Part shown: in pieces, positions 1 through 64,000 of the stretch
How positions within the stretch are numbered: the first letter of the stretch is position 1
Layout of the letters: each line of letters opens with the position of its first letter
DNA from: a bacterium
GTDB taxonomy: Bacteria; Hinthialibacterota; Hinthialibacteria; Hinthialibacterales; Hinthialibacteraceae
NCBI GenBank assembly: GCA_963662285.2
Contig: CAXXMV010000006.1
Location: 32,001-96,000 of the forward strand
Direction: 5' to 3'
Length of the DNA stretch: 64,000 nucleotides
Made by a program: the position numbers and the translations under genes
Notes under the pieces: model-generated
Told to the model about the DNA's origin: nothing
Seen by the model: only the letters and a program-made list of their open reading frames with translations
The model's database searches: none

Positions 1-1086
1 GGGCCGCAGCACCCCAGTACGCATGGCGTTCTCCAAGTGAAATTGTATACCGATGGCGAGATCGTTAATCGCGCTATTCCCAATATCGGTTTTCTTCATC
101 GGTGCAAAGAGAAGATCGGCGAATCTCTCGAATATCAGGCTTATCTGCCCTACACGGACCGTATGGATTATCTGGGCGCCATGAACAACAATTGGACATG
201 GGCGCTGGCCGTCGAGAAACTGTGCGGCATTGAGGTTCCCGAACGGGCTGAATATATACGCGTCTTTGTCGGTGAATTAAACCGGATCGCCAGTCATATC
301 CTGCTGCTTGCCACTTTTGGATTGGATATGGGGGCCTGGACGCCATTGCTGCATTGCTTCCGCGAGCGGGAACAAATCCTTGACATCCTGGAAGAACTAT
401 CCGGCGGACGGTTGTGCTTCGGTTACGTCGTACCCGGTGGAGTGAACCAGGATATGACGCCCCGCGCTATGGAACTGGCCAAGAAATTTATTGCGCAATT
501 TCCGGCGCGGCTCGATTCCTTAAATCAATTACTGAGCTTTAACCAGATATTTATAAAACGCACCGCCAATGTCGCCATCGTCCCGCGGGAGATGGCGATT
601 GATTATGGATTTACCGGACCAATGCTGCGCGCTTCCGGCGTTGATTGGGATATGCGGCGCGATGAAACCTATTCGATTTACAATAAATTCGATTTCGAAA
701 TTCCCGTCGGTGAAGGCCTTAAGGGAACGGTGGGCGACTGCTGGGATCGATACTATCAGCGCATTCTGGAAATGTATCAGAGCATAAAGATTCTGGAGCA
801 GGTCATTGAGGGATTCCCCGAAGAAGGCCAGCATAAAGGAAAAGTTCCCGCGCGGCTTAAACCTCCCAAAGGCGGCGAGGTTTACGTACGCACCGAATGC
901 CCCCGCGGAGAATTAGGCTTCTATATGGTGAGCGATGGAAGCAACACCCCATACCGCATGAAAGTTCGCGGACCTTCGTTCTGCAATTTGAGCATCCTGG
1001 AAGAACTTACCAAAGACATGTTTATCGCCGATCTCGTAGCTACTTTGGGATCGTTCGATCTGGTTTTGGGGGAGGTGGATCGGTAG
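1..1086 (+). CDS. nuoD: NADH-quinone oxidoreductase subunit D (5' end outside window)
   Basis: Frame open from base 1: GPQHPSTHGVL; GFLHR..EK, DRMDY, ELNRIASH, PRGELG, C-terminal DLVLGEVDR. Confidence 0.97.
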   Translation, partial: GPQHPSTHGVLQVKLYTDGEIVNRAIPNIGFLHRCKEKIGESLEYQAYLPYTDRMDYLGAMNNNWTWALAVEKLCGIEVPERAEYIRVFVGELNRIASHILLLATFGLDMGAWTPLLHCFREREQILDILEELSGGRLCFGYVVPGGVNQDMTPRAMELAKKFIAQFPARLDSLNQLLSFNQIFIKRTANVAIVPREMAIDYGFTGPMLRASGVDWDMRRDETYSIYNKFDFEIPVGEGLKGTVGDCWDRYYQRILEMYQSIKILEQVIEGFPEEGQHKGKVPARLKPPKGGEVYVRTECPRGELGFYMVSDGSNTPYRMKVRGPSFCNLSILEELTKDMFIADLVATLGSFDLVLGEVDR

Positions 1087-2121
1087 ATGATCACTTTAGC
1101 CCAATGGATACAACAATTGCCTGTTTTGGGGAGTCTGCCTCTACCGTTGATTATGCTGATCGCCGCTGCGGTTTGTTCGGCGGTTGCGGTGGCGATGGTG
1201 GCCGTTATCGGTCTGGTGGCGGTATGGTTTGAAAGAAAAATTTCCGCGCACATGCAATGCCGCGTCGGTCCGATGCATGTCGGCTGGCATGGCGTGTTGC
1301 AGACCGCCGCTGATGGTTTGAAACTCTTTATCAAAGAAGATATTATCCCGGCGATGGCCGATAAGCCGCTATTCATTCTGGCGCCTGGATTGGTTTTCGC
1401 CGGCGCATTGTTGTCATGGGTGGCGCTTCCTTTGGGGCCTGATTGGATACCAGCCGATATAAACATCGGCATGCTCTATCTGCTGGCCACCTCATCCGTA
1501 GTCGCCATCGGCATCATAATGGCTGGTTGGGCGTCGCATAATAAATGGTCCATGTATGGCGCCATGCGCGCTTCGGCTCAGTTTTTGAGTTATGAAATTC
1601 CAGTAGCCTTGCATATTCTGCCGCCGGTTCTCATGGCTGGATCGCTCAATCTTAGAACTATTGTTGATGCTCAAGCAGGTGGATTTCTCGGCGTGGGCGG
1701 CTGGTACGTCTGCAACCCGTTCTGTTTGATCGCTTTTATTTGTTATTACGTCGCGTCTTTGGCTGAAACCGGAAGGACTCCCTTCGATTTACCTGAATCT
1801 GAATCCGAGCTGGTGGCTGGAGGCTTTACAGAATATTCCGGTATTCGATATTCGTATTTTTATATGGCGGAGTACGCCGACTTGTTTATCGTATCAGCTA
1901 TCGGCGCATTGCTCTTTTTAGGTGGATGGCATGGCCCATTCGGTTTGTACGGCGGGTATATTTATATTAGTAAAGTATGCGTGCTGATCTTTTTGGCCAT
2001 GTGGCTTCGCTGGACTCTACCGCGTCTGAGAATTGATCAGTTGATGGCGACTTGCTGGAAATTCCTGATTCCTTTGGGACTAATCAATATTATTTTGACC
2101 GCTATATGGGCGGTGTTGTAG
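1087..2121 (+). CDS. nuoH: NADH-quinone oxidoreductase subunit H
   Basis: ERKISAHMQCRVGP, ADGLKLFIKEDIIP, PFDLPESESELVAG, RWTLPRLRIDQLM. Confidence 0.97.
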   Translation: MITLAQWIQQLPVLGSLPLPLIMLIAAAVCSAVAVAMVAVIGLVAVWFERKISAHMQCRVGPMHVGWHGVLQTAADGLKLFIKEDIIPAMADKPLFILAPGLVFAGALLSWVALPLGPDWIPADINIGMLYLLATSSVVAIGIIMAGWASHNKWSMYGAMRASAQFLSYEIPVALHILPPVLMAGSLNLRTIVDAQAGGFLGVGGWYVCNPFCLIAFICYYVASLAETGRTPFDLPESESELVAGGFTEYSGIRYSYFYMAEYADLFIVSAIGALLFLGGWHGPFGLYGGYIYISKVCVLIFLAMWLRWTLPRLRIDQLMATCWKFLIPLGLINIILTAIWAVL

Positions 2122-2136
2122 GAATATACCGGGTAG

Positions 2137-2691
2137 GTGATTATGGCCGTTATACAAGATGTTGCAGCAGGTTTCATTACCGCCGTTAAAGGCATGGCGG
2201 TTACGTTCAAGGAAATGTTCGAACCAGCTGTAACCGTCCAATATCCACTGAAAAAACGTGAGATGCCTGACCGTATGCGGGGCATGTTGGTCAACGACGT
2301 CAGCACTTGCATCGCATGTAGTAAATGCGTCAAAATATGTCCGGTCGATTGTATAAAAGTAGAAGCTGTAGGCAAAGGTAAAGAGCGTAAGCCTTCGGTG
2401 TTTCAGGTCGATTTCATCAAATGCTGCTGGTGCGCCCTGTGCGTTGAGGTATGCCCTACGGTTTGCCTGTTTATGTCTAAAGATTATGAGACGGTATTTA
2501 CCGATAAAAGTCAGATGATCCGCGACTTTGTTGCTAATCCGATTCCTCCAGCCAAAGCGGCGGTGGAAGAAGAGAAAAAAGAACCGGATGCGGCGCCAGC
2601 TAAAGAAAAGCCGGAAGAGGCGCCAAGTAAAGAGCAGCCTGACGCTGTTTCAGTTAAAGAAGAACCTGAGCAACAGAAAAAAGGAGATTAG
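2137..2691 (+). CDS. nuoI: NADH-quinone oxidoreductase subunit I
   Basis: VTVQYP; two 4Fe-4S motifs CIACSKCVKICP and CCWCALCVEVCP; charged C-terminal tail. Confidence 0.95.
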   Translation: MIMAVIQDVAAGFITAVKGMAVTFKEMFEPAVTVQYPLKKREMPDRMRGMLVNDVSTCIACSKCVKICPVDCIKVEAVGKGKERKPSVFQVDFIKCCWCALCVEVCPTVCLFMSKDYETVFTDKSQMIRDFVANPIPPAKAAVEEEKKEPDAAPAKEKPEEAPSKEQPDAVSVKEEPEQQKKGD

Positions 2692-2696
2692 CAAGA

Positions 2697-3245
2697 GTGG
2701 ACGCGCTGCATAGCATTATCTTCTATATCCTGGCAGCCATAGTTTTGGCGTCGGCTGCGTTTACCGCGTTCTCATCGAACCTGGTTCATGCGGCGTTTTC
2801 TCTGCTGTTCACCTTTTTCGGGTTGGCATGCTTATATATCCAACTGGGCGCCGATTTCGTGGGCGTCTCGCAAGTGGTGGTATATGTTGGAGGCATTCTG
2901 GTTCTGCTGCTCTTCGGCGTCATGTTTACGGGCAGCATCGCTGGCGGAATTACCCGTCAGACCCTTCAGACCAAGTGGAGCGCGCTGGTTCTGGTGGTTC
3001 TTATGGCCGTAATGCTTCCCATAGTTTATGTGACTCCTTGGGGAGTGATGGATGCTCCACAGGATAAAGCGCTTACATCAAACGTGGAGTTGATTGGAAA
3101 ACTTCTGTTGACTGATTATCTACTTCCTTTTGAGATTGCTTCTTTGCTTTTATTGGTAGCCCTGATCGGCGCGGTAGTAATTGCGCGGGGCGAGCCGAAA
3201 GTGCAGGATAAAGTGGAAGACAAGAACGAAACGGCTGCGGTTTAG
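2697..3245 (+). CDS. nuoJ: NADH-quinone oxidoreductase subunit J
   Basis: QVVVYVGGILVLLLFGVM, YLLPFEIASLLLLVALIGA; operon order. Confidence 0.95.
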   Translation: MDALHSIIFYILAAIVLASAAFTAFSSNLVHAAFSLLFTFFGLACLYIQLGADFVGVSQVVVYVGGILVLLLFGVMFTGSIAGGITRQTLQTKWSALVLVVLMAVMLPIVYVTPWGVMDAPQDKALTSNVELIGKLLLTDYLLPFEIASLLLLVALIGAVVIARGEPKVQDKVEDKNETAAV

Positions 3246-3275
3246 CGCTGCTGGCCGATAGATTTTATAAGAGGG

Positions 3276-3593
3276 ATGCGCATGGCTGTTACGCTGGAAC
3301 ATTATCTGGTCGTTTCCATAACCCTGTTTTCGTTGGGGCTGTTCATCGTGATGACGCGGCGCAACGGCATCCGGATGCTGATGGGCGTTGAATTGATACT
3401 TAATTCCGCCAATCTGAACTTGATCGCTTTTAACCGGTATCTACCGGGGATGGACGTATCAGGTAATATTTTCGCCGTCTTTGTTATAATATTGGCCGCT
3501 GCTGAAGCCGCTGTGGCGCTGGCCATTGTGCTGGCCATATTCCAGCAGTTTTCCACTATCCAGTTGGATGAAATAAGTAGTATGAAGCATTGA
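3276..3593 (+). CDS. nuoK: NADH-quinone oxidoreductase subunit K
   Basis: RRNGIRMLMGVELILNSANL, AAAEAAVALA. Confidence 0.96.
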   Translation: MRMAVTLEHYLVVSITLFSLGLFIVMTRRNGIRMLMGVELILNSANLNLIAFNRYLPGMDVSGNIFAVFVIILAAAEAAVALAIVLAIFQQFSTIQLDEISSMKH

Positions 3594-3664
3594 TGCGCCG
3601 CATTTCAGCATGAAGCGGTTTCGCTTCATGAGAGTTATATTATTTAATTACTAAGAGGTTACGG

Positions 3665-5689
3665 ATGGAAACTCTTGCTTGGTTGATTCTTGCGTTTCCC
3701 ATAATCGCACTTGTTATCCAGTATTTCTTTGGGAAAAAACTCCCCCGGCAGGGTGATTGGCTTTCCACCGGCGCTATAGGTTTATCTCTGATTTGCAGCT
3801 TTATTCTCTTCATTAAAGTCATCTTTATTGAAGGTGATCCAAATTACCTTTTCCAGGTATCATACCCGTGGTTTACCGGCGGAGGCGGCCTGGATTTCAC
3901 CTTTGGATTCCATATTGATAACCTGACTGCGGTTATGCTGATGGTGGTGACGATTGTCAGTTTTGTGGTTCATCTCTATTCCATCGGTTATATGCATGGC
4001 GAACAGTTTTATGATAGTTTCTTCGCTTATCTGAGCCTCTTCAGTTTTTCAATGCTGCTTTTGGTATTGTGCGACAACCTGTTCGTTCTATATATAAGTT
4101 GGGAACTGGTAGGCGTATCGTCTTATCTTCTGATTGGCTTCTATTTCTGGAAAGATTCCGCCGCAGATGCATGCAAGAAAGCTTTTATCACCACCCGCGT
4201 GGGTGATGTTTTTATGTTCCTGGGTATCATGACCCTGGTTCTCTATTTAGGAAAATTCAATTACACCGAAATATTTGAAGCCGTATCTCATGGCGAAATC
4301 AGCGGCTGGGTAATCACTGTCGCCGGCATCTGCCTGTTTGGCGGCGCCGTCGGTAAATCGGCTCAGTTCCCGTTGCATGTCTGGTTGCCGGACGCTATGG
4401 AAGGTCCGACTCCAGTCAGCGCGTTGATCCACGCAGCCACTATGGTTGCGGCTGGCGTATACATGGTAGGGCGTTTGTTTCCTATCTTTTCATCTTCGCC
4501 GGAAACCATGCTGGTTATTGCTTATATCGGTCTGATCACCGCTTTCTTCGCTTCACTGATTGCTATAACTCAGACAGACATTAAGAGAATCCTGGCTTAT
4601 TCAACCCTCAGTCAATTGGGTTATATGATAACCGCTTTGGGCGTCGGGGGATTCGTGGTTGGCGCTTATACCGCTGGTTTATATCACCTTATGACTCATG
4701 CCTTCTTCAAAGCGCTTCTTTTCCTTTGCAGCGGCAGCGTGATCCACGCGGTTCATACCAACGAAATTACCTCAATGGGCGGCTTGCGCAAGAAAATGCC
4801 CATTACCGCCATAACCATGATTATCGGGACGCTGGCCATTTCCGGAGTGCCATTTTTCTCCGGTTTCGGCAGCAAGGACGCTATCCTGGCGGGCGCTCTG
4901 CAATTTGGACTTGAACATCCCCAGCATTTCCCCATATTCCTGGGATTGCTGATCGGCGCGGGCATCACCGCTTTCTATATGTTCCGGCTGATCTTCCTGA
5001 CCTTCTTTGGCGAACCGCGCGACCAGGAAAAGTTCGATCATGCCCATGAATCTCCTGTAACCATGACTATACCTTTGATTATATTGGCGTTACTGTCGAT
5101 AATCGGCGGTTGGGGATTGTATGGCGCTTTGTGGTTAAACGCCTTGATTGTACCACCAGTGATTGGAGAGGCGGCGCATGAAGCGGCGGCTCACGGCGCG
5201 GGACATGGAAGCGCTTTAGCCCATTATGGCGCTATGGTTCTTTCACTCCTCGTGGCATTCGGTGGAATTGTTTTCTCTTACATGGTTTATTACAAACGCA
5301 GCATCTCGGTTGAGATGCTAACCAAAAAAATGGGTCCGCTTTATCAACTTTCATACAACAAGTTTTGGGTTGATGAATTTTATGAAAAAACCGTTATCGC
5401 CTTTGTGATGAAAAGCCGTATGGTTCTTCGCGCATTCGACAATACGGTTATAGATGGCGCTGTAAACATTACTGCTCCGATTACGCGGGGCACGGCAATG
5501 ATTTCCGGTGCGGTCGATAAATATATTGTAGATGGACTGGTCAATCTCCTGGCAATAGTGGTGCAGGCGATAGGCGCTGTCAGTACATTGTTCCAAAGCG
5601 GCGTGATACAGAATTATTTGTTGAAAGCTGCATGCGCTATTGGCGCATTATTATTGATTCATAACGTAATTATGCGGGTTTTGTATTAA
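3665..5689 (+). CDS. nuoL: NADH-quinone oxidoreductase subunit L
   Basis: GKSAQFPLHVWLPDAMEGPTPVSALIHAATMV, HAFFKALLFL. Confidence 0.97.
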   Translation: METLAWLILAFPIIALVIQYFFGKKLPRQGDWLSTGAIGLSLICSFILFIKVIFIEGDPNYLFQVSYPWFTGGGGLDFTFGFHIDNLTAVMLMVVTIVSFVVHLYSIGYMHGEQFYDSFFAYLSLFSFSMLLLVLCDNLFVLYISWELVGVSSYLLIGFYFWKDSAADACKKAFITTRVGDVFMFLGIMTLVLYLGKFNYTEIFEAVSHGEISGWVITVAGICLFGGAVGKSAQFPLHVWLPDAMEGPTPVSALIHAATMVAAGVYMVGRLFPIFSSSPETMLVIAYIGLITAFFASLIAITQTDIKRILAYSTLSQLGYMITALGVGGFVVGAYTAGLYHLMTHAFFKALLFLCSGSVIHAVHTNEITSMGGLRKKMPITAITMIIGTLAISGVPFFSGFGSKDAILAGALQFGLEHPQHFPIFLGLLIGAGITAFYMFRLIFLTFFGEPRDQEKFDHAHESPVTMTIPLIILALLSIIGGWGLYGALWLNALIVPPVIGEAAHEAAAHGAGHGSALAHYGAMVLSLLVAFGGIVFSYMVYYKRSISVEMLTKKMGPLYQLSYNKFWVDEFYEKTVIAFVMKSRMVLRAFDNTVIDGAVNITAPITRGTAMISGAVDKYIVDGLVNLLAIVVQAIGAVSTLFQSGVIQNYLLKAACAIGALLLIHNVIMRVLY

Positions 5690-5728
5690 GATCCGCGACA
5701 ACGATACAATAACAGGGAGTAAGCAAGG

Positions 5729-7231
5729 ATGGAATCCCAGAATCATCTGCTTACCTGGATGACATTTTGGCCATTGATTGGCGCCGCCGTAATCTTATGT
5801 ACGCCGTCAAGAGCTAAATTGTTTATCAAGCAATTGGCCTTTCTCTTCACATTACCTTCATTAGCCTGCGGGTTGTGGATGATGAAAGATTACGATCCTG
5901 CGCTGAGTTACCAGTTTGTAGCCAAAGTTCCATGGATCGAGACTTTTAATATTTTCTACTTTGTCGGCGCAGATGGCCTGAGCGTGCCTTTGCTGCTGCT
6001 TACGGTATTTCTATGTCCGATCTGCATACTTGCGTCTTGGGGTATAAATGACCGGGTAAAAGGGTATTTCTCTCTTTTCCTGCTCTTGGAAACAGGTATG
6101 TTGGGCGTGTTTATTTCGCTCGATTTCTTCCTTTTCTATGTATTTTGGGAGCTGATGCTGCTGCCGATGTACTTCCTGATTGGAGTCTGGGGCGGACCAC
6201 GGCGTGAATACGCCGCGATTAAGTTCTTCCTTTATACCCTGTTCGGCAGCGTGTTCCTGTTCATCGCCATGATCGTGCTATATATCAACACCGGCTCATC
6301 GTTTGATCTGACCACGCTTGGCCCTGATATAGCAGCTTCCAGTTTCTGGGCTAACGCCGCTAATTTGAAATGGTGGCTCTTCCTGGCTATGTTCGTGGCT
6401 TTCGCCATCAAGATTCCGGCCTTCCCATTCCATACATGGCTGCCCGACGCCCACGTTGAGGCGCCGACCGCTATCAGCGTTATCCTGGCTGGCATCCTGC
6501 TTAAGATGGGAACCTATGGTCTTCTGAGAATCAGTTATCCAATCCTGCCGGATATGGCGGTTAAGTTTGCAATATTTATCGCGGTTATTGCTTTTATAAA
6601 CATTATCTACGGCGCCCTGGTTGCTATGGCGCAAACCGATTTGAAGAAACTGGTGGCTTATTCAAGCATCAGCCACATGGGCATCGTTATGCTGGGTATG
6701 GCGGCTATGACCCCTGCCGGTATGAACGGCGCCGTCCTTCAGATGTTCAACCACGGAACAATCACCGCCATGCTCTTCCTTCTGGTCGGCGTGGTTTACG
6801 ATAGGGCGCATCATCGCAACATCGACGGATTCGGCGGACTGGCAAAGAATTTGCCCGTCTATGCAGGCATAACTGCTGTGGCTTTCTTCGCCGCGTTGGG
6901 GCTTCCGGGATTCTCTGGATTCATCAGTGAAGTCCTCGCATTCATGGGCGGCTTCATGAGCCATATCTTATGGATTCGTATAATTACGATTATTGGCACC
7001 TCCGGTATCGTTTTGACGGCGGTCTATATGCTGTGGACTTATCAACGTATGTTCCTTGGACCGGTAAACGAGAAATACGCTGATATGCCTGATTGCACCT
7101 TGCGTGAAAAAGTTACCCTGATACCTATCGCTATAATCGTGCTTGTTTTGGGTATTTTCCCGAATCTGTTAATTAATTTGTTCGAACCGACCATGGGTCG
7201 CTTGGTAGAATTACTTTCGAAAAACTTCTAG
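5729..7231 (+). CDS. nuoM: NADH-quinone oxidoreductase subunit M
   Basis: FWELMLLPMYFLIGVWGG, PFHTWLPDAHVEAPT, AYSSISHMG. Confidence 0.97.
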   Translation: MESQNHLLTWMTFWPLIGAAVILCTPSRAKLFIKQLAFLFTLPSLACGLWMMKDYDPALSYQFVAKVPWIETFNIFYFVGADGLSVPLLLLTVFLCPICILASWGINDRVKGYFSLFLLLETGMLGVFISLDFFLFYVFWELMLLPMYFLIGVWGGPRREYAAIKFFLYTLFGSVFLFIAMIVLYINTGSSFDLTTLGPDIAASSFWANAANLKWWLFLAMFVAFAIKIPAFPFHTWLPDAHVEAPTAISVILAGILLKMGTYGLLRISYPILPDMAVKFAIFIAVIAFINIIYGALVAMAQTDLKKLVAYSSISHMGIVMLGMAAMTPAGMNGAVLQMFNHGTITAMLFLLVGVVYDRAHHRNIDGFGGLAKNLPVYAGITAVAFFAALGLPGFSGFISEVLAFMGGFMSHILWIRIITIIGTSGIVLTAVYMLWTYQRMFLGPVNEKYADMPDCTLREKVTLIPIAIIVLVLGIFPNLLINLFEPTMGRLVELLSKNF

Positions 7232-7232
7232 G

Positions 7233-8723
7233 ATGGCTCTGATGGGAAACGTTGAAAGCCTGGCTTATTTCGTCCCTGAATTAGTATTAACCGTGACGCT
7301 TGTATTGGCGTTGCTCGCCTCGATTTTCGGCGTAGATCGCGCTAAATGGGACGTTATCGGGGCGCTGTCGTTGGTTGGAACCATCGTTGCGTTCCTGTTT
7401 CATATTGCTCTATATGACAAACCTGCTACGATTATCTTTCAGGGCATGTTAGTGCATGATATGTTCGCGCTCTTCTTCAGGGGATTCTTTATCTTTTGTA
7501 CGGCGATCATCATATTTATGACGATGTTCTCCAGCGAAGTGTTCTCTCTCAAAAAAGGCGAATTCTACGCTATTCTATTATCCGTAACCATCGGCATGTG
7601 TCTGGTCGCTTCATCGCATGATATGGTGATGATCTATCTGGCGCTTGAGTTGATGAGCCTTGGTTCCTATATTCTGGCTGGCTTCGCCCGCAAAATAGGC
7701 AAGTCGGAAGAAGCTTCGCTTAAATACGTTCTCTACGGCGGCGTATCAACTGGCATGATGCTCTTTGGATTAAGTCTGCTCTATGGTTTGACCGGCAGCA
7801 CCGGATTTGAAGGAGTGCGCCAAGGTCTGGCCAACGCCTCAGGCGGGATTGATCTGGCTGTATATGCAATCTTCATTTTTATCCTGGCTGGAGCGGGCTA
7901 TAAGATCGCAATGGTTCCGTTTCACTTCTGGGCGCCGGACGTCTATGAAGGGGCGCCTACTCCCGTCACCGCATATCTCTCAGTGGCATCAAAGGGCGCT
8001 GGTTTCGCTCTGCTGATCCGCCTGGCATTCTCGATATTGCTGCAACCCGGCGAAAGCGGGGCCTGGATCGAAGTTGGAAGCATAAACATCGACTGGATGT
8101 TTACCATCGCATTGCTCTCAGCTATAACCATGACAATCGGCAACCTGGGCGCCATAGTACAAGTCAATCTCAAGCGGCTATTGGCCTATTCAGGCATCGC
8201 CCACGCCGGATATATCCTGATGGGCGTCAGTACTCTGACCACTGCCGGACTCGAATCGGTTATCTTCTATCTGATTATGTACCTCTTCACCAACCTGGTA
8301 GCCTTCCTGGTTATAATCATGATGGTGGAAGCGCAGGACGATGACCGCATCACCGCCGTCCGTGGACTATGGAAGCGTGCGCCGTATTCAGCTGTTTTCA
8401 TGACCGTTGCCCTTATATCACTAATCGGCATTCCTCCCGCAGCCGGATTTGTGGGTAAAGTATATATCTTTTTTGCAATCCTCCAGTCGCAGATGTATTG
8501 GCTGGCAGTTATCGGCGCACTTAATACAGTGGTTTCGCTTTACTACTATGCACGCATCATCAAGGCTATGTTCCTAGAAGAAGCGCCTGATGCGGAACCA
8601 TTTACTTTGAAACCGGTTTATCTCGGTCTGCTGATTGCTCTAACCATCCCCATCATTTATTTCGGTCTATTTTGGAATCCGCTGGTCAATTACGCCAAAT
8701 TCTGCGCCCAGCTGATCCAGTAA
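7233..8723 (+). CDS. nuoN: NADH-quinone oxidoreductase subunit N
   Basis: EASLKY, PFHFWAPDVYEGAPTPV, KRLLAYSGIAHAGY. Confidence 0.97.
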   Translation: MALMGNVESLAYFVPELVLTVTLVLALLASIFGVDRAKWDVIGALSLVGTIVAFLFHIALYDKPATIIFQGMLVHDMFALFFRGFFIFCTAIIIFMTMFSSEVFSLKKGEFYAILLSVTIGMCLVASSHDMVMIYLALELMSLGSYILAGFARKIGKSEEASLKYVLYGGVSTGMMLFGLSLLYGLTGSTGFEGVRQGLANASGGIDLAVYAIFIFILAGAGYKIAMVPFHFWAPDVYEGAPTPVTAYLSVASKGAGFALLIRLAFSILLQPGESGAWIEVGSINIDWMFTIALLSAITMTIGNLGAIVQVNLKRLLAYSGIAHAGYILMGVSTLTTAGLESVIFYLIMYLFTNLVAFLVIIMMVEAQDDDRITAVRGLWKRAPYSAVFMTVALISLIGIPPAAGFVGKVYIFFAILQSQMYWLAVIGALNTVVSLYYYARIIKAMFLEEAPDAEPFTLKPVYLGLLIALTIPIIYFGLFWNPLVNYAKFCAQLIQ

Positions 8724-8754
8724 TTCAGCTGGTGGGCTTAAACCCGGTAGACAG

Positions 8755-8783
8755 GGTGGGCTAAAAGCGAAGCGTAGCCCACC
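8755..8783. repeat. REP-like palindrome after nuoN
   Basis: GGTGGGCTA-aaagcgaagcg-TAGCCCACC hairpin, with GTAG shortly upstream. Confidence 0.55.
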
Positions 8784-8901
8784 AAATCCACCCATATCAA
8801 TTCTCAAAAACCACTCAAAATCCTTTCATCGCTCATCATATAAGAATATGATGCGTTATAATAAATATGTTCTCTAACTCAAATTTTCTGGTGGTCTATT
8901 G

Positions 8902-9600
8902 ATGAGCAAATATCCTATTAGCGTTTCGGTTTTCTATCCGGCCCACAATGAAGTTGATAATATTGGTGATTTAGTTGAAAAAACGGTAAGCGTCATTTCT
9001 GATCAAATAGATGATTTTGAAATCCTGATAATTAACGACGGGAGTACTGATGGTACCCGTGAGGCAGCTGACCAATTGGCTCAAAAGCACCCGCAAGTGC
9101 GCGCTATTCATCACGAAGTCAACCGTGGATACGGCGGCGCGGTAAAAACCGGGATTGCATCAAGTTCCAAGGATTGGGTATTCTTCTCCGATGGAGATGG
9201 GCAGTTTGATATAGGCGAAATTTCACTGCTTTTAGAGCATTCCGGCGACCATGACGCTGTGGTTGGATACCGTCTTGACCGCCGCGACCCGTTTCACCGA
9301 AAAGTATTCGCCTTCTGCTGGGGAACCTTGATACGCTTCCTGTTCGGCTTTCACTGCCGCGACCTGGATTGCGCCTTCAAACTGTTTAAGCGCCAATATT
9401 TCGATGGCGTGGAATTAAAAGCTGAGGGAGCGGTTATCACCGTAGAGTTCTTCTCCATCCTAAAAAAGAACAATGCCCGAATTAAACAGGTCGGCGTGCA
9501 TCATTATCCGCGGTCCGCTGGAGAACAATCCGGCGGCGATCCGAAAGTTGTCCTGCGCGCCTTCAAAGAATTGATAAAGTTCTATAATAGTTTGAAGTAG
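8902..9600 (+). CDS. Glycosyltransferase family 2 (polyprenol-phosphate glycosyltransferase-like)
   Basis: PAHNE, INDGSTDGT, NRGYGGA, DGDGQF, DLDCAFKL. Confidence 0.9.
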   Translation: MSKYPISVSVFYPAHNEVDNIGDLVEKTVSVISDQIDDFEILIINDGSTDGTREAADQLAQKHPQVRAIHHEVNRGYGGAVKTGIASSSKDWVFFSDGDGQFDIGEISLLLEHSGDHDAVVGYRLDRRDPFHRKVFAFCWGTLIRFLFGFHCRDLDCAFKLFKRQYFDGVELKAEGAVITVEFFSILKKNNARIKQVGVHHYPRSAGEQSGGDPKVVLRAFKELIKFYNSLK

Positions 9601-9645
9601 AAAACATGATATCCTGCCAAATCTTTTAATGACGGATAGCCAAAT

Positions 9646-9680
9646 CCCCTCTCCCCGTGGGAGAGGGTTAGGGTGAGGGC
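9646..9680. repeat. BoxC-like palindromic element
   Basis: CCCCTCTCCCcgtGGGAGAGGGTTAGGGTGAGGG; same core as the repeat family A arms. Confidence 0.65.
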
Positions 9681-9742
9681 TAATACCAACCACCTTTGCA
9701 ATATCGTTTATTCTATTTAACCACAATAAGGACTATGCGTTA

Positions 9743-10965
9743 GTGATTCTTGGTGAAGGCGCGAAAAGAAGAACCGGCTTAAAGGTGCTTGCCAATACAT
9801 GGTTCCTGTGTTTGGGGCAGGCCTGCGTATTTCCACACCTCACCCGTTACTATGATTTAGACCTTCATTTAAGCGATTTCCATATTGGTCTGATGATGGC
9901 GCTGCCCGCATTAGGCGCGGTTTTGATGCAACCGTTATGGGGCATTCTGGCGGTACCGGATTATCGGCCGCACCAAGGCCATTCGTTTGACATTGGTCAT
10001 GAATATATTAATGCTGATCGTTTTTGCTTTTTTCATACCAAAAGGGCGGATTTCCTCTTTTGCTGATTTCCGGCATTATGTTGTACATAAGTTACAGCGC
10101 CGGATTACCCATCAATTCAGCCATTATTCTTGCTTTTCTGGGCAAGAAAAACCGTCATTTATTTGGCCGTATACGCGTAGCCGGAAGCATAAGTTTCACT
10201 TTGGGGATGTTCGTGATTTGTCCTCTGGTGATTGGTCTTTCTATATGGTGCGGCTTTTATGACAGAACATTATTATTCTTAACCGCCTGCATCTTTTACT
10301 TTATCACCATATTAACCACATTCTGGGATGAAAATCACTTCGAGAAGCATATCAAACCTGAATTTGATTCTTTTCTTAATATCTTTCGCAACCGCAATAT
10401 GGTGATTTTCTATCTATCCATCTTCTGCGTCTCAATCGGCGCATCGGCTGGAATCCAATATCTTGGACCCTATGTCGGGCATCGGGGGTTATCCGAACGT
10501 TTTTTTTCTACATTATGGTTAGTCGGCGTCAGCGTCGAAATATTATGTACTTACAACCTGCACCGTTTCGCTAAAACTATCGGCTTGAAATACACAGTGA
10601 TCCTTGGTTTCGCCGCTGAATTTATTCGCTGGTTCGGGATGTCGATGGTGGTTGCTCCCGGTTGGATTATCGCTTTGAATGTTTTTCATGGACCGGCGGT
10701 ATTGGGCGTTTTATTCGCTTCTGCGATGTATTTGGATGCTGAATGTGAAGAAAGCATCCGCTCCACCGCTCAGGCTATGCTCTATTTTTCCTTCGTCGGA
10801 GGACAGGTTACCGGCTACATTCTGGCCAGTGCGCTGGTAAATCATTATAGTTATCTACCCAGGTATGAAGCGATTCAAAGTAGTTTCTTCTGGTTTAGTC
10901 TTTTCGCGCTTTTTGCAGCAATAATGGGTTCTATTTTCTTGAAAAAAGTTCCAAGGCATGGATGA
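9743..10965 (+). pseudogene. MFS transporter split by two apparent +1 insertions (assembly error or pseudogene)
   Basis: QPLWGILA(DR) motif broken near 9954 and a T run near 10028-10033; continues FGRIRVAGSISF, GVSVEI, FHGP over three ORFs. Confidence 0.75.
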
Positions 10966-11072
10966 ATCATGTCAAATAAGAGCGGATGAAAGAGATAATT
11001 AATTACTTTTGACAAAATAATGAAAATAAATTGCCAGTAGTGAAAAAAAATGTGGAAAAATGCATAAAGTCC

Positions 11073-11102
11073 TTGACAGATGAAGGGTTATTTACGTATG
11101 AT
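11073..11102 (+). promoter_or_regulatory. sigma70-type promoter
   Basis: TTGACA-18 bp-TATGAT upstream of the 11175 start and its AGGAG RBS. Confidence 0.6.
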
Positions 11103-11174
11103 TGATTACAAAATAGATAAAAGTCGCCGCTGCGTTGTTGCGGAATGCGTGATATTTGAAAGGAGAGAGGTCTT

Positions 11175-11822
11175 ATGCTTAGGCAAGTCCCTCTATTATT
11201 ACTTATCGTTGGTTTATTAGTTTGTTTGGGCGCTTGGGCTGTACCTATGGCGAATGCACAAGAGACGCCTATAGAAACTCCGGTTGAAACTCCAACTCCA
11301 ACCCCAACGGTGTTGCCTATTGTACCAACACCGACCGAATCTCCTGTTAATGTTGCAACGCCAACGGAGACTCCTGTGGTTGTTCCAACACCAACTAATA
11401 TCCCAGTTGGTATTCCGACTCCAACTGAGACCCCAGTTGTTGTTCCGACTCCGACAGAGACTCCTGTTGTTGTTCCGACGCCAACCGAAACTCCTGTTGT
11501 TGTTCCGACGCCAACCGAGACTGCTGTTGTTGTTCCGACGCCGACTGAAACGGCTGTAGTTGAACCGACGCCAACGGAAACACCGGTGGATGTACCGACT
11601 CCAACTCCGACCGTAACGCCGACTCCATTACCAGTAGAAACTGGCGATATGGATGGAGATGGTGTAATCACAGAAGACGATGCTGTTTCGATTCTTGATC
11701 TCTTCCTTAGTGGAGAGGAACTGACGGAAGAGCAATTGCAAGCCGCTGACGTCAATGGCGATGGAGTTATAACTCCACAGGATGCGCAGGACTTACTCTT
11801 GCAAATTCTCGCTGGTGGATGA
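11175..11822 (+). CDS. Secreted Pro/Thr-repeat protein with C-terminal dockerin type I domain
   Basis: Signal peptide ending ANA-Q; about 11 ETPVVVPTPT-type units; GDMDGDGVITEDDA...AADVNGDGVITPQDA paired Ca-binding loops. Confidence 0.85.
   Translation: MLRQVPLLLLIVGLLVCLGAWAVPMANAQETPIETPVETPTPTPTVLPIVPTPTESPVNVATPTETPVVVPTPTNIPVGIPTPTETPVVVPTPTETPVVVPTPTETPVVVPTPTETAVVVPTPTETAVVEPTPTETPVDVPTPTPTVTPTPLPVETGDMDGDGVITEDDAVSILDLFLSGEELTEEQLQAADVNGDGVITPQDAQDLLLQILAGG
11262..11630 (+). repeat. Coding 30-bp tandem repeat (PTPTETPVVV)
   Basis: Repeated ccNacNccNacNgaRacNcctgttgttgtt units. Confidence 0.9.
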
Positions 11823-11849
11823 TGCAACTATAATTAAATGAATTCTTTT

Positions 11850-11888
11850 GCGGCCGGAAGCTAACGCTTCCGGCTGCTTTGTTTATTT
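11850..11888 (+). terminator. Intrinsic terminator
   Basis: GCGGCCGGAAGC-taac-GCTTCCGGCTGC followed by TTTGTTTATTT. Confidence 0.75.
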
Positions 11889-11923
11889 CGTATGACATTT
11901 GTATATAGAATTGGAGATTTTTC

Positions 11924-13307
11924 ATGAGCATCAAACAATACTCAACCGTTATCGACGATCATTTTCCAAAATACTTTTTCTCTGGTTTTACAGACAATCC
12001 AGATGTTACGGATATGTTGCGGGCTGTGAACGCTCAGGTTTGTTTGTATGAAAAAGTGACTTGGTCGCTTCCGGGAGATGATGGAGAGATGGTTGTAAAA
12101 GGTCTGCGCTATGGCGAGAATCCCGGACAGGAAGCCGCGCTTTACCGCCCTATCAACGGCCACATAAATCTGGCGGGCATCGAATTTCTGGGTGAGGGAT
12201 CAGGTTTGGTAGGCAATATGAATGAGGATTGCCTTATTCAGTTCGGTAAACATCCCAGCAAAACCAACCTGACCGATGTCGACAGCGGTTTGTCGATATT
12301 GAAATACTTCCATGAATTCCCCTGCGTCATCATTATGAAACATAATAATCCCAGCGGCGTGGCTATTGGCGAAAATCTGGCCGATGCATATATGAAAGCC
12401 TGGCAGGCGGATCCCATTGCGCCATTCGGCGGCGTGGTGGTGGTTAACCGTCCGGTAGATAAAGAGACCGCTGAAGCGGTGGCTGAGCAGTATTATGAAG
12501 TTATCTGCGCCCCCGATTATGAAGAAGGAGTGGTTGAAATATTAAAAGGCCGCAAAAACCTGCGTATTATCAGGCTGAAAGATATCTCCCGTTTGACTGA
12601 TTATATCGGACAACGTTACGTCGATTTGAAAGCGCTTTCCGATGGCTCCATCTTCCAGCAGTGGTCTTATGTACCCACAGCGGGTAAGGATCAGAACGTG
12701 ATTCGTTCTTTCAAGGATTTCGCCGACAGCGTTGAATTGCCGGTTGATCTTCCAGAACGCGCCATGATTGATGGCCGCATCAAAAAGACTGGCAAAACAG
12801 TTTCAATACAACGTAAACCAACCGACCAGGAACTAAAAGATATGTGGTTCGCCTGGATGGTGGAAACCGGAGTAACATCAAACTCCGTGTTGACTGCCAA
12901 GGACGGCGCCACGGTATCCATCGGCGTTGGCGGGCAGGATAGGGTTATGATGGCCAAACAGTGCGTCTCCAAGGCCTTTATCTCGCGTCAGGCGCTGCTT
13001 TCCATTCAGAAGCATGGTATGCAATTCGATGCTCTGGTTCTAGAAGCGCTCAACGGAGTATTTCCTCATAGCGCAGTGAAAGCGATTGAAAAGGAAGCCA
13101 TGCAGGGTAACGCTGGTTTGGAGGGGCGCCGTAGCCGCCTCAGACGCATTCTTCCCCTTCCGTGATGGAGTCGATGCATTGTTGGATCAGGGCATCACTG
13201 CTATCGTGCAGCCGGGCGGTTCATTGCGCGATTCAGATGCTGTGCAGGCCTGTAATGACGCTAACGCCACTATGGTATTCACCAGTATGCGCTGTTTCAA
13301 GCATTGA
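11924..13307 (+). CDS. purH: PurH-family AICAR transformylase lacking the N-terminal IMP cyclohydrolase/MGS domain; one apparent extra G at 13123-13126
   Basis: [30 protein letters not shown]; C-terminus [11 protein letters not shown]...[10 protein letters not shown]...RCFKH lies in the adjacent frame. Confidence 0.85.
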
Positions 13308-13338
13308 TATAGAAAACTGCGGTTCGATCGTTATAGAA

Positions 13339-13496
13339 TAAGGTTGTAGTAAACAACCCCCTCTTGAATTCTCCCCCCAAACTTGGGGAGAGGGGCTTTG
13401 GGGACATAACCAGTTATATTCCTTGAATTTAGATATACAAAACACAGTAGGCATACATTCCTCTCCCAAGATTGGGAGAGGTTAGGAGAGGGTTGA
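13339..13496 (+). repeat. Intergenic repeat family A, copy 1
   Basis: Aligns by eye with 42671-42827; CTCCCCC..GGGGAGAGGGG and CCTCTCCCAAGATTGGGAGAGGTTAGGAGAGGGTTGA arms. Confidence 0.85.
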
Positions 13497-13508
13497 TAGC
13501 GACCACCC

Positions 13509-13541
13509 AATCATAAATCCTGATCATCCAGATTCAGACAA
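13509..13541. repeat. Repeat family D half copy
   Basis: AAATCCTGATCATCCAGATTCAGACA resembles the right arm of 16304-16434. Confidence 0.6.
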
Positions 13542-13580
13542 AAAAAAAGCCAAGGGAATAAACATAATCCCTTGGCTTTT
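13541..13580. terminator. Bidirectional intrinsic terminator
   Basis: A8-GCCAAGGGA-loop-TCCCTTGGC-TTTT between convergent genes. Confidence 0.75.
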
Positions 13581-13603
13581 ATAGGTTTGTAGATATAACT
13601 AAA

Positions 13604-14644
13604 TCAGTGAATCATCCACTCTGCAACGCCGGTTCCTGCGGCAAATATCATCTTGCCGCGTGGAGCGTTATGGAATCCGCCTGGACCCATTTCGTTCCAG
13701 GAAATATATGACAGTCCTTTTTGTTCATGGACGGCGCCGTCAACATATCCACAGACGTTAAATAGCCATACATCACCGGGTTCTACCCAGACGCCATTCT
13801 CATCAGGAATCATAATCAGGTTTTCTAGCAGAATATCTACATCTTCAATAACTGTTACATCTGGCAATGCAGGAAAACTGAATTGTGAAAACGGGAAAGC
13901 AACTTCCATAACGGGAATGCCGAAAATCCCTTCTCCTGCTACAGCGCCTTCTACCAGGTGAGGAAGAGCTGCGAGCTTAAAAGGTTTAACATCAGCTGTA
14001 TCGGCTTCTGATGCATCGTAAATCGGATTCCACCCGCCGATATTTGCGGCGCCCAGGGTCCCTGTATGGAAGAATGGAGGACCTTCAGCTGTAGTTCTAG
14101 AGCCAAAATTGGAGTCAGCGTATATCTGACCATTTTCCTCATCGATTAACAAGGGGAAATAGCACATCTGATAAGCTGGGGGATTTTGTCCGGCTTCGTT
14201 GGGATAACCAGTCATTTCGTCGTCCCAATTGGGAGATATAAAGCACTCGAAATCCAGATTTGATCCAGCGCCCCAGCCAGCGTAACCTGTGTCATCGGCT
14301 TCAAGTAGAGCAACCATATCACCGCTGTAAACCCAACCATTCATATTGATGTACTGTAGTTCAGCGGTAATCAGTACATACAGATAATCATCATCCCACA
14401 GGGCGCGCCATTGCCATTTTTCATCGACAACTTTTCCCGCCCACTCTGGGGCGTTATCGCCGTGTTCTAATCCGTAAAACTCGCCAGTAAATACCGATCC
14501 AGCCCATTCTGCTTCGGTGAATTCACCGTCAATAACCGGGGCTGTTCCCGTTACCTTGTTAACTGTATATTCCCGTACTTCCTGAGACATAGCGCAAGGC
14601 GCCAGCAGCAATGCAAATAATATAAGTACCATAAGATTCTTCAT
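13604..14644 (-). CDS. Secreted CBM9/DOMON-like protein with C-terminal W-x-[LI]-[YH] tail
   Basis: Signal peptide; APVIDGEFTEAEW, RALWDDDYLYV; ends TGVAEWMIH. Confidence 0.7.
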   Translation of the reverse strand: MKNLMVLILFALLLAPCAMSQEVREYTVNKVTGTAPVIDGEFTEAEWAGSVFTGEFYGLEHGDNAPEWAGKVVDEKWQWRALWDDDYLYVLITAELQYINMNGWVYSGDMVALLEADDTGYAGWGAGSNLDFECFISPNWDDEMTGYPNEAGQNPPAYQMCYFPLLIDEENGQIYADSNFGSRTTAEGPPFFHTGTLGAANIGGWNPIYDASEADTADVKPFKLAALPHLVEGAVAGEGIFGIPVMEVAFPFSQFSFPALPDVTVIEDVDILLENLIMIPDENGVWVEPGDVWLFNVCGYVDGAVHEQKGLSYISWNEMGPGGFHNAPRGKMIFAAGTGVAEWMIH

Positions 14645-14798
14645 AACAAATACCCTTTCTTATATAAGTATTAATATTCATATATACATGAATATTAATT
14701 TACTATATACGATCAATCGAAAGAATATAATGTTGGATCAAGGTTTTTCACTTATTTTTTTGCTTTTTCCTACTGGGATAATATGTAGGAAAACCGGT

Positions 14799-16250
14799 TT
14801 ATTCTGTTGATGGTATTGAATCAGATTTCTTGCCGCCTCCAAATATAACAGCGGCTGTCAGGCCGAGGACGCAGATGGTGAAGATGATCCCATTGGGCGT
14901 ACGGCTGGTCCATGTGGCCCAGGGCCAGGGGAAACGGAAGAAGGCGTAATTTAACAGGAAATAAGTCCAGGCGCTGAGCAGTAATCCGAAGCGGGTAAGG
15001 TTATATCCAGTCTGTTTTGTCATCGCTTTACGTCCAAACCAGATGGCTGCGGCGGTTGATATTAGAAGCGGAACGATCAAGTAGACCAGCCATCCCGCAA
15101 CTGGAGCAATCGCCGCCTCTTGATAAACCAGTTGTTTGATAGTTTTGCCGCAGATTGGTATGAGGGTAATCGGAAATATCATTAAAAATGGCCACCACCT
15201 GGCGCCGGCGATAGCCACAACGGGTATTATCCCCATGATCAGGCCGATATCGTATACGCGGTCAACAATTCGGTAGGACATGAATTCAACCGCAATTAGT
15301 AAACATAGATGAATGACCAGTAAAATTGCTTCTATAGGAAGCGGCATACTTACAGGATCGGAGATGGCTGATATCTGGATTCTCTTACGGTTGAGCCACA
15401 GACCGAGTCCTAATGCAGCGCCCATAACAGCCCCGAAGGTGGTCTCCATCATATTCCACCAGTTGATTACATGTTGCAGTTGCAGGCCGAAGCCTTCGAG
15501 GAATAATTCAGGATTCCAGGCGTGGAAGGCCTGGATGCATTGTCCCAAGGGAAACCCGATAGCTCCGCCCAGAAAACCCCATAGCGCCAGGCGGTTAGCT
15601 AGAATATCTTTACGCAGCAATATCACATAAGCCATAAGCGCCATAAACGCTAACAACAGCCCACCCCAGCATTCGTGGCGTGGTTTTAATACACTTAAAA
15701 CCGCGTCTGGTTGCCAATACCAGGAGGATGAGAAATAAATGGCCGGAAGCATTTTATTTTCGGGATCAAAAGGCGAGTTCAGCAGATATAAGCCGAGAAA
15801 ATACATACCCACTATGGCGCACATAACCAGCAGCAACTCGCGGCAGCGGTAACGGATTCCACCCAATCCAATACCAAGGAACAGCCCGGCGAATCCGATC
15901 CAAAGGCCTCCTTTTATGGAGAGGCCAAGCAATCCCCAGCGTAATGCTTCCCAATTGTTGACTAGATCGGCATTGTGGGTTAATCCAACGGTTTGGCCAT
16001 AGGTCATGGAGCCGCCGAAACCCATAGCCACCGTTCCCCATGCCACCGCACGGGCTGCATTGAGCAGGGATGCTTTGGGGCATAATAGAAAAACCAGCGT
16101 GAGGCTGACGAGTAAACCTGCGATCATAGCGCCGGTTTCGTGTCCATATTGCCCGCGTATACCCCAGGCCATTCCGCCAGCCATCGCGGCGAAAAGTACG
16201 GGTTGCCAGAAACTAATATCTCTTATGGATGCATCGGATTGATTATTCAT
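14799..16250 (-). CDS. Hypothetical multi-pass membrane protein
   Basis: 483-aa ORF with more than 10 hydrophobic segments; AWGIRGQYGHETGAM, GGSMTYGQT, NWWNMME. Confidence 0.75.
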   Translation of the reverse strand: MNNQSDASIRDISFWQPVLFAAMAGGMAWGIRGQYGHETGAMIAGLLVSLTLVFLLCPKASLLNAARAVAWGTVAMGFGGSMTYGQTVGLTHNADLVNNWEALRWGLLGLSIKGGLWIGFAGLFLGIGLGGIRYRCRELLLVMCAIVGMYFLGLYLLNSPFDPENKMLPAIYFSSSWYWQPDAVLSVLKPRHECWGGLLLAFMALMAYVILLRKDILANRLALWGFLGGAIGFPLGQCIQAFHAWNPELFLEGFGLQLQHVINWWNMMETTFGAVMGAALGLGLWLNRKRIQISAISDPVSMPLPIEAILLVIHLCLLIAVEFMSYRIVDRVYDIGLIMGIIPVVAIAGARWWPFLMIFPITLIPICGKTIKQLVYQEAAIAPVAGWLVYLIVPLLISTAAAIWFGRKAMTKQTGYNLTRFGLLLSAWTYFLLNYAFFRFPWPWATWTSRTPNGIIFTICVLGLTAAVIFGGGKKSDSIPSTE

Positions 16251-16303
16251 TGGTTCTCATTCTCATTGGGATTTGATCAATCTTAAGAAATTGATAATTT
16301 ATT

Positions 16304-16434
16304 TGTCTGAATCAGGATATTCAGGATGGAAGGATACTCAGGATGATGAGACACTTTGGATGATGAGATACTTTGGATGATGCTAAGGTTTTTATCCTGC
16401 TCATCCTTTAATCCGGTAAATCCTGATTCAGACA
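16304..16434. repeat. Repeat family D: long hairpin of short AGGAT/ATCCT units
   Basis: TGTCTGAATCAGGAT...ATCCTGATTCAGACA terminal inverted repeat; internal 17-bp direct repeat GGATGATGAGAYACTTT. Confidence 0.8.
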
Positions 16435-16663
16435 TTTTTTTATGCGTCAATCAAAAGTACTCCCCTTCGGTATGAACCTGATTTTATATTCTAATTCTTT
16501 CATGATCGGTCATGGCGTGTCAAGCGCACTTTGCTTATCTACTTGAACTGAATAATCTTGAATGAATAAGCTTGTTGAGCATCAACCTTGAGTATTTTGT
16601 TTATCTATGGGAAATTACTAGAGATATATATTTTGAATTTATTATTAATTAACAGGTGTTGCT

Positions 16664-17398
16664 ATGGTTTTGTCATCGTCAGAATTACTAGAATTAAAGC
16701 GGTGGAATACGCCAACCATCTATAACGGTTGGGAGCAGATCACCAAATCCGATGCGGCGAAAGACGGTTTTAATCTGGAAGGAACCACAGATTTCATGCC
16801 TTACATGGGATCAATGGCGGGATATGCGGTGACCGTTACCATCCAGCCAAGCCTGGCGGTTGAACCGGATATCTGCGCTCAGCAATGGAAGCAATACCGC
16901 GAGTATATCGCATCGATTAAAGGCCCCAAAATTGTGGTAGTTCAGGATATGGATAATCCCGATTTTGTGGGGGCTTTTTGGGGAGAAGTAAACAGCAGCG
17001 CCCATAAAGCGTTGGGTTGCGTCGGCACGATTACTGACGGGTGCATCCGTGATTATGATGAAATGAAATCCGTCGGTTTCAAGGCTCTAGCCCGTCGCAT
17101 GTGCGTAGGTCACGCGCATTCGATGCCGTTGGAGTGGAATAAAGAGGTCGAAGTCTTTGGCCGGAAAGTGCAACCGGATCAACTCATTCATGCGGACCAG
17201 CATGGTTTTCTGGTTATTCCCCAGGAAGATGAAACAGGCCTATTGGATGCGGCGCGGTTTATGGATACCAATGAGTGTGAAACAGTCCTAGCCGCTGTAC
17301 AGAATGCTTCCGAAGATGATGCAAAAACCATTCTTAACAAACTTGAACAGGCGGGTAAGCAGTTTCAAGTCAATGCAAAGAATAAATTTAGCGGATAG
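16664..17398 (+). CDS. RraA/HMG-aldolase-like family protein
   Basis: GYAVT, AFWGEV, GTITDGCIRD, IHADQHG. Confidence 0.8.
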   Translation: MVLSSSELLELKRWNTPTIYNGWEQITKSDAAKDGFNLEGTTDFMPYMGSMAGYAVTVTIQPSLAVEPDICAQQWKQYREYIASIKGPKIVVVQDMDNPDFVGAFWGEVNSSAHKALGCVGTITDGCIRDYDEMKSVGFKALARRMCVGHAHSMPLEWNKEVEVFGRKVQPDQLIHADQHGFLVIPQEDETGLLDAARFMDTNECETVLAAVQNASEDDAKTILNKLEQAGKQFQVNAKNKFSG

Positions 17399-17437
17399 TG
17401 GGCAGCGAGTGGCGAGTGGCAAGTGGCGGGTGGCAAG
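17397..17437. repeat. Heptamer tandem repeat GGCRAGT
   Basis: agcgagt ggcgagt ggcaagt ggcgggt ggcaagg. Confidence 0.7.
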
Positions 17438-17626
17438 GGCAGTGTATTTTCTGCCCTTGATTAAGTTCACCTCATTTATTTCCATAGTTCTTAACAACAA
17501 TCCACTTTTAAGACAGAATCAAATCCAATGTATTGCGCCTAAAATTGGATTACAAAGAACCAAAGGTTTATTAAGTATTTCTAAGGTTGTCAGTCAAGGG
17601 CAGAAAGGACGCTGCCCTTGGCACCC
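17428..17626. mobile_element. Repeat family B copy 1 (MITE/REPIN-like)
   Basis: 33-bp terminal inverted repeats, each itself a CAAGGGCAG..CTGCCCTTG hairpin; homologous to 45357-45514. Confidence 0.75.
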
Positions 17627-17740
17627 TTATTGATCTATTCATATCAATGAATTAAGACAAGACTTTTGGGTAAGGATCAGCCCTCTTGGAGAGGCTAAGG
17701 TGAGGGCGTAATTACAAAAAAACACATACAAAGGAACATT

Positions 17741-19411
17741 ATGAATATTTCGATATCCCGGCGTGAATTATTGTTATCAGCAGTGGCGGCGCCTGCTTTG
17801 GGGCGCGTGGGACATGCGCAAACATCGTCATCAGTTGTTGAACGTCATGATCAGAATCTTGAGAAAACACTACGGCGTCAGAATACCGATTCCGAAAGCC
17901 GCTGGTGCGGGGGAGTTCCTGACTCTTGGGAACTGTATCACTGTGGCTCTGCAGGAGGATTGCTGCATGCCGGAGCTGCATCCTATTTTCATCCGGAATC
18001 CAAGTTATATAAAAACCCACGCTTGTTTGAACGTATGAAACTGGCGGCGGGTTTTCTGGAACGGATGCAGACTGACCAGGGAAATATCGATCTGCTAACC
18101 ACTAATTTCAACTCGCCGCCGGATACCGGTTTTGTGGTTCATCGCGTAGCCAGCGCCGCCAAACTGGCGGCCATGAATAACGATAATAGCGTCTTGAAAT
18201 TGATGGAAACTTTCCTGCGCCGCGCCGGTTCTGGATTAGCCCAGGGGGGCATTCATACTCCAAACCACCGTTGGGTGGTTAGCGCGGCTCTGGCGCAAAT
18301 CAATGATGTCTTTCCTGATAAATGCTATGTACAACGCATCGATCAATGGCTTGCTGAAGGAATTGATATTGATGAAGAAGGCATGTTCATCGAACGCAGC
18401 ACGACGGTTTACAACACGGTATGCGACTATTCGTTTGTGGTGCTGGCCCATAAATTGAACCGCCCGGCATTACTGGAACCGGTGCGGAAGAACCTGGACG
18501 CCATGCTCTACCTGGTTCACCCTAATTTTGAGGTGGTGACCGAGATATCACGCCGCCAGGATTTGAATACACGGGCCGGGATGGATGGGTATTGGTTCCC
18601 GCTACGCTATATGGCGATTCATGATGATAATGAACAATACGCCGCTATTTTGAAATCATTGGAGCCGGATAGAATCAATTTAGGATTCATGATGGAATAT
18701 CCCGAACTGCAAAAAACACTGCCGAATCCAAGTCCAATTCCTGATAAATATAAAAAAGAATATCCACTCTCCGAAATCACCCGGATTCGCAACGGTAAAA
18801 CCAGCGCAACCATTATGCATCTCAACAACAACCGTTGGATGGCCGTGCGTCATGGCGACGCCGTCATCAACGCTATCCGTTTCGCTTCGGCCTTTTTCGG
18901 TAAAGGACAGTTCACCCCCGAACAGTTTGAAATGAAGCAGGGCGTTTATCATTTTAAGCAGGAATTAAGAGGCCCCTATTATCAACCTCTATCAGATCAA
19001 AATCTATTGCCGATTGACCGCGACAAATGGGGCAAATCGCGTTCGTATAGAGATCAAAGCGAAATTTGCGAAATGGTTTATGATTGTTATATTAAAGAGA
19101 CGGCAGGCGGTTTTGAGATTGATATCAGTGCGACTGGAACGAACAATGTTCCATTGGCGATAGAAATCAACCTGCGCGATGGAGGCGTTCTGGAGAAGGT
19201 TGATCCGGCGCCCAATGTCAATGACGCCTATCTGCTCAAAGATGGTTTCGCCAAATTTAGCATGGGGAACGACTGCATCAGTTTCGGCCCCGGTTGCTAT
19301 GAACATGCATATACTCAGATTCGAGGAGCGGAAGCCAAACTGTCAGGATCAAGCGTATACCTGACTGGTTTTACGCCATTCAAGCATACTTTGAATATAA
19401 GAATTGGTTGA
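17741..19411 (+). CDS. Tat-exported hypothetical protein (possible lyase-type alpha-toroid plus beta-sandwich)
   Basis: SRRELL twin-arginine leader; NFNSPPDTGF, GGIHTPNHRWV, ERSTTVYN; fold is a guess. Confidence 0.65.
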   Translation: MNISISRRELLLSAVAAPALGRVGHAQTSSSVVERHDQNLEKTLRRQNTDSESRWCGGVPDSWELYHCGSAGGLLHAGAASYFHPESKLYKNPRLFERMKLAAGFLERMQTDQGNIDLLTTNFNSPPDTGFVVHRVASAAKLAAMNNDNSVLKLMETFLRRAGSGLAQGGIHTPNHRWVVSAALAQINDVFPDKCYVQRIDQWLAEGIDIDEEGMFIERSTTVYNTVCDYSFVVLAHKLNRPALLEPVRKNLDAMLYLVHPNFEVVTEISRRQDLNTRAGMDGYWFPLRYMAIHDDNEQYAAILKSLEPDRINLGFMMEYPELQKTLPNPSPIPDKYKKEYPLSEITRIRNGKTSATIMHLNNNRWMAVRHGDAVINAIRFASAFFGKGQFTPEQFEMKQGVYHFKQELRGPYYQPLSDQNLLPIDRDKWGKSRSYRDQSEICEMVYDCYIKETAGGFEIDISATGTNNVPLAIEINLRDGGVLEKVDPAPNVNDAYLLKDGFAKFSMGNDCISFGPGCYEHAYTQIRGAEAKLSGSSVYLTGFTPFKHTLNIRIG

Positions 19412-19544
19412 TAGCGCATAATCCAGGGGGCTGTGATCTGTTAAAAAGTAAGTCGGATTATCAATAAAATACTCTTGCGAAGCGTTGCAGTAAGTAGCCT
19501 TGATATTTACATTAGAACTACTAAATCATTAATGGGAGAGTGAT

Positions 19545-22265
19545 ATGGTACGCGATACTAATGCAAGAAATAATATTATTACGGTTTATGCAATTGTAGG
19601 CTTGGTGGTTTTGAGTATTGCGTTTGATAGAACAGGGCTATGCGAAGAGATTGATTTATGGGCTGGCGCCTCTAATGGCGTTCTTGATGCTTATGAGATA
19701 TTACAAACCTGCCCGGACGATATCACTGCTGTTCTTAATTCTGAGCGGGATTCATCGCTGGATTATGGGCGTTTGATGGTCAATGGCGTTTCTTTGCCTC
19801 CAATCGGATTATGTCTATACAACCAATCCGGTCTCTCGACCACTATATCTACTGGTATGCCTGAATGGGATGAATTTATTGAAGGACAGATTGATCTGGT
19901 TCATGAATCGGGTATGAACTACATAAGTTTGAATATGTTCAATCCAACTGCATACAACGGGCCGGCTTTTCCATCGGCTGAGGATTTGCTTGATGAACAT
20001 AATTGGAATTGGCGAATGCGTGACGCAATGCTGGATTACGCCGCTCAACAAGGCGTTTCTATTATAATGAAGATGAATGTTCATTCGTTCCCGCATTGGT
20101 GGATGGAGCAATACCCGGAAGAACAACAAACCGATCAATATGGAGACAAATGGGATGTGATTAGTTTTGGGAACGAAGAGTACCGTGAAATTATCGGGAA
20201 AATCATTCTTACCATAGTTGAGCGTTATCAGAATCATCCTGCGGTACTGGGTTGGGATGTGCGAGTTGGCAGCACATCAGAGAATAATTATGCTCCACCA
20301 TATACGGTTGATATTCTTAATCCACCAACAACGGTTTGCGATTATTCCGATGGCGCTTTAGCCCGGTTTCATGAGTGGCTGCGCAACCGCTATGAAACAG
20401 ACGCAGCATTACAGGCGGCGTGGGGTGATGAGAGCGTGACATTGGACGCAGCCGCCATGCCTGAGCCGCTGGAGGATTTAGAAACCAGTTCTCCTCTTGA
20501 TGTTATTCCATACATCAATACAGCTGGCGATTCCCGGCGTTCGTTTTATGATTGGACGAAATTCCGTTTGGAACAGAAGAACGCAGATGCATTCTACTTT
20601 GGCGCCTTGGTGCGCCAGCAGGACCCCAACCATATTGTCATCACTGATCCAGCCTTTGCTCCACTTCAATTAGTTGATTTCAAGTCAGGGCAGAACGACG
20701 GTTCACTCTATTATCAATCAGATGTTTTTGATGGAATCAATTTACATCCCAGAATCGGACACGAAGATGAATCCCGCAATTTTAATCAATCACGGTTTGG
20801 GCTATATAGTTTTAACAGATATACGCGGCATAACAATAAACTGGGCTTCTGGAGCATGGAAGAAACCAGCGAAATGATCAGTGATATTGATGAAGATAAT
20901 TTATGGAAACTGAAAAGCATAATGGCCATGAACGCCGCCACCGGGATAGGGCATGGCATGGTGAGCGGCAACGAAGACGCGGATGATGAAGATAAGATGC
21001 TGCCGGCGTGGTCCAGCGTGGAGTTTGATGAATTCAAAAAGTACCGCAGCATCTTTTCGGCGCCGAACCTGGCCCCGGGGCGTGCGGGTGTTGCGGTTTT
21101 AAGTGATGAAACTAATCAAGGATATTACTATTGGCTTTCGGGTAACCTCCGCCCCATGGGAGACCGGGTGACCTTTTTGGAATCGCTTTTCGATCAGGCG
21201 CTGGATTATGATGTTATAACTTCCGAAGAAATAATTGCCAATCCAGATGTAGTCGATCAGTTTCAGGCGGTAATGGCGATAGATCTTCCCCGTCTGCCGC
21301 TCGAAGCAGCCAATATATTAGCCGCTTACCGGGATGGCGGTGGCGGATTGTTTATCGGCGGTATGACTGGAATCTATGATATATATGGAAATCCCGACGC
21401 AAGTTCATTGGAGGCATTACTGGGCGCCTCGATCAGTGAGTTCAATCAAGACGCTGCTGCTATAAGCGCATGGGGATTTGATGGGGACGATCCATTACTG
21501 GATGATATGACTCTATCGAGAATCAACAATATGTACTATATCCCCAAATTCGATCTCGAAGCCAGCGGATATGAAGCGCTGGGGCATTTATTGAGCGATC
21601 CCGATGCAGCAACTGTTGGTCGAAAAGATAAAACTGTGTTCTGGTTTCCAAAGATTAGCATTGATAAGCCGGAAATCATTGATCCATTCCAGCAGAATCT
21701 CTGGGAATTATGGGGCGTTAGTCCTTTAGCAATCGCCGAAGACGGCGTTGAAGCGTGCGGAGGGAATTATCGATTTGTTTTTACCCGGAATACGGTCGAT
21801 GTGACTGTTCCATTTGAACCACAGGAAGCGGATGCCGGAACCTTAGTATGGGATTGGTTGTCTATGGCGCAGGTAGATATTATAGAAGCCGGAGAAACTG
21901 CTGAAGCGCATTTCACAACCAGCGAAAATGAAAGTTACTTCCTGGGATTCACTCCCATGACTCAAGAATTGCAATTGGTAGCCGCACAGGGAGCATATAT
22001 TGATCGAATAGAACGGAATGATAATAATAACCGATTGTCAGCAGCCCTATATAGAGCAACTCTACCGGATGAAATAACGGTAGTGGTTTATTCGGGCGAT
22101 CAAGATATTGAATCGGTGGGCGTGGTTGGGGGCGAGTTAATCGATTTGCAACTAAATGATACTGAAACGGCTTGGATTATTAGAGTGAGGCCGAGTAATA
22201 GCGTGTTGACAATTAATGCATATACTTTTGAATTAGTAAATGTGCAAGTTTGGGAGTTATACTGA
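19545..22265 (+). CDS. Secreted GH42-like (beta-galactosidase-like) glycoside hydrolase with C-terminal W-x-L-Y tail
   Basis: N-terminal hydrophobic leader; PHWWMEQYPE, ERYQNHPAVLGWDV, CDYS...FHEWLRNRY...LQAAWG; trimerization-type domain; ends VNVQVWELY. Confidence 0.75.
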   Translation: MVRDTNARNNIITVYAIVGLVVLSIAFDRTGLCEEIDLWAGASNGVLDAYEILQTCPDDITAVLNSERDSSLDYGRLMVNGVSLPPIGLCLYNQSGLSTTISTGMPEWDEFIEGQIDLVHESGMNYISLNMFNPTAYNGPAFPSAEDLLDEHNWNWRMRDAMLDYAAQQGVSIIMKMNVHSFPHWWMEQYPEEQQTDQYGDKWDVISFGNEEYREIIGKIILTIVERYQNHPAVLGWDVRVGSTSENNYAPPYTVDILNPPTTVCDYSDGALARFHEWLRNRYETDAALQAAWGDESVTLDAAAMPEPLEDLETSSPLDVIPYINTAGDSRRSFYDWTKFRLEQKNADAFYFGALVRQQDPNHIVITDPAFAPLQLVDFKSGQNDGSLYYQSDVFDGINLHPRIGHEDESRNFNQSRFGLYSFNRYTRHNNKLGFWSMEETSEMISDIDEDNLWKLKSIMAMNAATGIGHGMVSGNEDADDEDKMLPAWSSVEFDEFKKYRSIFSAPNLAPGRAGVAVLSDETNQGYYYWLSGNLRPMGDRVTFLESLFDQALDYDVITSEEIIANPDVVDQFQAVMAIDLPRLPLEAANILAAYRDGGGGLFIGGMTGIYDIYGNPDASSLEALLGASISEFNQDAAAISAWGFDGDDPLLDDMTLSRINNMYYIPKFDLEASGYEALGHLLSDPDAATVGRKDKTVFWFPKISIDKPEIIDPFQQNLWELWGVSPLAIAEDGVEACGGNYRFVFTRNTVDVTVPFEPQEADAGTLVWDWLSMAQVDIIEAGETAEAHFTTSENESYFLGFTPMTQELQLVAAQGAYIDRIERNDNNNRLSAALYRATLPDEITVVVYSGDQDIESVGVVGGELIDLQLNDTETAWIIRVRPSNSVLTINAYTFELVNVQVWELY

Positions 22266-22333
22266 TTAACAAAATGAGGGCGAGGAGATACACTCTTATA
22301 TAAGTATATAATATTCTTATTATCAGGAGAATT

Positions 22334-22900
22334 ATGTTGAACCGCGCTTTTACATTAATCGAACTACTCATCGTTGTAGCAATTATTGGAATCTTGGCAG
22401 CTATTGCCGTGCCGAATTTTTTGAATGCTCAGATCCGGGCTAAAATAGCGGGAACTCAGGCTGATATGCGAAACCTGGGTACGGCGATAGAGAGTTATCG
22501 TCTGGATAACAATAATCCACCACGAACCTACACGCTTGGTTGTTATACCGGGACATGTCAGGGAGTTCAGATGTCCCGTTATCAACGTTTAGCTCAACTT
22601 ACCACGCCGGTTTCATTTATGAGTTCGGTGCCTAAAGATAAGTTCAACCGCATTGAATTTGAAACTACTGATCCAGTTAATACCTATCCATATTGGGAGC
22701 CGCGATTCGCGGATACTTACCGTAATCCTAATCAGTTAGGAAGGCATTTCAAAGACCAGCAATCACCCAATAGGTTATGGGCCTTGATGAGTTATGGTCC
22801 TGATGGCGACTTCGAAGCAGCAGGCGGCGGCGATTTAGCGCCATTCGAAGTATCTAATGGATTAAACTCAAACGGAGATATTATGCGTTTTGGTTTGTAG
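22334..22900 (+). CDS. Prepilin-type N-terminal cleavage/methylation domain protein (pseudopilin-like)
   Basis: RAFTLIELLIVVAIIGILAAIAVPNF; C-terminal SYGPD...SNGLNSNGDI. Confidence 0.9.
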   Translation: MLNRAFTLIELLIVVAIIGILAAIAVPNFLNAQIRAKIAGTQADMRNLGTAIESYRLDNNNPPRTYTLGCYTGTCQGVQMSRYQRLAQLTTPVSFMSSVPKDKFNRIEFETTDPVNTYPYWEPRFADTYRNPNQLGRHFKDQQSPNRLWALMSYGPDGDFEAAGGGDLAPFEVSNGLNSNGDIMRFGL

Positions 22901-23372
22901 AGCGGTCATTAAACGATAAAAATGAACGAGCCAATGTTGATTTATTTTAATTGAATTAACATTGGCATCGGAAAAATCAAGCAGTAGTTTTTTATAAATT
23001 ATTACCATATTCGGGTAATATCCTTGCAATACTAATACTTGTTCTTGTTTCTCATTTGCTTTCGTCCGAAAGCAATCCCCCTGAAGTTCTGCTGTTTCAT
23101 GAGTGATATTAATCTTTGATCCTGCATGCTTGGGCATTTTTTTGAGGGAAAAAATGGAGTTTACATGGTTTTGGTTCATTAATTGCTTCGATTGTTGTAT
23201 TGATTATGGAAATAACATTGTTTTTTGTAATAAAATAGTGATTTTTTAGTAGAATTATTATAATGAGAAAGATTTAATCGTATTTATACGTATTTTGATA
23301 ATAGGAGTGATTTTCTATATTATGGGTATATATCTTATTTACAGTACATACTGTAATGAATTGAGTTGAGGT

Positions 23373-24311
23373 ATGAATAAATCGGACTTTGATTATGCGC
23401 AAGAGGGGATACGGCAGGCTCTTGTGCAACAATATGTTAAGGATAATCCTGGAATTCGTGAACGGGATGTGGTTATCGCATGTAAAAACGGGAAACTTTT
23501 TTTTACGGATATAACTTCATTTCTAGCGGATGACGAATTGAAGAATAAATCCGGCACAAATATTCTTCAAGCCAATAGGATGTTCGAGTCTCTGCCTGTT
23601 CATAATGATGAGAATTGGCAGGATTCTATTGAATCAGTCAGCAATTCCAGGCAGATTATAGATTGCCTACATTCTTCACCTTTTTGTGTTTTTACCGATA
23701 TTGAAAGGATTGACCATCTTAATTCTATCAAGAATTTAGAAAGTCTTTGCGCCGCAAAAACAGTCCATTACAACGATATTTCCAAGAAAATGTCGGCTTT
23801 GAAAGAAGATGGTATATCTCTAGTTACTTCACGGGCTAGAGTGGTTATCCTCGATTATCTGTATGCCGTCATTGATCAGTTAAAAACTTTGCTTACAATT
23901 TTTAACTATGAAGTTAAAATCGGCAATCTGTTTCTTAAACAATCGAGCAAGTTTCTCGATATGAATCTTAAAGATAACCATGGTGACCCCGCATCGTTCG
24001 ATTTAAGTCAGATCAATAACATTAATAAAACGATGAGCGGCAATAACAGGCTTTCGATAGATGATTCGCTTTCTTTTAATGAAAATATATTGATTGAGAC
24101 CAGAAAAACTCTCCTTAAAACGTTACAAAGTATGAAAAAGAAACTGGCGCAAAGGCGCATGAAAATTCAAGAAATTTGGGCGGATATCAGCGCCTTGCAA
24201 CAACCGATAGAGGAACTTAAAAATAATTATTCAGATTGCCGTATTATTATCAATAACCTTAAGGAGCAAGATTCTAAAAATAGAATGGCCCGTTTTAAGA
24301 GAAGGCCTTAA
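23373..24311 (+). CDS. Hypothetical protein with probable C-terminal coiled coil
   Basis: 312-aa ORF with GAGGT RBS; no motif recognised. Confidence 0.65.
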   Translation: MNKSDFDYAQEGIRQALVQQYVKDNPGIRERDVVIACKNGKLFFTDITSFLADDELKNKSGTNILQANRMFESLPVHNDENWQDSIESVSNSRQIIDCLHSSPFCVFTDIERIDHLNSIKNLESLCAAKTVHYNDISKKMSALKEDGISLVTSRARVVILDYLYAVIDQLKTLLTIFNYEVKIGNLFLKQSSKFLDMNLKDNHGDPASFDLSQINNINKTMSGNNRLSIDDSLSFNENILIETRKTLLKTLQSMKKKLAQRRMKIQEIWADISALQQPIEELKNNYSDCRIIINNLKEQDSKNRMARFKRRP

Positions 24312-24399
24312 CCGTTGTTTATGACAATCAACTTATTCCATTAGTTTTATTCCCCTATTAAAGTAATAATATCTTTCATCTCACCGGCGTGCTTTTTTT

Positions 24400-25170
24400 A
24401 TGATGCGAAATAACATAATGGATTCTGGTGAAAACAATATGCATCTCTCTGATTATGATGTTGTACTTGTGCGTCCGTCGATTGCCGAAAATGTCGGTTT
24501 GACAGCGCGGAGTATGAAGGCCTTTGGATTTAAATCATTAGTGTTGACATCGCCTGGTTTTGACTGGAATCCTGGTAGTCCTGCATATAAAACCGCCTGT
24601 GGTTCCGCCGATATTCTCTCTGGCGCCCGCGTCGTGGATTCGTTGGAAAATGCCGTCGCTCATTCTCATCGGGTGATCGGTTTCTCCAGGCGTAAACATG
24701 ATTTTGACCGTCCTCATATTGATCTAGTTTCATGGGCTGAAGAATTTAAGCGCCATGAAGCATCAAAACATATTTCTCTGGTTTTTGGTCCGGAAGATTT
24801 CGGGCTTTCCAATGAGGATAAGCATCACTGCGATTTGCTGGTCAATATTCCACTGCAAGAAAAAACGATGAGTTTGAATCTGGCGCAGGCGGTTACGGTT
24901 GTTTTGTATGAATTATCCCGTCATTGCTCTGATTTACCCGGTTCAACCACATCACCAGAATTATTCGCCGATCATGCGGATATTCAAAGGGTGGTTGCGC
25001 GGCTTACCCAATTGCTGGATGATACTTCATTTTTTAAACAAGGCCGGAGGGAGCGCCAGATCGAGACGCTGCGTAATATGGTGCAGCGCGTGCAGCTGAC
25101 CGCTTTGGAATATGATGTGGTAATGGGCGTGTTGACTGCATTGCAGAAGGATCATGACTGTAGTGGTTAA
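24400..25170 (+). CDS. SPOUT RNA methyltransferase, TrmJ/LasT family
   Basis: VVLVRP..ENVGLTARSMKAFG, LVFGPEDFGLSNE, SLNLAQAV; true start may be near 24439. Confidence 0.88.
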   Translation: MMRNNIMDSGENNMHLSDYDVVLVRPSIAENVGLTARSMKAFGFKSLVLTSPGFDWNPGSPAYKTACGSADILSGARVVDSLENAVAHSHRVIGFSRRKHDFDRPHIDLVSWAEEFKRHEASKHISLVFGPEDFGLSNEDKHHCDLLVNIPLQEKTMSLNLAQAVTVVLYELSRHCSDLPGSTTSPELFADHADIQRVVARLTQLLDDTSFFKQGRRERQIETLRNMVQRVQLTALEYDVVMGVLTALQKDHDCSG

Positions 25171-25357
25171 TAAAAGTTAATCATCTAGCGTTAAAGTCTG
25201 TCCATGAAACAATCGTATGAATAAATCTAGCTTCCCCATCTTTACTTGGAAATCCTTTATATATTAAATTATAGTAGACCATCCAACAGTGTTTGGCGAA
25301 ATACTTGTGGGTAAGTTGGATGGTATGCCTTCTCAAATAATAATAGAGGAAAGTCCA

Positions 25358-27124
25358 ATGGGTTTTGACGCCTGGTTAACGCTTGCCGTTGTCATTTTTA
25401 TTATAGGAATTCTAATTTTTACGCGTATCGCTCCGGATGTGCTGCTGATCGGCGGCGTGGTGATACTGCTTCTGTTTAATGTACTGACTCCCAAGCAAGC
25501 GCTGATCGGAATGTCCAATCAGGGGATGATAACGGTTGGCGTTTTATATGTAGTAGTGGCGGGAATGATCGAAACCGGGGGGATCAGCTGGATCATTGAG
25601 CGGTTGCTTGGCAAGCCGAAATCTGTGCGTAATGCGCAGGTTAAAATGATGCCGCCAGTCATGGTCTTGAGTTCATTCCTGAATAACACGCCGGTGGTGG
25701 CCATGTTGATTCCCGCAGTTAAAGAATGGGCCAAACTGTTCAGGCTGCCGGTTTCACAGTTGATGATACCGTTGAGTTACGCCTCGATATTTGGAGGGGT
25801 TTGCACGCTTATCGGGACCAGCACCAACCTGGTTATTTATGGTTTGCTGATCGATAACGGCATGCGTACGATGGGCATGTTTGACATCACATGGGTTGGT
25901 TTGCCCGCAGGCGTCATTGCCTTTATTTATATTCTTGTTATGGGAAAATATCTGTTGCCCGACCGGCAGCCGGCTATCAGCGCTTATGATGACGCCCGTG
26001 AATATACTGTGGAAATGATTGTAGAAAAGGACAGCCCATTGGAAGGGAAGAGCATCGAAGAGGCTCGACTGCGTAACCTGCCCGGAACTTTTTTAATGGA
26101 AATTGACCGGGATGGAGATATTCTTGCGGTCGTCTCTCCCCAGGAAAAAATTCATGGCGGCGACCGTTTGGTTTTTTGCGGAATTGTTGAATCGGTGGTT
26201 GATCTGCAAAAGATTCGCGGATTGAAGCCAGCCACCGATCAGGTCTTTAAGCTTGATGCGCCGCGTTCGACGCGTTGTTTGATTGAAGCTGTTGTTTCTG
26301 ATTCTTGTAGTTTAATAGGAAAAACCATTCGCGATGGAGGTTTTCGTTCCCGCTACAACGCAGTCGTTATCGCTGTGGCGCGGAACGGCGCCAGGATCAA
26401 AAAAAAGATTGGTGATATTGTCTTGAATCAAGGTGATACTCTGTTGTTGGAAACTAACCCCGCCTTTTTTCAACAGCAGCGTAATTCGAGGGATTTCTAT
26501 CTAATCAGCAAAGTGGATGATTCAACTCCGATGAGACATGACCGTTCTCTTATCGCATCGTTTATACTTATTGCAATGGTGGTCTGCGCGGCGGTTGGAT
26601 TGTTGAGCATGCTCAAAGCTGCGATGTTGGCGGCTGGATTAATGCTCATAACAAGGTGTTGCAGCGTTAACGCCGCGAGGCGCAGCGTGGATTGGAATGT
26701 GCTTTTGGTTATCGCCGCTTCGTTTGGTATTGGCAACGCTTTGCAAGTTACCGGTTTGGCTGAAACTATCGCCGGGAATCTCATATCCCTGGGTGGAGGC
26801 AATCCCTGGATCAGTCTGGCGATTGTGTATTTCGTCACTACTGCCTTCACTGAATTAATCACCAACAACGCCGCCGCCGTTTTGATATTCCCCATTGCTT
26901 TAGAGACCGCTAAGGGTTTGGGGGTTGATATTATGCCTTTCGCTGTAACCATAATGATCGCCGCTTCAGCCAGTTTCGCCACGCCGATAGGTTATCAGAC
27001 CAACCTGATGGTCTATGGTCCGGGTGGATACCGTTTTTCCGATTATCTGAAAATCGGGCTGCCGCTTAATGTAGTTTACGGCATAACCACGGTTATTTTG
27101 ACTCCGCTGGTTTGGCGATTTTAG
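25358..27124 (+). CDS. SLC13/DASS-type permease with two TrkA-C domains
   Basis: SSFLNNTPVV, GGVCTLIGTSTNL, ITNNAAA, FATPIGYQTNLMV; GAGGA RBS before ATG 25358. Confidence 0.9.
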   Translation: MGFDAWLTLAVVIFIIGILIFTRIAPDVLLIGGVVILLLFNVLTPKQALIGMSNQGMITVGVLYVVVAGMIETGGISWIIERLLGKPKSVRNAQVKMMPPVMVLSSFLNNTPVVAMLIPAVKEWAKLFRLPVSQLMIPLSYASIFGGVCTLIGTSTNLVIYGLLIDNGMRTMGMFDITWVGLPAGVIAFIYILVMGKYLLPDRQPAISAYDDAREYTVEMIVEKDSPLEGKSIEEARLRNLPGTFLMEIDRDGDILAVVSPQEKIHGGDRLVFCGIVESVVDLQKIRGLKPATDQVFKLDAPRSTRCLIEAVVSDSCSLIGKTIRDGGFRSRYNAVVIAVARNGARIKKKIGDIVLNQGDTLLLETNPAFFQQQRNSRDFYLISKVDDSTPMRHDRSLIASFILIAMVVCAAVGLLSMLKAAMLAAGLMLITRCCSVNAARRSVDWNVLLVIAASFGIGNALQVTGLAETIAGNLISLGGGNPWISLAIVYFVTTAFTELITNNAAAVLIFPIALETAKGLGVDIMPFAVTIMIAASASFATPIGYQTNLMVYGPGGYRFSDYLKIGLPLNVVYGITTVILTPLVWRF

Positions 27125-27141
27125 TGACCATTCATATATGC

Positions 27142-27753
27142 TTATGGCAGCGTGTGGGTTTCCAGATTTTCGCTGCCGCTTCCGGCCAGGATGGATAGGT
27201 CTTTGGTAAGGAATCCCTCTTTTTCTGATGCGATGATGTCGCCGGACGAGGTGGTTCCATTGCTGGGATCGTAGGGCCGCATAGGATACCCCTGCCGCGT
27301 TTTGTCCGGCCCCCAGCCCCATATCCACCAGCTGCCGTGGTATTGATCTTTGCCGGTTCCTTCTTTTTGGGCTACGTAAAGATACCATCCCACTAACAGT
27401 CCGTCGCCCCGGTTGTCGCCCAGGTTCACTCCGGGGATATCGATGAATGGGTCGAAGGGAATCGAACTTATATAGGCAACGGGTGATGTTATGGGCGAGA
27501 TGTTATAAGTCGCGTTCAATTGTTCTTCGGGGCATAAACCACAGGGCCACCCCGGTTGACGAAACGGCGGGCTGTTATGATCTATGCGATACATATCAAC
27601 TGCTTGGGCTAGAGTGCGGACATCGGCCATAGTACGGCTGATCAATGCGCGTAACCGGGCATTGATAAAATTGGGAACGGCGATGGCGGCGAGTATCCCG
27701 ATGATGGCGACGACGATCAACAATTCAATTAGCGTGAAACCTTTGCGTTTCAT
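27142..27753 (-). CDS. Prepilin-type N-terminal cleavage/methylation domain protein (pseudopilin-like)
   Basis: MKRKGFTLIELLIVVAIIGILAAIAVPNF; GWGPD...YDPSNGTTSSGDI. Confidence 0.9.
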   Translation of the reverse strand: MKRKGFTLIELLIVVAIIGILAAIAVPNFINARLRALISRTMADVRTLAQAVDMYRIDHNSPPFRQPGWPCGLCPEEQLNATYNISPITSPVAYISSIPFDPFIDIPGVNLGDNRGDGLLVGWYLYVAQKEGTGKDQYHGSWWIWGWGPDKTRQGYPMRPYDPSNGTTSSGDIIASEKEGFLTKDLSILAGSGSENLETHTLP

Positions 27754-27925
27754 GAGAAATATCTCCCATTGGATTAATGCGAATGTGAACTGAATAATGA
27801 GAATCGCTCTACAAAATATCAGATAGGCCTTGGTTTGTATATATAACTTTTCAAGAATGAAGCAAAAAGGGAGTATAGAAAACATTAATCCCATACTCCC
27901 TGGATAAAACTAATTGAAACTACCC

Positions 27926-28690
27926 TTACTTGATATCAATCGGCGTTAACTTGATATTGCGGTATGCGACAGGGCCGTGATCGCCTTGCAGCATCAATGG
28001 CGCTTTGGGCGCTGGTTTTTGCTGGCTGTTAAAAGCGCGGGTTGGTCCGGGTAATTCGAAATTCTGGTGCACTATCACGCCGTTATGAACCACCAGGACG
28101 AAACGGGGTTTCTCTACCATCTTGCCGTCCTTAAATCTTGGAGCGCGGAAAGTGATATCAAAACTCTGCCACTCGCCCGGCGCTTTGCTGGCGTTCACAA
28201 AAGGCGCTTCGCCCTGATCGACGGCTTTATCATTTTTCTCATCCCAGCGCTGGTAGATGCCGCCGCAGTCGGAATGTTTCACTTTATCGATTCCATAACT
28301 ATCAAAAACCTGAATCTCATATAGCGATTGCAGATACACGCCGGAATTGGAGCCTTGAGGGACGACGAATTCAATATGCAACTGGCAGTCGCCGTGTTCA
28401 AATTTACTGAGGATATTGGTGGTTTTTCCATCATCGCCGTTCACCATAATGCCTTTGCCTTTGGTGACGTCAAAAAACTTGGGATCCCTGGCGCTTTTAG
28501 CCACGTCTTTAGCGATGAACCATTTATTACCTTCACGCAATCCTACCCAGTCAGACATATCTTCACCATTAAACAGTTCAACCGGACCATTGGCCGCGCA
28601 ACAATCTGAAGTGAACATGGGAGACGCCGCAATCAACAGTGCGATTCCTAAAACTATTCCAATACTATAATTGCTATTAATCCTACGCAT
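27926..28690 (-). CDS. DUF1080 (3-keto-disaccharide hydrolase) family exported protein
   Basis: LFNGEDMSDW, NSGVYLQSLYEIQVFDS, GEWQSFDI, LQGDHGPVAYRNI. Confidence 0.88.
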   Translation of the reverse strand: MRRINSNYSIGIVLGIALLIAASPMFTSDCCAANGPVELFNGEDMSDWVGLREGNKWFIAKDVAKSARDPKFFDVTKGKGIMVNGDDGKTTNILSKFEHGDCQLHIEFVVPQGSNSGVYLQSLYEIQVFDSYGIDKVKHSDCGGIYQRWDEKNDKAVDQGEAPFVNASKAPGEWQSFDITFRAPRFKDGKMVEKPRFVLVVHNGVIVHQNFELPGPTRAFNSQQKPAPKAPLMLQGDHGPVAYRNIKLTPIDIK

Positions 28691-28966
28691 AATTTTACCT
28701 TTCGTATTTCAAAGATTATCCAAATTAAGTATTTATCCTAACAGAATCGGGCGGGGCTGTCATTCTGTGTGATGGGTTTTTATGAGTATATCAAAAATTC
28801 TCTTATAATTGGGTTATCTGCTACAAATATATATACTTATTAATTAGTATATATATTTGCGACTTTTTAACTTTTGTAATTATTTTTTATAACTATTTGT
28901 TGCCTTGTGATTAATGTTATGGTATAAATATGATTAACTAAAAAAAATGATTATTACTATAAAACA

Positions 28967-31048
28967 ATGAATATTATAACAAAAACGATTAATCATGATT
29001 CTCCATTCTTTTCTGAGGTACTTGAACTTTCAAAAAAGCATAGTACGACTCTTGGTTTTCTTCCAAGAGGAGCATTTGAAAATTTTGCGTTAAATGATCA
29101 ACTTATATGTGCTTTTGATGATAAAAAACACTTGATGGGTTATCTTCTTTTTAACAAAAATAAAAAGGAACAACTTATTTCAATAGTTCATTTATGTGTT
29201 GCCGAAGAAAGAAAAGGAATTGCAAAATGTTTATTTAATGAACTTAAATTAATGACAAAAGATAATTACAGAGGAATTAGAGTTCATTGTAGACGTGATT
29301 TTGAGGCGAATGATTTATGGCCTAAATTGGGTTTTGAAGCGTTGGGCGAAAAATCCGGTCGCAGCAAAAGAGGAACAACATTAATCGTTTGGTGGTATGA
29401 CTATGGACATCCTGATCTTTTTTCTGAAATAGAAGAAGAGAAGATTCAAATTGCAATTGATGCAAATATCGTTTTCGAATTACAAGATAATAATTCTGAG
29501 CGATATGAAGAAACAATGTCTCTAAATAGTGATTGGTTGACGCAAAGATTTGAGTTTTGTATTACAAAAGAAACATCAAATGAAATTTTGAGAAATAAGG
29601 ATGAGGAAAGTAAAAAGAAAACAAGGGAATTTACATCAACATTTCAAAAACTAGTATGTTCACCTGAAATATTTGAAAATGTTCTAGATGAATTATACAA
29701 ACTTTTTTCAAAACCCACAAAAATAAATGATCAATCAGACTATCGACAAATTGCTTGGGCAATTGCAGCAGAAGTCTCCTTTTTCATTACACTTGATCAA
29801 AAACTATTAGACAAAGGTGAAAAAATTTATGATACATTTGGATTAAGTGTTATTAGGCCTGCTCAATTTATAAGAGATCAAGATTCAATAATACGAGAAA
29901 CAGAATATCAACCTAGTCGACTCCATGGATCATCAATTGATCATCAACTTGTCAATTCAAAACAAATAGACGAACTTGATAAATTTAGAGATCAGGAAAA
30001 AGAAAAAAAAACGGTATTTGACAAAAATATATTTCTATACTGCAGTCAAACATTAAAATATGAGCCTAGGATTGTATTAAATAATAATAATTCCATTTCT
30101 ATAATAGTATATAATCGAGAAAATCCAGAAATATTAAGTATTCCATTATTCAGAGTTTTTAAGGATAAACTCTCAAATACAATCATTCGCTTTATTATTC
30201 AGGATACAATAGAAATTTCTTCTAAAGAAGATAGGACTTTTACACAATTTGAAGATTATTATTTAACAAATAACATCAAAAATGCTCTTGTTGAATTTGG
30301 TTTTTTCCTTTTTGACAATAAGTGGATCAAAATCACCCTGAAGTCCTTCTACAATATCAAACAATTATCTATAAAAATGAATCTTATTAATAATCAATAT
30401 TCAGGTAAAACTAATATAATTTTAAAAGTCTTGGAGGATATAAAAACAAAAAGTACGAAACAAAAAGAACTTCTTGATATTGAAAGAATGTTATGGCCCG
30501 CAAAAATTAAAGATTTGGATATTCCATCATTTATAATTCCTATCAAACCTCATTGGGCTTCAGAATTATTTGATTATACTATATCTAACCAGAATCTATA
30601 TGGAAGTAATCCTTATCTAATTCTAAAACATGAAAATGCATATTACCGATCATGCAAAACTAAAGTTTTATCTTCTCCTGCACGAATATTATGGTATGTG
30701 AGTAGTAGTAAGGGTAAATATATCGGTCAGAGTTCTATCCGAGCGTGTTCTTTTTTAGATGAAATAATCATTGATAAACCGAAAAGTGTTTATAATAGAT
30801 TTAGAAGGTTAGGTGTTTATCAATGGAAAAATGTAATAGAAATCACCGAAGGAAATTTAGAGAGTTATTTAATGGCTTTTACATTCAGTAGAACTGAGTT
30901 ATTTGAAAATTCTATAAATCTAAATCAATTAAGAAATATTTGGAAAGAAGATGGGAAAAATTTCCATCTTCAATGTCCATTGAGAATTGAGAGTGATCGT
31001 TTTTTTAAATTATACAACATAGGGACTAGGGCAAAAAAAATCAAATGA
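28967..31048 (+). CDS. GNAT acetyltransferase - PIN domain - PUA/EVE-like fusion protein
   Basis: GNAT: IVHLCV..RKGIA...EANDLWPKLGF; PIN: IAIDANIV..E..DYRQIAWA..FITLD; C-terminal IPIKPHWASELF, ENAYYRS, RILWYVS. Confidence 0.75.
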   Translation: MNIITKTINHDSPFFSEVLELSKKHSTTLGFLPRGAFENFALNDQLICAFDDKKHLMGYLLFNKNKKEQLISIVHLCVAEERKGIAKCLFNELKLMTKDNYRGIRVHCRRDFEANDLWPKLGFEALGEKSGRSKRGTTLIVWWYDYGHPDLFSEIEEEKIQIAIDANIVFELQDNNSERYEETMSLNSDWLTQRFEFCITKETSNEILRNKDEESKKKTREFTSTFQKLVCSPEIFENVLDELYKLFSKPTKINDQSDYRQIAWAIAAEVSFFITLDQKLLDKGEKIYDTFGLSVIRPAQFIRDQDSIIRETEYQPSRLHGSSIDHQLVNSKQIDELDKFRDQEKEKKTVFDKNIFLYCSQTLKYEPRIVLNNNNSISIIVYNRENPEILSIPLFRVFKDKLSNTIIRFIIQDTIEISSKEDRTFTQFEDYYLTNNIKNALVEFGFFLFDNKWIKITLKSFYNIKQLSIKMNLINNQYSGKTNIILKVLEDIKTKSTKQKELLDIERMLWPAKIKDLDIPSFIIPIKPHWASELFDYTISNQNLYGSNPYLILKHENAYYRSCKTKVLSSPARILWYVSSSKGKYIGQSSIRACSFLDEIIIDKPKSVYNRFRRLGVYQWKNVIEITEGNLESYLMAFTFSRTELFENSINLNQLRNIWKEDGKNFHLQCPLRIESDRFFKLYNIGTRAKKIK

Positions 31049-31485
31049 ATAATGCTATCATTTTATCTATAAAACCGAAATACGCTGATAAAATATTCAG
31101 TGGTCAAAAGACAGTTGAACTTAGACGAATTAAACCTAAATTTATTAAAGAAGGTTCGGTTGCGATTATCTATATATCATCACCGCGTAAAGAACTACAT
31201 GGAGTAATTAAAATATCAAGAATTGTTGAAGAACCGTTGAATGATCTTTGGAGCAAAGTAGAGGGAAAAGCGCAAGTATCCAAAATTGAATTTGATAAAT
31301 ATTATGAAAACGCATCTAATGGAGTGGCTTTTTATATAAGTAAAGTTTGGAGTTTAAATAAACCATTGAAATTACATGAAATAGTATTAAGCAATAGCAT
31401 ATTCCAACCACCTCAAAGTTTTCAATACATTAATATAGATGATATTCAAATTCCGTCTCTAAAAAAAATGTTAAATTCAATTTGA
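31045..31485 (+). CDS. ASCH domain protein
   Basis: ILSIKPKYADKIFSGQKTVELRR (GxKxxExR), PPQSFQY; ATGA overlap with the upstream gene. Confidence 0.88.
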   Translation: MNNAIILSIKPKYADKIFSGQKTVELRRIKPKFIKEGSVAIIYISSPRKELHGVIKISRIVEEPLNDLWSKVEGKAQVSKIEFDKYYENASNGVAFYISKVWSLNKPLKLHEIVLSNSIFQPPQSFQYINIDDIQIPSLKKMLNSI

Positions 31486-31649
31486 CTCTATGTTTTGTCA
31501 ACTATTTTAAGTAATTTATAAAGACCAATAGTCTAAAAATACATTAGGTCTGACATTAGGTTTTCTTATGCATAACTAATGTTTAAAAGCCGCCTAGAAT
31601 TTTATATTCCACGCAGCCTTTTTATTAATTTATATTTTGAAGAAAGAAT

Positions 31650-32093
31650 CTATGCCGGATCAGGTCTGGCTTTTTTGGCTAGTGAGTCGAGGATGCCGTT
31701 GATGAATTTTACTGAATTGTCGTCGCCATAGCATTTAGCCAGTTCGATAGATTCGTTGAGGATGACGCTGACGGGAGTTTCGGGAGTTTTGAGGATTTCC
31801 CATATACTGATGCGCAGCAAGTTTTTATCGACGATAGCCATTCGTTCGATGCGCCAGTTGCGGGCGTGTTTGGTGATCAACTGGTCGATCTCTTCCAGGT
31901 GCTTAGATACTCCGTCAATCATTTTACGGGCGAACTCGTTGGCTTCGCGGTTAACGGATAGATTGTCGTCAACTTCCCACCAGTTCAATACAGGGGGCAG
32001 CGCTTCAACGCCGACTTTAGTGAGGATGTTGTCTGCGTATAATTCACGTAACGCATATTCGCGAGCGATGCGTCGTGGTCCGGTTTGTCTCAT
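31650..32093 (-). CDS. nusB: Transcription antitermination factor NusB
   Basis: [40 protein letters not shown]; follows ribH. Confidence 0.95.
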
Positions 32094-32554
32094 AGTTGTT
32101 CGCAAATGTTGGCCATCTCGATGGCGGTCATGGCGGCGTCAAAGCCTTTGTTGCCTGATTTAGTACCGGCCCGTTCAACGGCCTGTTCGATGGTGTTGGT
32201 GGTAATAACGCCAAAGGATATGGGACATCCGGATTCTATGCTGACCTGAGCGATGCCTTTTGACGCTTCCGCCGCGACGTAATCGAAATGAGGCGTTTCG
32301 CCGCGAATCACGGCCGCTAAAGCCAGCAGTGCATCGTATGAGCCGGATGCCGCCATCTTTTTAAGAATAATCGGCATTTCGAATGAACCGGGAACCCGTA
32401 TGAGCGTGATCTGCTCTTCGCTGGCGCCGTGGCGCAGCAAACCATCCATCGCGCCCTCGTAGAGACGTTCAGTGATGAACGAATTGAAGCGGGATACTAC
32501 AATACCGAATCGTTTCCCGGTTGCGTTTAATTGTCCTTCAATTATTTTAACCAT
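32090..32554 (-). CDS. ribH: 6,7-dimethyl-8-ribityllumazine synthase
   Basis: [36 protein letters not shown]. Confidence 0.97.
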
Positions 32555-32587
32555 GATAACTCCTTTTTGTGAGATTTTCTTAATGCT

Positions 32588-33823
32588 CTATAGCATATGC
32601 CCCATCCGTTTTTCTTTCGTCTGGAGATAATGGGTATTATATTTATTTCGACCCACCTTGATGGGTATCCGCTCGATGATCTCTAATCCAAATGCATCCA
32701 AGCCATGAATCTTCATGGGATTATTGGTCATAATGCGCATTTTGCTAATGCCCAGGCTAGAGAGGATTTGCGCGCCGATGCCATATTCGCGTTCATCGGC
32801 TTTGAGACCCAGTTTCAAGTTGGCGTCTACCGTGTCGTATCCTTCATCCTGCAATACATAGGCTTTCAGTTTATTGACAATGCCGATGCCGCGACCTTCC
32901 TGTGACATATAAAGCAGCACGCCGCGTCCGGCTTCTTCTATTTGCTTCATGGCATAGCCCAGTTGCTCGCCGCAGTCGCAACGCAGTGAACCGAAGCAAT
33001 CTCCGGTCAGGCATTGATCATGGACTCGAACCAATACCGGTTCGGGGGTGGTGATATCGCCTTTGACCAGCGCGAAATGTTCTTTTTTATCAACATGACT
33101 GACGAATAGGTGTAGTTGGAAAATGCCGAATTTGGTCGGCATTTCGGTGATAAGTATTTTATCGACCAGTTGTTCGGTGTTAAGGCGATAGCGGATCAGG
33201 TCTTCGATAGTAACGATGCTGATATCATGTTTTTTTCCGAAAAGTTCCAAAGAGGGCATGCGCGCCATGGTTCCGTCATCGTCTAATATTTCGCATAGAA
33301 CGCCGACTGGCTCTAAGCCCGCCAGTTTCATTAAATCCACCGTTGCTTCAGTATGACCGGATCGCCGCAGCACGCCGCCGGGTTTGGCGATAATCGGGCT
33401 GATGTGACCCGGACGACCGAACGAATCGGCGGTAGATTTAGAATCGGCCAGTTTCTGTATAGTGATAGCCCGGTCCATTGCGGAGATGCCGGATTCAGTG
33501 CCTTCCAGGGCGTCTACCGTAATAGTGAAATTAGTGCTGTGCAGGGCGGTATTCTGTGAGGTCATCTGGTTGAGTTGGAGATATTTGGCTCTGTCTTCTT
33601 CCAGCGCAACGCAGACCAGCCCGCGTCCCTGGGTTACGATAAAATTCACTAGTTCAGGGGTAATGGACTGAGCGGGATAAACCAGATCGCCTTCGTTCTC
33701 CCTATTCTCATCATCGACGACAATGAGCATTTTCCCATTCTTAAGTTGTTTTATGGCTTCTTCTATGGAAACTTTCATACTGCTCTTTTCCTGTGTATCA
33801 CAAAAATTATGTGTATCGCTCAA
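32588..33823 (-). CDS. ribBA: Bifunctional DHBP synthase / GTP cyclohydrolase II
   Basis: DDENRENEGD, RSGHTEA, VRVHDQCLTGD..SLRCDCG, QEGRGIG. Confidence 0.97.
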   Translation of the reverse strand: MSDTHNFCDTQEKSSMKVSIEEAIKQLKNGKMLIVVDDENRENEGDLVYPAQSITPELVNFIVTQGRGLVCVALEEDRAKYLQLNQMTSQNTALHSTNFTITVDALEGTESGISAMDRAITIQKLADSKSTADSFGRPGHISPIIAKPGGVLRRSGHTEATVDLMKLAGLEPVGVLCEILDDDGTMARMPSLELFGKKHDISIVTIEDLIRYRLNTEQLVDKILITEMPTKFGIFQLHLFVSHVDKKEHFALVKGDITTPEPVLVRVHDQCLTGDCFGSLRCDCGEQLGYAMKQIEEAGRGVLLYMSQEGRGIGIVNKLKAYVLQDEGYDTVDANLKLGLKADEREYGIGAQILSSLGISKMRIMTNNPMKIHGLDAFGLEIIERIPIKVGRNKYNTHYLQTKEKRMGHML

Positions 33824-33905
33824 ATAAATTGTCGAACGAAAAAAGTCTGTATTTATCTATGAAAAAAAGAAAACTTGAAATATCGGGCGTCGCTTGCAGA
33901 ATTGG

Positions 33906-34559
33906 TTATTCTCCTGCAAAACCATATTGTCGCAGCTTCTCTATTGTTAAGCCAGAGCTGTGTGGTACAGAACCCACGGATAAGAGGCGCTGTACGTAAC
34001 GCGCCAGGATATCAACTTCCAGATTAACCGGATCGCCAACATTTTTACCGCGCAGGTTGGTTTGCTGTATCGTGAAGGGAATGATTGCAAACTGCGCAAT
34101 ATCGTCGTCCAGACTGGATATAGTTAAACTGATTCCATTGACGCATAATGATCCTTTGAAAGCTATGAATCCGGCTAAATCTTCAGGAAAGCGGATAGCC
34201 AGCCTACAAAATTCACCATCAGCAATAATCTCAGAAATAAGGCCGATGCCATCGACATGCCCGGAGACGATGTGTCCGCCAAGGCGGTCGGATGGCCGCA
34301 GCGCCGGTTCAAGGTTTAATGAGTCCCCTTTGCGCGCATCCTTAAAGGTAGTGCGTTGTACGGTTTCGCTGGACAGGTCGGCGGAAAAAAATCCATTGCC
34401 TAATTCACTCACCGTCAGGCATACGCCATTAACGCAGATGCTGTCGCCCAAAGCGGCCTCTTGGCTGATTAGTGGAGCGGCAATGCGCAGGCGTACGGAT
34501 TCTCCCTTATGCTGAATATCCGCCAGTTCGCCAATTTCGAGAACAATGCCCGTAAACAT
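33906..34559 (-). CDS. ribE: Riboflavin synthase (alpha chain)
   Basis: MFTGIV, GDSICVNGVCLTV, GGHIVSGHVD. Confidence 0.96.
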   Translation of the reverse strand: MFTGIVLEIGELADIQHKGESVRLRIAAPLISQEAALGDSICVNGVCLTVSELGNGFFSADLSSETVQRTTFKDARKGDSLNLEPALRPSDRLGGHIVSGHVDGIGLISEIIADGEFCRLAIRFPEDLAGFIAFKGSLCVNGISLTISSLDDDIAQFAIIPFTIQQTNLRGKNVGDPVNLEVDILARYVQRLLSVGSVPHSSGLTIEKLRQYGFAGE

Positions 34560-34684
34560 TATGTTTAATAAAATCCTTTACTGGATCGATATGATTAATC
34601 CTTGAATGAATAACTATTCTATAATCTTTTTTTCTTTTTCTTCAGGGAGGATTAAGGGATATTATAGTCGAGATTTGATAATAA

Positions 34685-35842
34685 TCACCGTCTCAGGATT
34701 CCACGAATCAAAGTGTCCTGATCGAGAAGAGTTCGTTCTACTCTCTCTAATTGCATAGCCTGGTCGATAAGTTCGACGCCTTCGCCAAGGAAAAAGGATG
34801 GCGCTTCTGATCCACCAACGATTTTTGGAGCGATATATAAAAGCAGTTCGTTGGCCAATTTACTTTCAAGAAAAGCGGTGTGAATTTTCGGGCCGCCTTC
34901 AACCAGTACGCTTTGGATGCCGGATGCGGCTAATGATTCCAGAACATAACGCAAGTCGAGCGCTTGTCTTTTTCCGCTTACTGAAGTGACGCTGGCATTA
35001 AGAAAAGTAAGTTCCTGAATAGCGAAATCGGGCGCCGAATCATGACAGAAAATCCATACCGGCGCCTCGATGAAAGTGCGGAGGATTTGGGCGTCTCTTT
35101 TGATTTCTAATTGAGGGTCCAGAACAACACGGGTTGACTGCTTGATGTTAAGTTCTTCCATGCCGGGCATTCTGGAGGTTAAAAGAGGATCATCAGCTAT
35201 GATGGTTCCTATGCCGGTTAAGATGGCGTCGGTCTCCGCCCGGACCTGATGAGCGTGCGCACGGGCGGTTTCGCCGGTGATCCATTTGGAGCATCCGGTT
35301 TTGGAAGCCATTTTGCCGTCCAGCGAAATGGCTGCTTTTAGAATAACCCAGGGCATTTTGGTGGTGTGGTAATGAAAGAAAAATCTGTTTTCAAACCAGC
35401 ATTCATCCTCCATCAGACCAACATCAACTTGAATGCCATTTTCGCGTAGAGTTTCTATGCCTTGGCCTTTAACTTCATGGAAGGGATCGCGGATGGCGAC
35501 AACTACCCGGTCAATATCTGCATCAATAATGGCATCGGTGCAGGGTGGGGTTGCGCCGTGATGGCAGCATGGCTCCAGGGTAACGTACATAGTCGCCCCG
35601 ATGGGATCTTCAGTACAGTTGGCCAAGGCGATGCGTTCGGCGTGCGGCTCGCCTTTACGAAGGTGGTAGCCCTCGCCGATTATTTGAGAAGAGCATTTTT
35701 CGTTAGAAGAAGGCCGGGCAATTACGCAGCCAACGCGGGGATTAGGCGAAGTGGTGAATCGTCCCTTTCGCGCAAGGTCAAGCGCCCGCTGCATAAACGA
35801 GCGGTCTTCTTCGGAAAAAGTAATTGCTGTTGTTTGGCTCAA
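34685..35842 (-). CDS. ribD: Riboflavin deaminase/reductase
   Basis: PNPRVGCV, HAE, TLEPCCH, SLDGK, SVLVEGG. Confidence 0.96.
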   Translation of the reverse strand: MSQTTAITFSEEDRSFMQRALDLARKGRFTTSPNPRVGCVIARPSSNEKCSSQIIGEGYHLRKGEPHAERIALANCTEDPIGATMYVTLEPCCHHGATPPCTDAIIDADIDRVVVAIRDPFHEVKGQGIETLRENGIQVDVGLMEDECWFENRFFFHYHTTKMPWVILKAAISLDGKMASKTGCSKWITGETARAHAHQVRAETDAILTGIGTIIADDPLLTSRMPGMEELNIKQSTRVVLDPQLEIKRDAQILRTFIEAPVWIFCHDSAPDFAIQELTFLNASVTSVSGKRQALDLRYVLESLAASGIQSVLVEGGPKIHTAFLESKLANELLLYIAPKIVGGSEAPSFFLGEGVELIDQAMQLERVERTLLDQDTLIRGILRR

Positions 35843-36663
35843 TGAGACAACTGTCCGATTCTTTCGAGTCCCATCCGGTCAACAAATTCTACAATATCTT
35901 CAAGAATTTGTTCGAAGCGCCTACCATCACGCACCTCAATTATTATTGGACCGTTAAAATCAATCTGCCTTAATCCTGTGATGATTTCGTCCCAAGGCGC
36001 GGCGCCGTGTCCGGGAGTCATATGTTCGTCCACATTCCCGCGATTGTCGCTGGCGTGGACCGAAAATATTTTATCGCCAAAACGCGATATCGCTTTGGGT
36101 AGATATCCTCCAACAAATGCATGTCCAATATCAAGGCACATGCCGACATTGGGGAGATCAAGTTTATCCAGTCGATCATACAGTTCTATCGGATCAGAAC
36201 CAAAAAGTGGATAAGGAAAATTCTCGATAGCGATCTTGATGTCTCTGTCTTCAGCGTATCCGCTTAAATCGCTTAGCGTATGAGTCAAAGCATCCCATCG
36301 TTCCAGTGCTTCAAACAATCCTTCTTCAATACTGGATGGATGGAATGTGACGGTAGTGGCGCCCATAAGCATGGCGGCGTCCAATACTCTTTGGCATGAC
36401 ACTACTGTTTCATCGCGCTCTGTTTCGTAAGGTATAGATAGGTCACCCAAACTACTGGGCGCATGCATGGTCACACAACGAAATTTCAGGTTTCTTAACA
36501 AGATACCTGCTTCCTGAATTTCTTCAGGATTATTAATGTCGAGGTGTCGTGGAGTCGCAAAAATTTCAACTCCTTCAAAACCATGCTCGTGTATGTCTCG
36601 TAATTTCGACATGAACGTCGACGGAAGCCACGTATAAGATGATATAGAGAGATGCATATCCAA
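35839..36663 (-). CDS. Sugar phosphate isomerase/epimerase (xylose-isomerase-like TIM barrel)
   Basis: IAIEN, CLDIGHA, HASDNRG..DEH.PG.G, IIEV. Confidence 0.85.
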   Translation of the reverse strand: MDMHLSISSYTWLPSTFMSKLRDIHEHGFEGVEIFATPRHLDINNPEEIQEAGILLRNLKFRCVTMHAPSSLGDLSIPYETERDETVVSCQRVLDAAMLMGATTVTFHPSSIEEGLFEALERWDALTHTLSDLSGYAEDRDIKIAIENFPYPLFGSDPIELYDRLDKLDLPNVGMCLDIGHAFVGGYLPKAISRFGDKIFSVHASDNRGNVDEHMTPGHGAAPWDEIITGLRQIDFNGPIIIEVRDGRRFEQILEDIVEFVDRMGLERIGQLSH

Positions 36664-36862
36664 CCTCGTTTACCCGCAAACCCTATTGGATTAAAATCCA
36701 GGGCGTACCAAAAACCGGAAACCATATTTTTATTCTCAATTTTAGTATACTATACCTTAGTCGGAATAAAAACCGTTTCAAAAAATATTTAACCAAATTT
36801 TATTACGTACTGCTATATACCTTCCATAACAGTATAGCATCTTGTAGGATTTTTAACCAATT

Positions 36863-37405
36863 ATGAGCATAATTCAAGTATTTATTAATTTGAAAATTCC
36901 CGACAATATCGAGCGTACCGCTCTGTATGCGTGCCGTAGTAGTTTGGGCTTTGATTCGTTGGAATCTCTAAGCCGAACTGAGTTCTGGGAACTTGATTTT
37001 CCAGAACTTACGGAAGAACAGGCCATGCAAAAAGCTGAACGGCTGGTTGAGAAAACCTCCCTTTTCGCCAATCCAAATAAGCATCGCTGGCATTTGGATG
37101 CAGTAGATCGCCTTTTAGAAGATAATGGCGTCTTGACTGTGCCATCCTCCGCCAGCGCCTTAATTTTGGTATGCGACAGGGAAGATGGCAAGGCCGAGTC
37201 AACTTTAGAGGCGATTCACCGCTTCGAAGGTAATAACGCGCAACCTTCATCTTTGTTACGCGGCGTGTTATGGCAAGTGACTTTTGCCGGGACGGATCAG
37301 CAGATCATTCGAGAACAGGTTGAAAAACTTGCAGTTACGGAAAGCCGTTCTCAGGGTCTTTTGGTTAATCCCCATTATCAGAGCCATAGAATATTTTACC
37401 CGTGA
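36863..37405 (+). CDS. Tandem PurS-like domain protein
   Basis: LKIPD...LFANPNKH and second half ending LLVNPHYQ resemble the PurS LLANP motif. Confidence 0.55.
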   Translation: MSIIQVFINLKIPDNIERTALYACRSSLGFDSLESLSRTEFWELDFPELTEEQAMQKAERLVEKTSLFANPNKHRWHLDAVDRLLEDNGVLTVPSSASALILVCDREDGKAESTLEAIHRFEGNNAQPSSLLRGVLWQVTFAGTDQQIIREQVEKLAVTESRSQGLLVNPHYQSHRIFYP

Positions 37406-38394
37406 ATAATAAAAACAATTGTTCTCCAAATGATGTTAAATCCGATCAGATAGAGATAAACTCTGTTGCAGAAGAGGATTTCTCTGTTGTTTTGGATATT
37501 TTAGAATCGGCTTTTCCGGATATGTCGCGCTCGTTTTTTTATTCGATGACGATGCGCGATCCCTGGTATCAATCAAAATATAGTTTGATTGCCAAACGTA
37601 AAGACGATTCTTTCGCCCATGTCCAGATTTTTAAAAGGGTTCTTTCATTAGGCGGCGATAATATAACTTTCGGGGGGATCGGCAGCGTCGCTACCCGGCC
37701 CGAACATCGCGGGAATGGATATGCCAGCCGGTTGCTGAAGCGCGCATTGGACATAATGCGCGAAGAGGGTATGGCGGGATCGTTTTTATTTACTTCTATT
37801 CAGCCATTTTATGAAAAACTAGGTTGGCGAACCATCCAGCAAACAGAACAGGATATTCCGGTTAATTCGTTAACGGAAATATCATTTAAGCCTCATTGGA
37901 TTCGTCCAATGAGGGACGATGATATTCCCCAGTTGCAGGATATGTATCAACGCATCCAGCAACGCAATGGCGGAGGGATAATTCGTACGGAAGAATATTG
38001 GGAAGCCCGGTCATCATGGCTTTCGCATTTGCCTGTCGTCATTATTGAAGATGAAGAAATATTGGGCTATTTCTATTACGCCCAATATGATCTGAAAAAA
38101 CCGGTGCTGTCCATTACGGAATATGGGATGGTTCGCGATGATGAAATGATATTGGAAAGAATGCTTCGTCTTATGGCTCGCAAGGCGGAAGAATTGCAAT
38201 GTCATACTCTGCGCGGTTTTTTCCTGCACGATCCGTTTTGGAGAGAATATATTACAAGGCGAAAGTTGGTTGCCGGTGAGAGAGCGTTTGCATATTTGAT
38301 GTGGAATAATATTGGCGATGAGGATATCTTAGATGTTATTCAACAATCGGTCGCCAAGCGCCAATTGCTTTTTTGGACTACAGACGCTTTTTAG
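37402..38394 (+). CDS. GNAT acetyltransferase, Eis-like
   Basis: GGIGSVATRPEHRGNGYAS, FYEKLGW, RTEEYW. Confidence 0.85.
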   Translation: MNNKNNCSPNDVKSDQIEINSVAEEDFSVVLDILESAFPDMSRSFFYSMTMRDPWYQSKYSLIAKRKDDSFAHVQIFKRVLSLGGDNITFGGIGSVATRPEHRGNGYASRLLKRALDIMREEGMAGSFLFTSIQPFYEKLGWRTIQQTEQDIPVNSLTEISFKPHWIRPMRDDDIPQLQDMYQRIQQRNGGGIIRTEEYWEARSSWLSHLPVVIIEDEEILGYFYYAQYDLKKPVLSITEYGMVRDDEMILERMLRLMARKAEELQCHTLRGFFLHDPFWREYITRRKLVAGERAFAYLMWNNIGDEDILDVIQQSVAKRQLLFWTTDAF

Positions 38395-38446
38395 GATCTG
38401 AACTTTTTTTTTCAACATCAGAAAATCGTGACGGAGAATGGCCTAG

Positions 38447-39547
38447 ATGGATCTTCAGCATAGTTTCATCAAGACTCAGAGAGAATTAGCTTCCAGTTCT
38501 CTTCATAAGTTTCAAGTATCATTAGTTTTGGTGGTTCTGGTAGTCATATTAGGCGCTACGGGTTTTTATTATATTGAATCCGTAGTATTCCTGGATAATG
38601 ATGTTCTTCAAGAAAATGAAAGCGCCCCGAAGAGTATGCTGGATGCTTTTTATTGGGCGATTGAAACCATTACTACAACTGGATATGGTGATATTCATCC
38701 TAGGACGAACATTGGCAAGCTGTGGGTGATTGGTTTTTCCGTGATTGGTTTGATTACTTTAGCTTATGCGGGAGCGTACGCCCTGGCTTTTATCGTTGAA
38801 GGACACCTCACCTTGGCCGTGCGGGAGAGAAAAATGGCGAAAGAAATCGCAAAGTTAAAGGATCACTTCATTATTTGCGGTATTGGGAGGGTCGGTAAAG
38901 AGATCGTGCGGCAGTTCCGCGGCAATCCCAAAGACTATATTGTCATAGACCGTGATGCGGATGTATTAGAGGAAACATTGAATGACGATGAACTGCGTAT
39001 AGTAGGCGATCCAACGCAGGATGAAATTATTAAAGAAGCCCGGATCGACACTGCATACGGTTTGATAACCTGCCTGCCCAGCGACGCGGATAACGTATTT
39101 ACCATACTGACGGCCAAAGGCCTGAATCCTAATCTTTTTATCATTGCACGCGGCGAAAACGAAAGTTCGCGTAATAAACTGCTCCGTGCGGGAGCGAATC
39201 GAGTGGTTTTACCTGCTCATATCGGCGGCGTTCGAATGGCATCAATGGCTATCAGGCCGGCGGTGGTTGATTTTATCGAACAGACTATCCTTTTTACAAG
39301 CGACCGCGAACCCCTGTTTTTGGAAGAGGTTGCTATAGAACCGGGCAATCCCTTCATCGGTAAAATGTTGAAGGAAACCAAAATTAAATCTGAAACGGAA
39401 GTTCTGGTGCTGGGAGTAAAAAAACGCACTGGCGCTCTTGATTACAATCCTTCATCAAACTACGTATTTCAGGAAGGCGATATCCTCATTGGCATGGGGC
39501 AGCAGCCCCAATTTGAACTTTTAAGGAGGCTGATCAGTTCTTCGTAA
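38447..39547 (+). CDS. Potassium channel with RCK (TrkA-N/TrkA-C) domains
   Basis: Filter TTTGYGD; HFIICGIGRVG. Confidence 0.92.
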   Translation: MDLQHSFIKTQRELASSSLHKFQVSLVLVVLVVILGATGFYYIESVVFLDNDVLQENESAPKSMLDAFYWAIETITTTGYGDIHPRTNIGKLWVIGFSVIGLITLAYAGAYALAFIVEGHLTLAVRERKMAKEIAKLKDHFIICGIGRVGKEIVRQFRGNPKDYIVIDRDADVLEETLNDDELRIVGDPTQDEIIKEARIDTAYGLITCLPSDADNVFTILTAKGLNPNLFIIARGENESSRNKLLRAGANRVVLPAHIGGVRMASMAIRPAVVDFIEQTILFTSDREPLFLEEVAIEPGNPFIGKMLKETKIKSETEVLVLGVKKRTGALDYNPSSNYVFQEGDILIGMGQQPQFELLRRLISSS

Positions 39548-39583
39548 CCATATCGATCTCCCTGTTGTGAGTTACAATAAACT

Positions 39584-39714
39584 TAGAACGATTAATTCTT
39601 GAGAGTAGTTGTCATAATAATGTTCTGATTGGCGATTCGTAGAAGCCAGAAAAGAGTGGCTTCTACGAAGACCAAACGTGATAATGATCGAACATATTTT
39701 TGATAATCGCTCTA
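39584..39714. mobile_element. Repeat family C copy 1 (MITE-like)
   Basis: TAGAACGATTA...TAATCGCTCTA ends; central hairpin; homologous to 53811-53932. Confidence 0.65.
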
Positions 39715-39734
39715 GATGCGTGGTTATTTCAGTA

Positions 39735-41516
39735 ATGTCAATATCTTCTTCGAATGAACCAATCGGCCTATTTCGCGCTTTAACTGCTTATGTCAAGCCG
39801 GTGGTTTGGCGTGAAATCGCTGGAATACTCTGCTTGATGACATATAGTTATCTCGTAATTTGCATCCCTGCCTATGTAAAACAAATCATTAACTCTATAG
39901 AAAACGGGACTGATAAACAGACTTTATTGGTTTCATGTTGTCTGATCCTGTTATTGGCTTCTGGAGCAGCTTGTCTATTATTCCTGGCCCGCTGGTTAAT
40001 TATCGGAGCATCCCGCTCGGTTGAAATGACTATGCGTAATGATTTTTTTAGGCATATACAGCGATTAACGCCGGGATTCTATCATCGCAGCAAAACGGGC
40101 GATCTGATGATCCATTTCAGCAGCGATCTGGAACAAGTCAGGTTGTTAATCGGTCCGGGGATTATGTACCCTTTCAATGCCTGCCTGATAACTATACTGG
40201 CCTTTTATTCGATGCTTTTGGTCAATGTGGAACTTACCTTTACTCTATTGGTTCCAGTTGTGGTTTTGATGGTTTACGTCAATTTCAATACCCGTAAACT
40301 GCACAAGGTCTATCAGCAATCGCAGGAGGTTTATTCGGAACTGACCGCCATGGTGCAGGAGAATTTCTCCGGCATCCGGGTTATCAAGGCGTATTGTCAG
40401 GAAGAGGCGGAAGTGGGCCGGTTCCATGAAATCGGTCAACGTTATGTAGCCAAGAATATCGAGCAGGTTAAACTGCGTGGACGTCTTTTCCCATTTATGC
40501 GTTTCATCGCCGGCCTGGGAGTGGTTATCATCCTGTGGCGCGGTGGATTGAAGGTGATACACGGTCAACTGACTTTAGGCGACCTGGTTCAGTTCGCCAT
40601 CTATTATCAAATGCTGATGTGGCCTATCATCGCGCTGGGTTGGATTATCAATGTAATCCATCGCGGAGTTGCTTCATGGCGCCGGGTAAAGATAATTCTT
40701 GATACGAGGCCGGATGTTGAAGATGTTTCTGATGTTGTTTTGACAACTCCGCTCAGCGGCGCCATAGAAGTGCGTGATCTGGCTTTTGGTTATGAAGAAG
40801 ATGCGCAGCCTGTTTTGCATAATATATCGTTCACTATTGAACCTGGACAGACCTTAGCCATTGTTGGTCAAACCGGTTGTGGAAAATCAACTCTGGTCAA
40901 TGCGCTGCTGCACCTTTACCCGGTAGAGCGGGGCATGATCTTTTTCGATGGCCGTGATATCAACGATATTTCTCAAAACGATTTACGCCACTCAATTGCT
41001 TATGTTTCTCAAGAAGTTTTTCTTTTTTCTGAGAGCATACAAGAAAATATTCTGTTCGGGATGGATGATCCCGGCGCCGCTACTGAAACTGATGTTATCG
41101 CCGCAGCCCAACGCGCCCAGCTGCACCGGGACCTGGATATGCTGCCGGATGGCTATCAAACCATCGTGGGCGAACGCGGCGTCATGCTTTCCGGCGGGCA
41201 AAAGCAGCGCACCGGAATCGCCCGCGCCTTGATCCTTGAGCGGCCTATCCTGATTTTTGACGACAGTCTTTCCGCGGTTGACGCTGATACTGAAGAAGCC
41301 ATTTTACAGAGCGTCTCCGGGGATATTAATGATTGCACCGCAATTCTGATCAGTCACCGTATATCCACCGTCAAAAACGCTGACCATATTATTGTTTTAG
41401 ATGAAGGCCGCATAGTTGAAGAAGGCTCTCATCAAGAATTAATAGCGCAGGAGGGCTTGTACGCCCGCATCAATAAGCGCCAGATTCTGGAAGAGAGCCT
41501 TGGCATCCGCCAGTAA
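39735..41516 (+). CDS. ABC exporter, fused permease/ATPase (MdlA-like)
   Basis: Transmembrane domain plus GQTGCGKST, LSGGQKQR, ILIFDDSLSAVD, ISHR. Confidence 0.93.
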   Translation: MSISSSNEPIGLFRALTAYVKPVVWREIAGILCLMTYSYLVICIPAYVKQIINSIENGTDKQTLLVSCCLILLLASGAACLLFLARWLIIGASRSVEMTMRNDFFRHIQRLTPGFYHRSKTGDLMIHFSSDLEQVRLLIGPGIMYPFNACLITILAFYSMLLVNVELTFTLLVPVVVLMVYVNFNTRKLHKVYQQSQEVYSELTAMVQENFSGIRVIKAYCQEEAEVGRFHEIGQRYVAKNIEQVKLRGRLFPFMRFIAGLGVVIILWRGGLKVIHGQLTLGDLVQFAIYYQMLMWPIIALGWIINVIHRGVASWRRVKIILDTRPDVEDVSDVVLTTPLSGAIEVRDLAFGYEEDAQPVLHNISFTIEPGQTLAIVGQTGCGKSTLVNALLHLYPVERGMIFFDGRDINDISQNDLRHSIAYVSQEVFLFSESIQENILFGMDDPGAATETDVIAAAQRAQLHRDLDMLPDGYQTIVGERGVMLSGGQKQRTGIARALILERPILIFDDSLSAVDADTEEAILQSVSGDINDCTAILISHRISTVKNADHIIVLDEGRIVEEGSHQELIAQEGLYARINKRQILEESLGIRQ

Positions 41517-41648
41517 TTTATTTTTTTCTTATTGGGTTTTTTTCTGTTACAATGTTTGAGTAATGTTTAATTGGTGTTTAAATATGTGCTATATTCTACT
41601 TAATTAATATGTAATCGTTTTTGATTTTATATTTAGGGAGATACCGAA

Positions 41649-42548
41649 ATGGGTAAAAAGAAGAAAGATAAACCTCAAGAAAAAAACAAAGAAAAACAGG
41701 AAGCCAAGTCATCTGTTGAGAAAGAGATAATTGAATCTCCGGGTAATGATGTCAACCACGACGTAAAAAAAGAAAAAATGCCAAACAAGGAATATGAAAA
41801 AGAGTTGGCTAAACTCCAGATAGAACTGGTTAAATTGCAGGAATGGGTCAAGCATGAGCAATTAAAAGTCGTGGTCCTCTTTGAAGGGCGTGACGCCGCC
41901 GGTAAGGGGGGCGTCATTAAAAGAATCACCCAATCGCTTAGTCCCCGCATCTGCCGCGTGGTCGCCTTGGGCACCCCGACCGAGCGTCAAAAAACCCAAT
42001 GGTATTTTCAACGATATGTTTCAGAGTTACCCGCTGCGGGGGAATTGGTCCTTTTTGACCGTAGTTGGTATAACCGGGCTGGCGTTGAGCGCGTCATGGG
42101 ATTCTGCACCAGTGAAGAGCACCGGGAATTTCTGCGCTCCTGCCCTGAATTCGAGCGTATGTTGGTTCGTTCTGGAATTATTTTGATTAAATATTGGTTT
42201 TCAGTCAGTGATGAGGTGCAGGAGATTCGTTTCCAGGATCGCATTAAGAATCCAACCAAACGTTGGAAATTAAGCCCGATGGATTTGGAATCCCGCGAAA
42301 AATGGGAAGAGTATTCAAAGGCCAAAGATGAGATGTTCGCCTATACGGATATCAAACAGGCGCCTTGGTATGTTGTAAATGCTGACGTCAAGAAAAAGGC
42401 GCGCCTCAATTGCATCTCACATTTATTGAGCATGATTCCCTATGAGGATTTGACTCCCAAGCCATTTGAGTTGCCTCCCAGAAAAATTAATCACGCCTAC
42501 GTGCGGCCTCCATATTCAGATCAGACTTTAATACCGGAGATATTTTGA
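41649..42548 (+). CDS. ppk2: Polyphosphate kinase 2
   Basis: FEGRDAAGKGG, FDRSWYNRAGVERVMGFC, WKLSPMD. Confidence 0.96.
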   Translation: MGKKKKDKPQEKNKEKQEAKSSVEKEIIESPGNDVNHDVKKEKMPNKEYEKELAKLQIELVKLQEWVKHEQLKVVVLFEGRDAAGKGGVIKRITQSLSPRICRVVALGTPTERQKTQWYFQRYVSELPAAGELVLFDRSWYNRAGVERVMGFCTSEEHREFLRSCPEFERMLVRSGIILIKYWFSVSDEVQEIRFQDRIKNPTKRWKLSPMDLESREKWEEYSKAKDEMFAYTDIKQAPWYVVNADVKKKARLNCISHLLSMIPYEDLTPKPFELPPRKINHAYVRPPYSDQTLIPEIF

Positions 42549-42569
42549 TTTATTTAGTTATATTACCAC

Positions 42570-42598
42570 AAAAGGCGACTCTATCGGGTCGCCTTTTT
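42570..42598 (+). terminator. Intrinsic terminator after ppk2
   Basis: AAAAGGCGAC-tctatcgg-GTCGCCTTTTT. Confidence 0.75.
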
Positions 42599-42626
42599 GT
42601 TTAGGTAAGATTATTATAATTAATTT

Positions 42627-42827
42627 TAAAAACGGCAATTCAATTATAATAATAACGTCAATTGGAAAATCTAAGGTTATAGTAAACAAACCCTCTTGAA
42701 TTCTCCCCCAGGCTTGGGGGAGAGGGGTTTTGGGAAATAAGTGATTAAATCGTTTAGACTTAGTTATACAAAACACCTTAGTTATACATCCCTCTCCCAA
42801 GATTGGGAGAGGTTAGGAGAGGGTTGA
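42627..42827 (+). repeat. Intergenic repeat family A, copy 2
   Basis: Matches 13339-13496 and the reverse complement of 50483-50626. Confidence 0.85.
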
Positions 42828-43054
42828 AAACAGACGCCTTCGCAATAAAAATTCACTTTTATTATTTCACCTTACGGGTGATATTGAAAAATTAATATTG
42901 TTCTCTTATCTAGTTGATTCAAAGAGACTTATTTCTAGAGTATGAAACTTAACCGCTGTTTTTAGATAAATGATAATAGAACGATTTCCCGTCAGCGTCT
43001 AATCCTTTTTCCATAAAAGCACATGTTTTTATTATGATATAGAGTCAACTTGAT

Positions 43055-43094
43055 AAAAAAATCGCCTCAACTAATAAATAGTCGAGGCGATTTT
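43055..43094 (-). terminator. Intrinsic terminator
   Basis: AAAAAAATCGCCTCAACT..AGTCGAGGCGATTTT downstream of the 43165 gene. Confidence 0.7.
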
Positions 43095-43100
43095 GCAGTA

Positions 43101-43130
43101 GCCAAGGGCAGTGTATTTATACCTTTGGCC
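43101..43130. repeat. Degenerate single arm of repeat family B
   Basis: GCCAAGGGCAGTGTATTTATACCTTTGGCC. Confidence 0.6.
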
Positions 43131-43164
43131 AAGTTAACATCTTTTGGGTTATTAAAATAGTGGA

Positions 43165-45189
43165 TTAATACAAATCCCAATTGGAAAGGCCTGTCTCTCC
43201 TCTTGTCTGGTAGACGTAAATCCGTCGTGCGTCCAGATCGGAAATAAACACAAAGGTTTCGTTTTGTGCAGTGTGCATGACAACCGCATCGGTGGGAGTT
43301 ACGAATGGACCGTTTGGAGATTCACTGCCATCCACCAGGGCCGCCGGATTTTCGGTGTCTGAAGGATTATAAAAAGCCATCACTGGTTGAGCGCCGGAAT
43401 AGTCAGGAACGATGATTTGATTGTTAACTGCATCGTACTCAATCAGCTGGCTATTAGCGCCGTAAGTTCCCGCTATTGCGCCTTGGGGAACGAAATGATT
43501 CTGAAAGTCCGAGTAACCATCCAGGTTATCGGCATTACCTCCGCTAAGTAAATTAACGCTGCCTAGCGGTTCACCCGCTTTTTGGCTGTTTCGCGAAATA
43601 TAGATATCTCCGGTATTTGGATTATAAGCCAGGTCGCGTTGATAGGTTTGGCCTCCACTAACTGCATGCAGCGATGCGCCATCCGATGAATTGAGGAATT
43701 CAACAGAATTAAAAGTGCTCACCGCAATAACTCCATCGGTTATGAAATCCACTCCATTGATACGTTTGCCGTAAGAAATGATTCCTCCCCCGAAATCAGC
43801 ATCCAATTCGAAATTAGGGGCTGGACTGAATTTACGCAAATTAGCGGTTCCGGCATTGCCTGTTTCCAAGGCGAGATAAACCGAACCATTGTTATCAACC
43901 ACGATTCCCATAAATCCACGGGAACCTGGAACATCAGTATCGGCGCCATCATCGATCATCTTATGGTTTTCCATGTTGTTGGCGTTTAGCGGATCGGCAA
44001 TGTAATAGCATCCCGTCATATTCGCTTCAGGAACAGAAAATAGCGTATAGTAAAGGCCGCCATTGGAATCAGCCGCCAAGGCCATGGGCGCTCCGGTTTC
44101 GGCCACTGTCTCAAAATCCATAACGTAGGTAAACGGATGATTAGACGTATTATCTATGGCGCCACTATCAGAATACTCACCTTCTCCACCCATCAAAAAG
44201 ACCATGATGCGGCCAGCCGCACTATCTGTAATAAAAACATAGGTTTCCCCGGCCTCATTAGTCCAGGCGACTGCATCCGAGGGACTGGAGAGTGGACCGT
44301 TTGGGGATTTGTAACCATACAAATTCATCACTGGCGCGCTTGTATCCGAAGGATTATAAAAAGCGATTGACTGGGGAGACGTCTCAAAATCAGGAATAAG
44401 AATCAAATCATTTACAGCATCATAATCAAGCAACTGGCCTTTGACTCCATAAGTTCCTCCTGATCCTCCCTGGGGAATAAAACCAGGCTGAATCTCTGCA
44501 TAACCTGATAAATCGTCCGGGGATCCACCTGCCAGCAGACTGGCGGAATTCAAGACGCCATCCACGCTCCGGTTTTTGGCTATATAAATTTCGTGCGTAT
44601 CTGGATTATATGCAACATCTCTTTGATATGTTTCTCCATCAGTTACTTCGTGAAGTATCTCACCGGTATTTGCATCTACGAATTGGATTGTGGAGAAAGT
44701 CGACACGGCTATTAGATCATCTGTGAGGATATCAACACCGGTATACCTGGCGCCGAAGATCATTCCCAAGTCAGCAAACTCATCCACCCAATCAAAGTCG
44801 GGAGCGGGACTTCGTTTTGTAATTGATGAAGTAGAATCGCTGCCGCTGTCCATTGCAAGATACACATTGCCGGAATTATCGACTGCCACGCCGACAAATC
44901 CCCGGCCTGCGGGAACGCTGGTATCATAACCGCCGTCCACCATAATATGTTCTTCCGGCGGTGGAGCGTCGAGTGGATTGGCAACATAAAAACAACCGGA
45001 AGTATCGGGATCGGGAGAGGATAACAGGGTGTAATAAATACCTCCATTTGAATCCGCTGCAATAGCTATCGGCTGTCCGAGATCTAAAGGAGTGGAAAAC
45101 TCGGTGACATATTTGAAAGATATAGGTTGAGCATAAACTCCAATAACGAGGAAAATCGACAAGAAAATACAAATTGAAATACGTTTCAT
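43165..45189 (-). CDS. Secreted protein with two tandem NHL/beta-propeller-like units and C-terminal W-x-L-Y tail
   Basis: Signal peptide VYA-Q; duplicated AADSNGG.YYTL, TYQRD.AYNP.T, SPNGP; ends TGLSNWDLY. Confidence 0.75.
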   Translation of the reverse strand: MKRISICIFLSIFLVIGVYAQPISFKYVTEFSTPLDLGQPIAIAADSNGGIYYTLLSSPDPDTSGCFYVANPLDAPPPEEHIMVDGGYDTSVPAGRGFVGVAVDNSGNVYLAMDSGSDSTSSITKRSPAPDFDWVDEFADLGMIFGARYTGVDILTDDLIAVSTFSTIQFVDANTGEILHEVTDGETYQRDVAYNPDTHEIYIAKNRSVDGVLNSASLLAGGSPDDLSGYAEIQPGFIPQGGSGGTYGVKGQLLDYDAVNDLILIPDFETSPQSIAFYNPSDTSAPVMNLYGYKSPNGPLSSPSDAVAWTNEAGETYVFITDSAAGRIMVFLMGGEGEYSDSGAIDNTSNHPFTYVMDFETVAETGAPMALAADSNGGLYYTLFSVPEANMTGCYYIADPLNANNMENHKMIDDGADTDVPGSRGFMGIVVDNNGSVYLALETGNAGTANLRKFSPAPNFELDADFGGGIISYGKRINGVDFITDGVIAVSTFNSVEFLNSSDGASLHAVSGGQTYQRDLAYNPNTGDIYISRNSQKAGEPLGSVNLLSGGNADNLDGYSDFQNHFVPQGAIAGTYGANSQLIEYDAVNNQIIVPDYSGAQPVMAFYNPSDTENPAALVDGSESPNGPFVTPTDAVVMHTAQNETFVFISDLDARRIYVYQTRGETGLSNWDLY

Positions 45190-45356
45190 TAGTAAAAACT
45201 CCTGGATTAGTATTTGATAATCAATTCTACTCCAGTCTTATCTATTTAGAAATAGGGATATTTTTCAACCAAGAAAAAACGGCGGTTAATTTTGGTTATG
45301 TAGAAATAAGTTATTTTCAATAAGTTTGATAAGAGAATTTTATCAATTGTACGCTT

Positions 45357-45514
45357 GGGTGCCAAGGGCAGTGTATTTTCTGCCCTTGATTGTGTTCACC
45401 TGTTTTATTTCCAGAATTTCCATCAACGATCCACACGGTAGACTGAATCATAGGATTGGTTTCGTTTCGTATGGTTGTCAGTCAAGGGCAGAAAGGACAC
45501 TGCCCTTGGCACCC
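45357..45514. mobile_element. Repeat family B copy 2 (MITE/REPIN-like)
   Basis: GGGTGCCAAGGGCAGTGTATTTTCTGCCCTTGA...TCAAGGGCAGAAAGGACACTGCCCTTGGCACCC. Confidence 0.75.
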
Positions 45515-45541
45515 AAATATATGCGCCTGGTGATACTATCG

Positions 45542-45584
45542 AAAAAACCAACGCCCCAACCTATCAAATAGTTGGGGCGTTGGT
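45542..45584 (-). terminator. Terminator of the BMC operon
   Basis: A run followed by ACCAACGCCCCAAC-loop-GTTGGGGCGTTGGT. Confidence 0.75.
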
Positions 45585-45603
45585 AATTTTATGTATCCAG
45601 CGT

Positions 45604-47034
45604 TTACACAAACCGCAGGGCGTTTTTGACTGCGAAGCGTTTGATCTTGCTGAAGGTTACCGGGGTGCATGGGCCTTCGCCTGTCGCGAAGGCGATGGTT
45701 AGGGCTGTATCGCCTTCTCCGCCGTTGCCCAGCGCTGTTCCGCAAGGTCCGTTGGCGACGAATAAGCCGGTGCGCATCAGTTTGGCGAATGTGGTGACGC
45801 GATCCATGCGCTGGCTGTGAATGATGGCGGTGTGACCGAAACCGTGTTCAGCTTGTTTGGAGTATTGCATCGCTTCTTCAAACGAGTTGACGCGTATAAT
45901 AGCCAAGACCGGCATCAGCATTTCGTGTTGAACGAAGGGATGGTTGCTATCCGTTTCGCAGATTAACAATTCACAGTTGTTTGGCACCTGGACTCCAACG
46001 GCCTGAGCGAGGACGGCGGCGTCTTTGCCGATGAAATCGCGGTTGACCAGGTCATCCGATGTGATAGTGGCGCGAACCAGCGCGTCGCGTTGCTGCGCAT
46101 TAAGCAGGTAGGCGCCGCGTTGTTGAATGGCTTGCATGAACTGATCATAAACCTGTGTAAGGACGAAACATTCCTTCTCGCATACGCAAGGCATGTTGTT
46201 GTCGAAGGTGGCGCCGGTATAAACGCTGTCAGCGGCGTTAGTCAAATCGGCTGTCTCATCTACGATTACCGGAGGATTGCCCGGCCCGGCTACGATAGCG
46301 CGATTGGGGCTTTGCATAGCCGCTTTAACCACAGCAGGGCCGCCAGTAGCCACTAAGAGTTCGATATCTTCATGGTTCATGATGATCTTTGCTGTGCGCA
46401 GGGTTGGTTTGCTAACCGATGTCATCAGGTTAGCCGGAGCGCCAACTGAGACTAAAGCGCGGTTGATGTCCTGCATGCTCTTCAGGGTGCATTCAACAGC
46501 GCCGGGGTGCGGCGCGAAAACAATGGCGTTGCCAGCGGAAAGCATGGCGATGGCATGGTTGATAACCGTAGCGACCGGATTGGTGGAAGGCGTAATAGTG
46601 CCGATTACGCCAAAGGGCACATACTCTTCCATCATGATTCCATTGTCACCCGTCACGCAATGCGTGGTTAGTTCCTCCATGCCGGGAGTTTTTTCAATTG
46701 CCAGACTATTTTTTAATATCTTATGATCCACCCGCCCCATGTTGGTGTCGCGCACTGTCAGTTCCGCCCATTCGCGGTTTTTCTGACGTGAGGTTTCACG
46801 GATCACTTCGATATAGTATTTGCGCTTTTCAAGTGTTATTTCGCGGAATTGATCAGAAGCGATTTTGGCTGCGCGGATAGCGTCTTCGATATCTTCGAAT
46901 ACGCCGTCGCGTCCACCGCTAACGGCGCCGCCCGCACATGCCGCCACATGACCGCTGCTGGATGGCGAACCGGTCTGCTTTTGTAATTCTTGTATAACTT
47001 TCTGAACAATTTGAGAAATTTGCTGATCATCCAT
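45604..47034 (-). CDS. Acylating aldehyde dehydrogenase (EutE/PduP family) with encapsulation peptide
   Basis: PFGVIGTITPSTNP, ATGGPAVV, AGPGNPP, FDNNMPC, AEHGFGHTA; N-terminal ISQIVQKVIQEL. Confidence 0.93.
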   Translation of the reverse strand: MDDQQISQIVQKVIQELQKQTGSPSSSGHVAACAGGAVSGGRDGVFEDIEDAIRAAKIASDQFREITLEKRKYYIEVIRETSRQKNREWAELTVRDTNMGRVDHKILKNSLAIEKTPGMEELTTHCVTGDNGIMMEEYVPFGVIGTITPSTNPVATVINHAIAMLSAGNAIVFAPHPGAVECTLKSMQDINRALVSVGAPANLMTSVSKPTLRTAKIIMNHEDIELLVATGGPAVVKAAMQSPNRAIVAGPGNPPVIVDETADLTNAADSVYTGATFDNNMPCVCEKECFVLTQVYDQFMQAIQQRGAYLLNAQQRDALVRATITSDDLVNRDFIGKDAAVLAQAVGVQVPNNCELLICETDSNHPFVQHEMLMPVLAIIRVNSFEEAMQYSKQAEHGFGHTAIIHSQRMDRVTTFAKLMRTGLFVANGPCGTALGNGGEGDTALTIAFATGEGPCTPVTFSKIKRFAVKNALRFV

Positions 47035-47040
47035 TATTTC

Positions 47041-47967
47041 TTATCTTCTTTCTCTGGATTGGGGAACGATGATCACTTCTATGCCCCGTTTATGCAATAA
47101 TTCCAAAGCCAGTGGGGTTATGAGTCCACCGCGCGAGGCTTTAACTACCGGGCCGCTGAGTTTGGCCGCGTCTTCTTCAGTTAATAAACAGGTAATAAGG
47201 TCTGCGCCGCTTTCCGCCCGGTTTAAGGTAACGCTGAATACTTCTTTAACGGCGTCTTCAGCAGGCATCAGTTTCATGCCCATTTTGGCCAGTTGCTCGC
47301 GGTATTTATCCAGTACATCCTGGATTCCGGGAACCTGGTTGCCGCAGACTACGCAGGCGGTTGGTTCTAATCCATCGTTAGACGCAACCACATTGGCTTT
47401 TTGAGCCAAAGCCGAAATGGTCATGTTAAGCGTCAACGAATCGGTGATGCCTAGAGCCAGTTTGGCTGCATGGGTGCGGCTGATGGATGGTATAAAGACC
47501 GACGAATAGCGCGACAGATCGTAGATGATCTCCCGCACTTCGTTTGGTTGATCTATAGTTCGTATGCCCAGCGCTTCAACCTCATCAGAAGAGATGACGT
47601 ACTGAGCGCTATTGGAGAATATGGCGTCCAGACGTACTCCTGCTGCGCGCCACTGGCGCATGGCTTCTGCCAGAACATCCCATTTTTCACGCGCTCCAGT
47701 AAAGAGAAGCAATATAGCCGGGCCGTCCAGTTTGGGTGGAGTTGGCTCGGCTGGCTTTACAAGAGGAACTTTTGCTGCGACTGAAGTTGATGAAATAGCA
47801 GGTATGCTAGGCGGAATCGGAGCGCTGCACGCTGGACCCTGGCAAGCGTTGGCGTCCAGGGTAACATTTTGATCGGGTGGTAAAGAGGCTTCTTCGGCGC
47901 GTTGACGTTCGCCAAGCGCTTTAGCGACCTCTTCAGTTATGATGCGTTCCAATTCATGAAAATCCAT
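47041..47967 (-). CDS. BMC-associated flavoprotein-like protein with encapsulation peptide
   Basis: LERIITEEVAKAL; SRTHAAKLALGITD; C-terminal LLTEEDA...LITPLALE. Confidence 0.7.
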   Translation of the reverse strand: MDFHELERIITEEVAKALGERQRAEEASLPPDQNVTLDANACQGPACSAPIPPSIPAISSTSVAAKVPLVKPAEPTPPKLDGPAILLLFTGAREKWDVLAEAMRQWRAAGVRLDAIFSNSAQYVISSDEVEALGIRTIDQPNEVREIIYDLSRYSSVFIPSISRTHAAKLALGITDSLTLNMTISALAQKANVVASNDGLEPTACVVCGNQVPGIQDVLDKYREQLAKMGMKLMPAEDAVKEVFSVTLNRAESGADLITCLLTEEDAAKLSGPVVKASRGGLITPLALELLHKRGIEVIIVPQSRERR

Positions 47968-48056
47968 ATCAGATTGCCGATCCAATAATATCAAATGATG
48001 TAAAACAAATTATTATTTAATGTACACTTAAATATACACTCTTAATTAATTCTCAA

Positions 48057-48752
48057 TTAAGAGATAATTTCCGCTTTTTCCCCGCCGCGAAGACCAGCGG
48101 CGTTACCGTCATCAGTGTCAAGATGCATTTCATCGAGAAAAGCCTCTCTGACCCTGAGTTGCACATCTTCAAAGACTGTCTTTTTGGCGGTTTCGATACG
48201 GACTTTAATAGTCTGGTTGTCAGTCAGTCCCCATTTTTCTGCGGATGTCGTAGATAGATGGAGATGGCGGTTGGCCTGTATGACTCCTCTTTCAAGATGA
48301 ACCACCCCTACCGGACCAGCCAGAATCAAGCGTGAACTTCCTTCATGGTTACCAGATGGTTTAACAGGGGGATCTATGCCCAAATAGATGGCGTCAGTAC
48401 GGGATACCTCAACTTGCGTTGCATCCCGCAATGGTCCAAGCACCCTTACGGCGCCCAGGCATCGCATTCGGGGGCCAATCAGAGTAACCGTCTGGTTCGC
48501 TGCAAATTCGCCGGGTTGATAGAGGCCTTTAAGCTCCTCTAACTCAAAACCCGGACCATATAGCACATCCAGGTCTTTGCGGCATAGGTGTAGATGGCGA
48601 ACCGAAACATTGACGGGAACCATTTTGCGTCCCGGTTGCTGCACTCCAAACTGAGGCGAGGCTGAGGCAGGTTGCTGCGCCTGCCGCATACGCGACACAA
48701 CGCGTTGAACCACCTGATCAACCAAAGAGTTGTCGATGAAGGAATCCACCAT
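48057..48752 (-). CDS. pduL: Phosphate propanoyltransferase (PduL phosphotransacylase)
   Basis: VSVRHLHL, LYQPGEFAA, VRVLGPLR..TQVEVS.TDA, RHLH, EMHLDTDDGNA. Confidence 0.93.
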   Translation of the reverse strand: MVDSFIDNSLVDQVVQRVVSRMRQAQQPASASPQFGVQQPGRKMVPVNVSVRHLHLCRKDLDVLYGPGFELEELKGLYQPGEFAANQTVTLIGPRMRCLGAVRVLGPLRDATQVEVSRTDAIYLGIDPPVKPSGNHEGSSRLILAGPVGVVHLERGVIQANRHLHLSTTSAEKWGLTDNQTIKVRIETAKKTVFEDVQLRVREAFLDEMHLDTDDGNAAGLRGGEKAEIIS

Positions 48753-48768
48753 CGTTTTTTAGTCCTAT

Positions 48769-48801
48769 AAAAACCAAGCGTGGCTTCTGGCCACGCTTGG
48801 T
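48769..48801 (-). terminator. Intra-operon hairpin/terminator between shell gene and pduL
   Basis: ACCAAGCGTGGC-5 nt-GCCACGCTTGGT followed by a T run on the minus strand. Confidence 0.6.
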
Positions 48802-48865
48802 GGAATCGTCCGCTTGAAATGCAGAATGACGCTGCTTGTGACAATCCAGAGATAAAGCGTGCGCC

Positions 48866-49159
48866 TTATCCGTTTACAGGAAGAATTCCTTCGATGTCTG
48901 AATGAGGCCGGGGAATAACGTGAACCGAAACCACTTCACCCACTTTGCGGGCGGCGGCGGCTCCAGCGTCTGTAGCTGCTTTGACGGCGCCTACATCACC
49001 TCTTACCATAACTGTTACGTATCCGCCTCCGATTTTTTCTTTACCAACCAGAGTTACGCTTGCGGCTTTGACCATGGCGTCGGCTGCTTCTACAGCGCCA
49101 ACTAATCCACGAGTTTCAACAAGTCCCAGGGCTTTACCTTCCACGGGTTTGTCCTCCAT
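48866..49159 (-). CDS. BMC-H shell protein (PduA/EutM-like)
   Basis: [40 protein letters not shown]. Confidence 0.96.
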
Positions 49160-49444
49160 TTTTAATGTTGAACGTTCTAAAGGATCATACTTTATTAATA
49201 TATCGCAAATCCCTTATACGCTTTAAGTTCATCAATTCTTATGTATAAGCCTAATAAATTCATACAATCCTGTCAAGCCAGTGATGTTCTATCCATTGTT
49301 AATATTTTATGCGTCAAGTACAAATACTTGATTTTTGAATGCAGTTCAAGGAATTTTACTCGCTTGTGATCATATTCAGTCATCTAATAAGCCCAATTTT
49401 TATTGATTTCATTTTTGAATGAATATTCTATTATTCGGATTATT

Positions 49445-50314
49445 CTATATTTTTTCAAAAGTAGTCTTACGGATGGCCAGTTGGAATGGAGCGTCTTGCA
49501 ATGATGGAAAACGATCCATTTGCATATCGAACTTATCAAGCAACTTTTCATCGAGAGTTGTTTGATCCTTGCAGGCAGCTAAGGGGTCATCATAATCTAA
49601 ATGCATGATAGAACTGCTCTGCTCATCCATAGTGAAGATATAGTGCAGGATGCTGGTTCTATTATCTATGGGTAGTTTAGTTTTCATGTCGATGGGGATT
49701 TCCAGGGTGATATCCTCCATTAAACCTTCACGTTCCGGGCGGTACTGACGATGAAGGAAAAGGCAGGCGGCCACTTTGTTTTCGACTTTATGATCGTATA
49801 TATAAGTTTGGCATTCGGGGAACAGTTCAATAAAGCGCTGAGCCTTTGGATTGCGTAATGCCAGCGAGCGTATTTTGGTGGGCCTAATGCGTTCTGACGC
49901 CTGCTTTTTAGCCCAGCGGTTATAGGTCATGGGCGTCAAGGCCAGGGGGATTAAGAGCGTTACAAGCGCCGTTCCCGGATAGGCGATTAATAATCGAATT
50001 GGCATACTACAAAACATTGGCAGTATCACCAAACTCAACAAGAAGGCTTCTATGATATGAAGCCCGAACAGGGCGCCGGTCAGTTTGATCAGCAGTCTTT
50101 GATATCCTTGAGAGATTTCTTCTTGATTGATTCTTGATTTTAAGAACCAATATAATAGCCCGAACCAATAGAAACTGATCATCATTTCCGTCAGCCAAAA
50201 AGGGAAAACCCAGGTCGGCTCCCCGCCCAGTGAACTGGAAAGAAACATCATGCAGGCGAATGTCAGTAAGATTGAGATAACAGTAAAGAGAAAACAGCCG
50301 ATCAACATTGTCAC
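49445..50314 (-). CDS. Hypothetical membrane protein (paralog of 50646-51506)
   Basis: About four N-terminal hydrophobic segments plus a soluble domain; motifs shared with its neighbour. Confidence 0.75.
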   Translation of the reverse strand: MTMLIGCFLFTVISILLTFACMMFLSSSLGGEPTWVFPFWLTEMMISFYWFGLLYWFLKSRINQEEISQGYQRLLIKLTGALFGLHIIEAFLLSLVILPMFCSMPIRLLIAYPGTALVTLLIPLALTPMTYNRWAKKQASERIRPTKIRSLALRNPKAQRFIELFPECQTYIYDHKVENKVAACLFLHRQYRPEREGLMEDITLEIPIDMKTKLPIDNRTSILHYIFTMDEQSSSIMHLDYDDPLAACKDQTTLDEKLLDKFDMQMDRFPSLQDAPFQLAIRKTTFEKI

Positions 50315-50482
50315 CCTCGTTGAGCGTGTAGTATATAGGTTATCCTGGAAACGGCGGTCGCTTTATACGATGTCTATTATAAGTCGCTTGCAATCAGTAT
50401 GATAACATATAACGATTCAATTAAATATCACATCAAAAGGTTAACTCGATATTGTTGGATATTCTTATACGAAGATTGCCAT

Positions 50483-50626
50483 TATCAACCCTCTTCAAAC
50501 AAAATATCCGGTTATATCTCAAAACCCCTCTCCCCCAAGCCTGGGGTCATTCACAAGAGGGGGTTGTTATCAAAAACCAGAGAATTGCCAATTGACGTTA
50601 AAAATATAATTGAATTGTCGTTTTTA
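50483..50626 (-). repeat. Intergenic repeat family A, copy 3 (internally shortened)
   Basis: Reverse complement reads AAAAACGACAATTCAATTAT..AACGTCAATTGG..CCCCAGGCTTGGGGGAGAGGGGTTTTG as in 42627-42733. Confidence 0.8.
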
Positions 50627-50645
50627 TGGTTGTTGATAAATCCTT

Positions 50646-51506
50646 TTACTCCGCATTGACCTGTTCAAACGCCGCGTCGCGTACTGCAAGCGAAAACGGC
50701 GCCTCGTGCAGAGACGGGAAACGGTAAAACGATGCGTTGAATTTCTCCATGATATCACCATCTAACGGTGAGTCATCCTGGTGTTGCTTAATGATATCAT
50801 CGCAGGGTAATTGGTATACCGCGCTTTTATCTTTTTGAGTTTGGAATATATAGCGCTGTGTTTTAATCCTGGCGCATTGTGGTTTTCGAGAACTCATATC
50901 AACCGGAATTTCAATCACCGCGTCTTCAGTTACTCCGTCATATTCAGGGCGGGGTTTGCGGTGTACGAACAGGCAGGATGCGTATTGATTCTTGAATGCT
51001 TTATCGCACACGTATGTTTTGCAGTCCGGGAAAGCATCTATAAATGCTTGAGCCGCATCGCACTGCAGGGCTATGTTGCGGATTACTTGCGGATCAATGC
51101 GTTCCTCTTCCATTTTTCTCTTAAACTTTGGATAGAAGATAACCGCCAGTTGCATGGGGATGGCGACGATAATAATGTAGTTAATTGGATAAGCGATAAG
51201 CAGCCGAAGCCCCCAGCTGATGCTAAGTAAAGGAAGAATGGCGAAGGTAAGTAAATATGCTGTAACCAGGTGCGTTATAAAGACATAACCTAGCATAGGT
51301 TTGAGATCCCAGACGAAATAGGATCGGTCTTTGGTTAGATCACAGAATTTTCGATTGAGTGATCCTAATACTCCAGCAAACCAATAAAAACTAAAGAGCG
51401 CCTCCCATAACCATGCAGGAAATACATTTACGCCAGTAAACATCATAATTATTGCAGCGACTAGTATTTCTATCGTTACAATTACAAAACAGAATGCAGA
51501 TAACAT
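50646..51506 (-). CDS. Hypothetical membrane protein (paralog of 49445-50314)
   Basis: FYWF, RLLIAYP, CLF.HR..RPE, EIP.DM, RFPSL..APF.LA.R shared. Confidence 0.75.
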   Translation of the reverse strand: MLSAFCFVIVTIEILVAAIIMMFTGVNVFPAWLWEALFSFYWFAGVLGSLNRKFCDLTKDRSYFVWDLKPMLGYVFITHLVTAYLLTFAILPLLSISWGLRLLIAYPINYIIIVAIPMQLAVIFYPKFKRKMEEERIDPQVIRNIALQCDAAQAFIDAFPDCKTYVCDKAFKNQYASCLFVHRKPRPEYDGVTEDAVIEIPVDMSSRKPQCARIKTQRYIFQTQKDKSAVYQLPCDDIIKQHQDDSPLDGDIMEKFNASFYRFPSLHEAPFSLAVRDAAFEQVNAE

Positions 51507-51509
51507 AAT

Positions 51510-52169
51510 TTAATTTGGCGCCGGGGGTTGATGAGTATTCATGTTCGGACCTGACGGGCGTCGGTTTCGCCTGGGCCGGGGCCTGAAATAATCATCAACA
51601 TCGATTTTGTTCTCAAAACCGCTTTCTTCAAGAAGATTATTGTAACGGTTGTAATAGAGTGGATTGCCGGGCGCTCTTTTCATGGCCTTCAAGAAATAGG
51701 CTTCCGCTTTCTCATATTGTTTCAATTGAAGATAAAGATCACCCACTCCATATTCGTTCTCCGCAACCTGACGGCTGATGGATGGATTACTATGCAAATC
51801 CTGAGATGACCAATAATTAAGGGAAAGCATCAGTTCATTCAAGGCCAGTTCCAGATAGGCGGTTTGCCGTACAAAAGAGGTCTGTTGATAAGCCAACAGC
51901 CAGTAATTCCTGGCCAGACGGTAATTGGTGTTAGCCCGTTCTCCCCCGGTGATGTCGGATTGACTAAGATAGAACTTATGTTTGGTTATGATGTTTTGAA
52001 GCATGTCTTCAGCGTTGCCGTTGAGGTTTTGCGTATCACTGTTCAGTTTTTCCAACATGGGTACGGCGTGCCAGGGAGGCTCCATAGGCTTTTGCCAATG
52101 CAGAGCGCTGAAGCATAGCCAGCCGAACGCCAGCCATATAACGGTTAACATGAATTGCAAAAATCGCAT
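51510..52169 (-). CDS. TPR-containing protein with N-terminal hydrophobic anchor or signal
   Basis: YGVGDLYLQLKQYEKAEAYFLKAMKRAPGN TPR motif. Confidence 0.7.
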   Translation of the reverse strand: MRFLQFMLTVIWLAFGWLCFSALHWQKPMEPPWHAVPMLEKLNSDTQNLNGNAEDMLQNIITKHKFYLSQSDITGGERANTNYRLARNYWLLAYQQTSFVRQTAYLELALNELMLSLNYWSSQDLHSNPSISRQVAENEYGVGDLYLQLKQYEKAEAYFLKAMKRAPGNPLYYNRYNNLLEESGFENKIDVDDYFRPRPRRNRRPSGPNMNTHQPPAPN

Positions 52170-52376
52170 GAGTAATTCTCGTTCATTAATATAATTAATA
52201 ATAACGGATATTGACTTATTATGGTTTAGTCATAAACCATATATTTTATCATATCATCTTTCACGTTAAGGATATATACAATCTTACATGCTGGCTGCTC
52301 ATTTTTCAAAGCGCGCTTCTCTATTGATTAATCTGATATGTAGAATATATACTCAAACCATCGTGAGGTAAAAATA

Positions 52377-53681
52377 ATGCCCCAACAGGAAAATGGATTG
52401 CCCCAATTACAGCAGCAAATGATGAAGCCCTTATCTAATGTACTGGTCAAACCGACCAGCGCTGATTGCAACCTGGAATGCGGATACTGCTTCTATTTAG
52501 AAAAATCCGAACTCTATCCCGAATCGCGCATCCACCGCATGTCGGATGAAGTGATGGATGAGATGGTTCGCCAGCTGATGCAGGCCGGACAAGCATCAGT
52601 CTCTTTTGGCTGGCAGGGCGGCGAACCGACTCTGATGGGCGTTGATTTCTACCGTAAAGCCGTCGCCGCCCAGCAGAAATATGGCCTGCCCGGTCAGACG
52701 GTGGGCAATGGCTTCCAAACCAATGGCGTTTTGATAGATGAAGAATGGTGCGACTTGCTGAGAGAATATAATTTCCTCATCGGGCTATCCATCGACGGAC
52801 CGGAGCATGTTCATGATAAATACCGCTTGACGGCTGGCGGGCGTCCATCCTGGCGAAAAGTGTATGACAGCGCAAAGTTGATGCTTAAATCTGACGTGGC
52901 GGTTAACAGTCTGGTGGTGGTTAATGATTATTCCGTGCTTTATGCTGAAGAGATATATACTTTCCTCAGAGACGCCGGTTTCGAGTTTTTGCAATTCATT
53001 CCTTGCGTGGAACCTGATCCTAATGATCGATCCAAAGTAGCGCCATTTTCGGTCAGCCCTGAACAATACGGCGAATTTCTCTGTAAGATTTTCGATTGCT
53101 GGAAAAAAGATTTCGTTGATGGACGCCCTAGAATATCGGTGCGTTTTTTCGATTCGGTTTTCCATACTTATGTGGGTTTCATGCCGCCGGAATGCACCCT
53201 TCTGGAAGAGTGCGGCTGTTATGTCGTCATCGAACATAACGGAGACGTCTATTCCTGCGATTTCTTTGTTGAACCGAAATGGAAACTTGGCAATGTCATG
53301 ACTGGCAATCTGCTTGAAATGCTCAATAGCCCCAGGCAGAATGAGTTTGGGCGGGTCAAAAGCCAGTTGCCTCAAAAATGCGTAGCATGTAAATACCTGC
53401 TGCATTGCCGGGGAGGATGCCCCAAAGACCGCATTAATAATCCCCAATCCGGCGGCTTGGATCATTTCTGTACATCACATTTGATGTTCTTCGAGCACGC
53501 CGATGCCGACCTGAAAGCCTTGGCTGAAGATTGGATGACTGAGCAGCAACAATACGCAGAAGAGTCGAATCGAAGACTGGAAGAACTTACCACAAAAACA
53601 GAGCAAGCCAGGGTTGGGCGTAATGAACCATGCCCCTGCGGCAGCGGAAAGAAATTCAAAAAATGTTGTGGTCGCGCGTAA
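52377..53681 (+). CDS. Anaerobic sulfatase maturase (radical SAM/SPASM) with C-terminal SEC-C motif
   Basis: KPTSADCNLECGYCFY, WQGGEPTL, EHNGDVYSCDF, CRGGCPK; GRNEPCPCGSGKKFKKCC. Confidence 0.92.
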   Translation: MPQQENGLPQLQQQMMKPLSNVLVKPTSADCNLECGYCFYLEKSELYPESRIHRMSDEVMDEMVRQLMQAGQASVSFGWQGGEPTLMGVDFYRKAVAAQQKYGLPGQTVGNGFQTNGVLIDEEWCDLLREYNFLIGLSIDGPEHVHDKYRLTAGGRPSWRKVYDSAKLMLKSDVAVNSLVVVNDYSVLYAEEIYTFLRDAGFEFLQFIPCVEPDPNDRSKVAPFSVSPEQYGEFLCKIFDCWKKDFVDGRPRISVRFFDSVFHTYVGFMPPECTLLEECGCYVVIEHNGDVYSCDFFVEPKWKLGNVMTGNLLEMLNSPRQNEFGRVKSQLPQKCVACKYLLHCRGGCPKDRINNPQSGGLDHFCTSHLMFFEHADADLKALAEDWMTEQQQYAEESNRRLEELTTKTEQARVGRNEPCPCGSGKKFKKCCGRA

Positions 53682-53810
53682 AGCATTGTTTTTCTGCAAA
53701 CAAATATTCGTATGTCGCAAAAAACAGCGCTTTTTATTGTTCTTCTGCTTAAGGTAAAAAATAACTTCATTTATTCACGATTCTGACCGATACTTATTAA
53801 TGGGCAGAAT

Positions 53811-53932
53811 CAACTCTTGAATAGAGTCGTTTTCATAATAACGTTCTTCTTGGCGATTCTAAAAAACCAGAAAAGGTTGGCTTTTTAGAAAACCAAAAGT
53901 TATAGAGGAACATGATTTTGATAATCGCTCTA
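53811..53932. mobile_element. Repeat family C copy 2
   Basis: TCATAATAA.GTTCT..TTGGCGATTC hairpin ...TTTTGATAATCGCTCTA as in 39595-39714. Confidence 0.65.
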
Positions 53933-54085
53933 ACCAACACAAAGTCCTTTCCGGATTTAGAAAAACTGCATATCCAAATAGGGTGATTTGGACGATATTT
54001 TTTTATCATCTATCCATAATTATTTCTGGTTGGCTGGATAAATTCTTTATGTGATAGAGCAATTTTTTTAAAAGGCGTTGGTTAA

Positions 54086-54754
54086 ATGGCTCAGATATTC
54101 ACTAGAAATAAATCCTTAACTGACTTGTTACAAACCGCTTCGCAAAAAATCGAAACCAATCAAGTCTATGAAAATATTGATCGTTTGTTGATTGGCGCTG
54201 CCAAAGAAGGTTTACTGCTAAGTTTCCTTTTTATGCAAATCACCGATTTGTTTGAACTATATTCCCGGTTTCCCGTGCGCCGGGTTCGAAAGTTGGTTTC
54301 TGATTTTCTTAAAGTGCTGATCGACAAAACTCCTGATGATATCTATGTGGATTGTCCCGGCCCGAATCAATTCGGTCTTCTACTGCCAGGAGTATCCAAA
54401 GAGGATGTTCAGCAAGCTGGTAATGATATTCGGCGCCGCTTTCTCGAACTAAGCAAATCGATTCTACAAGATGACTCTATTAAAATAGATATTATCGGCA
54501 GCGTGGTCTCTTTTCCCGAAGATGGCGCTAACTGTGCAGAACTATTATGCCAGGCAAGAGATGCATTGTATTTGGCAAGCGTCGATGGCGCTGATCCCAT
54601 CCAGATCGCTGAGCCGTATGAAAATGTTAAACTCTCGGTTAATTTTTCCACTATTCAAGTCGAACGCTTAAAAAAAGTCGCTGAATCACAGCAGTTCTCT
54701 GAAACATCTCTGATTCGTGAAGCGGTAGATCAACTCCTCTGCAAATACGAATAA
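54086..54754 (+). CDS. Degenerate GGDEF domain fused to a ribbon-helix-helix domain
   Basis: GPNQFGLLLP at the GGDEF position, VVSFPEDG...LLCQARDALY; C-terminal KLSVNF..QVERLKKVA...SETSLIREAVDQLL. Confidence 0.7.
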   Translation: MAQIFTRNKSLTDLLQTASQKIETNQVYENIDRLLIGAAKEGLLLSFLFMQITDLFELYSRFPVRRVRKLVSDFLKVLIDKTPDDIYVDCPGPNQFGLLLPGVSKEDVQQAGNDIRRRFLELSKSILQDDSIKIDIIGSVVSFPEDGANCAELLCQARDALYLASVDGADPIQIAEPYENVKLSVNFSTIQVERLKKVAESQQFSETSLIREAVDQLLCKYE

Positions 54755-54898
54755 ATCACCTCGGTTATAAACAATTAAATAAATTATTATTTCTTCTTCT
54801 AATAATCTGTGCGTCCGGCAGGACGCATCTATTTGGAAGAGCAAGTCCACTGCAGCAATTGGGGTGATGATTGAGTAATGAGGAAAATATCAAAATAT

Positions 54899-55093
54899 TA
54901 AAATAAGAAGGGGCCATCGTACCTATTTGATGACCCCTTCTTAATGTGTCGGTGGCGTATCTTCTATCATTCACGCCATCCTTTCTCTTCCCCAAAACAT
55001 TGCGCTTTGGGGCTTAAACCTTGGTCAAGAGATCGAATATCCCTTAGACCTCAAAAGGGGCATTGTAATCCGTTTGGCCCCATTTTCTTCTAC
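54899..55093 (-). ncRNA. Candidate structured small RNA
   Basis: Five consecutive hairpins whose G-U pairs work only on the minus strand; promoter upstream, terminator-like last stem; no credible CDS. Confidence 0.5.
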
Positions 55094-55099
55094 ATTTAA

Positions 55100-55127
55100 A
55101 TTCTACATGCATGGTCCACAAACGCAA
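55100..55127 (-). promoter_or_regulatory. sigma70-type promoter for the candidate sRNA
   Basis: TTGCGT-16 bp-TAGAAT on the minus strand. Confidence 0.5.
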
Positions 55128-55301
55128 TAGGTTTTTTTGGTAAAAGAGAGAAAAATATTGGTTAATAATATTATCAATGAAGTTGACTAGGTTTCACTTC
55201 GTAAAACCAATTACATGCATCATCAATTTTTTTCACTCGCTATTTTTTTATGATTTTTATGATATTTTTAATATACTTATTTATATATAAATAAGTATAT
55301 T

Positions 55302-55335
55302 AAAAGCAAGAGCCTGCCAATTGGCAGGCTCTTGC
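55302..55335 (-). terminator. Terminator-like perfect palindrome
   Basis: GCAAGAGCCTGCCAATTGGCAGGCTCTTGC followed by TTTT on the minus strand, downstream of the 55382 gene. Confidence 0.65.
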
Positions 55336-55381
55336 GTGCTAATGTTATGCAGGGGAGGTAAAGAAGTAATAACAAAATATT

Positions 55382-56446
55382 TTAATGTAGTTCCCAATTT
55401 AAGCCGGAAGGAACAACAGCTGCCGGTTCATTAACGTAAATACCGAACAAGTGCCCGATATTAATGTTCCAGGCTAAACCGTCAACGTTACAGTCAACGA
55501 CCATATCTTGTAATTCGAGAACATCGCCTGATTTTTCATACCAATAAATCTGACTCCAATTGCCGCCTTCTTCGTTGGTTTTAAAGAAATCAAGATTTTC
55601 ATCGCCATCTATATCCCCACAGGTTAATGCTTCTGAACCTCCACCTGTAGGCGTCGAATGTACGGTATTTAGGGATGTGGAGAACACGCCAGGTTCGGTT
55701 TGTTCGATTATGTTAATGCTGGATACGGTGGGATCACTTCCATAAAACACTTGAGCAATGGCATAATCGATATCGCCATCGCCATCATAATCACAGGCTG
55801 TAACTCCAGCTACTCCGCCAAAACCGGGAAATGTTCCGCTCCAGTTTAGTAGTTTGGAATAGACCAGCGTTGGGTTATCTTCCAAAGTTAAAGTTCCGTC
55901 AGCATTTACTGTAAGTACGCCGTCATAAACTTCGCACATATTGCTGACAGGACCGGCGGCATCGTTGTCCTCAATCCAGACCATGTGAACTTCATCGCCA
56001 ATTGCGTAAAGATCCAAGCCAAGGGGGCTGACATCGGCGGGAGTAGTATAGATTGGATCTTGTACAATGGCCCAAAAACCGTTTTCATCCATTTTCCGAT
56101 GTTGGAACTGAGTTCCCAGGCTGGGAAAATGCGATTCGCCTTTTGAAACAGCGATAACGGCGCTAACTTCGCCATTGATTTCAAGCATGGACATACCCAT
56201 ATCGAAGACTCTGCCACTGTATTCTTCTCCCTGATAAAAGGGTAATTCCAGAGGCTGTTCCAGAGCATCCCAGTAGTTGTTTTCTATATCATAAGTCCAT
56301 TCGATAATAGAATAACCATACTCTGGTCCATAAGAATCGAATTCAACCGTCCAGAGATTAAATCCATTCACCACGCCTTCCACCGCAAACGATGAAACGC
56401 TTGCTATTCCAATAAATAGCGCTACCCAAAAGATTTGTTTTTTCAT
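55382..56446 (-). CDS. Secreted acidic protein with FG-GAP/VCBS-like Ca-binding motifs and C-terminal W-x-L-H tail
   Basis: Signal peptide SFA-V; DYDGDGDID, DIDGDENLDF; ends PSGLNWELH. Confidence 0.7.
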   Translation of the reverse strand: MKKQIFWVALFIGIASVSSFAVEGVVNGFNLWTVEFDSYGPEYGYSIIEWTYDIENNYWDALEQPLELPFYQGEEYSGRVFDMGMSMLEINGEVSAVIAVSKGESHFPSLGTQFQHRKMDENGFWAIVQDPIYTTPADVSPLGLDLYAIGDEVHMVWIEDNDAAGPVSNMCEVYDGVLTVNADGTLTLEDNPTLVYSKLLNWSGTFPGFGGVAGVTACDYDGDGDIDYAIAQVFYGSDPTVSSINIIEQTEPGVFSTSLNTVHSTPTGGGSEALTCGDIDGDENLDFFKTNEEGGNWSQIYWYEKSGDVLELQDMVVDCNVDGLAWNINIGHLFGIYVNEPAAVVPSGLNWELH

Positions 56447-56635
56447 GATCTTAATATATCCCTTTCTTCCAAAAAAAATTATTTATGCCGGAAAATTATA
56501 TCGCTCTAATCCGGGCATTACATTAAACCAGTCTAACAAATGAGCCTCTGTTGTCTATCAGGATAATTCCCCAATTTTGCTATGGAAAATACCTGTATTG
56601 CATAATTAATATGTTATCGTCACCCTGTATGCAGT

Positions 56636-57295
56636 TTAATTTTCAAGGGAAGAGATGCCCTCGCGGATGGCGAACTTAGTGAGTTGAGCTATAGAGTGTA
56701 AGTCTAGTTTATTCATGATCTTCTGACGGTGTCCATCGACGGTTTTATCGCTGATGCTCATATTTCCGGCTATTTCCTTGGTTGTCATGCCCTCAGCGAT
56801 AAGTTGGAGTACTTCCTTTTCACGGGCGGTCAGGCACTCGTTATCGTTTTCCTGCTCTTTTTTGTGGATGCTGTTAACGAATTCGTTAACCACGATATTG
56901 GTTATCCCCGGACTCAGGTAGATTTTTCCCTGACTAACGCACTGAAGCGCAGTGATTACTTCTGTAACCGCCCGGTTTTTGAGTAGATATCCCCAGACGC
57001 CAGCTTTCAATGCCCGTTCAACAAATCGCTTGTCTGCATGCATGGATAGAATAATGACTTTTGCATCTGGTTTTTCTCGAAGGATTTGACGCGCCGCTTC
57101 AATACCATTCATTTTCGGCATACTGATATCCATGAATACGATATCAATGGCGAGCGACGTAACTAAAGACAGCGCTTCTCTACCGTCTGAGGCTTCCGCC
57201 ACTACTTCAACGCCCGGTTCGTTTTCTAATATCCGACGGATGCCTTCTAAAACGATCTTATGATCGTCGGCTAAGAGAACTTTAATAGTTTCCAT
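56636..57295 (-). CDS. NarL/LuxR-family response regulator
   Basis: LADDH, MDISMP, GYLLK; LTAREKEVLQLIAEG..TKEIA..KTVDGHRQKIMNKL. Confidence 0.95.
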   Translation of the reverse strand: METIKVLLADDHKIVLEGIRRILENEPGVEVVAEASDGREALSLVTSLAIDIVFMDISMPKMNGIEAARQILREKPDAKVIILSMHADKRFVERALKAGVWGYLLKNRAVTEVITALQCVSQGKIYLSPGITNIVVNEFVNSIHKKEQENDNECLTAREKEVLQLIAEGMTTKEIAGNMSISDKTVDGHRQKIMNKLDLHSIAQLTKFAIREGISSLEN

Positions 57296-57495
57296 ATATA
57301 ACGTATATCCAGTCTGAGTGTGCAATGCATATTAATTATACGAGTTACTTTTCTAATATACCAAAGACAAGATTAGATGCTGAATCTCTGTTATATTTTC
57401 TATGTATTTCTAAATATAACCAATAAGGGAAAGTGCCTATTTTTCAGGAAAAAAATAACTGGATTGCTTTTATCTTAAAAAAATCAACCATTTAG

Positions 57496-60400
57496 TCACG
57501 AATTGTCGGCATTGCAAGGCATTTCGATTATAACTTGGGTTCCCTTTTCTTTTTGAGAGCGGCACTCAAAGGTTCCCCCCAGGTATTCGATACGCTCGCG
57601 AATATTGAAAAGGCCGAAACTTTTCTGGCTGCTGGCCGTTTCATGCATGTTTTGCATAGGGAAGCCGGCTCCCTTGTCTTCAACGCTGAGGCGGACATTG
57701 TCATTTTTTCTTTGAATGCGAACTTGAGCGTGTAACGTTTCCGCATGTTTGATTACATTAAAGAGTAATTCCCTGATGGAGCGGAACAAGATGCCGCGTG
57801 CATCTTCACTCAATTCTTTTGGCTGGCCGTCATCAATAAAATCAATCTTAACTTGATATTGGTCTTCCATTTGTTCAATCAACCACTCTAAAGCCGCTTC
57901 TAATCCGATTTCATACAAAATAGGCGGACTGATTTCGAAAGTCAAAGTCCGGGTATCCTGGATAGTTTGTTCCAGTACTTGCAAGGTTCGATTTAGCAGT
58001 TGCGCCGGGTAAGTTTCAAGAGGTTCTTGAAGTATGGTTTCGATCTGCATCTGACAAGCCGCCAAACCATGCCCGATCCGATCATGCAACTCTGCGGCGA
58101 TCTGCTTGCGGTCGCGTTCTTCAACCAGAGTGATTTCTGAAGCGAATGATTGCAACTGTTTTTGATATATCAGTAACCTTTGGTGAACCTCCTGGAGATC
58201 GTAGGTGCGTACTTTGACCAGTTTTTCTAAATTTAGATGCCGCGATACAGCGAAAGCCAAGGCCATAACCGTAATCACGCCGCCAAGCGATAGCAGCATC
58301 AAGACTATCGGTTCTCTATACCATGGGAGTTGAACCGTGAAACTAAACGAAGCGACGGCAGAAGATTGATTCCAGTTTCGATCCATGCTTCTGACCGAGA
58401 ATTTATGAGATCCTGGAGGTAGATTTGTATAATTCGCTACAGTATCGCCAGTAAACGGAGACCACTCTCCATGATCGATTCTATGGGAGAATAACAGGCG
58501 GTTTTGAGGCGTATATTTCCATTTATCGATGCCGGAAAAGACGAATTTAGCGGATCCATTGACCGAGACGGTGTCACTATTGTCGTTTGGATTGAGGAAA
58601 ACAAGAGGGGGATCGGAATCGGCTTCCTTATTGTATAGATTCAATCCAAGCGATGTGGCGGCCCACAAACGCTCTTGACTGTCTTCAAAAACATTAAAAA
58701 CACAGAAGGAAGACAAGCCCTCTTCCACAGAGTTTTCGATCCAGGAATTGCCATCGTAGCGGTATAATCCGTTCCAGGTAGATATCCATACTGATCTATC
58801 TTTTCTGCGAATCATTGAGGGTACGCCATCAATATTAGTACGAATCGTAGACCACTTTTTCCCATCATATTCGTAAATCGAGTTACGGTCGGAAAACCAA
58901 AGTCGCTTGTCGTCATAGGGGAAAATGCACATGACTGAATCGCCGGGGTATTCGTCGCCCAGAGTTGTGTATTCGCCATCCCGAAAAACTCCTAACCGCT
59001 CTTCCGCCATTCCTCCCAACCACACGTTTGCGTTGGAATCCTCATATATATAACGTAATTGCTCTATGTTCCATTGATCGCCAAGGTCAGCGAATAATTT
59101 GAAATTTGAGCCATCGAATATTTCAAGGCTATAAATAAATTTATGACGAGTGGAGGTGACGTTCTCGCATTGCACCCAGATTGTTCCATCGGACCGGGGA
59201 AAAATCAGACTGACTTTCCTTCCATCCGGATGTTCTACAACATCAAACCGTTCGTTATCGGGATCGAAAAGCAGCAGAACATTGTTCATATTACGAATAA
59301 CAAGTTTCCCATTTTTAAGATAGGCCAATCCGTTGGGTTCCCATTGATAGGTGCTGAAGCCGGACGGTAAGGGATATTGTTTCCATGTTTCATCTTGATT
59401 GAGAATGAGTTTATTAAATGTGGTAAACCAGAGACGTTCATGGGGATCTTCGCAAATTGCGGTTATGTGTTCTGATAGATCAATCAAGGCTCTGGGTGAA
59501 TTCCATGTCGAGACTGCATAGCGTGCAATCCCAGGTGACAGGCTGATCCAGAATGAACGATTGGATTCATATAAGATGGGAAATCCCTGCTCCAGAACCG
59601 GTAACTGGATGCTGGTTAAAGATGGGAGGGGAACATCCATCTCAAAACGATTACTGGCCGGACCGGAAAGGAATGTCAATTTCGGATAGTAGGCGGATGT
59701 TTTCCAAAGCCAGAAACCTTCTTCAGCGCTGGGCCAACCTGCAGCGATGGATTGTTTATCAATGCATTTCAATGACCAAGAGCCTTGGTGAAATTGAACT
59801 AAAATCCGCTTTGACGTACTTTTGGATATAACGGATATATAAAAAATTCCGGCATCATCTTCCATGATTGTGCCAGGATAGGCTGCATCCAGTTCATTGG
59901 GAATCAGATACTCTGTCCATAACGCCCCAACTGCCGAATCCCGCCCTTTCATATCCAGTTTCGCGATTCCCCACTGGCCAATAGTAAAGATATCACCCTT
60001 TCGAGACATAACGACGTTAGTGAAATCGCCCAATTTTGTATCGCCAGAAGAACGAATATGAGTAAGCTGGTTAGTCTCTGCGTCAAATTCGGCCAGGAAC
60101 TCTGGAAGACATATAATAACGTGGTTAAGGGTTGTAGGAATAATGGATGCTTTGGAAAAATCAATCTCTGTAATGGGGAAAGAAATCCAAATCCCGTTAT
60201 CAAATCTCTTCAATCCTTTTAAGTCAAACGACCAAAGTTGATTAGAGCAGTTTTCAAAGATTTGTTTCCATACCCCCGGTGATGGAATGCGCGTTACTGA
60301 GTATCCATCCAGGCAACTAATTTGATTGACGGAGCCATGGCGTATCCAGATTCTCCCTTCATTGCCTCGTTGACATAAGCCGCATGTTTCCCGTAAATTA

Positions 60401-60966
60401 TCCTCCGTGGTCCAGTAACGCCAGTGACCATTTTGCCGCGCAGGAATTTTATGGGTTTGAGGAGAAAGAAATCTGTCTCCCAGGATAATCCGATCATTAA
60501 TCTTACCGTCAAATACGGCTGTATCACTGGCGTCTGAAGTGGGATGAAGCGTGTAGGTCAATTCAGTATAATCGTCCATGCCTTGAATGAGCCAGAATAA
60601 GACGTCTTTCCGTATTCTACCGTTTTGACCAATCTGATCGACCTTCCAGCCCGCTGGAATAATTTCCGTAACGCTAACCGGCTTATCACGGTTGGACGTA
60701 CTATCGATTTTCAGCGTCACCTGAACCGGGTCGTTTGAATAAAATGGAGTTGAAAACTCACGCTTTGCAACCGGGCCGGATTCACTGTTAGCAGTGTTAG
60801 TAGTGTTGGATTGAAAAGGCATCTGAGCTGTAAGATGGCATGGATTAACGCAATATGAGATGCATAAAGCAAACAGATATATCCTGCATCTATGCGTCTG
60901 ATTCCATAAGCGGGTGCATAGAGCGAGTATGAATATTTTTTTACGCATAATACAATACAGGATCAT
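57496..60966 (-). CDS. Sensor histidine kinase: Ig-like domain, beta-propeller repeats, Y_Y_Y domain, TM helix, HisKA_3/HATPase
   Basis: EDSQERLWAATSLGL-type repeats, YTNLPPGSHKFSVRS, IAAELHDRIGH, ELLFNVIKHA, DKGAGF, FGLFNIRER; start uncertain (60966 or 60948). Confidence 0.9.
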   Translation of the reverse strand: MILYCIMRKKIFILALCTRLWNQTHRCRIYLFALCISYCVNPCHLTAQMPFQSNTTNTANSESGPVAKREFSTPFYSNDPVQVTLKIDSTSNRDKPVSVTEIIPAGWKVDQIGQNGRIRKDVLFWLIQGMDDYTELTYTLHPTSDASDTAVFDGKINDRIILGDRFLSPQTHKIPARQNGHWRYWTTEDNLRETCGLCQRGNEGRIWIRHGSVNQISCLDGYSVTRIPSPGVWKQIFENCSNQLWSFDLKGLKRFDNGIWISFPITEIDFSKASIIPTTLNHVIICLPEFLAEFDAETNQLTHIRSSGDTKLGDFTNVVMSRKGDIFTIGQWGIAKLDMKGRDSAVGALWTEYLIPNELDAAYPGTIMEDDAGIFYISVISKSTSKRILVQFHQGSWSLKCIDKQSIAAGWPSAEEGFWLWKTSAYYPKLTFLSGPASNRFEMDVPLPSLTSIQLPVLEQGFPILYESNRSFWISLSPGIARYAVSTWNSPRALIDLSEHITAICEDPHERLWFTTFNKLILNQDETWKQYPLPSGFSTYQWEPNGLAYLKNGKLVIRNMNNVLLLFDPDNERFDVVEHPDGRKVSLIFPRSDGTIWVQCENVTSTRHKFIYSLEIFDGSNFKLFADLGDQWNIEQLRYIYEDSNANVWLGGMAEERLGVFRDGEYTTLGDEYPGDSVMCIFPYDDKRLWFSDRNSIYEYDGKKWSTIRTNIDGVPSMIRRKDRSVWISTWNGLYRYDGNSWIENSVEEGLSSFCVFNVFEDSQERLWAATSLGLNLYNKEADSDPPLVFLNPNDNSDTVSVNGSAKFVFSGIDKWKYTPQNRLLFSHRIDHGEWSPFTGDTVANYTNLPPGSHKFSVRSMDRNWNQSSAVASFSFTVQLPWYREPIVLMLLSLGGVITVMALAFAVSRHLNLEKLVKVRTYDLQEVHQRLLIYQKQLQSFASEITLVEERDRKQIAAELHDRIGHGLAACQMQIETILQEPLETYPAQLLNRTLQVLEQTIQDTRTLTFEISPPILYEIGLEAALEWLIEQMEDQYQVKIDFIDDGQPKELSEDARGILFRSIRELLFNVIKHAETLHAQVRIQRKNDNVRLSVEDKGAGFPMQNMHETASSQKSFGLFNIRERIEYLGGTFECRSQKEKGTQVIIEMPCNADNS

Positions 60967-61117
60967 TCATAGGCTGGTTTATTCTCAGTATTGGGATTCT
61001 TTCATAAATGGTTACGCCTAGTCAACCTGCTTCATCGGAAAAAACCTAGTCATGATATACAAATTTTGATATTATTAAATATTATTTATCTATTTAATAA
61101 ACCTATCAGGAGAAATC

Positions 61118-62029
61118 ATGAAGCAACTATTCGCTATTACTACGGCATTTCTACTTACGTGTCTCTTCATTTTCATCATTCCCACTCAAGCATCAGCTGT
61201 TGAAGATGATATTGTTTTCATTCATCATTCTTGTGGAAATAACTTTCTTAACCAGGGACTCAAAACTCAGTTATTAGCCAAAGATTACATCGACGAAGTG
61301 AACGATATCTACTACGGCGACGATTTGCAACCCGACGATGGGCGTCCCGATTCCTTGGGCGGGACTCCAGGCGATAACACCAATATGAACCATTGGGTAA
61401 TGTGGTTCAATGATTATCTATCTGGAATACAAACATTCGATTGCAGCAACGGCAGCAACCGGATCATCATGTTTAAGAGCTGCTACCCCATCAGTAATAT
61501 ATCCAGCGATGGACGCGAGCCGGGCGACCCTTTCAGTTCTTCGCAAACAATGGCCAATTATAAGAGCGTTTTCCGCAAGTATAACGATGCAGATGGCGTA
61601 TATACCCGCAGCGGCAATGATTATAATCCGTTGGAGCAGGTATTCGCTCAAAATCCAGATATCCTGTTTATCGCCGTGACCGCTCCTCCGCGTCATTTCG
61701 GACCTTCCGATGCTACCAATGATACGGAGGCGCAACGGGCGCGTAATTTCAATAATTGGCTGAAAAACGAATGGCTGGATGGTTATAGGGCTTCTATTAT
61801 AGGGCAGATGAATGTGGCCGTATTTGACTGGTTTGATGTCTTGGCTTATCCAAGCGATCATGCCGTTCATCCAAACCGTCTTAAAGAAGAATACGGCGGA
61901 GCTAATGGCGATTCGCACCCTAATTCGACCGCTAACAGTGAATCAGCAGAGGTTTTTTCGACATTAATTGATCAAGCATACACAGAATGGATCGAAATTA
62001 CATCGGTTAAAAACTGGAGTCTTTATTAG
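61118..62029 (+). CDS. Secreted SGNH-like hypothetical protein with C-terminal W-x-L-Y tail
   Basis: Signal peptide ASA-V; FIHHSCG, MFKSCYP, GDSHPN; ends ITSVKNWSLY. Confidence 0.7.
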   Translation: MKQLFAITTAFLLTCLFIFIIPTQASAVEDDIVFIHHSCGNNFLNQGLKTQLLAKDYIDEVNDIYYGDDLQPDDGRPDSLGGTPGDNTNMNHWVMWFNDYLSGIQTFDCSNGSNRIIMFKSCYPISNISSDGREPGDPFSSSQTMANYKSVFRKYNDADGVYTRSGNDYNPLEQVFAQNPDILFIAVTAPPRHFGPSDATNDTEAQRARNFNNWLKNEWLDGYRASIIGQMNVAVFDWFDVLAYPSDHAVHPNRLKEEYGGANGDSHPNSTANSESAEVFSTLIDQAYTEWIEITSVKNWSLY

Positions 62030-62381
62030 AGTTAGGTGTTTATTTAGTCAGGAATGGGGGGGGGAATATCCTGATTTTTTAACATAATTGTCTGATAGCC
62101 CTAAATGAGTATATTGTGTAATTGTTTTAATATATTTATTTTATGAATGTGATCGGATAATGGTTGTACCCCCCCCCCATCTAAATAATCGATCTAACAG
62201 TAGACAAGAGGAATTCTAATATTTTATAATAGTTAACGTTAATTTTATGTTTACCAGAAATTTAAATTTGAAAGGAGGGATTAAATTATTAGATAATTGA
62301 GTGAAATAGAGTAAAAAATATCGATGATTCAAATTTTAATAACATCTGAATAATTTCGCAGAACTCTTAGGGGAGGTTTCA

Positions 62382-64000
62382 ATGAGAAAAAGTTTAGTAT
62401 TAGCAGGATTACTATGTTTAATTGTCGCTCCTGCATTTGCGCAGGTAGGTATTTTCGACAAAACAGTGGATTGGTTTTCACCTGATGCCCCGCGTGGAAC
62501 CATGAAGGTTGAAGGCAGCGCGTCTTTTGCGGATGGAGTCTACTCCCTCGAAGGCAACGGAGATGACATTTGGAACGCGGACGATGAAGGATTTTTCGTC
62601 TACACAGAAAAATCCGGCAGCATGAGTCTTTCAGCCCGTGTTTCATGGATTGATCCAGGCGGAAACGATGAGGCTAAAATTGGCGTCATGATTCGTGAAA
62701 AACCCGAAGATCCTTCGTCACGGTATTTTTGGATAGAATTGCGCGGTGCGGATTGGGGTGACCAGGTTAGCAATCAAATGCGTCTCTCCGAAGGCGGCTC
62801 AGCGACAAGCCCGGCTGGTGCTATAATGGATCCGGATGGGATTCAGGTTGAAGCTCTTGCAGAAGGCATTTTTCTACGTGTAACCCGTGTTGCTGATATG
62901 GGTCTGTTCGTCGCCGAAGTATCCTATGAAGGTAATGACTGGTTTATCGCCGATAGCGTAACAATCCCAGATTGGGGTGACACTGCCGCCTATGGTATAG
63001 CTATCACCAATCACGATGACAACGATGTCCTCGCCTATGGCCAAGCCGATAATGTGGTTCTCGGACCACCTCCGGCATTGCCTACATTTGCAATCCGTAA
63101 ATTCTCATCCAACAGTTTTAAGAATGGAGACACGGTCGAAGTTACGATCAGCATTACGAATCCAAATGAGGATGCACCGACTGTATCAGTCTCAGATACA
63201 GCTCCGCAAGGCTGGACCATCAGCGACATCAGCAGCGGCGGCGCCGCATCAGGGCAAACCATTTCATGGAGCGCATCCGCGCCTCATGGCATCACAACAT
63301 TAACCTATAAAGTGACTGCTACAACAGCTGGTGAAGTAAATCTCTTTACGGGAACCCTCGGTTCCGATGCAATTGGAGGCGGTGCTTCAATAGCGAAAAT
63401 CCAGGACGCCCCTGAAGGCGACCAGATATTCGACCAGCACGCCGATATTTTTGACGATCCCGCGAACGTTGGAACCGACGCAGACGGCAATGCCCTCCTC
63501 GGATCGGCTAGCTACGATGCAACAACAAACACCTATGAAATCCAGGGCGGCGGACTCGATATCTGGAATAACGCCGATCAGTTCCATTTCCTTTACACCA
63601 CGGTTTCCGGTGATTTTGTCATGGAATGCAATATGGAACATGACGAAAGCGAACGCAGCACCAGTACCGACGAATGGATAAAAGGGATGATGATGGGCCG
63701 CCAGAATCTGACAGCCGGTTCACCTAACTTTGGCACCCGCTGCCGCCGCGACGGCCAGTACAGTTGGCAAATGCGCGCCCTTCAGGATGGCGCCAGCAGC
63801 AGCGACAGCAACAACCGCGTGACCTTCACAACCGAAGGATATGCGGAAGATGAATTCCCGCGCCAGAGACTGGTAAGAGAAGGCGACGAATGGAGCATCT
63901 TCTTCCGCGACGACCTTGGAGATGGCGAGTGGATTCAAGTTCAATCCACCCAAACCCTGGTTATGGAAGATCCGATCCTGGTTGGTTTGGCGGTTACCGC
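62382..64000 (+). CDS. Secreted multidomain protein (ConA-like sandwich, Ig-like, ConA-like), runs off the window; absent from the ORF track
   Basis: GGAGG RBS; MRKSLVLAGLLCLIVAPAFA-Q; GNGDDIWNADDEGFFVY and GGGLDIWNNADQFHFLY repeats; frame open to the end. Confidence 0.8.
   Translation, partial: MRKSLVLAGLLCLIVAPAFAQVGIFDKTVDWFSPDAPRGTMKVEGSASFADGVYSLEGNGDDIWNADDEGFFVYTEKSGSMSLSARVSWIDPGGNDEAKIGVMIREKPEDPSSRYFWIELRGADWGDQVSNQMRLSEGGSATSPAGAIMDPDGIQVEALAEGIFLRVTRVADMGLFVAEVSYEGNDWFIADSVTIPDWGDTAAYGIAITNHDDNDVLAYGQADNVVLGPPPALPTFAIRKFSSNSFKNGDTVEVTISITNPNEDAPTVSVSDTAPQGWTISDISSGGAASGQTISWSASAPHGITTLTYKVTATTAGEVNLFTGTLGSDAIGGGASIAKIQDAPEGDQIFDQHADIFDDPANVGTDADGNALLGSASYDATTNTYEIQGGGLDIWNNADQFHFLYTTVSGDFVMECNMEHDESERSTSTDEWIKGMMMGRQNLTAGSPNFGTRCRRDGQYSWQMRALQDGASSSDSNNRVTFTTEGYAEDEFPRQRLVREGDEWSIFFRDDLGDGEWIQVQSTQTLVMEDPILVGLAVT

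Follow-up and report, generated by a model that had tools for sequence, protein, structure and literature searches.

The window analysed here, a stretch of 64,000 nucleotides from a genome of the phylum Hinthialibacterota, encodes five exported proteins of dissimilar architecture whose C-termini are nearly the same (Table 1). These ends had been read as a shared tail in the original prediction, and all five open reading frames indeed translate exactly so, each with an N-terminal leader. The 303-residue protein at the far end of the window is assigned as SGNH-hydrolase-like as a lead only, its nearest Atlas clusters being SGNH/GDSL-like (score 0.92-0.94). A sixth tagged gene, found by a crude gene call on the genome, is cut by the window end and terminates 94 nt past it in ...TGPVSVSHWELH (VSVSHWELH). 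The tail is missing, as was also predicted, from the protein with a Tat leader, the DUF1080 protein and the dockerin protein, and NuoH, which ends in ...AIWAVL, falls short of a full match. Two prepilin-type genes complete the features of interest; one of them, a member of the sole gene family enriched beside tagged genes, starts 69 nt downstream of the tagged GH42-like gene.

Table 1. Tagged genes and relevant untagged neighbours in the window, with the letters that code for each tail.
Feature	Position	Strand	Evidence	Tail and its coding letters (approximate)
Dockerin protein, untagged	11175-11822			tail missing
Tagged exported protein, 346 aa, CBM9-like	13604..14644	-	translation; weak CBM9_1 match; end ...GTGVAEWMIH	GVAEWMIH, 13607-13633
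Tat-leader protein, untagged	17741-19411			tail missing
Tagged exported GH42-like protein, 906 aa	19545..22265	+	Glyco_hydro_42 match 5.7e-18; end ...LVNVQVWELY	NVQVWELY, 22236-22262
Prepilin-type (GspG-like) gene	22334..22900	+	N_methyl match 4e-7, weak T2SSG match	
Second prepilin-type gene	27142..27894	-	N_methyl match 2.4e-9; adjoins untagged DUF1080 protein	
DUF1080 protein, untagged	27926-28690		3keto-disac_hyd match 1.2e-32	tail missing
Tagged exported protein, 674 aa, duplicated beta-propeller-like	43165..45189	-	SBBP, NHL and MRJP-type repeat matches; end ...ETGLSNWDLY	TGLSNWDLY, 43168-43194
Tagged exported FG-GAP repeat protein, 354 aa	55382..56446	-	FG-GAP_3 match 9e-8; end ...VPSGLNWELH	SGLNWELH, 55385-55411
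Tagged exported protein, 303 aa, SGNH-hydrolase-like (lead only)	61118..62029	+	no Pfam match; end ...ITSVKNWSLY	TSVKNWSLY, 62000-62026
Sixth tagged gene, 570 aa, DUF11-like	62382..64000	+	crude gene call on genome; DUF11 match; cut by window end	

A tail locked to the C-terminus of exported proteins

Crude gene calls of our own on the whole 7.29 Mb genome (92.5% complete) gave a set of 5182 proteins, 129 of which were found to end in W.[LIMV][YHF], where composition, or the frequency of the motif inside proteins, predicts 2.0-2.2. When a position matrix of 10 columns was applied with a threshold of at least 10 bits for the offset counts, 144 matches lay at the C-terminal end itself, 29 at an offset of one residue and 1 at an offset of two, and all offsets from 5 to 400 combined contributed only 25. 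The consensus tail reads [P/G]-T-x-V-x-[D/N/E]-W-x-[L/I]-[Y/F/H]; conservation extends to nine of its positions, Thr at -9 and Val at -7 among them, and hydrophobic residues occupy its final position and the positions 1, 3 and 6 ahead of that. Tryptophan had been placed invariably at -4, which is true of the five window proteins but not of the genome at large, where about one in six tails is one residue longer. Counting those with one or two residues beyond the aromatic gives 30 of 174 tails, the single extra residue being Glu or Asp in 16/29, and this proportion may argue against any reader that needs a free carboxylate at a fixed register. In all, about 170 examples were found genome-wide when further ones were sought, and the motif recurs across the phylum, where a lack of further examples in the genome would have spoken against the prediction.

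Possession of the tail goes hand in hand with possession of a leader. A crude signal-peptide test, run with our own script, was passed by 107 of the 129 tagged proteins and by 1460 of the 5053 untagged ones (Fisher p 4e-36), a strong enrichment where an equal frequency in the two groups would have spoken against an export signal; the test was likewise passed by 25 of the 29 proteins with a tail at offset one. For family and neighbour statistics, the tagged set was defined as the 149 proteins scoring at least 8 bits on the matrix, which resolve into 86 BLAST families with 59 singletons; “family 0” of the clustering was dropped as a single-linkage artefact.

Within this genome, the tail is present on all 10 members of the CBM9-like family and on all three of a beta-helix family, and on none of 47 sulfatases, 43 DUF1080 proteins and 104 Gfo/Idh/MocA family members. 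For the sulfatase and DUF1080 members that bear a leader, 59 in number, finding zero tags has a probability of about 0.003. The label picks out a particular subset of the exported proteins, for example lectin-like, CBM9-like, beta-helix and CotH/LTD proteins. The untagged enzyme families are presumably periplasmic, the localisation of tagged and untagged families alike being assumed from their counterparts elsewhere. Many carriers are lectin-like or carbohydrate-binding modules. Many, too, end in a beta-sandwich whose last strand, of the form ...[IV]DN[IFV]x[IV]..., lies just ahead of the tail.

Conservation, modelled structure and phylogenetic range

Among the homologues listed for the 346-residue CBM9-like protein, the tail is kept in 43/43, and its Trp is invariant in 37 orthologues spanning 36-90% identity. 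Of a lectin-like protein, 16 orthologues were found and 15 aligned, all 15 of which keep the tail with an invariant Trp. Relatives lacking the tail were sought for both proteins, and none was present among the 43 listed and the 15 aligned, respectively. For the GH42-like protein only three distant relatives were found, and these end in a different motif.

The AlphaFold model of the 346-residue protein has a mean pLDDT of 90.8, with residues 339-346 below 50, and a second model, of a legume-lectin-like fold, has a pLDDT of 84.7 with its tail again below 50. The last strand stops 3-4 residues ahead of the tail in both, and the tail is predicted to be disordered beyond the cargo fold in these two of two models, low pLDDT being no proof of a free tail in vivo. 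An integral strand of each fold, which would have been at odds with a sorting signal, is not what structure prediction returned.

The original prediction had left room for an existing profile that might describe the tail. No Pfam or NCBIfam model was found to match it in the proteins scanned: NCBIfam, queried with the five window proteins at E-values up to 1, gave no match on the tail, and Pfam Dockerin or WxL gave 0 matches over it in sets of 5, 18 and 20 proteins. A search of the literature on Hinthialibacterota, OLB16 and conserved C-terminal motifs likewise retrieved no description of it, and the term “C-terminal” occurs 0 times in the text of Williams 2022.

Of 35 genomes from the phylum, 33 contain a DNA pattern for the tail, the highest copy number being 38; the reversed pattern, run as a control, gave 0-1. 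A stricter DNA pattern, run against 185,579 species genomes, returned only 14 matches, all of them in-frame ORF ends in typical context, and none in a record named for another phylum bar one submitter label; as far as this strict scan sees, the tail is restricted to the phylum. The genome designated G001 shows tail-pattern counts no higher than background (5, with 3 for the control) and possibly has a W-R-L-Y variant; because of this possible variant, and because it is only 84% complete, it was not used for profiling as a tag-free comparator.

Comparison with described C-terminal signals

The architecture of the tail resembles no described bacterial sorting signal, and the exclusion of PEP-CTERM, LPXTG, the C-terminal domain (CTD) of type 9 secretion (T9SS) and the BamA beta-signal, already proposed from the window, holds. 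In common with the LPXTG/sortase, PEP-CTERM/exosortase, GlyGly-CTERM/rhombosortase and MYXO-CTERM/myxosortase pairs, it is a short C-terminal signature shared, within a single lineage, by many leader-bearing proteins that are otherwise unrelated, and, as reported in the Haft preprint, such tripartite signals were discovered through their recurrence across paralogue-free families, which is also how the present tail came to light. In the tripartite signals, however, the motif is followed by a transmembrane helix and then by a basic cluster, and a dedicated membrane enzyme cuts them, whereas the tail comprises 9-10 residues ending in Y/F/H or one residue more, with neither helix nor basic cluster. 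The genome gave 0 matches to sortase PF04203 (controls positive in three genomes) and 0 to exosortase PF09721 (control positive in one).

The CTD of T9SS (type A TIGR04183, and type B) marks Sec-exported folded cargo of glycan degraders for outer-membrane transit and surface attachment, a role which the tail may share. It is, however, a folded beta-sandwich of about 70-100 residues, whereas the tail would be, on the models, nine disordered residues directly after the cargo fold. TIGR04183 gave 0 matches with its controls also silent, and, with no control genome possessing T9SS, SprA (TIGR04189) gave only a 15-bit fragment match against a cut-off of 200 and PorV (NF033710) gave 0 matches in the genome.

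An extreme C-terminal aromatic on an envelope protein is a feature shared with the BamA/BamD beta-signal and with the Y-x-F ends that activate DegS. In the beta-signal of outer membrane proteins, hydrophobic residues alternate at 0, -2 and -4, and the signal is the last strand of a barrel; the spacing of hydrophobic residues in the tail differs, and the modelled carriers have soluble CBM9-like or legume-lectin-like folds.

Non-covalent docking of exported glycan-active proteins, conjectured for the tail, is the business of dockerin-cohesin pairs and WxL domains, the latter also containing W-x-L. Dockerins and WxL domains, however, are folded modules, the former of about 60-70 aa and the latter, which are Gram-positive, of over 100 aa; the one dockerin protein of the window lacks the tail, and no WxL match arose in any Pfam scan. 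The closest analogy in working is offered by the peroxisomal PTS1/PEX5 system and by encapsulin cargo-loading peptides, where a linear label of some 3-10 residues is likewise fixed at the C-terminal end, lacks structure and can be carried by unrelated cargo. Their setting is the cytoplasm or the eukaryotic cell, whereas the cargo here bears Sec leaders and is bound for a compartment beyond the inner membrane, and there is no sequence similarity.

A proposed address label and its alternatives

The tag is real, C-terminus-locked, portable, family-selective, specific to exported proteins, conserved and unstructured in models, and it has the look of a label for addressing or docking, not described before, on about 170 unrelated exported proteins. 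It is probably a portable C-terminal address label that a dedicated candidate receptor captures to decide a step beyond the periplasm. The label would begin with a short Gly/Pro/acidic linker, continue with T-x-V-x-[D/N/E]-W-x-[L/I]-[Y/F/H] and sometimes end in one extra, mostly acidic residue. Tagged proteins would cross the inner membrane by Sec, rarely by Tat, and take up their fold in the periplasm, with the flexible tail left exposed. The receptor would then capture the tail, probably via a hydrophobic pocket or groove that accepts Trp, Leu/Ile and the aromatic end residue, and capture would govern a later step, be it passage through the outer membrane or retention on the cell surface or a scaffold. 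That a receptor reads the tail and that localisation is thereby controlled is what we infer; the role in export, anchoring or docking first predicted is consistent with the findings on leader enrichment, genome-wide recurrence and modelled folds, but its machinery did not emerge, neighbour analysis and profile searches having identified no receptor, protease or translocon.

To our knowledge, the means by which diderm bacteria choose periplasmic proteins for the surface or the medium have been worked out in just a few systems. In the present case, an entire phylum of uncultured polysaccharide degraders puts a minute, C-terminus-locked label on about 3% of its proteins. The reader, once found, would define a new envelope-sorting or docking system and would sharpen the prediction of which enzymes are released or displayed by these bacteria, and the tail, being so short, could be put to use as a tag that steers proteins in organisms of this kind.

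Analysis of the neighbours of the 149 tagged genes brought up no enriched family except pilin-like genes, and in this genome the tagged genes do not cluster with the eight secretin genes or the seven PDZ proteins. A six-member neighbour family of 152-residue proteins, at p 1e-3 before multiple-test correction, is not convincing. The pilin-like family (129 members) is the sole one enriched within two genes of tagged genes (32/124 members, p 3e-7); a direct pilin neighbour is found at 24/149 tagged genes versus 81/1340 genes of other leader proteins (p 5e-5), and a co-directional pilin gene no more than 450 nt downstream at 13/149 versus 19/1340 (odds ratio 6.6, p 4e-6), with gaps in some cases of 0, -3, 7 or 13 nt. 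The window itself contains one such pair (22265/22334), one tagged protein is built from two globular domains that are pilin-like but lack the pilin helix, and eight secretin genes are present whereas T9SS parts were not found.

These observations would suit a tail that couples cargo to an expanded GspG-like pseudopilin system, related to type 2 secretion or type IV pili, whether as a linear export handle or for the display of enzymes on pseudopilus fibres. This is unlikely, as a pilin neighbour is absent for about 84% of tagged genes, untagged exported genes can likewise have a pilin gene beside them (27142-28690 in the window is an instance), and replication elsewhere was weak: 2/20 in G008, 0/20 in G004, 1/12 at other genome loci and 0/9 at metagenome loci, or 3/61 sites pooled (p 0.03-0.06 against the background of the present genome, G000). 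Families f2 and f3 moreover have 69-206 pilin-pattern matches but just 0-6 tag matches, and in f1 the correlation of pilin with tag (0.68) is no better than that with genome size (0.79). As an explanation of tag counts, pilin copy number fails across the 35 genomes. Co-folding of one tagged protein (residues 22-346) with the window pilin (residues 31-188) scored 0.00 and 0.13 against a mark of 0.32, a result that counts neither way. The pilin link is the only genomic lead to a reader, and a modest one.

More doubtful still is the fuller version, in which the tail would be the first linear, transferable export or display signal of a type 2 secretion or pseudopilus-type pathway, with the hundred or so GspG-like pseudopilins per genome as carriers or fibres. 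We know of no linear signal for type 2 secretion, and, if true, the pathway would be a functional counterpart, based on pili, to the cellulosome or to T9SS, moving or displaying lectins and glycan-degrading enzymes.

It is similarly improbable that the hydrophobic C-terminus is a quality-control tag by which a periplasmic PDZ protease or chaperone of the Prc/CtpA or DegP type takes hold of the protein, so that turnover or folding is governed and not location. The genome does encode seven PDZ-domain proteins, the models show a disordered, accessible tail, and the peptides bound by envelope PDZ domains have an aromatic end preceded by Leu/Ile, as in the tail. Against this, nine conserved positions, reaching back to Thr -9 and Val -7, exceed the needs of a PDZ C-terminal motif, and residues follow the aromatic in 30/174 tails; PDZ-type proteases are universal, yet the tag is confined to one phylum, and its strict family selectivity suggests localisation over turnover.

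Less probable again is self-assembly, whereby tails would bind each other, or the lectin-like and CBM modules of tagged proteins, and so build multi-enzyme assemblies without a dedicated receptor. The many lectin-like or carbohydrate-binding carriers and the dominance of beta-prone residues (T, V, W, L/I, Y) in the tail are in keeping with this idea, but conserved residues on both faces of a notional strand fit poorly with simple edge pairing, and the carrier folds are very different. Lastly, a tail that is simply part of the fold of related domains, as a last strand or cap, which the beta-sandwich strand just before the tail in many carriers might suggest, or a chance or compositional artefact, is close to refuted by the 86 families of unrelated folds, the disordered tail in two of two confident models, the 129 tags observed where 2 were expected, and a reversed-pattern control of 0-1 per genome.

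Abundance and position of the tail

The original prediction drew on five open reading frames in the window, whose translations do begin with a hydrophobic leader and end exactly in GTGVAEWMIH, LVNVQVWELY, ETGLSNWDLY, VPSGLNWELH, and ITSVKNWSLY; it was also right that NuoH (ending in AIWAVL) is an incomplete match and that the Tat-leader, DUF1080, and dockerin proteins have different ends. A sixth tailed gene starts at 62382 and ends in ...VSVSHWELH 94 nt beyond the window. Further examples abound in the host genome (G000; 7.29 Mb, 8 contigs, 92.5% complete; window at C6:32001-96000), where 129 of 5182 called proteins end in W.[LIMV][YHF] against 2.0-2.2 expected. The calls, spanning 87% of the DNA, are crude, coming from a purpose-written script with codon-usage scoring and greedy choice of non-overlapping ORFs. 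Besides Trp at -4, which the selection motif fixes, the 129 tails favour Thr at -9 (84), Val/Ile at -7 (98/22), Asp/Asn/Glu at -5 (39/26/22), Ser/Glu/Met at -3 (47/27/19), Leu/Ile at -2 (79/29), and Tyr/Phe/His at -1 (85/24/20), with Pro/Gly frequent at -10.

With a position matrix built from these tails, 149 proteins score at least 8 bits (<1 expected). When every position up to 400 residues from the C-terminal end was scanned at a cut-off of at least 10 bits, 144 matches lay at the very end, 29 one residue and 1 two residues short of it, as against 25 at all offsets from 5 to 400 together; the tail thus belongs to the C-terminus and is not a general sequence motif. Trp had been claimed to stand always at -4, which holds for the 144 exact-end tails but not for the 29 with one extra residue (Glu 12, Asp 4, Asn 4, Arg 3, Gln 3, Lys 2, Tyr 1) or the one with two. 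One-residue extensions of the same kind also occur in orthologues from other genomes.

The expected enrichment among leader-bearing proteins was borne out: by a rough purpose-written test, a leader without a later membrane span was found in 107/129 tagged against 1460/5053 untagged proteins (Fisher p 4e-36). Of the 22 tagged proteins failing it, most either have a visible leader or are long and were assigned a spurious span, and 25 of the 29 tails with one extra residue pass. Both a crude lipobox (6/149 against 136/1440) and a Tat-like motif (3/149 against 95/1440) are rarer in tagged proteins.

The tail is under strong selection. It is kept in all 43 homologues found of the 346-aa CBM9-like window protein (36-89% identity), and in the 37 aligned, Trp is invariant and followed by Met in at least 90%. 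For a 257-aa lectin-like protein it is kept, behind a conserved ...IDN-x-x-x-GP..., in the 15 aligned of 16 homologues found. Their AlphaFold models are confident (pLDDT 90.8 and 84.7), the last strands covering residues 330-335 and 235-245, while residues 339-346 and 248-257 fall below 50; in both models the tail is therefore an appendage outside the fold and not one of its strands.

Carriers and distribution across the phylum

All-against-all BLAST clustering with a rough purpose-written script placed the 149 tagged proteins in 86 families, 59 having no paralogue. The CBM9-like (10/10) and right-handed beta-helix (3/3) families are tagged throughout, the beta-lactamase fold (3/12) and WD40 propellers (3/71) in part. 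Further carriers, named from fold or from a Pfam scan of the window's proteins and 43 others of G000, include CotH with a lamin-tail domain, a doubled periplasmic-binding-protein fold, FG-GAP, GH42-like, and DUF11 proteins, and a legume-lectin/calreticulin-like jelly roll (Foldseek E 1e-8, TM ~0.5). Among large exported families, no tag occurs in sulfatases (0/47), DUF1080/3-keto-disaccharide hydrolases (0/43), Gfo/Idh/MocA oxidoreductases (0/104), PQQ-type propellers, CarboxypepD_reg proteins, or BNR proteins; at the overall rate of 9.4% in leader proteins, finding none among the 59 sulfatase and DUF1080 proteins with leaders has p ~0.003. By analogy, the untagged families may be periplasmic and the tagged ones surface-bound or secreted.

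At the DNA level, the pattern T.V..W.[LIMF]Y-stop is present in 33 of 35 genomes of the phylum, with 7-38 copies per genome in family f1 (38 in G000), 0-17 in the other families, and 0-1 for a reversed-pattern control. A looser pattern exceeded its control in G002 (13 against 4) and not in G001 (5 against 3). G001, of family f4, is the sole genome with tail counts at background and has the fewest pilin-pattern matches (28); two of its ORFs end in V-A-S-W-R-L-Y-stop, possibly a local variant. Across 185,579 species genomes, the stricter pattern T.V.DWS[LF]Y-TAA matched 14 times, in every case where a long ORF ends in frame and behind the usual upstream context. Of the ~10 source genomes, five were rescanned (one being the same genome as G024, already in the phylum set) and held 3-21 copies each against a control of 0. 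In a metagenome collection, 8 of 9 strict matches look like true tails. Records named for other phyla gave no match in the species scan apart from two that their submitters had labelled Omnitrophota (one being the same genome as G024); some homologues bear the same submitter label. The OLB16/SURF_12 lineage had been misclassified as Omnitrophica, according to a passage in Seymour et al. 2023 (PMC10066038). No description of the tail was found in open-access text on Hinthialibacterota, OLB16, or conserved C-terminal motifs, and 'C-terminal' occurs 0 times in Williams et al. 2022 (PMC9324843).

Known sorting systems and a putative reader

The exclusion of PEP-CTERM, LPXTG, the T9SS C-terminal domain, and the beta-signal was upheld. 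Tripartite signals have a transmembrane helix and a basic end, and the tail, having neither, is therefore not one of them; sortase and exosortase models gave no match in the G000 assembly. The T9SS domain is folded, unlike the tail, and in G000 its model TIGR04183 had no match (controls silent), PorV none, and SprA only a 15-bit fragment. The outer-membrane beta-signal has alternating hydrophobic residues, whereas those of the tail do not alternate and its carriers are soluble folds. No NCBIfam or Pfam model covers the tail in the scanned proteins. Short C-terminal targeting peptides, among them PTS1 and encapsulin cargo peptides, are closer working analogies than any other, the bacterial tripartite signals included.

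Given a linear, flexible, strongly selected tail locked to the C-terminus, borne by many unrelated folds and by a functional subset of exported proteins, the reading that fits best is a label, most likely read by a putative receptor that controls a step after Sec export. Cargo would first be exported by Sec, and the step then controlled by the receptor would be either outer-membrane transit or surface retention. If the tail is pictured as a strand, its conserved residues fall on both sides, with Trp -4 and Leu -2 opposite Thr -9, Val -7, and Tyr -1, a distribution that points to a groove or pocket enclosing the tail more than to simple pairing along a strand edge. Since an extra acidic residue is tolerated, exact terminal register may count for less than a negative charge close to the aromatic residue.

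Of all BLAST families, only one is over-represented at a distance of up to two genes from tagged genes: a GspG-like prepilin-type family of 129 members, matching N_methyl and, weakly, T2SSG or DUF1559, of which 32/124 untagged members lie that close (p 3e-7). A pilin-like gene is directly adjacent to 24/149 tagged, 81/1340 other leader, and 106/3577 remaining proteins, and lies co-directionally within 450 nt downstream of 13/149 tagged against 19/1340 (odds ratio 6.6, p 4e-6). Elsewhere this arrangement was seen at 2/20 sites in genome G008, 0/20 in G004, 1/12 other genome loci, and 0/9 metagenome loci, or 3/61 pooled (p 0.03-0.06 against the G000 background; two loci duplicating G008 sites left out). 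Across genomes, the number of pilin-pattern matches (28-206 in each) does not follow the number of tags; in families f2 and f3, pilins are many and tails few. Given this weak replication and uncoupling, the link is a lead and not a result. Tagged genes did not cluster with the eight secretin (PF00263) genes of G000, two of which have open frames of ~1000 residues, or with its seven PDZ proteins.

The present analysis adds the scoring of tails by offset, the variant class with one extra residue, family selectivity, the 185,579-species scan, the absence of detectable T9SS, sortase, and exosortase genes, and figures for a pilin association whose replication elsewhere is weak.

Neighbouring features

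Coordinates of tagged genes and their surroundings (window positions unless stated)
Feature	Position	Strand	Remark
CBM9-like protein, 346 aa	13604-14644	-	tagged
GH42-like protein	19545-22265		tagged
GH42-like gene/pilin-like gene downstream	22265/22334	co-directional	adjacency survey
GspG-like prepilin gene	22334-22900
GspG-like prepilin gene	27142-27894
Low-GC island	28001-32000		33% GC, ~45% in surroundings
GNAT/PIN-like 693-aa gene, with small downstream gene	28967-31048 (693-aa gene)		in low-GC island
Tagged gene	43165-45189		directly beside microcompartment locus
Microcompartment locus (part)	45604-49159	-
Aldehyde dehydrogenase	45604-47034	-	in microcompartment locus
Flavoprotein-like gene	within 45604-49159	-	in microcompartment locus
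Phosphate propanoyltransferase PTAC	48057-48752	-	in microcompartment locus
BMC shell protein	48866-49159	-	in microcompartment locus
Radical SAM/SPASM protein	52377-53681	+	SEC-C zinc motif at C-terminus
371-aa protein (L021)	G000:C6:918229-919344	-	tagged, leader-bearing

The GspG-like genes, a very large family with 116-129 in G000, share a conserved ...TPVSY.SS.P.DPF... core and a ...Y..SNG..S.GDI... end. The 371-aa protein, for which a Pfam scan gave no match, comprises two pilin-family globular domains without the pilin N-terminal helix. The low-GC island may be acquired DNA. The sole distant relatives of the GH42-like protein (P0049-P0051, ~1530 aa, GH42 + DUF3604) instead carry a terminal ...FLPLV[IM][KR]N, a short motif that differs from the tail, is once followed by a few more residues, and may be another lineage's C-terminal label.
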